A program made the translations under genes and the position numbers. Source: Armatimonadota bacterium (GTDB lineage: Bacteria; Armatimonadota; Armatimonadia; Armatimonadales; Armatimonadaceae). From it: a stretch of DNA of 38,392 nt. Every line of letters starts with the position of its first letter. Positions within the stretch are counted from its first letter, which is position 1. The notes under the pieces were generated by a model that was not told the origin of the DNA, made no database searches, and saw only the letters and a program-made list of their open reading frames with translations. Positions 1 through 38,392 of the stretch are shown in pieces. The stretch is from positions 1-38,392 of the forward strand of contig JAYUUO010000138.1 in NCBI GenBank assembly GCA_043754515.1, in the 5' to 3' direction.

Positions 1-136
1 CTCGTGGGGCATAGGACAGGTCCGAGAGGAGCGCGTTCTCGTTCATCGGTTCACCCCCACGCTCGTGGGGCATAGTTTGCGAAGAGGTGGCAGAATCACA
101 GTCACGTCGGTTCACCCCCACGCTCGTGGGGCATAG
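1..136 (-). CRISPR. Type I-E CRISPR array, leader-proximal end (continues off the left edge)
   Basis: 29-bp repeat CGGTTCACCCCCACGCTCGTGGGGCATAG at 47-75 and 108-136, partial at 1-14. Spacers are 32 bp (15-46, 76-107). The reverse complement CTATGCCCCACGAGCGTGGGGGTGAACCG has the I-E hairpin and the AACCG 3' end. Confidence 0.97.
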
Positions 137-217
137 ACATACAAATGTATACTATCTATACGGCCAGATGTAGACACTTGTCTGTGTATTCGCCGGGTCC
201 CGCGCCATCCCTGCCCG
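137..217 (-). promoter_or_regulatory. CRISPR leader
   Basis: Short segment, AT-rich next to the repeat, between the cas2 stop and the first repeat in the transcribed orientation. Confidence 0.7.
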
Positions 218-637
218 TTAAAGGGCTGTGTCGCTGGACTCGTCCGCCTCGTCCCCTGCTACTTCGGCGGGTGCCGCCGCTTTTCCTCCCGTCCTCCCCT
301 CGCGGGCGGACAGCTCGGCGAAGCCGTCGTCGTACACGCCGCGTTTGAACCCGCGCTTCGGGACGAAGACCAGCGTCAGCCCCTCGTACTCGCGTAGCTC
401 CCGCCCTGTCTCCCCGAACGAGCGCACCGCGAATCCTTGCTCCGTCTGCGCCGTATAGAGCATTAAAGCCCCCGACATCTTCCCCCTGCCGACGCTGGCC
501 GTCACCTTCTCCCATAATTTGTCCCGCACCATCGCCGAAACGTTGCCGACAAACAGCCCGGATTTCGGCTCGATCAGCCAACGCGACAGCTCGCCGCGCA
601 CCGATACCGACGCTTTCTCAACCACCAGTACCACCAT
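218..637 (-). CDS. cas2: Type I-E Cas2 with C-terminal extension
   Basis: MVVLVVEKASVSVRGELSRWLIEPKSGLFVG...SAMVRDKLWEKV...EQGF...YEGLTLV is the Cas2e pattern; lies downstream of cas1. Confidence 0.96.
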   Translation of the reverse strand: MVVLVVEKASVSVRGELSRWLIEPKSGLFVGNVSAMVRDKLWEKVTASVGRGKMSGALMLYTAQTEQGFAVRSFGETGRELREYEGLTLVFVPKRGFKRGVYDDGFAELSAREGRTGGKAAAPAEVAGDEADESSDTAL

Positions 638-660
638 CTCTTTCTCCTTTCGCGCACGCT

Positions 661-1698
661 TTACCAGGCAAACGGATCATCTTCAAACTCCGTCGCCTGT
701 GGCTCGGATGTAGGGGCAGGCAGTGGTAGCACTTCCGGCACAGAGGCAATTTGCGCATGATATGCCTCTTCGGTACCTGCGTCCGGTGTCCACAGTTCGG
801 TCGGCATCGCCGGGTCGTCATCCGGGGCAAACCCTTCCGCCATCTGCGCCGCGACGTTCCGCGCCAAGTCGTCGTCCACGGCGAGCAGTTTCTGTATGTC
901 GGGAACGATGCGCGAGAGCAGTTTCGTCTTCCTGAACTGGTCGCGGCATTCCAGACGCACCGCCCGTTCTAGGTCCGGTGGGTCATGCCTTGCGATACGA
1001 AACGCCACCGGGATCGTGACCTCGGCTTTGTACAGGTCGGCGATGTCATAGACGAAGGATAGTTGCTTGCCGCAGTGGATAAACCCGAGACCCGGCGAAA
1101 ACCCGGACGCGAGTATCGCGGCGTGGCACAGACCGTACAGGCACGAGTTCGCGCAGGATAACGCCCGGTTCGCGGGGTCGGCGTCGCGCCAACTCGCGCG
1201 GTCGTAGTTACGCCGCTCCCACGTGACACCCGTCGCCCGGCTCGCCGCCGCGTACACCTCGCGCATCCGGAACCCTTCCTTGCCGCGAAGCGATTCCACG
1301 GTGTCGCCTTTGTCGAACGGTTCCCCGAAACGGAGCAGGTACATGCGGCGCACGACCTCCAGGCGGAGCATCGGATCGGACACGAGCCGCGCTTGCAGGT
1401 GCAGGTTCGCCGCCGAGCGGGTTCCTCCCGTGCCGCAGGCGTAGAAGCGGACGTTCTCCTCGCCGCACCAGACCACGAGGCAGTTGTTGTCGGCGAGGGT
1501 CTGAACTGCGGCGTGCGTGATCGCGGTGCCGGGTCCCAGCATCAACACGGACAGCGCGGCGACCGGGACCGCGGTAAAGCCGCCCCCGTCGGCGTCCTGG
1601 AGCGCGATCGATTTATCGTGGCGGTCGATGCGGCAGTGTTCCGCGTACAGGTGCGACAGCGAATCGCGGATCTTCGGCAGGGCGTGTAGATCATCCAT
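661..1698 (-). CDS. cas1: Type I-E Cas1
   Basis: LMLGPGTAITHAAV, LRGKEGFRMR, NRALSCANSCLYG, GFSPGLGFIH, SFVYDIADLYK. Confidence 0.98.
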   Translation of the reverse strand: MDDLHALPKIRDSLSHLYAEHCRIDRHDKSIALQDADGGGFTAVPVAALSVLMLGPGTAITHAAVQTLADNNCLVVWCGEENVRFYACGTGGTRSAANLHLQARLVSDPMLRLEVVRRMYLLRFGEPFDKGDTVESLRGKEGFRMREVYAAASRATGVTWERRNYDRASWRDADPANRALSCANSCLYGLCHAAILASGFSPGLGFIHCGKQLSFVYDIADLYKAEVTIPVAFRIARHDPPDLERAVRLECRDQFRKTKLLSRIVPDIQKLLAVDDDLARNVAAQMAEGFAPDDDPAMPTELWTPDAGTEEAYHAQIASVPEVLPLPAPTSEPQATEFEDDPFAW

Positions 1699-1833
1699 AA
1701 GTCTTTATCTCCCGCCTCGGATAATCATTCCGGGGGCGAGAAAGCGGAAAGCAGGAAAACAGCAAAATAAAAATGAAAAATACCGCCGCCGCCCTTTTTC
1801 CGTTTCTCCCGTACGCGAACGATTATCCCAACT
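1699..1833. promoter_or_regulatory. Divergent cas1/cas3 promoter region with inverted repeat
   Basis: GGATAATCATTC (1719-1730) versus GAACGATTATCC (1817-1828), 1 mismatch; A-rich centre. Confidence 0.55.
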
Positions 1834-4662
1834 ATGACAGCCAGCACGGAATACCTCGCCCGCCACCTATGGGCAAAAACCGACCCGTTTCATTTTTTGT
1901 GGCAACACTTACTCGACACCGCCGCCGCCGCCGAGGCATTGCTCCCTCGATTCGTGCCGACCGATTGCCTGCCGTTATCCCCAGAGTGGCTGTGTTACCT
2001 TGTCGCGCTTCACGACATCGGCAAAGCCGATCCGCTTTTTCAGTTCAAGGCGGATGACTTCGTGCAATGGGAGGGAGGGACGAATCCCGCCTTCACACCG
2101 GCGTTCGCCGCGCGGACGGACTTCGCCGAGTGGAAGGCGGCGGGGCTCACCCGGCAGGTGGCATGGGATCGCACCCGAGGATTCCGGCACGAAGCCCGCT
2201 CCTACAGTTGGCTACACGGCACACACCTGCCCGCGCTTGGGTGGGGCAAATCCGCCACGCTTGTTGCCGCGACCGCCGTTCGCGGGCATCACGCCGACTT
2301 TGACGCTACCGCGATTATCGAAGAAGGGGCTGTGCCGGGTCGCTGGAATCCACTTCGGGACGCGCTCGCCGCCCTTGTCGCCGACGCCGTGGGATTAAAC
2401 CCAGAAACGCACCCCGCTCCGCAAGACTTTTCCGGCGCGCACGCTTCGCGCGTCGGGCTGATACTGTCGGGACTAATAGTGCTATCGGACTGGATCGCGT
2501 CCAACGAGAAACTATTCCCCTTCGAGACGATCGCGGCCCTCGATGATCCGCGGGAATACCTCGCCGCCGCCAAACGATTAGCGAAAGCGGCGGTCGCGTC
2601 TCTCCACTTCGATGCGGGTCCTGTGGTTGCGCCCGCCCGCCCGCCCAAGTTCGCCGATGTATGGGTTGGCGATGCCTACAACTGCCTCCGTCCCACCCAA
2701 ATCGCGCTCGAAGCCGCCGTAGTACTCGGCGATATGCCGCCCGGGTTGGCGATCATTGAGGCTCCGATGGGCGAGGGGAAGACCGAAGCCGCTATCTATC
2801 TTGCCGAAGCCTGGAACCGTGCCACCGGGCGCGTCGGAACCTACATCGCACTTCCGACCCAGGCGACCAGCAACCAGATGTTCGGGCGGTACGAAGCGTT
2901 TCTGAAAGCCACGCGCCCCGCGCTCGCGCCGCGCCTACTGCATGGCATGGCGTGGCTCCGTGAGCGACCGACCGGCGACACGGATACGGTTGGCAAAATA
3001 GAGACGTCCGGCGCGGACGGGGTTGCCGAAGGAAACCGCGCCGCCGAGTGGTTTTACGACAACGCGAAGCGCGGCTTACTCGCCCCCGAGAGCGTGGGAA
3101 CCGTAGATCAGGTGCTGTTCGCCGCGCTCAATGTGCGACACGGTTTCTTGCGCCTTTTCGGGCTGTCGGCACGGACGCTCATCGTGGACGAAGCCCACGC
3201 CTACGACGACTTTATGACCGCGATTCTGTGCCGGTTGCTGACGTGGTTACACGCGCTCCGCGTCCCGACGATTCTGCTGTCGGCAACCCTTTCGCGCGTA
3301 CAAAAGGCGAAACTGTTGGCGGCATACGGTGGCGTGGTGTTGCCAGATACGGGGGAGGAAGCGTACCCACTCATCACCCTCGCGCCCCTCGACGCCCCGG
3401 CGAAGTCCGTGCCGGTCACGATCCCGGTCACGGGCTACGACCGGCCAACATCGGTGACGCTGAAAACCGTTTCGGGTGCGCTCCAGAACGCGCCAGTGAC
3501 CGCGACACTCGCGGCGAAATTAGTAGCCGGGGGAGGCTGTTTGTGCGTGCTTCTCAACACGGTTAAGCAAGCGCAAGCGGTCTTCAGCGAACTCGAAACG
3601 CTCAAAACAGCGGGACGCTTAACGTCTGACTGTGAGTTATCGCTATTCCATGCCCGCTTCCCGGCGCGGCGGCGCAATGCGATTGAAAAATCGGTTACGG
3701 AAAAGTTTGGCAAGGGTGCGGACGGGAAGCCGGACAACCCGAAGCGTCCGAAGTGCGCTATTTTAGTGGCGACGCAGGTAGTGGAGCAGTCGCTCGATGT
3801 TGATTTTGACGCGATGATATCCGAGATCGCGCCGATTGACCTGCTACTTCAGCGGTCCGGACGACTGCATCGGCACGACCGGGGCGACACGCGCCCCGCC
3901 CTGCTCAAAGTGCCGGTACTTCACGTACTCGCGCTGGAAGCGGGCGGGTACGAGTTCGGTAGCACGGGGGTTGTGTACGAGCCTTTCGTTCTGCTCCGCA
4001 CACTCGCGCTTCTAACGGCGGGCGGGGATAACTCGTTTGTTTTCCACGCGCCGACCGGGTTTCGGCCCGCGATCGAATCGGTCTACGCGCCTGATTCCGC
4101 CGCGCCGCTGGACGTCGCGCTTGCCGATGCTATCGGAGCGGCGCGGGACAAATGGGAGACGCATACCGCAGTCAAGGAGAACGCGGGCAATGTTCACCTC
4201 GTCGCCGAGCCGAAACCAAAATCATTCTGCTACGCGTCACCTAAACCCGCCGTGGATGAGGACACGGACGGCGAATCCCCACGCTCGTATCTTCGTGCCA
4301 AGACCCGCTACGACGACGGCGAACCGACGCGCTCGGTGCTGGTGCTAACCGGGCCGGACGACTTCAAGGCGTGGAGCGCGGCGCAGAAGTTCACCGGCAA
4401 CGCCCGCCCGCCGAAAAAAGCCTTGCGCCAGCTGTTTTTGTGTAAGGCGAGTGTTCCATGGCGATGGCTCAAAGGCGTTCCCGACGTGCCGAAAGGATTA
4501 GCGGAGATGCGCTGGCTACAGGGTCACGCCGTGCTAAAGATGTGCCAAGAAAAAAATATGCCGGGGCGTTTCCGGTTTGACGACGCCGCCGTGATTACAC
4601 GATTGTGGAGCGATGAACTGCGCGGGCTATACGAGGAAAAAGTCGTGTCGGTTCAGGAATAA
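1834..4662 (+). CDS. cas3: Cas3 HD nuclease-SF2 helicase
   Basis: LWAKT, ALHDIGKA, GHH, SDWIASN (HD domain); APMGEGKTEAA, DEAH, SAT, ATQVVEQSLDVDFD, QRSGRLHRH (helicase). Confidence 0.98.
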   Translation: MTASTEYLARHLWAKTDPFHFLWQHLLDTAAAAEALLPRFVPTDCLPLSPEWLCYLVALHDIGKADPLFQFKADDFVQWEGGTNPAFTPAFAARTDFAEWKAAGLTRQVAWDRTRGFRHEARSYSWLHGTHLPALGWGKSATLVAATAVRGHHADFDATAIIEEGAVPGRWNPLRDALAALVADAVGLNPETHPAPQDFSGAHASRVGLILSGLIVLSDWIASNEKLFPFETIAALDDPREYLAAAKRLAKAAVASLHFDAGPVVAPARPPKFADVWVGDAYNCLRPTQIALEAAVVLGDMPPGLAIIEAPMGEGKTEAAIYLAEAWNRATGRVGTYIALPTQATSNQMFGRYEAFLKATRPALAPRLLHGMAWLRERPTGDTDTVGKIETSGADGVAEGNRAAEWFYDNAKRGLLAPESVGTVDQVLFAALNVRHGFLRLFGLSARTLIVDEAHAYDDFMTAILCRLLTWLHALRVPTILLSATLSRVQKAKLLAAYGGVVLPDTGEEAYPLITLAPLDAPAKSVPVTIPVTGYDRPTSVTLKTVSGALQNAPVTATLAAKLVAGGGCLCVLLNTVKQAQAVFSELETLKTAGRLTSDCELSLFHARFPARRRNAIEKSVTEKFGKGADGKPDNPKRPKCAILVATQVVEQSLDVDFDAMISEIAPIDLLLQRSGRLHRHDRGDTRPALLKVPVLHVLALEAGGYEFGSTGVVYEPFVLLRTLALLTAGGDNSFVFHAPTGFRPAIESVYAPDSAAPLDVALADAIGAARDKWETHTAVKENAGNVHLVAEPKPKSFCYASPKPAVDEDTDGESPRSYLRAKTRYDDGEPTRSVLVLTGPDDFKAWSAAQKFTGNARPPKKALRQLFLCKASVPWRWLKGVPDVPKGLAEMRWLQGHAVLKMCQEKNMPGRFRFDDAAVITRLWSDELRGLYEEKVVSVQE

Positions 4663-4667
4663 ATATC

Positions 4668-6365
4668 ATGCCATCTTTTCGAGTTGATGACGAGCCGTGG
4701 ATGCCGGTCGTGTATAGCGACGGAACCACAAAAGAGGTCGGACTGCGTGAAGTGTTGCTTCAAGCGCACGAGATTCGCGCCGTGCGCGACCCGCTTCCCC
4801 TGTCGGAACTGGGCGTGTACCGTCTGCTGATCGCCTTCGTGCTGGATATTTTCGTGATCGAACCGGGCGACGACCGAACTATTGAGCCGGACTTGGACGG
4901 CTTGACCGAACTGCTGTCGGCGGGCGCATTCGACACGGACGCGGTGAACGCCTACTTCGACCGGTACGCGGAGCGTTTCGACTTGTTTTCGGAGACGCAC
5001 CCGTTTTTGCAGACGCCCGGCCTCACCGATACCGATTCAAAGGTTCTGTCTGTACTTCTACCGGCAGAACCAAGCGGTGGGGATGCTATTTTGTTTCATC
5101 ACACGGAGGATAAACGCTTCGCAACAACCCCGGCAATGTCGGCACGACTGCTGACGACGCTCGCCGCGTTCGCTGTTGGCGCAGGACGAGGTTGGTTCCC
5201 CTCCGTCAATGGTACGCCGCCGTGGTATGTTTTGATTGATGGCAAAACGCTTTTTGAAACGTTGTGTCTCAACCTTTTCTTGATTCATACGGACGGAAAA
5301 GAGTATCAGATGCCTCCTGCGTGGCGTAGCAAGCGACCTGTTCCCGGCGGCGGGGGGCGTGCGATACACGCCTATTATGCCGAAGGGTTGACGTGGCGAT
5401 GCCGGTGTGTACGACTTCTGCCGGAAGGAGAGGGCACTTGCTCAATCACCGGCGTACATTCCCTTACCACAGTGCGTCGAATGTTCTTTAAGGCGGGCGA
5501 TAGTTGCGATGGCACTATTTGGGATGACCCGATGGTTGCCTACTATACACCGGACGCCGCGACGGGTAAATTACCGCAACGGGTGAAAGAAGATAAGGAA
5601 GTATGGCGTGATAGCGGGCCACTCGTGCTTCTCAGCGACGTTGCAATTAACGGGAGGGTCTTTTCGCGTCCGCTTTCCATAACACAGTTTGCCCGTCTTG
5701 CCTCTGAGGGGAGATTGGCACAAAAACAGAGTGAGTTACGCCTTACTTTATACGGAATGCGTGTGGATAAAGCCAAGATTTTTGAATGGCAAAAGGAAGC
5801 CTTGTCGTTACCTGCTCCTTTACTTTGGAATAGTTCCTTCGCGCTTGACGCCCATAACGAAATCCAAAGCATTGATGACGTTCGCGGTGCGCTTCGCATG
5901 GCGATCAAAAAGAACTACGAGCGCGACGGGGCGGGCAACAAGTCGGCGTTCGACACGCGCATTGCCAGTGCGTCCCGCGCCCTGTTTGCCGGGGTCAAGC
6001 ACGGCTACGATACTTTTTTGCGCGGGCTTGCCGCGCTTGACCCCGACGCCGAAACGCTGATTGAGCAGAAAGAAGCCCTTCGTAAAACCCTGCGGGAAAT
6101 GGTTCGCACCGAAGCCCGCCACGCACTTGAGGAGGCGACCGATGATCTTGTCAGCGATTCCGAAGCGTTGATGCGGCAGGTGCGGGCGAGTGCGTTTTTT
6201 GAGAACCGCTTGGCAACGATTCTCTTCCCGAAGCCGAAACTACCGGATAGTGACGCGGATGGTGGCAAGACGAGGAGCAAAAATACGGCAGCGAAAACGA
6301 TTCTGACCATCGCCGTAAAAGCAATACCCGCCGACGTTCCGCAAACCGCGTTATCACTCGATTAA
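4668..6365 (+). CDS. cas8e: Cas8e (Cse1/CasA) Cascade large subunit
   Basis: DEPWMPV, RFDLFSETHPFLQ, GKTLFETLCLNL, DPMVAY; directly follows cas3. Confidence 0.94.
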   Translation: MPSFRVDDEPWMPVVYSDGTTKEVGLREVLLQAHEIRAVRDPLPLSELGVYRLLIAFVLDIFVIEPGDDRTIEPDLDGLTELLSAGAFDTDAVNAYFDRYAERFDLFSETHPFLQTPGLTDTDSKVLSVLLPAEPSGGDAILFHHTEDKRFATTPAMSARLLTTLAAFAVGAGRGWFPSVNGTPPWYVLIDGKTLFETLCLNLFLIHTDGKEYQMPPAWRSKRPVPGGGGRAIHAYYAEGLTWRCRCVRLLPEGEGTCSITGVHSLTTVRRMFFKAGDSCDGTIWDDPMVAYYTPDAATGKLPQRVKEDKEVWRDSGPLVLLSDVAINGRVFSRPLSITQFARLASEGRLAQKQSELRLTLYGMRVDKAKIFEWQKEALSLPAPLLWNSSFALDAHNEIQSIDDVRGALRMAIKKNYERDGAGNKSAFDTRIASASRALFAGVKHGYDTFLRGLAALDPDAETLIEQKEALRKTLREMVRTEARHALEEATDDLVSDSEALMRQVRASAFFENRLATILFPKPKLPDSDADGGKTRSKNTAAKTILTIAVKAIPADVPQTALSLD

Positions 6366-6387
6366 TGAACCGGAAGAACCCGAAACT

Positions 6388-6984
6388 ATGGACAACTTTT
6401 TTCTCAAGCGCATTGTTGACCTGCACCAAAAAGGCGACACGGCGAAACTGGCCAGTCTGCGCCGCGCAGCCGGGGAAACCCTCGGCGCGGAAACGGCGCG
6501 AAACGTCTACTGGGTGTACTCGTACTTCGGGGGCACCCCGAAAGAGGGCACGAACCCGCTTCACGAATCCGCGCACTTTCTCGCCGGAACCTTGCTCGCC
6601 TTTGACCGCGACGCACTCGAAGGCAGGGCGAACGCGCACGACATGACGTTCGCCGCGACGCTTCGTAACCTGACTGGCACGAATAACGATACCGAACTCG
6701 AAAAGCACCCGCTTACGCGCCGGTTCCGTATCCTGCTGGATGCGGACTGGTCGTGGGACGGGACGGGCGGATCGCTTCCGTTCCGCTTGCGACAGATGGC
6801 GCGCTATGCAATCCAGAAGGACGCACATATCGCGTGGGATCGTTTGCTCAAAGACCTGCTCCGATGGAACCATCCCGAACGCTATGTACAGAAGCGTTGG
6901 GCGAGAGACTACTTCGCGCCATACCTGCCCGCCGATGCCCTTGCCGGAAGCGAGACCACCGCCACCCTACCGGACGCTGAATAA
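6388..6984 (+). CDS. cse2: Cas11 (Cse2/CasB) small subunit
   Basis: LASLRRAAG, RRFRILLDAD, RLRQMARY, IAWDRLLKDLLRW, VQKRWARDYF. Confidence 0.94.
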   Translation: MDNFFLKRIVDLHQKGDTAKLASLRRAAGETLGAETARNVYWVYSYFGGTPKEGTNPLHESAHFLAGTLLAFDRDALEGRANAHDMTFAATLRNLTGTNNDTELEKHPLTRRFRILLDADWSWDGTGGSLPFRLRQMARYAIQKDAHIAWDRLLKDLLRWNHPERYVQKRWARDYFAPYLPADALAGSETTATLPDAE

Positions 6985-7031
6985 ATCGCCGCGTCCCCGA
7001 ACCCGAACCCGAAAGAAAACGAGTCATCATT

Positions 7032-8243
7032 ATGCTCATCGAAATCCATGTTTTGCAGAACCATGCCCCCGGCAACATGAACCGCGACGATACCGGGTCT
7101 CCTAAAGAGTGTGTATTTGGCGGAGTACGCCGTGCCCGTATCTCCTCGCAGTGTTTGAAGCGTAGTCTGCGTCGGTCGGAAGTCTTTAGCGGTGCTCTTC
7201 AAGGACATCTCGGAACCCGTACACGCCGTTTGCCGGAAATTATACGCGAACGATTGCTGGCGAGCGGCGTCTCCGCCGAAATCGCCGATGCCGCCGCGAA
7301 ACACGCTTCTGGCTTCGGCACCAGTGACGGCAAGGTGCAAGCCGCCGATAAAGACGGCAAGTACGGAACCGCGCAAACCGTTTTCCTCGCCGAAAGCGAC
7401 ATCGCGGCGATTGTGGCCGTGTTGGAAGCGGCGATTCAGAAAACCGGCAGTAACCTGAAAAAGTTCATCGAACTCAAGACCGCCGATCTGCAAAAAGAGG
7501 CGAACGCGAAAGAGTTTCGCGCCACGCCAGTGGATGTCGCGCTGTTCGGGCGCATGACCACCTCGGAAGCAGTGCGCGATATCGAAGCGTCGTGCCAAGT
7601 CGCGCACGCCCTTTCGACGCACAAAGTGGATCACGAGTTCGACTACTTCACCGCCGTGGACGATTTGCGCGGGCTTGCCGAAGCCGAAGAGGACGCGGGC
7701 GCGGATATGATCGGCGATGTCGAGTACAATTCGGCGTGTTACTACAAATATTTTTCGCTCGACGCGGGCGATCTGGTACGGAACCTGACCGGGGAAGGGC
7801 CGTATCGCCGCCGTGAAGTGTCCGATACCGACCGCGCCGATGCCCGCGCCCTTGCCGCGAGTGCCGCGTCCGCGTTCGTGAAAGCCCTCGCGCTTGTGAC
7901 GCCGACCGGCAAGCAGAACAGTTTCGCCGCGCACCAACGCCCTACCGCGATTCTGGTCGAAGTACGCCCGGTCAACACCCCGACCGGATACACCAACGCC
8001 TTTGTCGAGCCGGTACGCCCGTTCACGAAGGCGGACGGCGACCTAGTGCGCGGTTCGCTCGCCAAACTCAAAACTCACGTCGAAGCGATTACCACCGGCT
8101 TCAACTTGGAAGCATCGCCGCGCCTACTACTCGCGCCGGAGTACCCCGACTACGCGATTGACGGAGTGGAGCGCGTCGCCGATTTGAACACGCTCTGCGA
8201 GCGGATCGCCGCCGTGATCCGCGGGGGAAATGCCAATGGGTAG
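7032..8243 (+). CDS. cas7: Cas7 (Cse4/CasC) backbone
   Basis: NMNRDDTGSPK, RARISSQCLKR, DVALFGRM, DYFTAVDD, PTGKQNSFA. Confidence 0.98.
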   Translation: MLIEIHVLQNHAPGNMNRDDTGSPKECVFGGVRRARISSQCLKRSLRRSEVFSGALQGHLGTRTRRLPEIIRERLLASGVSAEIADAAAKHASGFGTSDGKVQAADKDGKYGTAQTVFLAESDIAAIVAVLEAAIQKTGSNLKKFIELKTADLQKEANAKEFRATPVDVALFGRMTTSEAVRDIEASCQVAHALSTHKVDHEFDYFTAVDDLRGLAEAEEDAGADMIGDVEYNSACYYKYFSLDAGDLVRNLTGEGPYRRREVSDTDRADARALAASAASAFVKALALVTPTGKQNSFAAHQRPTAILVEVRPVNTPTGYTNAFVEPVRPFTKADGDLVRGSLAKLKTHVEAITTGFNLEASPRLLLAPEYPDYAIDGVERVADLNTLCERIAAVIRGGNANG

Positions 8244-9006
8244 CCCGGTCCTGCTTCTGCGCCTCGAGGGGCCGCTCCAATCGTGGGGGGGACGGTCACG
8301 ATGGGACGTGCGCGACACCGAAAGCGAGCCGACGAAGTCCGGCATTGTTGGGCTACTCGGCGCGGCATTCGGCTACGAGCGTGGCAATCCGAACCTCTCG
8401 GAGCTGGACAATGGTTTGCGCTTCGGCACTCGCGTCGAGGCGCGGGGGCGGGTACTCAAAGACTATCAAACGATAACCGGGATATTCCGAACCGCGGAGG
8501 GCAAATTGCGCGGATCGGAGGACGACCCTTACACGATTATTTCGCCGCGTTACTACATTGAGGACGGCGCGTTTCTCGTCGGCTTAGAAGAAAATGAGGG
8601 CGGCGGCGAACTACTCGCGTCGTGCGCCGACGCATTGCGAGGTCCCGTCTGGCCCCTGTTCCTCGGCCGCAAAACGTGTGTGCCGTCGCGCCCGATCCTT
8701 GATCGCCAAACTAGCGAATATGACGGGCTGGAGGATGCCTTGCGCCGCCACCCGTGGGAGTGGCAGGGCGTCTGCGGGGGCGCGGGACGCCGCGACCGGC
8801 GCGGCAAAATTACGCACAAACCGCTCACCGACCTCGAACTGAACGACTGGCGTTTGCCTGTGGCGGTAGAAGTCCCTATAAGCGAGGAGTATCACGTTTT
8901 GCGCCAGGACGCCGTGCGATTAAACGAGTCGCGCTACTACGACTTCCGCCCGGTAAGACAGATTTCTGATGTCACGCGGGCGACGGTTTTATCATCGAAC
9001 GGATAA
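8230..9006 (+). CDS. cas5: Cas5e (CasD)
   Basis: LLLRLEGPLQSWG, PTKSGIVGLLGAAFG, DYQT, RYYIEDG, LFLGRKTCVPSRP. Confidence 0.97.
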   Translation: MPMGSPVLLLRLEGPLQSWGGRSRWDVRDTESEPTKSGIVGLLGAAFGYERGNPNLSELDNGLRFGTRVEARGRVLKDYQTITGIFRTAEGKLRGSEDDPYTIISPRYYIEDGAFLVGLEENEGGGELLASCADALRGPVWPLFLGRKTCVPSRPILDRQTSEYDGLEDALRRHPWEWQGVCGGAGRRDRRGKITHKPLTDLELNDWRLPVAVEVPISEEYHVLRQDAVRLNESRYYDFRPVRQISDVTRATVLSSNG

Positions 9007-9014
9007 ACAAATCA

Positions 9015-9707
9015 ATGAGCGATATTCTCTATTTTTCCCGTCTCCTGCTATCGGCTCGGTCGCGGCAAGCCCGCGTCGAGATAGCGAATCCCTACGAACT
9101 GCACCGCACCCTATCCCGCGCCTTTCCTGATGGAGAGACCGCGGAAGGGGCGCAAACGGCGTGGGACGAGGCGCGGTGCTTGTTTCGCATTGAGGAAGAA
9201 ACTACGGCCGCAAGTGATGAGGCAACGGTTCCTGTGATCGTACAAACCCAGCGGCGTCCCGATTGGTCACATCACGAAGCGATCCCCGGTTATCTTGTCG
9301 GCGCGGTCGCGGTACGGGAGTTGAAATGCCGCGACGCGGATGGCTCCCCACTTATTGCCACCGGCTCGAACATGACGTTTCGGCTCGTCGCCAACCCGAC
9401 CGTTAAACGGGACGGGAAACGACTTGGCTTGTATAAGGAAGAAGAGCGGCTCCGGTGGATCGAGCGCAAGGCGAGGGAGAACGGTTTCCGTATCACGGAC
9501 GTGCGACTGCGGGACCGCGGGGCGGTGCGATGTGTGACTACGAAAACCGAAGCGTCAGCAGGGCATCAAGTCGTGTTCAGCGCGGCACAGTTCGATGGAG
9601 CCTTACAAGTCGTCGACGAATCCACTTTCAGTCGTGCGTGGGTGGACGGCGTCGGCGCAGGTAAAGGAATCGGTTTCGGCCTGTTGTCGGTCGCGCCCAG
9701 CCGCTGA
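9015..9707 (+). CDS. cas6e: Cas6e (Cse3/CasE) crRNA-processing endoribonuclease
   Basis: NPYELHRTL, FRLVANPT, FDGALQV, Gly-rich GVGAGKGIGFGLLSV loop. Confidence 0.97.
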   Translation: MSDILYFSRLLLSARSRQARVEIANPYELHRTLSRAFPDGETAEGAQTAWDEARCLFRIEEETTAASDEATVPVIVQTQRRPDWSHHEAIPGYLVGAVAVRELKCRDADGSPLIATGSNMTFRLVANPTVKRDGKRLGLYKEEERLRWIERKARENGFRITDVRLRDRGAVRCVTTKTEASAGHQVVFSAAQFDGALQVVDESTFSRAWVDGVGAGKGIGFGLLSVAPSR

Positions 9708-9832
9708 CTAATTATTTCGTCCGCAACTTCCCCAAAAACGCATGTATCTTCTCCTTTTCTTGCTCGATGCATGCGCCTCCCGGATCTTCATCCCGACCGG
9801 AAGATCGAAGACTATAGTGTTGATTAGTATTA

Positions 9833-9930
9833 ATAAGTAATCGGTCTGAATAAAGTTTGACTAAGTTCGACCTACTTCGAGAGTGAAACGAACGATTTTT
9901 AGTTAAACTTTATTCAGACCGATTACTTAT
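9833..9930. repeat. AT-rich 32-bp inverted repeat with 34-bp loop
   Basis: ATAAGTAATCGGTCTGAATAAAGTTTGACTAA (9833-9864) is the reverse complement of 9899-9930 with 1 mismatch. Confidence 0.92.
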
Positions 9931-9997
9931 ATACTATATTATATACTACGTTTGAAGCAGGCATTGCGGTAAAGACCGCCCTACGAAACTTTCCCAG

Positions 9998-10390
9998 CTA
10001 CTCCGAAAATACTGCCGCCTGGCTGCCCATGACGGGAGTGTAGGGCGTGGCATCTTTCGCGACGCGCGAGAACTCGCCCCACTCACCGAATAGCACCGCG
10101 TTCCCATCGGCGGGGACGTACATGACCCCGCCGAAGAACCCTTTGATGAGGCCCGGCATGATCGCGTTGCGGCTCGCGCGGACGACGGTTTGTGGCCGAC
10201 TCACCGCCGCGAGCTTGGCACAGGCGAGAGCATCCTGCGGCGAGTCGGCGGCGACGAGATAACCCTTGTCGTCTAGGCTGACCGAGAACCGCGCCCCACC
10301 CACATTTTCGACGACGTACACGATGTCGGGGAAGATCGGAACGGAACTCAGCAGAAACGAGTTTTTGTCGAGTTCCTTCGATGGGTTCAT
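9998..10390 (-). CDS. Hypothetical protein, last gene of the leftward operon
   Basis: ATG at 10390 with upstream GGGAG; coherent 130-aa ORF. Confidence 0.65.
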   Translation of the reverse strand: MNPSKELDKNSFLLSSVPIFPDIVYVVENVGGARFSVSLDDKGYLVAADSPQDALACAKLAAVSRPQTVVRASRNAIMPGLIKGFFGGVMYVPADGNAVLFGEWGEFSRVAKDATPYTPVMGSQAAVFSE

Positions 10391-10569
10391 GTCATCTTTT
10401 TCTCCCTCTCGCGATCGCGCAACCGGGCCAGGACGCGACCGTCCTCCGCCGTGATGCGGCAGACCGGCTCCACCACGCGCCAGAAGTGTCCCATCCACTC
10501 GAAGCGGCAGATCACTCGCTCCTCGCGTTCGAGGGGTTTGTCGAGCCGCGCGGCCCGCACATAGGTACT

Positions 10570-11829
10570 CTAGCGTGGGGTCATCGCGCCGTCACGCACG
10601 AGAGCGAACCCGACGCGCCCGTTATCCGCGACGGCGATGCCGCGGCTCCCGGTGATGGGGGAGGCTTTGGCCTCAGCGACGGCGCGGAAACACCGGAGGC
10701 AAAACTTCTCCCACACGGCGGCGCGTTTGCGCGCGGTGCGTACCTTGTCCGGATTCAGCGACCGGTATTCTCGCTTGCGGATGACGCGGGAATCCCTGTT
10801 GGCGCGGGCGTGGTTACGCGCTTCCTTTCGCCCGCACTCGCGGCACCGGGCATCCAGCCCGAACTGGCCGGCGGCGACGGGCGCGCAGTCGCTCACGGGG
10901 AGGATGAACGCGCAACCCGCGCACTGCTTTTTTCCTCGTTCATATAACCCGGCGTTTTGCTCGCGGTGTTCCCTACCCGGACGTGCGACGTAGCGCGCCG
11001 CGTCCACGTCGGACGCGAGCAGGCATGGCACGGGAAGGTACCCGCGTTGGAAAAACGCCGCGTTTGTTCCGTTCTGCCCGCCCTCCCGCGCGGCGCGTGC
11101 CGAGTCAAGAAAGCCGCTTTTGACTGCGGCGGCTTCTCTGGAACGCTCCGCATTTTTGCGTATCGCCGCGCTCTCGGCGGGCGTGTATCGCGGGACCGAA
11201 GGTTTCGCCCCCGGCGGCACCGCGAACGCGGGCGCGAGCGGTATGCCGTCCCTGATCCATCCACGCAACACCCTCACGTTGACGCCGCGCCGCGCCGCCG
11301 CATCCTCGCAGGTCATCAATATAGGCTCCGTGGAAAAACGCCGCGTTTGTTCCGTAGAATCGGCGAAACAAGTTTCGCCTGTGTTTCGTTCGTCCGTCTT
11401 CGCGATTCGCCCGAGGAAACCGCCACAGACAAAAGCGGCTGAGAGAGACGCAGCGTCTTCTCGATTTGACGAACTGGCGGTTTCCTCGTCTCCCCGCTCC
11501 AACCGAAAGATTCGCCCGAGCGACTCCGTGAGCGTGGCGACATCTACCGCCGTCTTGTCCTGGTTGCCGTGGCGACCGGCGATCATCACCATTAGACGCA
11601 TCGCCCTCAGCGCCCTCACGAGGCCGCCTTCAGGGACGTCGCGTCGCTCCCAGACCGTTGCCCCCCCCTCCGCGCAGAGGCGGACGGTTTTCGTGCCGGT
11701 TTCAGGGTTAGGGATGACCCTGACCTCGGAGCGGCGCACGCCGCTTACATTCAGCATCCGGGGTCTGACGGCCCCCCGCCTGAAACTATGGCCGCCTCGT
11801 GATCGCTTCGGCCTATTTTCCTTCGCCAT
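10570..11829 (-). CDS. HTH plus Zn-ribbon-like protein; the frame continues past an amber stop to 10387
   Basis: MTCEDAAARRGVNVRVLRGWIRDG (HTH_17-like) and KQCAGC...CREC followed by a basic helix; contains repeat islands. Confidence 0.55.
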   Translation of the reverse strand: MAKENRPKRSRGGHSFRRGAVRPRMLNVSGVRRSEVRVIPNPETGTKTVRLCAEGGATVWERRDVPEGGLVRALRAMRLMVMIAGRHGNQDKTAVDVATLTESLGRIFRLERGDEETASSSNREDAASLSAAFVCGGFLGRIAKTDERNTGETCFADSTEQTRRFSTEPILMTCEDAAARRGVNVRVLRGWIRDGIPLAPAFAVPPGAKPSVPRYTPAESAAIRKNAERSREAAAVKSGFLDSARAAREGGQNGTNAAFFQRGYLPVPCLLASDVDAARYVARPGREHREQNAGLYERGKKQCAGCAFILPVSDCAPVAAGQFGLDARCRECGRKEARNHARANRDSRVIRKREYRSLNPDKVRTARKRAAVWEKFCLRCFRAVAEAKASPITGSRGIAVADNGRVGFALVRDGAMTPR

Positions 11830-12020
11830 TATTATTCCTTTTCAGATCAAACTCGACGACTCGGAAAAAACTCCGTTGGAAACGAGTTTCCTCCGAGTTC
11901 TCGGAGGAAGCGACCGCCCTTGGACACACCGCTTGTCGGACTCGCACCGACACTTTGAGGGTGTAGATTCCTCTGCCTCTGCTGTTGGGCTAAAGCGGCT
12001 CATTCGGTATTTCGCCGCGC

Positions 12021-12869
12021 CTATGGGTCCTCATGAGGCGGTGAAGCCGTCACGTGGGAAAACTCGCTCGGCTCGTCGTTTTGGTTATGGGGGCAGAACC
12101 CGGCGCGGGTGTGCCACGCGTTCACATCCTCGGCGCAGATCTGGCAGTGGTGGTTCAGTATCGCCGCGACGTTCACCGCCCCGTAGCCGACCGGGTCGTT
12201 CGCCAGCGTATGCCAGTAGCCCGTCCCGGCGTTCGACGCCGGGACGGTGCGGTAGCGGGCGATCTGCGAGAACGTCCGCTCCGCGTCTTGCCGCTGGTAA
12301 CGCGCCTCGTTATCGGGGGCCTTCCCGGTAGATATCTCGCTCTGTACCTGCGTCCAATAGTGCATCATTCGGAGGCCGGCGAAAGCGTACTGGTCCAGTT
12401 CCGCGAACACCTCGGGCCGTGCCAGTCCTTTGCGGTAGATGGTTACGCACCGTCGCAGGAAGGCGATCAAGGCGGGTTGCGGCTCGGTGCCCGGCGTGGT
12501 ATCCGGCGCGGCGGCGAGCGCGATGCGCCGGTACTCGTCGCGCTCGGCGCGGATGCGCCGATTCTCGGCGGCGAGTTGCTCGATATGACCCAGCAAATCA
12601 TTTTTCGTGGTTGTCATCTTTACTCCTGTATTGACCGAGTGGACGCTCGCGCCGGTGAACCATACGAAGGAGGAACGCTCGCGTTCCTCCTTCGTATGGT
12701 TCACCGGCGCGAGCGTTCCTCCGCGCGTGTTCTCTCTGAAACTGCGGCCGTTCACACAAATCGAGAAGACGCGGCGTCTCTCTTTCGCGGCGATTTTGTG
12801 GTTCAAAACAAACCGGACAGAAGCGTCAACCGTGGGATCACCTGGCCGAACTGGTATGTACCGCGTCAT
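12021..12869 (-). CDS. Hypothetical phage protein (start 12869 or 12617)
   Basis: ATGA overlap at 12869; alternative ATG at 12617 with AGGAG RBS; coiled-coil N-terminal part. Confidence 0.6.
   Translation of the reverse strand: MTRYIPVRPGDPTVDASVRFVLNHKIAAKERRRVFSICVNGRSFRENTRGGTLAPVNHTKEERERSSFVWFTGASVHSVNTGVKMTTTKNDLLGHIEQLAAENRRIRAERDEYRRIALAAAPDTTPGTEPQPALIAFLRRCVTIYRKGLARPEVFAELDQYAFAGLRMMHYWTQVQSEISTGKAPDNEARYQRQDAERTFSQIARYRTVPASNAGTGYWHTLANDPVGYGAVNVAAILNHHCQICAEDVNAWHTRAGFCPHNQNDEPSEFSHVTASPPHEDP
12643..12716. repeat. Perfect palindrome, 36-bp arms with 2-nt centre
   Basis: ACGCTCGCGCCGGTGAACCATACGAAGGAGGAACGC-TC-GCGTTCCTCCTTCGTATGGTTCACCGGCGCGAGCGT. Confidence 0.97.
12744..12801 (+). 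repeat. 58-bp repeat island, copy 1 (exact inverted copy at 34146-34203)
   Basis: GCGGCCGTTCACACAAATCGAGAAGACGCGGCGTCTCTCTTTCGCGGCGATTTTGTGG. Confidence 0.95.
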
Positions 12870-13420
12870 GCCATGATCCTTTCTTTCGCACCGTTTCGGT
12901 ACTCTTCCAGAGCGGCTTCATACGCCACCATGGCCGGGAGGAGCGTGCGCAGCTCCCCCGACCAGTACCGCAGTTCCAGCAGGTGTTGCCGGGCCCTCTG
13001 TTCCATCTCGGGCGACGACTGAGCCGCGTCGGCTTTCTTACGCTCGTACAGTAGCAGGTAGCCGTTCGCGGCATCGCGGATCCGGTCGTTCGGGTTCTCC
13101 GACCCCTCGCCGGACCGAACTGGTCTGCCCGCCCCATCCGCCGCCGCCGTCCGCCAGGGGCGCGGGCGGCACGGGAGGCGCAGGGCGAGCGCGGCGGCGA
13201 TCAGCGTCACGAACGGCTCCAGCGGCTTCGGGATCGGGTGCTGCCTGTCGCTGGGGGCCGACAGGGCGGATCCCTCGACGTACTCCGGTAGGATGAACGT
13301 GACGTAGGAGGGACGCCCGGTGCGTTGACGTGAGTCATCCGCCACCCTCTCGAAACTCGTTCCGGGAGATTCGGAACGCGCCCCGAAAGACACGCCCGTC
13401 TCGAGGTCAAGCGTTTCCAC
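12866..13420 (-). CDS. Hypothetical phage protein
   Basis: GTG at 13420 with GGAGGT RBS, overlapping the end of the upstream gene; its stop overlaps the next ATG. Confidence 0.6.
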   Translation of the reverse strand: METLDLETGVSFGARSESPGTSFERVADDSRQRTGRPSYVTFILPEYVEGSALSAPSDRQHPIPKPLEPFVTLIAAALALRLPCRPRPWRTAAADGAGRPVRSGEGSENPNDRIRDAANGYLLLYERKKADAAQSSPEMEQRARQHLLELRYWSGELRTLLPAMVAYEAALEEYRNGAKERIMA

Positions 13421-14741
13421 TGGCGGTACCTCCGGGGGATCTGGCCGAACCGATTTTCCGCCGGATCGCGGCGATTCCCGAAGCGGCCTCGGAGAAATCG
13501 CCGCGATCCGTTCCGGGAAAAACGCGCGGCGCGTTCGCGACATCGGCAGAAACAAGTTCTCGGCAAAAGCCGCTTTTGCCTGAATGCCTGTGCCACAAAA
13601 CTGCGGCAGTTTGTGTGTCTGCGGCATTTTCGCTTGTTCCGGGAAAAACGCGCGGCGCGTTTGTTCCGGGTAGCTCGTCCCACGGGACCGGCGCGCCCCC
13701 GTTCTTTTTCCGCCAGAACCACCGCGCCTGGTCGCGCACCACGTCCGACAATGGGTCGGGGGCATGCCCGGTGCCGTTCCTCACTGCGTCGAAGGCGAGG
13801 CGCAACAGATCCCGCGCCTCGCCCTCCGGGACGCCGGGGAGCCAGGCAGCGGGCACGGGCAGCTTAGGCGCGGCGGGTTTGTCCGCCGCCCGGACCGCCC
13901 GGTTCGTCGCGACCGCCTCGCGCTCCGCCGAGCGTTCGGCGCGGCCCCGCTCGGCGAGCCACCAGCCCGGTAGTTTCCACTCCCCTGACTTGACCCGGCG
14001 GGCTATGTTCAGCGCGTATCCGGCGCAGTCGTCCTCCGATACGGAGAGATTCCCCTTCTCGATGCGCCGTAGCGTAACGCCGAACGCGTCCTCGAGTGTC
14101 GCCACCCCGAGAGAGTCCACGAGTTTCGCGATAGATCTGCCCCACACCCCGCATTTGCGCATAGTAGCAACAACACCCCAGGCCTCCGGCGGTAGAGCAA
14201 CTTCGGACACGTCGGCATCTCGTTTTTCGCCGGTTTGCCGTAATTGTTTCTCCGATTTATCCACGTTAGTAGTAGAATGGGATGACGTACCCCGTGACAA
14301 TAGGGGTGACACGGCGGGCGAAGATTGAGACGGCGCGGGGGCACCCGGAGGCACCGCGTGTTGCCTGGGTCTACGCCTTGCCGGTATGTTTTCGAGCATC
14401 GGTTTGGTGGGCGGGCCGGCGGGCACGGGCACGTGCGACTCCCAGCCCGGTATCTGGGACGAGTGGACGCGTGGGTAGATCGTCGTGATGCCGCCCGGTT
14501 GGCGGACGCGTTCGATGTACCCCAGGCGCTCCAGCTCCTCCTCTAGCCGGTACACGTGACGTTTCGTGATGCCGCCGAGCCACTCGGCGAACGTCCCGAC
14601 CTTGATCATGACCCAGCCGATCACCTCGCCGAGTTTGTTCTTCTTTTCGGCGTAGCGGCAGATCTTGCGGAGGAGCTTGATCGCCGTGCCCGACGGGATC
14701 TCGCCCGTATTTATGTCGAGCGACAACTGGGCTTGTTGCAT
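13407..14741 (-). CDS. Putative phage replication initiator (N-terminal winged HTH)
   Basis: IKVGTFAEWLGGITKRHVYRLEEELERLGYIERVRQPG wHTH, then a Pro/Ser-rich linker and C-terminal domain, the usual layout of phage Rep proteins. Confidence 0.6.
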   Translation of the reverse strand: MQQAQLSLDINTGEIPSGTAIKLLRKICRYAEKKNKLGEVIGWVMIKVGTFAEWLGGITKRHVYRLEEELERLGYIERVRQPGGITTIYPRVHSSQIPGWESHVPVPAGPPTKPMLENIPARRRPRQHAVPPGAPAPSQSSPAVSPLLSRGTSSHSTTNVDKSEKQLRQTGEKRDADVSEVALPPEAWGVVATMRKCGVWGRSIAKLVDSLGVATLEDAFGVTLRRIEKGNLSVSEDDCAGYALNIARRVKSGEWKLPGWWLAERGRAERSAEREAVATNRAVRAADKPAAPKLPVPAAWLPGVPEGEARDLLRLAFDAVRNGTGHAPDPLSDVVRDQARWFWRKKNGGAPVPWDELPGTNAPRVFPGTSENAADTQTAAVLWHRHSGKSGFCRELVSADVANAPRVFPGTDRGDFSEAASGIAAIRRKIGSARSPGGTASGNA

Positions 14742-14852
14742 CAGAGTAGTTCGCCTTTCGACGGGGCGGCGAAACAAGGCGTTCCCGCCCGAGACGACGA
14801 CCCAGCGGGTGATAGCGAATCTCCGCCGGGTGGGTCGGCAGACGACATATGA

Positions 14853-15251
14853 TTATTTTCCTGTAGCGATAACACAATCCGTATTCCCTTCCCCCTCGGG
14901 TTCCTCCGCTTGTTTCGCGGAAAGCAATTTTCGCACGAGACGCACCGCCATCTCCGAGACCACCTCGTACTGTTGCGAGTCCACCGTCCTGCCCTTCTCC
15001 CGCACCCAGTAACGCCGCACGCTGTTCTGGATCGGGACAGGGACGAGTCGCCAGTGTTCGGCGCACAGAAGGATACGACCGGCTATGGGCGTGCCGCAGA
15101 CGGCGCACGGTGCCGGGAAAAAAGAGTGGCTTTTACCCGCCCCTTCGATGCCATATTCGTCCATTTCCGGAATCGCGATCATCGCTAAAAATATCTCCTT
15201 GAAGCACGGGCTATCAGTGAAAACCGAGGCCTCCGATTGCCTCCGGCACAA
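14853..15251 (-). CDS. Small Zn-binding phage protein (start uncertain)
   Basis: CAVCG...LLCAEHWRLVP.PIQ motif typical of small phage proteins. Confidence 0.6.
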   Translation of the reverse strand: MCRRQSEASVFTDSPCFKEIFLAMIAIPEMDEYGIEGAGKSHSFFPAPCAVCGTPIAGRILLCAEHWRLVPVPIQNSVRRYWVREKGRTVDSQQYEVVSEMAVRLVRKLLSAKQAEEPEGEGNTDCVIATGK

Positions 15252-15261
15252 ACGGTATGTG

Positions 15262-15981
15262 TCACCGGCGGTAGCCTCCGACTTTATGTTTGTCCGAGAG
15301 AAGCCGCTTCATTGCGTCGCCGGGTATACCCGCGTAGCGCGACACCAGTTCGCCGCTCCGTAGGCTCCACCGCAAGCCGTGACCGGGGCATGTGACGCAC
15401 CCGTCCGCGTCCACGGACAGGGACGCCAAAGGAAAGCCGCGGTGCGGGCAGACCGGGTTCGAAATGTCCGCGATGCGCTTGCCGTCACAGAGACGTTCGC
15501 ACCGTAGCGTGACCGGAACAAACGCGCCACGCGTTTTTCCACGCTGGTAAAAATTGGGGAACTGCTCACAGCCTATAGGGAACAAACGCGCCGCGCGTTT
15601 TTCAGGGAACGTGGGCATCGGGCGAACACACCGGCGCAAAAGAACACGCACGACGGAAAAAACTTCGCTTCGTTTCGTCTTCACACTAGTCAACGCTTCT
15701 ATTTGCCCCATGCGCCGCTCCCAACCGGGCGTGTTCGGCGCGACGCCGAAATGCTCGATCACGAGCCGCCTTGATACGAACCGGAAATCGGGGTGGTAGT
15801 GTTGCTCCGAAACGCCGAGTTCGGCGTCCGTGTGCGCCGCGCCGATAATCGGAAGCCAGAACGTCTTGTCGGTGCCCTTCCGGTGCCGGAGGAGACACCG
15901 CACGCGGTACTCTTTGCCGACCACGGGCGGGGCGGCGAGCGTGTCTACGAAAGGTGCTTTCTTGTACGGTTTATGCGGCAT
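15262..15981 (-). CDS. Rieske [2Fe-2S]-motif protein
   Basis: C-terminal CPHRG...VTCPGHGLRWSLRSG has both Rieske ligand boxes. Confidence 0.75.
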   Translation of the reverse strand: MPHKPYKKAPFVDTLAAPPVVGKEYRVRCLLRHRKGTDKTFWLPIIGAAHTDAELGVSEQHYHPDFRFVSRRLVIEHFGVAPNTPGWERRMGQIEALTSVKTKRSEVFSVVRVLLRRCVRPMPTFPEKRAARLFPIGCEQFPNFYQRGKTRGAFVPVTLRCERLCDGKRIADISNPVCPHRGFPLASLSVDADGCVTCPGHGLRWSLRSGELVSRYAGIPGDAMKRLLSDKHKVGGYRR

Positions 15982-16297
15982 GACATTGTCGCTCCTGTGC
16001 GCCCGTTTTTCCCGGTGGCTCACACTCGCTGCACAAGTCATCACCGACCCAATAGCACCCTTCCTCGCACCCTTCCTCGTCCGTGCATCCGCAACGGTGG
16101 CAGAAGCGGATGCCATGCTCCGTGCAGCGGCGGCAATAAATCGCGCCCTGCGGGGTCGTCATGTAGCCGAACGTTTTGTGCCGGATCCCTCCGCCCGGTA
16201 GCTCTTCGTACACGGCCTCCCGCGCGTGGGGGGAAAACCGCCCCTCGACGACGGGCGCGAAGCAGCGGTCGCAAGCGCGTCTCATGTCATCCGTCAT
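15971..16297 (-). CDS. Cys-rich phage protein
   Basis: CHRCGCTDEEGCEEGCYWVGDDLCSEC motif. Confidence 0.7.
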   Translation of the reverse strand: MTDDMRRACDRCFAPVVEGRFSPHAREAVYEELPGGGIRHKTFGYMTTPQGAIYCRRCTEHGIRFCHRCGCTDEEGCEEGCYWVGDDLCSECEPPGKTGAQERQCHAA

Positions 16298-16320
16298 TCG
16301 AAAACAAATCCTTCCATACG

Positions 16321-17004
16321 TTATCGCCCCCAAACAACCGCGCATGCGCTGGTCGGCGGCATCTCCACCACCACGGCCGTGCGGGCGCAGTTGACCACCA
16401 GCGTGTCCGTGCCATCCGAGTACACGGATCCCGCCGCTTCATGGACATGCCCGCACACGACGAGGCGCGGCTTCTCACGTCCTAAGTAGGAGCGCAAGCC
16501 GGGAGGCCCTATGTGCCGCTCGTCGCCGAGCGTGATCGCCGCGTCGGGGGCGAGACTCATCAGACGACCGGCAACATCGAGCACGCCCGAAGGGGGACAA
16601 TGCGAGACGATGATGTCCGCGTGAGGCATGGCGTCCCACAGTAGCTGGTCCTCATCCGGATCCGCCGTCATCCGCGCCCACTCCCGAGCGAGTTCGGGCC
16701 TGTCGAAACACGGGGACAAAGACGCGCCGAACACGGAGCCGGCAGGGTACCCGTGTCGCGTCCCTGCTCGCGCCGTGAAAGGGCCGCACTTCAACCATGG
16801 CGTCACATCCACGTCGTATATGTTCTCGCGGTCGAAGTGATCGTTCGGCATGTCCACGTCGTGGTTACCGAGGATGTAGTACACGTCCGCATACTTTCGT
16901 GCCATGTCCGCGAGCCAGGCCGAGGCGTCGCGCACTTCCCGTGGCCGCGTCATCCCGCGATTCGTTCCGGTCGGATTCCCGTTCGCGGCTTCTCTTTTAG
17001 GCAT
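16321..17004 (-). CDS. Metallophosphoesterase family protein lacking the N-terminal motifs
   Basis: GNHD, SHCPP and GHVHE present; DxH and GD motifs not found. Confidence 0.75.
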   Translation of the reverse strand: MPKREAANGNPTGTNRGMTRPREVRDASAWLADMARKYADVYYILGNHDVDMPNDHFDRENIYDVDVTPWLKCGPFTARAGTRHGYPAGSVFGASLSPCFDRPELAREWARMTADPDEDQLLWDAMPHADIIVSHCPPSGVLDVAGRLMSLAPDAAITLGDERHIGPPGLRSYLGREKPRLVVCGHVHEAAGSVYSDGTDTLVVNCARTAVVVEMPPTSACAVVWGR

Positions 17005-17383
17005 CGTGTTCTTCCTCCTGCTCTTGGCAAACCGCGGCGGTTTCCGACTGTTCGATCGTCCACTCCAAACCCTCCAGAGTGATGCCGCGCGCTTCGGCAA
17101 GCGCACGGATTTCCGCATCCTCGCGTAACTTGTCGGCGAACGAGATCAGGGTCGCGCGTCTGTCACGTGGGTAGACGTAGCGGTAGTTCAGCGCGGCGTA
17201 GAACTCGGGATGGACGAGGCGCGACGTTTCCGTGTGTCCGTTGCTTGCCGTCCACGAACGGACCTGGAACACACGGTTCAGTGCGACAAGCTCCGCGAGC
17301 TTGTCGGCGCGGAGCCGGTTCATGCCGGTCACGATGGCGGATGTCGTCGGGGACCGCCGCGCCGAGAAGCCGAAGCACATCAT
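16997..17383 (-). CDS. Hypothetical phage protein
   Basis: Overlaps both neighbours in the operon. Confidence 0.6.
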   Translation of the reverse strand: MMCFGFSARRSPTTSAIVTGMNRLRADKLAELVALNRVFQVRSWTASNGHTETSRLVHPEFYAALNYRYVYPRDRRATLISFADKLREDAEIRALAEARGITLEGLEWTIEQSETAAVCQEQEEEHDA

Positions 17384-17700
17384 GGCGTCGCCTTCCGGAG
17401 CCGCTCGGCGCGGACACTCTCTCGTTTTCGTTCCGTGATCGGAGCCTTGACGCGTTTCACGATGACCTTCCAGTCGCCGAGCGCGATGCCGTCCTTATGC
17501 ATCCCGTCCAGCCGGACAGTCGTGTTCGTGCCGCCCATCTCATCGGAAAGACGCACTAGGGCGAGCATAGCGGCGTACGCCACGCCCACGCTGTCCGAAG
17601 TGGCACCCGCGAACGCGCTACATGAAGCGCGGACCGTGCGCCCCAGCTCCAGATCCGAATCCGGGAAAGACGCCGCGTTTGTTCCGAGATCGTGTTTCAT
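17380..17700 (-). CDS. Hypothetical phage protein
   Basis: Start and stop overlap neighbouring genes. Confidence 0.6.
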   Translation of the reverse strand: MKHDLGTNAASFPDSDLELGRTVRASCSAFAGATSDSVGVAYAAMLALVRLSDEMGGTNTTVRLDGMHKDGIALGDWKVIVKRVKAPITERKRESVRAERLRKATP

Positions 17701-18050
17701 CAATTCAGCACCCTCCTGCTCGCGGTTCTGACAGCGTCAGACAGCCGTCTAAAGCCTCCGCGCGCACACATCGCCTCCCGCCGGATCTCCTCCAAACGGG
17801 CCGGGTCGGCGGCAATCCGCGCGACTTCGTTGGCGGACAGCACGATCGCCGCCGCCACGGTACGGGCTGTCTCCGGCGATAGCAGCACCGTGACGCAGAG
17901 GCCCCGCGAGTCGAAAACCGTTGCGGTTTGTCGAGAGTCGGTCAGGGACAACCCGACCTCCACCATCCCGTCTTCCCGGACGCCGACGCCGAGCTTGACC
18001 AGACTCTGTTCCGTTTCCTCAGGCAAAACTTGTTTTGCCGACTTAGCCAT
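17700..18050 (-). CDS. Hypothetical phage protein
   Basis: GGAGG RBS; coupled to neighbours. Confidence 0.6.
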   Translation of the reverse strand: MAKSAKQVLPEETEQSLVKLGVGVREDGMVEVGLSLTDSRQTATVFDSRGLCVTVLLSPETARTVAAAIVLSANEVARIAADPARLEEIRREAMCARGGFRRLSDAVRTASRRVLN

Positions 18051-19260
18051 GACCAGCCTCCTTCATTCCATTCGTCGGGAACTCGTCCCATTGCTTTCCA
18101 TTGAGGAGCCGCCCCGCGACCGACTTCCCGACACGCGTCAGAAAGTTGAAGGGGACTGGCGAGTCGTCGCCGTTGCCGGGTTCCCGGTCCGCGACGCGCC
18201 CGTCGGGATAGCAGTAGCGCAGATGGCGCGGCTCGATGGCGAATCGTTTAACCGATCCGGAGGACAGGATGGCTTCGTAATCGGTCATCGGGAGCCACTC
18301 GCCCCATTGTTTGTAGAAAAACGGCACGCCAGCCGCGACGCACTGGTCGCGAATGGATCGAACCCAGTCCGGGTGCATCGGCCGTGCGCCGGGACCCGAC
18401 TCGCCGCCCGCTATCACCCACGAAAGTTGCGGGTTCGGGATAAGCGTTCTGCCGTCATTCGGGCACACTTCGCGCGCCGTGGACGTGTCCAGCCCTACCG
18501 AACCGTCGCACGCCCGTAACAGGCGTTTGTGCAACTTGTATGGGCACGCCGGGCAACGCCACTCCCCATCGGGGGACAACCACCGCGTCAAATCAACCGC
18601 CCCCAGGAGCGGCTCGCACGACAAGAAGCGCACCGCGGCGGGAACCCGCACCAGGTGGGGTATCCGCTCGTCCGCGGCTTTCTGATCCTCGACCGACGTC
18701 CCGATCCAGACGTTCGGCGGGAACCCGTCCCGCCAAGGCTCCGGCACCATGCCAGAGAAACCGCCCGAACAGTCAAAAGCCGCTTTTGACGATCCGGCAA
18801 AACTCGTTTTGCCTGTTGCGGTTTTCTCGCCCATGATGTTCTGGAGGCGTTTGGTGAGCAATAACCAGTCGAGCCCCGGCGTGGCTTCGATGAGCGGGAA
18901 CAGCCGGGCGCGGGACGCCGTGACGACCGCGTAGGCGTCCGCGTCCTGGCACGTGTCGCTCCCCTCGAACACGTCCGCGAGGGACGCGCAGAAAATGCGG
19001 TGCCTCTCCCCCGCCGCCAGGGCCGTACGGTTCCAAGCCACCGGCGAACGCCAATACGCCTCCGAAGCCGGTGCGCGGGTGCCTAAAGGACCCCATACGC
19101 CGAGAGTTTTCGGGTTACGCTTCGATAGCGTTTCGGCGTAGCAGTTGCGGCACCCCTCGCTGATTTTGCAGCACCCCCGGTGCGGGTTGAATGTGTATCC
19201 GGGCATCGCCGTCCCGTCCGGTCGGACGCTCGAAGTCCATTCGATCACGGTCAAAGCCAT
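18043..19260 (-). CDS. Phage Gp37/Gp68 family (DUF5131) protein
   Basis: IEWT, TFNPHRGCCKISEGCRNCYAE, RIFCASLADVFE, LLLTKR, NVWIGTSVEDQ, RFLSCEPLLG, WVIAGGESGPGARPMHPDW, PFFYKQWGEW. Confidence 0.93.
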   Translation of the reverse strand: MALTVIEWTSSVRPDGTAMPGYTFNPHRGCCKISEGCRNCYAETLSKRNPKTLGVWGPLGTRAPASEAYWRSPVAWNRTALAAGERHRIFCASLADVFEGSDTCQDADAYAVVTASRARLFPLIEATPGLDWLLLTKRLQNIMGEKTATGKTSFAGSSKAAFDCSGGFSGMVPEPWRDGFPPNVWIGTSVEDQKAADERIPHLVRVPAAVRFLSCEPLLGAVDLTRWLSPDGEWRCPACPYKLHKRLLRACDGSVGLDTSTAREVCPNDGRTLIPNPQLSWVIAGGESGPGARPMHPDWVRSIRDQCVAAGVPFFYKQWGEWLPMTDYEAILSSGSVKRFAIEPRHLRYCYPDGRVADREPGNGDDSPVPFNFLTRVGKSVAGRLLNGKQWDEFPTNGMKEAGHG

Positions 19261-19526
19261 CAATTGAGCCTCCGCGCCGCGGGCGGCATCGGCATCGCGG
19301 GGACCGACTGGCGTTGTGATCCGTGATCGGCGATGTCTTTCGCCGCTTTCATGACCGTCTCCGCCATGGCCATCGCCCCTTCGGGATGGCACTCGAAAAC
19401 GACGATGGTTTTCCGTCCGTCTCGTGTACCGACGCAATAGATCCGGATCGTCCGACGCTCGTGATCCGTTTCTATGCTGATGCCATCGCTCAAATCGTCA
19501 ATGCGAGACACGATGTTGTCAGGCAT
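19260..19526 (-). CDS. Hypothetical phage protein
   Basis: GAGG RBS; stop overlaps the next ATG. Confidence 0.55.
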   Translation of the reverse strand: MPDNIVSRIDDLSDGISIETDHERRTIRIYCVGTRDGRKTIVVFECHPEGAMAMAETVMKAAKDIADHGSQRQSVPAMPMPPAARRLN

Positions 19527-20046
19527 GTATCTTGACCTCTGCTTTCTTTCCTTGACAAACCGGAATGGATTCCGATAACAGGGCGGCGACACGCCGTCCC
19601 TCGTCTGTGATCGCGAACCACGAAGTACGCGGGAACGGTCGTTCGCCTCCGGCCAAAGCACGCTGTTTTTCCTCGAACAGACCGCGCCTGACGAGTGCCG
19701 CGCCGGTCGCCCAGTCACGCCCCCGCGCTCTCATCCCCCCCGCGCACGATCTATTGTGCGCATGGCGGTGGAGGAGCCATGCCTGACGCTCGGACAGGCC
19801 GTGCGCCACCCGGGCGGGCAATATCGCGGCGTTCTCGCCCTTCGCTCTCGCGCGGGTCTCCTCGCGCTCCAATCGCCGGAGGCGGGCACCGGCGGCCTGG
19901 CGAACGCGCAGCTGTACCTCGCCCCCCGGCAGAGCGAGAACCCGGCCGAGTTCCGTTTTGCCCATCCGGGAGACAAGAGAAAGGCGGTCTTTCACGTCGT
20001 AGCAGTGTCCCCCACGGGGAGGGCAGAAAATGTTACTCGTCTCCAT
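19519..20046 (-). CDS. Hypothetical protein with possible C-terminal winged helix
   Basis: LSERQAWLL...ALVRRGLFE...AITDEGRR pattern. Confidence 0.55.
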   Translation of the reverse strand: METSNIFCPPRGGHCYDVKDRLSLVSRMGKTELGRVLALPGGEVQLRVRQAAGARLRRLEREETRARAKGENAAILPARVAHGLSERQAWLLHRHAHNRSCAGGMRARGRDWATGAALVRRGLFEEKQRALAGGERPFPRTSWFAITDEGRRVAALLSESIPVCQGKKAEVKIHA

Positions 20047-20476
20047 CGCTGTCTTCTTTTTGGGTGCAGAATCGGCGGAATCCGGGGTACGTGCCGGTTC
20101 GCATCTCGCGGACGATGGCGTCGAGGTACTGCTCCGCGCCGAGGGTAACCGATCCGGTTTCCGGCTCATCGCAAACCGCCGCGGGGAAAAACGCGGCATC
20201 TCTCGAAACGAGTTTCGAGATTGTTTCGGTTTGTCGAGAGTTGATACTCGCGCGGCTCCAAGACTGACCGGCAAGCGGTCGGTAAGCGTCCCCCTCGTTC
20301 CCTCCGCCGAACCCGATTGCTACCGCGACGCAGGGCAGGGAATCGTGGTTGCCGAACGCCGCGTAGTTGCCGGAGAGCAGGACGCGCAATTCCCTGAGCT
20401 GGCACTCCATATCGGTGATGATCGCGCGGACGAACTCGGCGTCGCCGGGCGTGAGTGTCGCGGTTCCGGGTATCAT
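20033..20476 (-). CDS. Hypothetical phage protein
   Basis: ATGA overlap with the upstream HAD gene. Confidence 0.55.
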   Translation of the reverse strand: MIPGTATLTPGDAEFVRAIITDMECQLRELRVLLSGNYAAFGNHDSLPCVAVAIGFGGGNEGDAYRPLAGQSWSRASINSRQTETISKLVSRDAAFFPAAVCDEPETGSVTLGAEQYLDAIVREMRTGTYPGFRRFCTQKEDSDGDE

Positions 20477-21078
20477 GAGAAGCTTGCTCCGTCCAGTGCC
20501 TTCGCCGCCGCGAACCGGATCAATTCCAGCCGCTCGCTCGGCGGGACATCCCTCCGTTCCGACTGGTAGAGGATCGTGTGTAGCCACCCGAGGACCGACC
20601 CGAGCTGCGGATCCGTGCCGACCACCACGCCTGTGTTGGCGATCACGTGGAAGGCGCGGTCGTCGAACAGCATCGCCATCGCGAAATCCTTCGTCGCGGT
20701 GACGGGCAGTTCGCGCCCGATATGCTCCTCGCACCACGCCTTGACGAGGGCGGTCTGGGCGGCGGCGAAAGCGCCGTCATCCACCAGGTCCGCGCCGCTG
20801 ACCTTCCCGCACGCGGCGACCCGCGCCGTGAAGATTCGGACATCCACGCCGTCCGTTAGCAGGCGGTGGACGAGGGCGACCATGCGCGGCACCGGCTCGC
20901 CGACGGCGAAAATGCTCGGCGCGGGCGACTCGGCGAGCGTGCCGTCGAGGTCAACCCCGACCCATCCGTTTTCGAGGGTCGCCATATGTGGCGTGTTATT
21001 GTGCAATGGGTGGCCCGCCGCTTCCATTTGGCTGGTCGCTTCCCGCGACGGCGATTCTGGGTTCGATGTGTTACTCAT
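20473..21078 (-). CDS. HAD-superfamily phosphatase-like phage protein
   Basis: WVGVDLDGTLA (DxD), VRIFTARV, TKD...LFDDRA. Confidence 0.85.
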   Translation of the reverse strand: MSNTSNPESPSREATSQMEAAGHPLHNNTPHMATLENGWVGVDLDGTLAESPAPSIFAVGEPVPRMVALVHRLLTDGVDVRIFTARVAACGKVSGADLVDDGAFAAAQTALVKAWCEEHIGRELPVTATKDFAMAMLFDDRAFHVIANTGVVVGTDPQLGSVLGWLHTILYQSERRDVPPSERLELIRFAAAKALDGASFS

Positions 21079-21520
21079 AGTTCGCACCATTTGGCGAGCG
21101 GGTGGATACGGCGATCACGCGATTCGCACTAGTCATCCCCGCCAACTCGGCTATGGGGTCAACGGCTTCGACATCGGCGATGAGTACGGATAATTCGTGC
21201 GTCGCGCCATACATCGCCGCTATGCCGGAAACCCAAGCTTCGCGGAAATCGGTATTTTTGATGTCGTGAACTGGGTCATCCACGGGGACTGTCACAAACG
21301 CCAGCCACGGCAGGTGTTTGGCTAGTTCGGTTTTGAGTCGCCGACAGACGCGAGGGATCTGGTGCGTCCAGACAGGAAACCCGGCGAGCTGTTCTACGGC
21401 CCCGTGAAAATCCGAGAAGTTCTCGCACAGTAGGTAACCGGTGTAGACGGATAGTAGAACCTCCGTCCGGTACCACCCAATTCCCGCCTCTTTTTTTGTG
21501 TCGTCTTGCAATGCCCGCAT
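21071..21520 (-). CDS. Conserved hypothetical phage protein
   Basis: LLSVYTGYLL...G.PVWTHQIPRV motif; GGAG RBS. Confidence 0.65.
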   Translation of the reverse strand: MRALQDDTKKEAGIGWYRTEVLLSVYTGYLLCENFSDFHGAVEQLAGFPVWTHQIPRVCRRLKTELAKHLPWLAFVTVPVDDPVHDIKNTDFREAWVSGIAAMYGATHELSVLIADVEAVDPIAELAGMTSANRVIAVSTRSPNGANYE

Positions 21521-21594
21521 ATATTTCTCCGTCCCCCTGTTTCCAGCGCAACACGCCCCGGCGACTTTAGATCGCCGACATCTCTAAGCCGGGT

Positions 21595-22047
21595 CTACCA
21601 TCGCGCCCCGCCCCGCCCTAACGAGCCGCCGTCTCGGGTCGTATCATTTCGCGCGACGGCGAAGTTATTGAGTTGGTGGAAAGCACATCTGCCGGTAGCC
21701 GATGCGGCACCCGGCTCGGGTGCCGCCCAGCCGCACCGCACGAGCGGGATCGCTTCGCGCAGGTAGCGCGCGAGGCCGTCCCCGTGCTTGCAGATCCCCC
21801 ACACTTCGCACGACTTGCAGGAGCATACGTAGGTCGCCTTTCCCGTCCCCCGGTCGCGGTACATCTGCACGGTGTAGGTCGGCGACTCCTCGCCCGGACG
21901 GTAGATCGTGAAAAGACCGCCGCGCACCGCGCCGAACCGGTAGCCGTCGGCGACCAGCGTCCTCCCGCGCTCCCGCGCGGTGTGGATGGCTTTCGCGCGG
22001 GCTATCCCCCGCTTGACGGCGTCTATGAATCCTCTCACGTGTCGCAT
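21595..22047 (-). CDS. SWIM zinc-finger protein
   Basis: YTV...CSCKSCEVWGICKH (CxC-xn-CKH). Confidence 0.75.
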   Translation of the reverse strand: MRHVRGFIDAVKRGIARAKAIHTARERGRTLVADGYRFGAVRGGLFTIYRPGEESPTYTVQMYRDRGTGKATYVCSCKSCEVWGICKHGDGLARYLREAIPLVRCGWAAPEPGAASATGRCAFHQLNNFAVARNDTTRDGGSLGRGGARW

Positions 22048-22457
22048 CAATTGGTGTATCCCTCTCCGGAATCGTCAAAACGAGTTTTGACTGGACGCGG
22101 TGCTATAGAAAAATCGAATGTGAAGGGGGTGACGTCCCGTCCGGCGTCGAATTCGCCCGCGAATCGGTCCGCGCTCTCGGGCAGGACGATCACATCTTCC
22201 CTCCTGGCGCGTCCCCCTTCTGGGAAAAACGGGCCAGAGAAAACGCCGCGTTTCTCTCCGCCCGTTTGTTCCGAGCCGATCAGGAAAGCTATCGCCCGTT
22301 CCCGGTTGTCGTAAGCGACGCCCCAGGCCTGCCCCGTCGCTTCGCGCAGGGCGAGCGCGACGGCGCAGTGATTGCGCAAGAAAATCGCTTCGCGCGATTT
22401 CTCTGGGTGGCCGCGCATGCCCTGCCTGATGTGCGCGGCGGTGACGGTGACGATCAT
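22047..22457 (-). CDS. Conserved hypothetical phage protein carrying in-frame repeat inserts
   Basis: MIVTVTAAHIRQG...CAVALAL...LPESADRFAGEFDAGRDVTPFTF. Confidence 0.65.
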   Translation of the reverse strand: MIVTVTAAHIRQGMRGHPEKSREAIFLRNHCAVALALREATGQAWGVAYDNRERAIAFLIGSEQTGGEKRGVFSGPFFPEGGRARREDVIVLPESADRFAGEFDAGRDVTPFTFDFSIAPRPVKTRFDDSGEGYTN

Positions 22458-22759
22458 CGGCTCGCCCCCCCACTCTTCGGGCTAGACCGCTCCTCTATCA
22501 TCCGTGCCGCCGTTTTGTTGCGACAAACGTCTTTCAGTACCGCCTCGACCACCAACCGCACGAAGGCCGCGTCCGCGCCGGGGGGGAGGACGTGTGATGA
22601 TTCGCACCCGTCCACGTGGTAGGAAACCGAGTGGGGCTGATCACGGCTCGGTAGCGTCTCCATCCGTGTCAGGCGTAGTCCGGCGTCGCGATACAGAACG
22701 CACATCCGCCCGCCGCGTAGCGAAGTCCCCACCTTCTTGAAGTCGCAAAGGAGCTTCAT
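22454..22759 (-). CDS. Hypothetical phage protein
   Basis: ATGA overlaps on both sides. Confidence 0.55.
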   Translation of the reverse strand: MKLLCDFKKVGTSLRGGRMCVLYRDAGLRLTRMETLPSRDQPHSVSYHVDGCESSHVLPPGADAAFVRLVVEAVLKDVCRNKTAARMIEERSSPKSGGASR

Positions 22760-23331
22760 AGGGTGCCCCCTTTGCGGAAGTCGGGTGTGATCACCCCGCG
22801 CGTGCTGTCCATAAAAAACGCGCGGCGGGTATGTTCCTGTGTGAAAGCCGCGTCCTTGTCAGCTTCCAGGCAGTGCCAGAGGTGGAGGCACCGCCCGTGG
22901 TCGTTCACGTGCCGGTCGGCGGGCGGGAACACCGCGTAGGCGAACGTGTCGTCGCCTAGGAAGTCGGCTTTCACCCGCGACATTTCCGCGTGCGTAGGAA
23001 TGTGCTCCGGGTGCGAAACGGAGACGTGCATCCAGAGCCGCCCGTCCCGCTCCCTGGCCACCGAGCAGAAAACACGGAGGCCGAGTTCCCCGTTTACCGC
23101 CATAACGAGCATGTCGTTCTCCTCGCCCCCGACGACTTCCCAGGCGGGGGGCAGGGGGCGAACAAGGGCGGCCCCCATCGGCACGTACTCGCCTCGCGCT
23201 ACCTCCACCCGCGCGAGCGAGAGATGTTCCACTTTCCAGCGGAACTTATCGCTGGGCGACATGTTCTCGAGGATTCCGTTCCGCGCGGGCGCGGGGCTGA
23301 AAGCACTGATCACGCTATTCCTCGGCATCAT
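22756..23331 (-). CDS. Conserved phage protein (HVSVS...CLHLW family)
   Basis: WMHVSVSH...PTHAEMSRVKADFLG...FPP...VN.H..CLHLW. Confidence 0.75.
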   Translation of the reverse strand: MMPRNSVISAFSPAPARNGILENMSPSDKFRWKVEHLSLARVEVARGEYVPMGAALVRPLPPAWEVVGGEENDMLVMAVNGELGLRVFCSVARERDGRLWMHVSVSHPEHIPTHAEMSRVKADFLGDDTFAYAVFPPADRHVNDHGRCLHLWHCLEADKDAAFTQEHTRRAFFMDSTRGVITPDFRKGGTL

Positions 23332-23656
23332 GCCCTCCCGAAGGGAAACGGGTTCCCTCCCCCGCCGGTAGAACCTTGCCGACCAGATCGGCCAGGTCCA
23401 GAACCCCGACTGCGGAAGCAATGCGGCTCGCCATGTAGGCAACCAGGGCATCTAGGATTAGCCGGCAACGGAGCGGCTCGGAGAAATCCAGGGCTTGTTC
23501 GGTGCCCGCGAACTCCCACAACACGGCTTCGTCCGTCCCGAAATAGGCGGTGACTGTTTCGCGCCCGCCGGATCGGAGCGAAAAGCCGAAGCGGATGACC
23601 CGCGCGGCGGCGACGTACTCGCCCGCCTGGGTCTTGATGAAAAGGGGCATCGGCAT
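23315..23656 (-). CDS. Hypothetical phage protein
   Basis: GGAGGT RBS; within the operon. Confidence 0.55.
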   Translation of the reverse strand: MPMPLFIKTQAGEYVAAARVIRFGFSLRSGGRETVTAYFGTDEAVLWEFAGTEQALDFSEPLRCRLILDALVAYMASRIASAVGVLDLADLVGKVLPAGEGTRFPSGGHDAEE

Positions 23657-23658
23657 CG

Positions 23659-24159
23659 CTACAGCACCTCCACTTCGTAGGTGAGGCAACCCGGCATCGT
23701 TACCCGCCCGGTCATGCCAGGGGCGGGACGGACGCCCGAAAGCGCGGCGTCGCGGAAGAAGCGGACGCGGACGGCGTTGACCGTGGGCATGTCGAGCACT
23801 TCGGGGTACCGCCCGGTGCTGTCGGGGAGTTTATCCAGGCTTTTGACCCGGAACCGGCACACGGGGATGTCCGTCACGGCGGCGGCGAACACGGCCGCCT
23901 CGCGCTCGCCGTTCAGCCCGCTAAGGACATTTTTCGCCGCGGCGACGTCCAGCGCGGCGGCTTCATGCTCTTCAAGGTACCGGCGGTGCCAAGGGGATCC
24001 GGCTTTCGTTGCCGTCAGGCTCCGCTCGGCGCGGGCGCGGCGCACCTGCGCCGCCGTGAGGCGCGAGACTGCCGCGAGGAGTTCCGCCGTTCGCGCGGCG
24101 GAGAGTTCCGATGTCGGTGGTTGTATGGCGAACGATGCCGCCGTGTGGGTATAATGCAT
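23659..24159 (-). CDS. Hypothetical protein, first gene after the operator-controlled promoter
   Basis: GGAGG upstream of ATG 24159. Confidence 0.55.
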   Translation of the reverse strand: MHYTHTAASFAIQPPTSELSAARTAELLAAVSRLTAAQVRRARAERSLTATKAGSPWHRRYLEEHEAAALDVAAAKNVLSGLNGEREAAVFAAAVTDIPVCRFRVKSLDKLPDSTGRYPEVLDMPTVNAVRVRFFRDAALSGVRPAPGMTGRVTMPGCLTYEVEVL

Positions 24160-24242
24160 TCGGGTTTTTCCTGCCTCCGTCAACAGATCAGCTTTCCAGG
24201 GCCTTTCGTCTGTGGCGGGGGCATTTTGTTTTCTACAAGTCT

Positions 24243-24271
24243 ATTATTACAGCAAAACTGTAATTAGTCAA
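24243..24271 (-). promoter_or_regulatory. Leftward promoter with 17-bp operator (24247-24263)
   Basis: TTGACT-17 nt-AATAAT on the minus strand; operator TTACAGCAAAACTGTAA lies over the spacer and the start of the -10. Confidence 0.7.
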
Positions 24272-24574
24272 CTAATACGCTGTATCTCCGAAAGCATTTT
24301 CCGTGCCAGCCTTCCCCGCCGCCTTTTCATGATCGGCCCCGGCACCTCGGGCATCCTCGACCGCCCAGGCATCTTTCATTTCCTTTAACCGCGCTACGAT
24401 CTCGTCGAACACGAGTAGCCGGGGCAGGTTCTCCCCCCGCCTCCACCCGCCGACGGTCCTCTCGGTGGCGCGGGCCAGCACGGCGAATTCGGCGTCGTCC
24501 ATGCCGCTCTTCCTTATGAGGCGGGCGATGGACGTGTCCGCGTACTTTTTCTTCCGTGTATCGGTAGCATTCAT
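24272..24574 (-). CDS. Cro-like XRE HTH regulator
   Basis: SGMDDAEFAVLARATERTVGGWRRGENLP HTH; divergent from the second HTH gene. Confidence 0.8.
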   Translation of the reverse strand: MNATDTRKKKYADTSIARLIRKSGMDDAEFAVLARATERTVGGWRRGENLPRLLVFDEIVARLKEMKDAWAVEDARGAGADHEKAAGKAGTENAFGDTAY

Positions 24575-24580
24575 ACCCGC

Positions 24581-24636
24581 ATATTACAGGAAAACTGTAG
24601 ATAAATCAATTTTTTATATTTACAGTTTTCCTGTAA
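24581..24636. promoter_or_regulatory. Immunity-switch operators and cro promoter
   Basis: TTACAGGAAAACTGTAG (24584-24600) and TTACAGTTTTCCTGTAA (24620-24636); minus-strand TTGATT-17 nt-TAATAT 6 nt before the cro ATG. Confidence 0.8.
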
Positions 24637-24814
24637 CCTTCTTACCGGGTCGGGGGTCTGTGCTGTCATGTTCAATAAATCGCCCCGCCCGAAACTCATT
24701 CACGCGGAAACGACTCCAGCCCCAAGGGGACCGCGGCAGGCGAAAGTCAGTTTCGTCTGCCGCGAATCCCCGGTCGGCGTGGGGTGCCGGTCCGCCTCGC
24801 GGGGGCACGATTCT

Positions 24815-25258
24815 ATGGACCACCTGGAAGAAAAACGGCAACGGGGCAAGCTCTTTTCGGAGTGGCTCCGCAAGATCACCGCCGACCCGCGCACCGGCGA
24901 GCAGCCCAAGGCGTCATCCGTCGCCCGCGCCGTGAGCCTTTCCTCCGGCCGCGTGGGGGTGCTGATGGGCGGAGCCGTCGAACACGATGGGCGGATCAGC
25001 CTCCCCAAAGGCGACACCATCGACCGCATCGCCACCAAATACGGCGCGGACGCGAACGAGGCCAGGGTGATCGTCGGCCTCGCACCCCGGCAGTCGGCGG
25101 GGAACATATTCATCCCCGAGATCGGCGCGCGCAAGTTCGTCCTCTCCACGGGGGACGTCCTCTTCTCGCGGCCGAACGACCCCGACGCGGCGCGGCGGGC
25201 GGCACTCGTCGAGGCGTATCTCGCCGGTCTCCAGTCGGGACTGGAGAAGCGCGATTAG
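24815..25258 (+). CDS. CI-like XRE HTH repressor (no peptidase domain seen)
   Basis: FSEWLRK...ASSVARAVSLSSGRVGVLMGG...PKGDTIDRIATKYGAD...GL; divergent from the cro-like gene. Confidence 0.65.
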   Translation: MDHLEEKRQRGKLFSEWLRKITADPRTGEQPKASSVARAVSLSSGRVGVLMGGAVEHDGRISLPKGDTIDRIATKYGADANEARVIVGLAPRQSAGNIFIPEIGARKFVLSTGDVLFSRPNDPDAARRAALVEAYLAGLQSGLEKRD

Positions 25259-25785
25259 GGTACTACGGTCGGTGCGCCATGCCCCGGGACGCACGAGAAA
25301 AAAGTACGCGCCGTCTTCGCGGCGTAAATATCCGGGGTCGCGGGCGGCCGCGTCCGGCACCATGACATAAGGGAATCCGTCCGGGGTCCGTCCGGCGGCA
25401 CTGATCGGGGTCGTTGTTATTCGCATTGTTTCACCGATCGCGAAAGCCGGGACGCTACGCGTGCGGAGAACGAACGTTCGCCGTTTCTCCACGAATAATA
25501 TAACACAAAGGGGGAGCTGAATACAAACAAAAAGTAAACAGTTTTTCGGGCGGTTTTTCCGCGCGGCGTGGAAAGATCGTCGGCCCGTGTTTTACCGGAG
25601 GTACGGTGCCTATTTCGTCGGACACGGCGTCGGCACGCTATTTGCTACCGATGTCGCGGAAGGTCCGCCGGGGCCTGACGGCGTGTCCGTTAGCGCGGGG
25701 GGATCGCATCCTCCGCGAAGAAAAACTAGCCTGCGGCACTACCGCCGGGCGGAAATCTATGAGGATATTCATCATGCGTAATTCT

Positions 25786-26445
25786 ATGGACGAAACTGCG
25801 AAGACCTCGACCCGCGCGATCGCGCGGGAACGCTCCGCGCTTCTCTGTCTCGCTGGGCTACTGATCGCTAGCGCGGGCGGTTGTGGCGGCGGCTCCGGCG
25901 GGTCAACCGTCGTCGCGACGGTGACACCGACGCCCGCGCCGACGGCGACCCCGCTCCCGAGCGACCCCGCCACCGGCCTCCTCATCGCGGGCCGGATCAT
26001 CAGCCCGGACGGCACGAAAACGGTGCTCGTCGAGACGCTCCCCGGCGCGAACCCGACCCGGCTGTTCGTACAGCCCGCCGGCGGCTCTCCGTCGGAGCTG
26101 CCGAACTCCGCGCTCGGCGCGAACCGACTGTCTCTCGCGGGCGGCGCGAGTGCGACCGCGATCTGGTCTCCCGGTTCGGACAAGGTGTTCTACGAGACGA
26201 CCCAGGCGGCGAACACCAGCGGCTACGACGGGGCATACGTGTTGCGCTGCGCCGCCTTCGGCGGGGGCGTCATAAAGCAAATCCAGTCGACGGTCGCGTT
26301 CGGACTCAGCGAGAAGCACGTCTACGGCGGCTTCACGGCGGATGGCGCGGCAGTGCCCTATACGTCGGACAGCGTGCCGGGTCAAGCCGGGACGCGCCGT
26401 TTCCGGTTCGACGCGGTGACGGGAGCTGTCGCGAGTGCGGAATAG
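25786..26445 (+). CDS. Lipoprotein with TolB/PD40-like repeats
   Basis: Hydrophobic signal ending AGG-C, PT-rich linker, SPDGTK and WSPGSDKVFY repeats. Confidence 0.7.
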   Translation: MDETAKTSTRAIARERSALLCLAGLLIASAGGCGGGSGGSTVVATVTPTPAPTATPLPSDPATGLLIAGRIISPDGTKTVLVETLPGANPTRLFVQPAGGSPSELPNSALGANRLSLAGGASATAIWSPGSDKVFYETTQAANTSGYDGAYVLRCAAFGGGVIKQIQSTVAFGLSEKHVYGGFTADGAAVPYTSDSVPGQAGTRRFRFDAVTGAVASAE

Positions 26446-26890
26446 CCCTTCTTCCGGTGCGACGCGCCTGCTCTATCTCGCGGCCAGCGTGCTCTTCCTG
26501 GCCGGAACAATCGCCGCGATTTCCCCCGTCGCGCCTTGCGCGGCACAAAGTGCAAGAGGGATGCACGGCCAAGTCTCGTGTTCACGAGCACCGAAAAACG
26601 CGCTGTCACGCCTGGATGAGCGGGCAAAGCGCAAGATCTACTGGGATCGCATCGTGGCCTGTCATAGGGCGGCGGTGGAGGCGCGGAAGAAATACCCCTT
26701 GCTCCCCGGCATGAGCAAGGCGCAGGTAATGAAGATGTCCGGGGCCTCGAACGAAATAGAATAGGCCCTCCAGGTCAAATATTCGCGCCCGATTCGCGCT
26801 CGGTACCACCTGACCGAGGTCGATCTCGACAGGCTGAGCATTATAGGCGATAAGAAAAACTATCCGAACCCGTCCTTGGGATACTACTGA
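26435..26890 (+). pseudogene. Exported protein interrupted by in-frame TAG (26762-26764)
   Basis: Signal peptide; frame continues ALQVKYSRPIRARYHLTEVDLDRLSIIGDKKNYPNP to TGA 26890. Confidence 0.55.
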
Positions 26891-26963
26891 GAAGGCACCG
26901 CGAGAGACATGACGGACGATACCGCATGTGGACTCGGCATTGATCGCAAGGTGGCTCCGAACC

Positions 26964-27887
26964 ATGTACACGATACTCACTAAAAACAGCACGCCATCCG
27001 TGCCGATGACGCGCGTCCAGCTACGGGGTCTCGTCGAGACCGGCGTCGTTACCCGCGAAACCCCCGTCACGCTCACCGCGAGCGGGCGTACGCTCCGCGC
27101 CGCCTCTCTCCCCGAACTTGCCGACCTCCTCCTTGGTTCGACCGTCGTGACAACCGGGCCTCTTCTCAAATCTCCTGTCCGTCAGAAGCCGCTTTCTATC
27201 TTACCCGCGCCTGATGCCTCGTCCGTGTCCCCCACGGGGACGCGGCGCATCACCGAGCTGCCCGTGCTGAGGGCCACCTCCGGTGCGCCCGACCCTGTGG
27301 CGAATACTCCGACCGACCCGAATGTGCTATTCCTGCGCGAGGCGACGCGCCAGTACAGGTCGTTGAACGGCTGGCAACTTTTCGGGGCATATGCAGTGCT
27401 AGGGCTGGGTGCCTATCTATTCGGATTGCTCGGCATCGTCGCGGGCGGCTTGGTATCCTTGTTCGGCGTCGCCATGCTCGTATACGCCCTGACGCAGAAG
27501 CCCGCGCTCCGCTCTCGCGTCACGGATCGGGGCGTAGACGCGTCCGAGTGGGCGCGTCCATTGGAGAGGCACTTCTGGCTCCTGTCCGCGCGGAGCGTGG
27601 TCGCGATCATGCTCTCATGTACCGTGCTTGCCGGCCTCTTGCAGTGGCAGATCGCCTCCGTGACGGGTCGCGACGGACGACTGGACCTCGCGCGGGCGAA
27701 TAGTACCATCGTTATGCTCGTCGCCCAATCTTGCCGTGACTCCGATCAGCTGTTCGCGAGAGTCGGGCAGCCCCAGTCGCAGAATCGGGGCACCGGGCAC
27801 TACGAGTTAGAATATGCCTGCGCGGACAACCGGACGGTCTACGTGGAGCTGAAGCCATATGGACGCGTCGGGGACGTACACCGGTAA
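26964..27887 (+). CDS. Membrane protein, possible N-terminal GYF-like domain
   Basis: PMTRVQLRGLVETGVVTRETPV; three hydrophobic segments. Confidence 0.65.
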   Translation: MYTILTKNSTPSVPMTRVQLRGLVETGVVTRETPVTLTASGRTLRAASLPELADLLLGSTVVTTGPLLKSPVRQKPLSILPAPDASSVSPTGTRRITELPVLRATSGAPDPVANTPTDPNVLFLREATRQYRSLNGWQLFGAYAVLGLGAYLFGLLGIVAGGLVSLFGVAMLVYALTQKPALRSRVTDRGVDASEWARPLERHFWLLSARSVVAIMLSCTVLAGLLQWQIASVTGRDGRLDLARANSTIVMLVAQSCRDSDQLFARVGQPQSQNRGTGHYELEYACADNRTVYVELKPYGRVGDVHR

Positions 27888-28291
27888 TGTCGGGGAGTGA
27901 GAATCGGATGCGTATATCAGTGCCTTTATTTTTCTTGATCGGTCTGTTAGCGGCGAGCCGTGTGGCTGACGCGCAGAGCGTCGGCTTCAAGGTGGTTCTC
28001 CAGAACTCGGGTGGGCGGGCGAACAGAACACCGCTCGGCTTCGCGCCCGATCTGAAGGTGGCGAAGCTCTACTACGGCGCGAACCACGACGACGATATCA
28101 GGCTCATGGCCGGCATGGTTCGATCCGGGCTCATATTCCCCGTCTCGGTCGGCACAGTCGGAATTGTCACGGAGGTGAAAACGATGAAGATCGCGGGCAG
28201 GAAGTACTAAACGATCCGGTTCACTCTGAAAGACGGGCCGGGCAAGGGGCGATCGGGTTAGATCTGGTCGGATATCGTAGCGGGATTCTGA
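27887..28291 (+). pseudogene. Exported protein with two in-frame stops
   Basis: Signal peptide; ...RKY*TIRFTLKDGPGKGRSG*IWSDIVAGF (TAA 28208-28210, TAG 28259-28261). Confidence 0.55.
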
Positions 28292-28360
28292 GCGGCGGCA
28301 CAAACTCGGTTAAAGGCGACGCAGATACCGCCCACTTTGGCGAAGAAATGGATTGATGAG

Positions 28361-28858
28361 ATGCAAATACCACGATATGAAGAGAGCAATCTAACGGATA
28401 GCGAACGCGATCTGCTTGCGCTCGTGGTGGAGCGGTACGCCGCGCCGCTGACGAACGAGGAACGCGACACGCTCACGGTAGAAGTGGATAAATTCGCCTC
28501 CATCGTCGCGGGGCGGGCCTACATTTATGGGCATTCGGACAAATCGCGGCGATTTTCTAGCGAAGACAGACGAGAGAAGCCGCCGCGACAGGCGAATCGA
28601 GAAGACGCGGCACGAGAAGACGAGGCGTCTCTCTCATCTTCTCAATTTGCCGAACCGGAAGGCGAACCGGCGAACATCACCCCTGGCGACTTCTCCGGGC
28701 TACTCGCACGCGTCCTGGGGAAGTACGCGCCGTCGCTCCCGGAGCCCGACCACGCCGCCCTACGGGGGGCACTCGACGAGCTGTACTGCGTCGTTGCGGC
28801 GGGGGCCTACACCCACGGGAGAGAAGAGTGGACGGATCAGCCGGTGACGATCCCATGA
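28361..28858 (+). CDS. Hypothetical protein with internal duplication
   Basis: LLALVVERYA...IVAGRAYIYG versus LLARVLGKYA...VVAAGAYTHG. Confidence 0.6.
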   Translation: MQIPRYEESNLTDSERDLLALVVERYAAPLTNEERDTLTVEVDKFASIVAGRAYIYGHSDKSRRFSSEDRREKPPRQANREDAAREDEASLSSSQFAEPEGEPANITPGDFSGLLARVLGKYAPSLPEPDHAALRGALDELYCVVAAGAYTHGREEWTDQPVTIP

Positions 28859-29634
28859 CGCGCCCGAAAACCCTACCAGCGTTGCTCGCGTGCCTCCTCG
28901 GAAAAAGCGCGGCTTTGTTCCTGCTCGCCCTGGGGCTACTCGTCCCTTCGCTCCCGGCCCGCGCACCGCAGTATGATATGAACGCGCCTATCCTACCGGA
29001 TCACACGAAGACGCCCGGCGACGTGCTCGCCGTGACCACGAAGGACATCTGCACCCCCGGCTACTCGAAGAAGGTGCGCAACGTCCCGCAGGCGGTCAAG
29101 GAGGCGGTGTACAGGGCGTACGGGATCACCCGCCGCGAGAAGGGCGAGTACGAGGTGGATCACCTGGTCTCGCTGGAGCTGGGCGGCTCGAACTCGGCGC
29201 GGAACCTGTGGCCGGAGTCCTACAAAACGACGCCCTGGAATGCGCATGTAAAGGACCGGCTCGAAAACACCTACCACGCCGACGTTTGCAAGCGCGGGGC
29301 AGATCTGCGGACGGTCCAGACGAAGATCGCGGGCGACTGGATCGCGGCGTACAAGGAGCGGTTTAAAACCGATAAGCCGATCCCGCCGAAGGCGAGGAGA
29401 CCGAAGACCGTGCCCTCCGTCGGTGTCAGTACGGGTGCCGGGGCCGGTCACCGAACGCGCCGAACCACTACCGGCGCGGCGGCGGTCGGCGGCATCAAAG
29501 TCTGGGTGAACCTCAACACGGGGGTTTATCACTATCCCGGTCAGCGGTGGTACCAGAACACGGCGAACGGGATGCTGATGAGCGAAAAAGACGCCCAGTC
29601 GCACGGGTACCGCCCGACGACGAACGGCCAGTAA
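28855..29634 (+). CDS. Exported HNH-like nuclease-domain protein
   Basis: YEVDHLVSLELGGSNSARNLWPE; N-terminal hydrophobic signal; C-terminal VWVNLNTGVYH...MSEKDA..GYRP module. Confidence 0.75.
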   Translation: MTRPKTLPALLACLLGKSAALFLLALGLLVPSLPARAPQYDMNAPILPDHTKTPGDVLAVTTKDICTPGYSKKVRNVPQAVKEAVYRAYGITRREKGEYEVDHLVSLELGGSNSARNLWPESYKTTPWNAHVKDRLENTYHADVCKRGADLRTVQTKIAGDWIAAYKERFKTDKPIPPKARRPKTVPSVGVSTGAGAGHRTRRTTTGAAAVGGIKVWVNLNTGVYHYPGQRWYQNTANGMLMSEKDAQSHGYRPTTNGQ

Positions 29635-29918
29635 AGGAACAATTTATGGATATAGATCTTATCAGAGAACAGGCATCCAAGATAACTAAAGAACGTCGGA
29701 TGAAGGTCATCACTGACATGCCGGAAGTCGCCAAATCCCAATATGCGCTAAACACTGATTGCGACCTATGAAGCCATCTATCTCACACCGACTCAGTGCA
29801 TAGCGACGAACAAACTCGCTGCCGTCGCCAGTGAACACCTATCCCGCCTAAACCCCCCAAAGGGAGGGGTGATATATAACCTTCACTACATCCCCGCGCG
29901 ATGAGGCAGACGCTTGCG

Positions 29919-30266
29919 CTAGTACTCGCTCGGTAGCATCACCGTGGTCAGCGACCGATCTGCCTCGGTGATGACCCAGACCCGCTTCGCCTTGACGCCC
30001 GCCATCGCGTCAAGCACCGCCGAATCCGATCCGATCTCATACGCGGACAGGATCCGCTCGCCCGCCGCGACCGCGTGCCGGTTGGCGTCCGCGTCCTCGG
30101 AATCCAGGTTGCCCCAGTCGCCCGCCGTGTGCCGTGCGAGGATCGCTTCAATGGCGGCTCGCGGATCGTTATGAACGCCCGTAAAAGCGTCCCGCGCCCC
30201 CGGCGTAATCAGCACCCGCCCCAAGCGAAAAAGCGGTCCGGTTTTATATGTAGAAGTGTTTTCCAT
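29919..30266 (-). CDS. Conserved plasmid/phage-related hypothetical protein
   Basis: FRLGRVLITPGA, RHTAGDWG, ERILSAY, WVITEADRSLTTVMLPSEY. Confidence 0.85.
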   Translation of the reverse strand: MENTSTYKTGPLFRLGRVLITPGARDAFTGVHNDPRAAIEAILARHTAGDWGNLDSEDADANRHAVAAGERILSAYEIGSDSAVLDAMAGVKAKRVWVITEADRSLTTVMLPSEY

Positions 30267-30338
30267 GCCTATAAACTAAATGCTTACACGACAAGCCGGA
30301 AAGCGGCGCGGGAATCATTCCCGCGTGCCCGCCGTGTT

Positions 30339-30857
30339 TTATCGCACCGTGAATGTCACGCCGACCTTGCCGATCCCCTCCGCTAGCCGGGTGCCCTTCG
30401 TACCGACACCCGCCCGGTTCGAGCACCGCACCGGCGACCCCTCCTGGATGAACCGCGCGGCTTCGGCGAAGCATTCCGCGTAGTCGGGGCTGGTTCGCCG
30501 CCGGTCACTACTGTCGTACTCGAATGTAAGTACGCGCCCCGATTCCGTCACCACCGGGAGCGGTAGCTCGCCCCCGCCGACGTAGATGCGCAGGGCATAC
30601 CCGATGGCCGCGCTCGCCCCCACCTGCTCGGCGGCGGTCAATGTCCTATCGAACGTCGCGCGGATGGCCGTGAAATCGGTCACGTCCGGCTCGCGGAACT
30701 CAGCTGCTTGTGTCGTGTCCGGCAGGGGAAGCGTCACCCCAAAAAATCGGCCCGCAGTCATGTTCAGCAGGAGGAGCGTGTCCGCGCTCGGGGCGGCGGT
30801 GAAGACGCGGGTCGCCGCGTCGAACGCTATTTTCGGATCACCGTTTGAAGCGTCCAT
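30339..30857 (-). CDS. Hypothetical protein
   Basis: Coherent 172-aa ORF in a small leftward operon. Confidence 0.6.
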   Translation of the reverse strand: MDASNGDPKIAFDAATRVFTAAPSADTLLLLNMTAGRFFGVTLPLPDTTQAAEFREPDVTDFTAIRATFDRTLTAAEQVGASAAIGYALRIYVGGGELPLPVVTESGRVLTFEYDSSDRRRTSPDYAECFAEAARFIQEGSPVRCSNRAGVGTKGTRLAEGIGKVGVTFTVR

Positions 30858-30858
30858 G

Positions 30859-31059
30859 TTATCGGGTCCCTTTCGCGGGGCGGACGCTCGCGGAGCGTGT
30901 CCTTGCGACGGTGTACGTCGCGGTGGACTCTTCGTGGGCGAACAGATCGGTGGCTCGCGCTTCGGCGTCGGTCATGTCAATGGCGGATAGTTTGATCTCG
31001 GCACTAATGCCTGTACCGGCAATGACGGTGCGGGTGATGGTGAATCGTTTCATACTCAT
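30859..31059 (-). CDS. Small hypothetical protein
   Basis: Follows the AT-rich divergent promoter region; stop lies 1 nt from the next ATG. Confidence 0.5.
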   Translation of the reverse strand: MSMKRFTITRTVIAGTGISAEIKLSAIDMTDAEARATDLFAHEESTATYTVARTRSASVRPAKGTR

Positions 31060-31120
31060 AGACTACGTCCCGGATGTAGTAAACGGAAATAATAGCAAAC
31101 AATATAATTATTATTTTATG

Positions 31121-31149
31121 TTGACAATATTACCACGCCGCGATACTAT
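31121..31149 (+). promoter_or_regulatory. Sigma70-type promoter of higBA
   Basis: TTGACA-17 nt-TACTAT, 6 nt before the GTG start. Confidence 0.75.
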
Positions 31150-31155
31150 ACTGGT

Positions 31156-31443
31156 GTGATAAGTTCCTTCAAGAACCCGGACACGGAAGCGGTGTTCGCC
31201 GGGAGGTGTTCCCGGAAATACCCGGCCGACATTCAGAGCACGGCGCGGCGCAAACTCATCCAACTCGGCGACGCGGGGAACGTGAACGACATGCGGATCC
31301 CGCCCGGCAACAGGATGGAAAAGTTATACGGGGATAGGAAGGGCCAATGGAGCGTGCGCGTGAACGACCAATGGAGGATCTGCTTCCGGTGGGAGACCGG
31401 CGAAGACAACCCGAGCGAAGTCGAGATCACCGATTACCATTGA
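31156..31443 (+). CDS. higB: HigB (RelE/ParE family) toxin
   Basis: MISSFKN, ARRKLIQL, DMRIPPGNRMEKL.GDRKGQWSVRVNDQWRICFRW, VEITDYH. Confidence 0.95.
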   Translation: MISSFKNPDTEAVFAGRCSRKYPADIQSTARRKLIQLGDAGNVNDMRIPPGNRMEKLYGDRKGQWSVRVNDQWRICFRWETGEDNPSEVEITDYH

Positions 31444-31488
31444 AACGGAACAAAACAGAGTTTTTTCCGCAGACCAGAAAGAAAACCA

Positions 31489-32013
31489 ATGACACACAAT
31501 GAGGTCGCCTCCCATTTTATTGACGCCGTGCAGGGCGGGTCTGCGGGTCCCCTGCCGAACACCGTCCGGCTCGACGCCCGCGCGTGGGCGCGGCGTCTCG
31601 CCGACACCCCGCCAGGGGAGCGTCTCGCGCCCGTCCACCCCGGCGAAGTCCTCGACGAGGATTTCCTCAAACCGGGCCGCCTGACCAAATACCGTCTCGC
31701 CGCCGACACCGGGCTTACCCCGACGCACGTCGGACAGATCGTGGCCGGGGCGCGGGGCGTCACTGCGCCGGTCGCGCTCCGTCTCGCGGCGTACTTCGGT
31801 AATTCGCCTGAGTTCTGGATGCGTCTCCAGATCGGCTACGACCTGGAAACGGCGGCGCGGGAGATGGCGGACGAACTGGAGGCCCTGCCCCGCGTGGAAT
31901 GGGACGCGGCTCCGGGGTCGCCGGATTCACCGCGTCCGAAGCGACTGTACCGGCGTCGTGCCTCGCGGCAGGGACTCGTCAACTCAGAGAAATCGCCGGG
32001 GCGATTTTCTTGA
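31489..32013 (+). CDS. higA: HigA antitoxin with N- and C-terminal extensions
   Basis: PVHPGEVLDEDFLKP...YRLAAD...VTAPVALRLAAYFGNSPEFWMRLQIGYDL. Confidence 0.93.
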   Translation: MTHNEVASHFIDAVQGGSAGPLPNTVRLDARAWARRLADTPPGERLAPVHPGEVLDEDFLKPGRLTKYRLAADTGLTPTHVGQIVAGARGVTAPVALRLAAYFGNSPEFWMRLQIGYDLETAAREMADELEALPRVEWDAAPGSPDSPRPKRLYRRRASRQGLVNSEKSPGRFS

Positions 32014-32029
32014 GTGCCGAACCAGGGCT

Positions 32030-32551
32030 TTATTCTTTCCCCCTCGGCCCGAGTACTTCCCACTCCAGGAGCAGGTGCTGCGCCGCGAGCGACTCCTCGA
32101 AGCCGACCCCCACGCCGTCGGCGTCTATCCAGCCCCGCTCCCTGTCCACCCGCCGGGCGAGGGCCCGCGCGGCCTCCAGTGCGGCGAGCAACTCGCGGGT
32201 GGCGGGCGTGTCCAGGAACTCCAGCGGCACCGCGTCGCGCTGGATCGGCTTTCCCGGCCGCGCCGCCCCGCACGCGAGCAGGAGTGTCAGCGCGTTGTTC
32301 GCCGCTTCGTATGCCGCCTGGGCGGAACCCTCCGCGAGATCGAGATTTCGCGCGAGTGCCTCCGTGGAAAAATGCTCCGCCCGTTCCGGGGATCCCGGAA
32401 GCGGTGGAAACGCGTTTCCACCTGGGTCGCCGCGCTGGATTCTGTTCCTTCGCCAATGCCCCGCGCTCCGCATGTGTGTGATAGCCTGCGTCGCCTGCCG
32501 TCGCGCGTGCTCGACCGAGACCGTCACCCTGTTCATGTTCTTACTGTCCAT
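32030..32551 (-). CDS. Hypothetical helical protein
   Basis: ATG overlaps the end of the upstream HTH gene. Confidence 0.55.
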   Translation of the reverse strand: MDSKNMNRVTVSVEHARRQATQAITHMRSAGHWRRNRIQRGDPGGNAFPPLPGSPERAEHFSTEALARNLDLAEGSAQAAYEAANNALTLLLACGAARPGKPIQRDAVPLEFLDTPATRELLAALEAARALARRVDRERGWIDADGVGVGFEESLAAQHLLLEWEVLGPRGKE

Positions 32552-32777
32552 TCGCTTCACAATCTTCCTCTCGTTTCTTCGGCTTAGGTCCCGGCCTTTT
32601 CGATACGTCCCAGGCGTCCACGTCGGCGGGCAGGAGCAGGAGTAGCCTCGCCCCCGGCACCGACAAGGCGGGCAGATGCCCGCGCCGGATCGAGCTGTAC
32701 ACGGTCTGCATCGGCACCCCGCGCCGCGCCGCCGCCTCGCTCGCCACCAGATACCAAACGCCGTCCCATTGAACCAT
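32541..32777 (-). CDS. Excisionase-like (HTH_17) DNA-binding protein
   Basis: YLVASEAAARRGVPMQTVYSSIRRGHLPA...DVDAW...RPGPKP. Confidence 0.75.
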   Translation of the reverse strand: MVQWDGVWYLVASEAAARRGVPMQTVYSSIRRGHLPALSVPGARLLLLLPADVDAWDVSKRPGPKPKKREEDCEANGQ

Positions 32778-32782
32778 GCGCC

Positions 32783-32866
32783 ATTGTACACCCCGCGCGG
32801 GATAATTGCATACATTGTTTGCAAAAGCCTTTCCGGTTCGGGTATATTGAATATAGTGTATGCAAT
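32783..32866. promoter_or_regulatory. Divergent promoters with inverted operator pair
   Basis: ATTGCATACATT (32805-32816) and AGTGTATGCAAT (32855-32866); TTGCAA-18 nt-TATATT on plus; ATGCAA-17 nt-TACAAT on minus. Confidence 0.6.
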
Positions 32867-32922
32867 GTAAGGGGAGAACGGCTGGAGCCGAACCGGAACC
32901 CCCCGCGAAGGAAACACAGACC

Positions 32923-33309
32923 ATGCAAGCTACAACCCCGACAGTAGAGACATACACCCGCCAAACGGCGAATAAAATCGCGTATCACGGCGCGATGAAG
33001 ATAAAGCGTGCCGGCAGCGGCTACCGCATCGACAAGCAGAGCAAGGGATACTACTTAGTAACCACGCCCGACGGGTTCAACCTGTATGGTGTAACCTTGT
33101 TTGAGGACGGCAAGCACGGCTCGTGCGGGTGTGCCTTCTGGAACGCGGCGAAGGAACACGAGATCTGCAAGCACGTGATGGCGTGTCGGTGGCTCGCGGA
33201 AGACGACCGGGATGCGGATCAAGCGGAAGCCGATCTCGACGCGGCGGGTGACCTGCGCGACCTGCGAATGGCGGCAGAAGCAGACCGGGCGTATAGCCTG
33301 GCGCGATAG
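32923..33309 (+). CDS. SWIM zinc-finger protein
   Basis: SCGCAFW...ICKHVMAC. Confidence 0.78.
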   Translation: MQATTPTVETYTRQTANKIAYHGAMKIKRAGSGYRIDKQSKGYYLVTTPDGFNLYGVTLFEDGKHGSCGCAFWNAAKEHEICKHVMACRWLAEDDRDADQAEADLDAAGDLRDLRMAAEADRAYSLAR

Positions 33310-33363
33310 GAACCGACCGGGGGAGGGTTCACGCTCTCCCCTGATTATAACGAAGGAAACGAC

Positions 33364-33972
33364 ATGAAAAACGATACCATTTTCGAGTCTGACGACGACG
33401 ACATCTCCGATCTTCCCGCCGACTTCCTCGCGGCGGCTAACGAAGGCATGGCACAGGCGCGGGCCGAGATCGGGCTGGGGACGTCCCCCGCGTTCCCCAT
33501 CCCCTTCGCCGTCGATTCCGAAGCCCGCGCGGAGTGGCTTCTACGAAAGCTCGCGACCATAGACGCCGAGGCCGAACGCATGAAGGCGAACACCTGCGAG
33601 CGGCTACGGGAACTGCAAACCGACCGCGACAGGTTACTCCACCGGTTCGGGGAGCAGTTCATGGCGTGGGCACGCGGCGAAGCAGCCACACGGCGACGCA
33701 AGACGGTCACGCTCGCCAACGGCGCGGTAACGTTCCGCGCTACCCCAGCCCGCTTCGCCATCACGAACGAAGACGCCGCCATCGAAGCCGCCCGCACCGC
33801 CTGCCCTGCCGCGCTAGCCGTGGCGACAGTGACGCGGCTCGACCGGAACGCCCTGCTGGGCTACGTGGAAGCGACGGGGGAGGTGCTACCCGGCGTGGAA
33901 TGGATCCCGGCAGGCGAGTCGGTCTCCATCAAACCCGGTGGAGCGAAAAAGGGAGAGGAGGCCCCCGGCTAA
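33364..33972 (+). CDS. gam: Mu Gam-like host-nuclease inhibitor / DNA end-binding protein
   Basis: FAVDSEARAEWLLRKL, coiled coil, KTVTLANGAVTFR, LDRNAL, GEVLPGVE. Confidence 0.75.
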   Translation: MKNDTIFESDDDDISDLPADFLAAANEGMAQARAEIGLGTSPAFPIPFAVDSEARAEWLLRKLATIDAEAERMKANTCERLRELQTDRDRLLHRFGEQFMAWARGEAATRRRKTVTLANGAVTFRATPARFAITNEDAAIEAARTACPAALAVATVTRLDRNALLGYVEATGEVLPGVEWIPAGESVSIKPGGAKKGEEAPG

Positions 33973-33979
33973 ATAAAAA

Positions 33980-34012
33980 CACCCCGCCCCGTGTTAAGCA
34001 CGGGGCGGGGTG
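33980..34012. terminator. GC-rich hairpin between converging gam and lysin genes
   Basis: CACCCCGCCCCGTG-TTAAG-CACGGGGCGGGGTG with an A-run on the left (U-tract on minus). Confidence 0.75.
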
Positions 34013-34145
34013 GAAAAGGAGTTATGCACACTTTATTTCGCCAATGAGAGGACTATCCCTTGCGGGCGGAAACGACCCCACCCTGCTGTTTCCTCGTCTA
34101 GCCGGTGGCGACCTCGCGCTTCTCAGAGAAATCGCTTCACACAAT

Positions 34146-34203
34146 CCACAAAATCGCCGCGAAAGAGAGACGCCGCGTCTTCTCGATTTGTGTGAACGGC
34201 CGC
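34146..34203 (-). repeat. 58-bp repeat island, copy 2
   Basis: Exact reverse complement of 12744-12801. Confidence 0.95.
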
Positions 34204-34256
34204 GTTTAATCTGCACAGGCGAAACGGAACAAACGCCGCGATTGTCAGAGTGTGGA

Positions 34257-34832
34257 TTAGGCGATTTTCTTGAGTGCCGCGATCCGGTTCAGCCACCCCG
34301 CGAGGAACTTGTGGTTTGTTTTCCCCGGAGCCCCGATCTCGTTGTAGAACGCGACGCGACGCGCGTTCAGCCCGTCCGCCAGCGTGTCATGGGCGAGCGT
34401 GAACCGCTTCGCCGCCGCGAGCGTCGCCGGGCCGAACACCCCGTCGAGCGACGTCCCTAGGATCGCCTGGAGCCAGCGCACCGCACGCGACGTTCCTACG
34501 TTAACCGCCGCGTCGAACAGCGACAGCGCGAGGCCGTACCCCAGGTCGTCGCAGTGGCACGGGTCCCAGTAGTGGTCGTGGTATATGTCCGCCACTTCGA
34601 CAGCCGTCATGTGGCGCAGGGGTTGCAAGGGGAGCGCGTGCTCTTTGCGCCAGGCGTCGTAATCGAAGTGCGTGACCCCCACCTCGGTCTCGCCGCCGGA
34701 ATCGCCCGCGACTAGTTCCCAGTACATGCCCTCCTGCGGGAGCACGAAGGCCAGCGCGCGGCGGAAGTTCGCCGACTTGCCGGACGCGGCGGCGATGATG
34801 TCCGCCTCCGTCATGTTAATTTTCCGTACCAT
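34257..34832 (-). CDS. GH108 endolysin with peptidoglycan-binding C-terminus
   Basis: EG...DSGGETEVGVT, IYHDHYW, FDAAVNVG, LQAILG...DGVFGPATL, FLAGWLNR. Confidence 0.92.
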   Translation of the reverse strand: MVRKINMTEADIIAAASGKSANFRRALAFVLPQEGMYWELVAGDSGGETEVGVTHFDYDAWRKEHALPLQPLRHMTAVEVADIYHDHYWDPCHCDDLGYGLALSLFDAAVNVGTSRAVRWLQAILGTSLDGVFGPATLAAAKRFTLAHDTLADGLNARRVAFYNEIGAPGKTNHKFLAGWLNRIAALKKIA

Positions 34833-35461
34833 AATCCGTACTCCTTATTTCCTCGACAAATCGCGGCGATTTTCGATCTCTGCCAGAACGGGTCGGCGGG
34901 ATGTTCGTGGGTGAGCCGGGTCGTGACGCGCCCGGCCGGGAGCAGCAGATCCTCCCGGCCCAGGTACCAGAGGATCTCCTCCCAGGCCGCGACCCACCCC
35001 CAGCAGACGACGGCGCGGTAGCCGCTCCCGGCCAGTCGCGCGAGCCAGACGCGCTGCTCGTCCCCGACATGCCCCTCCCGGTAACGCTTGAGCTCGATCC
35101 TGAGTCCGGCGAAGCCGCGGGCGGGCACGTCGAGCGACATGTCCGGCACCCCGGCTTTCAGCCCCTGCCGCGAAAGGGCCGCGCCCGTCGCTTTCGCCCG
35201 GTGCCCTCCGTTCGGGACGTGGTACAGGCTCCGCAGCTCCGGCACAGCCGCCTCGTGTAAGGCGGCTGTGCGGAAGAGCGTCTCCTGGTGCCTATCCTCG
35301 GTCGGGTCAGGCTCCCGGCACGGTGTCAAGCGTAGCGGCGGCCGGCGGGGCGATCGCGGGAGTGTCGGGAATCGCGGCGATTCTCCGATCTGCGGCGGAT
35401 CCGTTGGAAACAGTGTCGGTTCGGGAGAAACAAGTTTCTCCCTGGCTTGCGAACGATCCAT
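34811..35461 (-). CDS. VRR-NUC domain nuclease (start uncertain)
   Basis: TEDRHQ, YHVPNGG, GLKAGVPDM, IELKR, EQRVWLARL..GYRAVVC. Confidence 0.85.
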   Translation of the reverse strand: MDRSQAREKLVSPEPTLFPTDPPQIGESPRFPTLPRSPRRPPLRLTPCREPDPTEDRHQETLFRTAALHEAAVPELRSLYHVPNGGHRAKATGAALSRQGLKAGVPDMSLDVPARGFAGLRIELKRYREGHVGDEQRVWLARLAGSGYRAVVCWGWVAAWEEILWYLGREDLLLPAGRVTTRLTHEHPADPFWQRSKIAAICRGNKEYGLWYGKLT

Positions 35462-35714
35462 CGGCGTTGCTCCAGGTTTTCTTCTTCGGGTTGCGCACGT
35501 AGCAGATCGCGCCTATCAGGGCACCTAGTCCGGCGATATACTGGGATTTACCGCCGACGCCGAGCTGGGCACCAAGCGCGAGGCCGCTCCCGTATGCGGC
35601 ACCGACCGCGGTCGTGAACTCGACCCAGCGGAAGTTGTCGAACCAGCGTCCCAGGGTGGAACTCGTCCGCGCGGCGGCGGATTTGGCGAGTCGGGTGAAT
35701 AATTCATCCATCAA
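35307..35714 (-). CDS. Small membrane protein, holin candidate
   Basis: Two Gly/Ala-rich hydrophobic segments followed by basic RNPKKK; lies upstream of the lysin. Confidence 0.45.
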   Translation of the reverse strand: MMDELFTRLAKSAAARTSSTLGRWFDNFRWVEFTTAVGAAYGSGLALGAQLGVGGKSQYIAGLGALIGAICYVRNPKKKTWSNADGSFASQGETCFSRTDTVSNGSAADRRIAAIPDTPAIAPPAAATLDTVPGA

Positions 35715-35731
35715 TAAGGTAACCTTCTTTC

Positions 35732-36040
35732 ATGTGGATACAAACAGAGGTTCGCGGGGCGATGAGGGACGTGGAAAGCGCGGAATCGTTCCTGAACATC
35801 GCCCTGGCGAGGGAGTTGCTCGTCGAGAAACAAACCGACGGCAACTGGTATGTGATCGCCGACTTCGGTTGCCCAAATGGGGACGACTGGCAACTCCCGA
35901 CAAACTGCGGCAGTTTTCGACGGTTCGTGCGGGCGTACGAGTCGAAGCGCGAGGCGGAGAACCACCGAGACCGACTCACGAAGGCACTAAACCGGGTCGC
36001 CCGCGCGTTCACTTCGCCGAGCGAGAAAGCAGTGTTTTGA
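35732..36040 (+). CDS. Hypothetical protein inserted antisense in the lysis region
   Basis: Coherent 102-aa ORF filling the gap between two minus-strand genes. Confidence 0.45.
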   Translation: MWIQTEVRGAMRDVESAESFLNIALARELLVEKQTDGNWYVIADFGCPNGDDWQLPTNCGSFRRFVRAYESKREAENHRDRLTKALNRVARAFTSPSEKAVF

Positions 36041-36410
36041 TGTCGCCGCGCTGCTCTTTGAGGCTGTCCTTGATCTCAGCGATGTCGGCGTTCTGCTGAC
36101 GCACCTGCGCCTCGACCACCGACAGACGCTCGCCCCGGTTTTCTTTCGCGTTCTGGAACGTCGCGATCTGCGATGCCTCGGTCGCTATGTCACGGGTCTG
36201 GGCGATCTGCCCGAAGTACATCTGGATCAGGGCCCAGATCACGCACAGCGCGAGCGGGATCAGGAACTTCAGGACGTCCCAGCGGGTGGAGTGTTGCTCC
36301 CAGAACGGTTCGGGGGAAAAACGCGGCGTTTGTTCCGGGCTAGCGGTAGTCGGGGGGGGAATGCCCGTTTGTGCCTGGGCGGCTCCCCCCTGCGTGTTCA
36401 TGACGGACAT
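36009..36410 (-). CDS. Single-TM coiled-coil protein (holin/XhlA-like candidate)
   Basis: FLIPLALCVIWALIQMYF followed by RLSVVEAQV...IAEIKDSLKE...IKTLL. Confidence 0.55.
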   Translation of the reverse strand: MSVMNTQGGAAQAQTGIPPPTTASPEQTPRFSPEPFWEQHSTRWDVLKFLIPLALCVIWALIQMYFGQIAQTRDIATEASQIATFQNAKENRGERLSVVEAQVRQQNADIAEIKDSLKEQRGDIKTLLSRSAK

Positions 36411-36509
36411 GGGTGTGTCCTTTCTTTCGCGATAACTTAGTTTTGACGATTCCACGGGACACGAGAGACGCAGCGTCTCTCTCAAACGTGCGCTCGGCGA
36501 AACGGGCCG

Positions 36510-36986
36510 CTACAGGATCTGCACGATTACCGCGCCGGTGGTGGTGGTGGCGGTGAGCCCGCTGGCGTCGGTGAGGTGCCAGACTTCCTGGTAGGTGCCG
36601 GGCACGGACGTGTCGGGGGGGGACCAGTCCCGGCGCAGGAACCCGGCGACCGCCGACTCGATCACGGCCGCGCCGGTCACGACTTTCGGTACGACCGGCG
36701 CGGCGGGGAACCCGGCGGTCAGCCCCGACACCCCGATCTGGGACAGGAGGTACACCGCGACGCACCCCGAAAGGTCGAGCGGTTCGCCGTCGCCGCCCGT
36801 GATCTGGACGCGCCGCGCGGGCGCTGTGTCGCCCGAAGTCAGGCGGATGCGGGATAAAGCCGACCCGTCGCGGTTTCTCGCGATTATCCCGCCGCCTTCA
36901 ATGCCCGACAAATCGGCGGGCGTGCCGATCGCGGGCGCGGCTGGTTGCCCAGTCTGTTCGCTGGGGAATGCCGATCCGCCTATCAT
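36510..36986 (-). CDS. BppU N-terminal-like (baseplate/tail-associated Ig-like) protein
   Basis: LTSGDT.PARRVQIT...GEPLDLSG...W.P.DT..PGTY pattern. Confidence 0.6.
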   Translation of the reverse strand: MIGGSAFPSEQTGQPAAPAIGTPADLSGIEGGGIIARNRDGSALSRIRLTSGDTAPARRVQITGGDGEPLDLSGCVAVYLLSQIGVSGLTAGFPAAPVVPKVVTGAAVIESAVAGFLRRDWSPPDTSVPGTYQEVWHLTDASGLTATTTTGAVIVQIL

Positions 36987-38392
36987 TGTGCCACCGTGCC
37001 CGATCCCGGCGTGCTGACCGCCGTCATTGTCGCGCCGCCGTTGTCGGTTTTTGCGAGCGTGCCGCCGTCTGGCCGGGTCAGCGTCTGCGTCGTGGTCGTG
37101 CCCGATTTGGTCTGTGCGCCGCCGAACGCCCCGACCGAGGCCGCGATCCGCTGCACGGTCTCGCTTTTCGCCACGAACCCGGCGATCTTCTGGGCGTCCG
37201 CGTCTGAGATACCGGTCACCGGCGCGGGCGGCGTCTGGGTGCTGCCGTTTGTCACCGCCGCGCCCGCGACCGTCGCGAGCGGGTTGGGCGCGACGGCGGA
37301 GTCCGTCACGTTGCCAGTTAGGGCGTTGTAAGCAGCGGTGAGCGTCTCCGTCGAGTAGACGGGCGGCGCGACGGCGAATGTGACGACAAGCGGCGACGCC
37401 CTGACGACGCCCGACAAGTTGTGCCCGCCCGAAAGAGAAAAGCCCGCTACCGCCGCCTGGGGCAGGATCGGGGGCGAACCCGCTTCGAGGAACGTCAGCG
37501 TCAGCAGGTTCCCCGAAGCGTTGATGCTCACGCCGGTGAGTGTCGGCGCGGTGGTATCGGCCGGGTTGCTCGCGGCGTAGTTGATCGCGGCGGGCGCGGC
37601 GAGTGCCGGGTTAGCGGTCGCGGTAATGTGCTGCACTCCGGCTGCTATGGGCGTGTAGGTGAACGTCTTCGCCGACAGGTCGCCGGCCCAGGGCGCGACG
37701 GGGGAGAACGAGCCGCCCGCGCCGCCATCCGACGGGGCGATAACGCCTGCGTAGATGGCGTTCGCGGGGCCGGTCGGCGTGATCGTGAACGGCGCGGACG
37801 AGATGCCGACGATGCCCGACACCGGGCCGGACAGCGTGAAGCCGTTGGCCGGCGGCGTCAGCGCGAGCGAGATGCGCGCATAGACAGGCGCGAGCACGGC
37901 GGCGATATTATCACCCTGAACCTGTTTCGCGGGCGATCCCGGATGGATACCATCCCCAGACGCGTTCGCCGTGACAGCAATATAGGGTCCCGTCGCAACG
38001 TCTCCCAGCGACACTTTGACCCCGCCGCCCGCCGCCGCGTACTCGGTAACAAGTTCTGAACACGCCGCGCCATATTGCGCTACCGCGACCTCTGATGCCG
38101 CATTCCAGCCCCCAGCACGCGCTAGAGGCACCGATCCTGCCTGAGGCGTCACGGGCGGCGAGAGCACGATCTCCATCAGGGTCGGGATATGCGTTATCAG
38201 ACAGTCTATTTGCGCCTTGTAAATCGCCTTGACTACAGACTTAGTCTGAACCGATGGGTTTTTGGAGTCGTTTGTTCCGAGCGAATACCACAGTACCCGC
38301 GCCCCAATTGTGTTTGCACGAGTGATCACGCGGTCAAGCGGGTCGCGGCTATACCCGGAGAACTGGCTCGCTGTCCCGGGATTGTAGTTCAG
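36983..38392 (-). CDS. SGNH/GDSL-hydrolase plus beta-rich/Ig-like tail-associated protein (5' end beyond window)
   Basis: LGTND (block III) and DGIHP (block V); DTTAPTLT.V-type module; frame open to the window end. Confidence 0.65.
   Translation of the reverse strand: MNYNPGTASQFSGYSRDPLDRVITRANTIGARVLWYSLGTNDSKNPSVQTKSVVKAIYKAQIDCLITHIPTLMEIVLSPPVTPQAGSVPLARAGGWNAASEVAVAQYGAACSELVTEYAAAGGGVKVSLGDVATGPYIAVTANASGDGIHPGSPAKQVQGDNIAAVLAPVYARISLALTPPANGFTLSGPVSGIVGISSAPFTITPTGPANAIYAGVIAPSDGGAGGSFSPVAPWAGDLSAKTFTYTPIAAGVQHITATANPALAAPAAINYAASNPADTTAPTLTGVSINASGNLLTLTFLEAGSPPILPQAAVAGFSLSGGHNLSGVVRASPLVVTFAVAPPVYSTETLTAAYNALTGNVTDSAVAPNPLATVAGAAVTNGSTQTPPAPVTGISDADAQKIAGFVAKSETVQRIAASVGAFGGAQTKSGTTTTQTLTRPDGGTLAKTDNGGATMTAVSTPGSGTVAQ

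Follow-up and report, generated by a model that had tools for sequence, protein, structure and literature searches.

The SDR mini-repeats of Nostoc described by Elhai et al. in 2008 are reportedly 21-27 nt long, form compensated hairpins, and nest within one another, and their mover is said to be unknown. The passages cited here present SDR5 as a very short module inserted precisely into a short target, HIP1, and report SDRs only from Nostocaceae among HIP1-rich genomes (PMC5861425, PMC4390886, PMC3116915). In the cited sections on REP/RAYT systems, an imperfect hairpin, with a conserved bulge in group 2, is accompanied by a GT[AG]G tetranucleotide 0-2 nt 5' of the stem (PMC8266576, PMC6006769, PMC3733652), and Y1 systems are portrayed there as processing single strands, with a hairpin that carries a bulge and a short target motif on the 5' side (PMC8266576, PMC6006769). 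RPEs, as these sources outline them, are about 105-150 bp long and lie in metabolic genes (PMC10969869, PMC3184786, PMC3733652).

Here, we analyze a window of 38,392 nucleotides (the whole stretch of contig JAYUUO010000138.1, from an Armatimonadota bacterium) in which a preliminary description, made from the sequence alone, had distinguished four types of short palindromes, A to D. We find that these types are all versions of two related bulged hairpins, 22-31 nt in length, whose stems co-vary.

Hairpin Units and Islands in the Window

The motif described is present at all 29 cited coordinates, and the enrichment proposed for the region holds: a grammar-light scan finds 30 hairpins in positions 10001-36500, compared with a mean of 0.77 (maximum 4) in 60 local triplet shuffles, and a stricter catalogue places 24 units in the window (features in Table 1). 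The cas genes had been thought nearly free of motifs, and they are, with 2 hairpins versus 0.6 (maximum 3) in shuffled sequence and no strict unit below position 9800; the type I-E layout of this operon was named by gene order and repeat rather than by scan. Palindromes do join into islands, but the underlying structure is that of units nested in units, and the islands do not tile the region regularly, their spacing ranging from 108 to 6207 bp (CV 1.2, from a list leaving out the degenerate unit at 26506).

Most sites had been placed inside coding sequence, and 24 of the 29 do lie in genes called independently; however, unit density across the phage contigs is about fourfold higher between genes (27 units in 25 kb intergenic versus 37 in 145 kb genic), and 20 of the 37 in-gene units on these contigs are at most 45 aa from a gene end (33% expected). 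Some "coding" islands are read-through tails, as two homologues of the replication protein at 13407-14741 end just before its island. In-gene units are read in several frames and on both strands. The recurring peptides noted earlier can be found, each exact sequence a single time, and only short cores recur, including GTNA and EQT.R; for annotation, such peptides are passengers and not protein motifs. An Atlas search with the island-rich ORF 10570-11829 gave only HTH leads, under 0.9, no viral relatives of the replication protein were found, and contig-end overlaps gave no join of this contig to C143.

Table 1. Hairpin units, islands, and related features of the window
Feature	Position	Strand	Remarks
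cas operon	218..9707		no catalogued unit
A-type unit (S-bulge, 22-nt core)	11049..11070	-	in HTH/Zn-finger ORF 10570-11829
Island	11324..11490		A 11332-11353, C 11361-11381, degenerate units, B 11441-11462; partly common to C143:8442-8653
Degenerate C unit	11869..11899		intergenic
Composite, B unit nested in D-type unit	12739..12801	-	exact 58-nt inverted copy of 34146-34203
Largest island, C, E, long-A, and D units	13350..13675		C-terminal extension of replication-initiator ORF
Long A unit	15515..15540	+	
Long A unit	15580..15603	+	
A variant	17665..17686	-	near gene start
E-type S-bulge unit	17911..17934	-	absent from the preliminary list
C unit	18019..18041	+	near gene start
Nested stack, outer S-bulge unit around two C units	18750..18832		folds at z -4.1; in frame, in variable loop of DUF5131/Gp37 protein
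Three-layer stack, E > A/D > C	20165..20242		folds at z -4.7; 70 nt copied in C143 at 96%, parts in C87, C97, C214
C unit	22073..22093	-	close to unit carried by host MITE
A-type unit nested in degenerate A unit	22222..22273		
D2 (30-nt-class) unit	22376..22406	-	
Degenerate D unit	26503..26534	+	intergenic
Island, D and B units	28535..28660		surrounding stretch 303 nt versus 81 nt in C101 paralogue; also contains internal duplication
A variant	28900..28921		identical in C101 paralogue, thus older than the split from it
Empty site	30318..30345		C97 paralogue has ~50-nt stack here, C nested in D
A-like unit	31446..31469	+	between higB and higA
D2 unit	31984..32013	+	makes 3' end and stop codon of higA ORF
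C unit	32402..32424	-	type also in IS3 remnants on C251, C54
Stack	34122..34271		D2 split by ~125 nt of nested D, B, A, C; intergenic
D unit	34853..34876	+	3' tail of VRR-NUC ORF
Degenerate D unit and C unit (35422-35444)	35365..35444		
E-type unit	35898..35919	+	absent from the preliminary list
A unit	36315..36336	-	
B unit	36460..36486	+	intergenic

A Conserved Bulged Fold

The units share a conserved fold with a single unpaired base located 6-8 bp from the loop, the A type being an S-bulge hairpin with a 22-nt core and D2 the 30-nt class. We catalogued 139 units in the genome, compared with 7 in the reversed genome. In a fold test anchored on sequence only, 32 of 84 sites pair at four or more of five inner positions (0/45 and 10/471 in the controls), and 15 of the 16 perfect sites pair outside the bulge as well. 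Double-sided changes affect 8 of 13 pairs in a set chosen beforehand for inner pairing, a number that none of 500 shuffles reaches. Folding of whole islands is mixed, with z values of -4.1, -4.7, and -3.0 for three of them and -1.9, -1.7, -0.1, and +0.15 for four others, so that the unit, and not the island, is the folded entity.

Compensated stems would fit an RNA too, and the genome contains a DGR-like and a retron-like reverse transcriptase (types assigned by motifs and neighbors), in keeping with a copying of the units through RNA, an idea that goes back to a proposal for SDRs and to retron-derived repeats. We nonetheless regard this route as very unlikely, given that no unit lies near either reverse transcriptase, that units in genes occur in both orientations (19 sense and 12 antisense), and that the units have no match in Rfam.

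Binding or bending sites for a nucleoid, partition, gyrase, or packaging protein, a second code that had been suggested on the strength of A/T runs phased with the helix, would suit the high density in several prophages and the A and T tracts, which are invariant among units, but such a code is extremely improbable. Across the six islands named in the preliminary description, AA/TT autocorrelation yields z values of 0.6 (lag 10) and -0.6 (lag 11), a spectral test yields -0.2 at 10.5 bp, and weak signals are found instead at about 8, 15-17, and 32-33 bp; with no A-tract period of 10-11 bp, phased A-tract curved DNA was rejected as well. Moreover, the distance between A and T tracts is variable (mostly 4-13 bp), the C-type cores come in 11 versions and the units in 94 sequences, stem changes are compensated, and the units are insertions that interrupt one another and are also present in IS remnants, a location in which a code for packaging or segregation would be pointless. 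Serine-recombinase crossover sites, which we take the units to resemble, have a fixed central dinucleotide and half-site spacing, and were rejected on the same cores and distances.

Discrete Insertion, Nesting, and Target Sites

Filled and empty versions of 16 sites reveal discrete inserts of 22-31 nt, and one stack of about 50 nt. The inserts include +23, +22, and +22 in a host MITE, +22, +30, and +30 in IS630, +30 and +24 in RHS, +30, +30, and +24 in Rpn-like genes, +27 and about +26 in IS605 ends, +31 in a tRNA-like gene, and +10 aa in TnpA. Their junctions hold 0-2 bases usually unlike the empty site, and the target duplications that the preliminary description had proposed to look for are absent at a size of at least 2 nt (by eye). 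Copies of the host MITE display stepwise states, with 0, 1, 2, and 3 units. The target signature is weak: of 47 de-duplicated sites, 35 have a C at the fifth base upstream and 40 have a purine at the third, and in three filled/empty pairs (by eye) both are the target's own bases.

One site has been re-used: at a single codon, two TnpA paralogues of G002 have been hit by units that are not the same and face opposite ways. One of these proteins is identical at 132/134 positions to an empty homologue, and the TnpA insert is absent from 109 of 110 scored homologues. In-frame insertion is found in DUF5131, ParB, RHS, Rpn-like, and TnpA proteins; the DUF5131 case alone is weak evidence because the loop is naturally variable (10-65 aa, with 17-19 aa in 35/104 and 44 aa in the window protein). 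The filled/empty pairs, the nesting, and the copying of whole composites support another earlier suggestion, that of a self-spreading miniature element.

Composites of 58-70 nt have been copied between unrelated places, 23/64 units lie within 150 bp of one another (8.2 simulated), loops are inverted at shared sites, and some palindromes have been perfected and extended, all of which would fit an origin and spread with no dedicated enzyme, through template switching and short-patch recombination between copies of phages and IS elements. We give this origin very little likelihood: the inserts are clean and of fixed length where the target has no homology to the unit, a target signature exists, and the bulge is retained, although template switching should erase bulges. 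Template switching probably acted later on the units, inverting loops and now and then removing the bulge.

The four public runs (from one study and possibly the same source) contain no filled/empty polymorphism and so give no sign of current mobility; their assembly contigs match the window with 0 differences in pieces of 2.3-7.8 kb. Among 100 CRISPR spacers, none spans an empty or filled site and a single one matches part of a unit, over 18 nt.

Concentration in Mobile DNA

The units had been described as phage-only, but the same family occurs in IS remnants, the host MITE, and RHS and Rpn-like genes. The family is confined to a single Armatimonadota genus, and within it the units occupy IS elements of many unrelated families, both in three genomes and in near-identical metagenome strains. 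They are concentrated in mobile DNA, with 31 units per 100 kb in prophage contigs (14 contigs picked first by motif density and annotated afterwards), 58 in Pfam-defined IS loci, and 108 in phage spacers, compared with 3.7 per 100 kb in non-phage DNA outside long genes (IS included), 2 units in 172 kb of ordinary intergenic spacers, and 3 in 3.5 Mb of long non-phage genes, 2 of these in an IS3 transposase. Strict units are absent from the tyrosine-integrase contigs C122, C160, C51, and C60 (outside the 14-contig list) and from the CRISPR-targeted contig C260. Three exact patterns had 0 matches in a viral contig collection; in a genome contig collection, an initial pattern had 0 matches and a looser one 3 loci. 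Among 185,579 species genomes, the D2 pattern matched no cyanobacterium.

This bias could be partly or wholly due to selection. At its simplest, mobile hairpins would insert with no preference, and prophage and IS remnants would be where insertions survive; terminase, portal, capsid, and tube genes are indeed free of units, units cluster near gene ends, most unit-bearing IS loci are fragments, and a unit-free cas operon would fit a recent arrival. We consider insertion with no preference unlikely in view of the gap between ordinary spacers and either IS loci or phage spacers, the host MITE (about 200 bp), whose >30 copies are mostly intergenic, and the intact TnpA ORFs hit twice at one codon.

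The spread over unrelated IS families, the re-used site, and the metagenome matches, 6 of 6 in transposase-like ORFs, might instead reflect a host or phage system that deliberately stamps mobile DNA: where transposase genes or those of rival phages are cut, a hairpin would be left as a scar of defense or repair. Insertion of units of 22, 23, 29, and 31 nt would also put a gene out of frame. Such stamping is quite improbable: many inserts are in frame (24, 27, and 30 nt) and ORFs stay open, nesting and the copying of composites fit selfish spread, no candidate gene was found, and 0 of the 100 spacers match a unit over its length.

Search for a Mover and Proposed Mechanism

We found no mover among Y1 TnpA loci, IS605 ends, and reverse transcriptase loci. 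Behind the four Y1 hits in the genome are one gene with a frameshift, one that is truncated, and one that is intact and divergent; units flank none of the four hits in this 92.7% complete assembly, and Y1 genes are present in 23 of 24 relatives, most of which have no units. PHROGs named no HUH enzyme among 66 phage proteins. The ends of local IS605 elements, compared for their subterminal hairpins, were rejected as a source of units, being unrelated to them and themselves targets.

We judge it moderately probable that the inserted 22-31-base hairpins are non-autonomous mobile elements, for which a trans-acting enzyme, most likely an HUH/Y1 protein, would perform the cutting and rejoining in single-stranded hairpin form. 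Insertion would occur mostly into phage or plasmid DNA while single-stranded, IS elements and the MITE would then bring units onto the chromosome, and selection would clear them from the cores of essential genes. A Y1-type mover is favored by the bulged hairpin and the short target motif lying 5' of it, both known from Y1 systems. Against it, the altered junction bases are unlike clean peel-and-paste transposition, and the foot of the unit lacks a GT[AG]G guide.

More tentatively, the hairpin may parasitize mobile elements through active aiming at prophage and transposase genes of many unrelated families, with re-use of sites, by an undescribed single-strand insertion enzyme, which we hold to be possible but not probable. 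If true, the units would be among the smallest known parasites of parasites, or part of a host system crippling mobile DNA. Were the bias real targeting, it would represent a layer of conflict among mobile elements that we did not find described in the open-access full-text literature, and an enzyme inserting 22-31 nt with no duplication would be of interest as a tool too. This hairpin family makes the question of how bacterial repeats of <35 nt move directly testable, because it offers well-defined ends, many filled/empty pairs, a mutable bulge, a target signature, and a re-used site.

Comparison with Known Systems

The nearest known kind is the SDR mini-repeats of cyanobacteria (compared by description only), followed by REPs and RPEs. 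As portrayed in the sources consulted, and compared by description only, the ultra-short palindromic elements of organelles (yeast GC clusters and double-hairpin elements) are likewise tiny, palindromic, mobile, and non-coding, but mitochondrial. MITEs measure 70-300 bp and have terminal inverted repeats and a target duplication; the units fall below this size and show no duplication of at least 2 nt. The parallel drawn earlier with Rickettsia palindromic elements extends to palindromic inserts translated in frame in unrelated proteins, but not to size, 22-31 nt instead of about 150 nt, nor to location, as the units avoid housekeeping genes and are found in several frames and on both strands.

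REP, BIME, and REPIN sequences are about as large as the units and, like them, form imperfect hairpins with a bulge, gather in mosaic clusters, are restricted by lineage, and occasionally insert in frame. In REP/RAYT systems, a Y1 enzyme cleaves the repeat as a single strand and carries out strand transfer. They differ from REP/RAYT in having no GT[AG]G or CGTC tag in the flank tables, in not being mainly extragenic in the core genome, as the count for ordinary spacers indicates, and in that no tnpA-REP-like gene flanked by units was found among the four Y1 hits, and from REPINs in being nested rather than arranged as paired doublets.

Like SDRs, the units are dispersed inserts of 22-31 nt with nested insertion and hairpins backed by compensatory changes, although the 30-31-nt class exceeds the 21-27 nt reported for SDRs. 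SDRs come from a different phylum, and the units described here also stand apart by the fixed bulge in their A-tract/T-tract stem, by the degeneracy of their target, and by how strongly they favor prophage and IS genes.

The units as bulged hairpins

The recurring palindromes are units of 22-31 nt. Types A, B and D, together with two types that the preliminary description did not list, share one fold, in which an outer stem ending in A is followed by one unpaired C or G, by AAA or AGA, and then by a GC-rich inner stem of 3-6 bp, a loop of 1-4 nt and the complement. In type C the A-tract and T-tract form a perfect stem apart from a single unpaired base near its foot, and a 30-nt class has both bulges. 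At genomic sites anchored by sequence alone, at least four of five inner positions pair in 32/84, against 0/45 and 10/471 in controls, and 15 of the 16 sites with perfect inner pairing also pair outside the bulge. Double-sided changes occur at 8 of 13 pairs among 30 aligned copies pre-chosen for inner pairing, a level reached by 0/500 shuffles; in the two outer pairs outside that pre-choice, double changes number 4 and 3. The genome catalogue comprises 139 units (7 in the reversed genome), and distinct unit sequences number 94.

The window is the whole of contig C138, one of 313 in a 5.13-Mb assembly; a CRISPR array end and cas genes lie in positions 1-9707, and the remainder is prophage-like (DUF5131, Gam, lysin, VRR-NUC, HigB/HigA, and a replication initiator). 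The motif is present at all 29 sites cited originally. A hairpin scan finds 30 hairpins in 10001-36500 against 0.77 expected from 60 local triplet shuffles, and 2 in the cas region against 0.6 in shuffles. Contigs of four sequencing runs from one study agree with the window with 0 differences, which rules out late assembly error only, because these runs are possibly the source data of the assembly and not independent of it. A largely coding location had been claimed, and 24 of the 29 sites do lie within genes called by a purpose-made codon-model caller, but density within phages is higher between genes (108 units per 100 kb) than inside them (26). Neither regular tiling nor helical phasing was borne out: island spacing ranges from 108 to 6207 bp, and AA/TT autocorrelation gives z of 0.6 at lag 10, -0.6 at lag 11, and -0.2 at period 10.5, with weak periodic signals at about 8, 15-17, and 32-33 bp instead of 10-11 bp. 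These values speak against a binding code, the first option originally proposed, which we regard as highly improbable.

Nesting and insertion

The islands are stacks of units inside units (see table), and the units cluster, 23 of 64 having a neighbor no more than 150 bp away where simulation gives 8.2. Clean gaps appear at 16 sites in paralogue comparisons, selected from 78 + 19 gap alignments that are mostly redundant copies of the same sites, with a few unrelated gaps excluded. The host MITE exists in states with 0, 1, 2 (nested, reversed), and 3 C units. No target duplication of at least 2 nt is seen at filled/empty sites, and the junction base is mostly unlike that of the empty allele. Upstream of the 30-nt class, a C stands at 5 bases in 35/47 de-duplicated sites (p 5e-11 vs 28%) and a purine at 3 bases in 40/47. 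Two IS605 TnpA paralogues of a congener (G002) hold different units, in opposite orientations, at the same codon; one of them matches an empty homologue at 132/134 positions, and a short hinge with no insert is seen in 109 of the 110 TnpA homologues scored. The alignments suggest that this site was hit by two insertions or underwent a replacement. Some copies at shared sites differ by an inverted loop. Filled/empty pairs, nested units, and copied composite stacks uphold the earlier option of a self-spreading miniature element and demonstrate insertion and nesting; the units are real and mobile in origin.

Coordinates and make-up of unit stacks, filled/empty sites, and neighboring features (bare coordinates, window; C numbers, other contigs of the same genome; G001, a congener)
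Feature	Location	Size or make-up	Setting
Stack	18750-18832	outer unit enclosing two C units	in frame, variable DUF5131 loop
Stack	20165-20242	three layers	70 nt copied at 96% in C143
Stack	34122-34271	30-nt unit interrupted by about 125 nt of other units	58 nt repeated exactly at 12744-12801
Island	13350-13675		lengthens replication protein beyond stop point of two homologues
ORF	10570-11829	N-terminal HTH, C-terminal endonuclease-VII-like zinc region; catalytic part not evident	houses densest run of units
MITE pairs		+23, +22, +22	paralogue comparison
IS630 pairs		+22, +30, +30	paralogue comparison
RHS pairs		+30, +24	paralogue comparison
Rpn-like pairs		+30, +30, +24	paralogue comparison
IS605 end pairs		+27, about +26	paralogue comparison
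TnpA pair		+10 aa	paralogue comparison
tRNA-like gene	G001 (L096/L140)	+31	within tRNA cluster; homologue on C219 empty
C97 vs window	30318-30345	about +50 in C97; window empty	paralogue comparison
Perfect hairpin	12643-12716	36-bp arms	outside unit family
AT-rich inverted repeat	24584-24636		divergent control region; outside unit family
Terminator-like hairpin	33980-34012		outside unit family
Y1/HUH-type gene	C71:14139-14624	intact, divergent; possibly domesticated	immediately after trpB-like gene; no flanking hairpins
DGR-like reverse transcriptase	C197:29307-30928		Avd-like neighbor; contig end
Retron-like RT	C263:17469-18881
97-bp element	9834-9930; C143:1336-1431; C164:9928-10024
29-bp CRISPR repeat	1-136; C143:161-1321		common to both
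MITE, example	C33:30430-30640	about 200 bp

Concentration in mobile DNA and mode of spread

Unit density peaks in contigs that represent pieces of prophages or mobile elements, among which three different portal types occur, and the phage contigs, a list initially picked by unit density, hold 64 units in 208 kb (31 per 100 kb). As an independent check we took 26 IS loci identified by Pfam hits to transposase, TnpB, or TnpA, counting split hits as one. A unit occurs no more than 400 bp away from 11 of them, where 2000 random draws give 0.18 on average and 3 at most, and these loci carry 58 units per 100 kb. In ordinary spacers there are 2 units over 172 kb, and 3.51 Mb of long non-phage genes contain 3. 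Remnants of IS701, IS21, and IS630 carry additional units, and of the 56 units outside phages and the MITE, about 20 lie in no nameable mobile context. The phage association first described is not a confinement, since units also occupy IS loci and a host MITE. No strict unit is present in four contigs with an integrase or in one contig targeted by CRISPR, and the terminase, portal, capsid, and tube genes of the phages are unit-free. All six metagenome matches (five distinct sites) lie within transposase-like ORFs, labeled at three sites by BLAST to Pfam-labeled loci and at two by eye, and flanks at most sites are 95-100% identical to the window's genome. The distribution is clearly concentrated in mobile DNA. 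That selection alone accounts for this bias seems unlikely, and a deliberate stamping of mobile DNA improbable.

Three traits of the units match descriptions of Y1/HUH systems: the hairpin is short and bulged, insertion leaves no duplication, and the target carries a short motif on its 5' side. In such systems the bulge is needed for activity (PMC8266576, PMC6006769). The GT[AG]G guide is absent from the units, no Y1 gene flanked by units was found in the window's genome, and Y1 genes are frequent in relatives that have no units; the search found no enzyme moving the units. We lean, by inference, toward an account in which units would be inserted as single strands, mainly into phage or plasmid DNA, IS and MITE copies would then carry them onto the chromosome, and selection would prune them. 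Active aiming at prophage and transposase genes, with re-use of sites and movement by an undescribed single-strand insertion enzyme, is a bolder, tentative reading. Copying by an RT route is very unlikely and, ranked below it, so is enzyme-free template switching.

Neighboring mobile elements and CRISPR

A TA-flanked element of 97 bp, bounded by terminal inverted repeats of 32 bp, is present in three near-identical copies. If the window and contig C143 join at the CRISPR array, their two copies would bracket the array and cas genes, suggesting, given this putative join, that a cas cassette entered a single phage about 75 kb in size. One C143 spacer matches prophage contig C97 at 30/31 aligned bases, so the system, judged from sequence, appears to be a CRISPR-Cas carried by one phage and directed against a rival. 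Spacers of a host array on C61 match resident mobile contigs (C172, C87, and C260), and a spacer there also matches another place on C61 (self-targeting). The MITE, present in more than 30 copies, is put together from several further small hairpin modules, which have compensated stems and no relation to the A/T-tract family. Contig-end overlaps of 97-98 bases join contigs into two further mobile elements: C99-C284-C154, with a serine recombinase and Mu-like portal, and C69-C87, with an NrS-1-type polymerase and integrase.

Taxonomic range and relation to known repeats

The A pattern has 11 copies in the window's genome and 0 in 40 relatives; the C pattern has 37, and 0 in 300 phylum genomes. 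A covariance model gives 66 matches in the window's genome, some sites counted on both strands, and 12, 3, and 3 in three congeners, with single weak matches in 3 of 37 genomes beyond these and one longer match across 149 phylum genomes. The 30-nt pattern, searched in 185,579 species genomes, occurs at 3 loci in 2 Armatimonadota MAGs, and no named genome other than Armatimonadota MAGs shares the motif in these searches; pattern scans of IMG/VR gave no match.

Measured against published descriptions, the units differ from REP sequences in carrying no REP tag, in location, and in that no cognate enzyme gene flanked by them was found, from Rickettsia palindromic elements in size and target, and from MITEs in their defining features. 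No very small hairpin family with such a bias to prophages and transposase genes turned up in the open-access literature. The family appears to be a variant not described before, and it resembles the Nostoc SDR mini-repeats in the way it works. Those mini-repeats are about 21-27 nt long, with a compensated hairpin and nested insertion.
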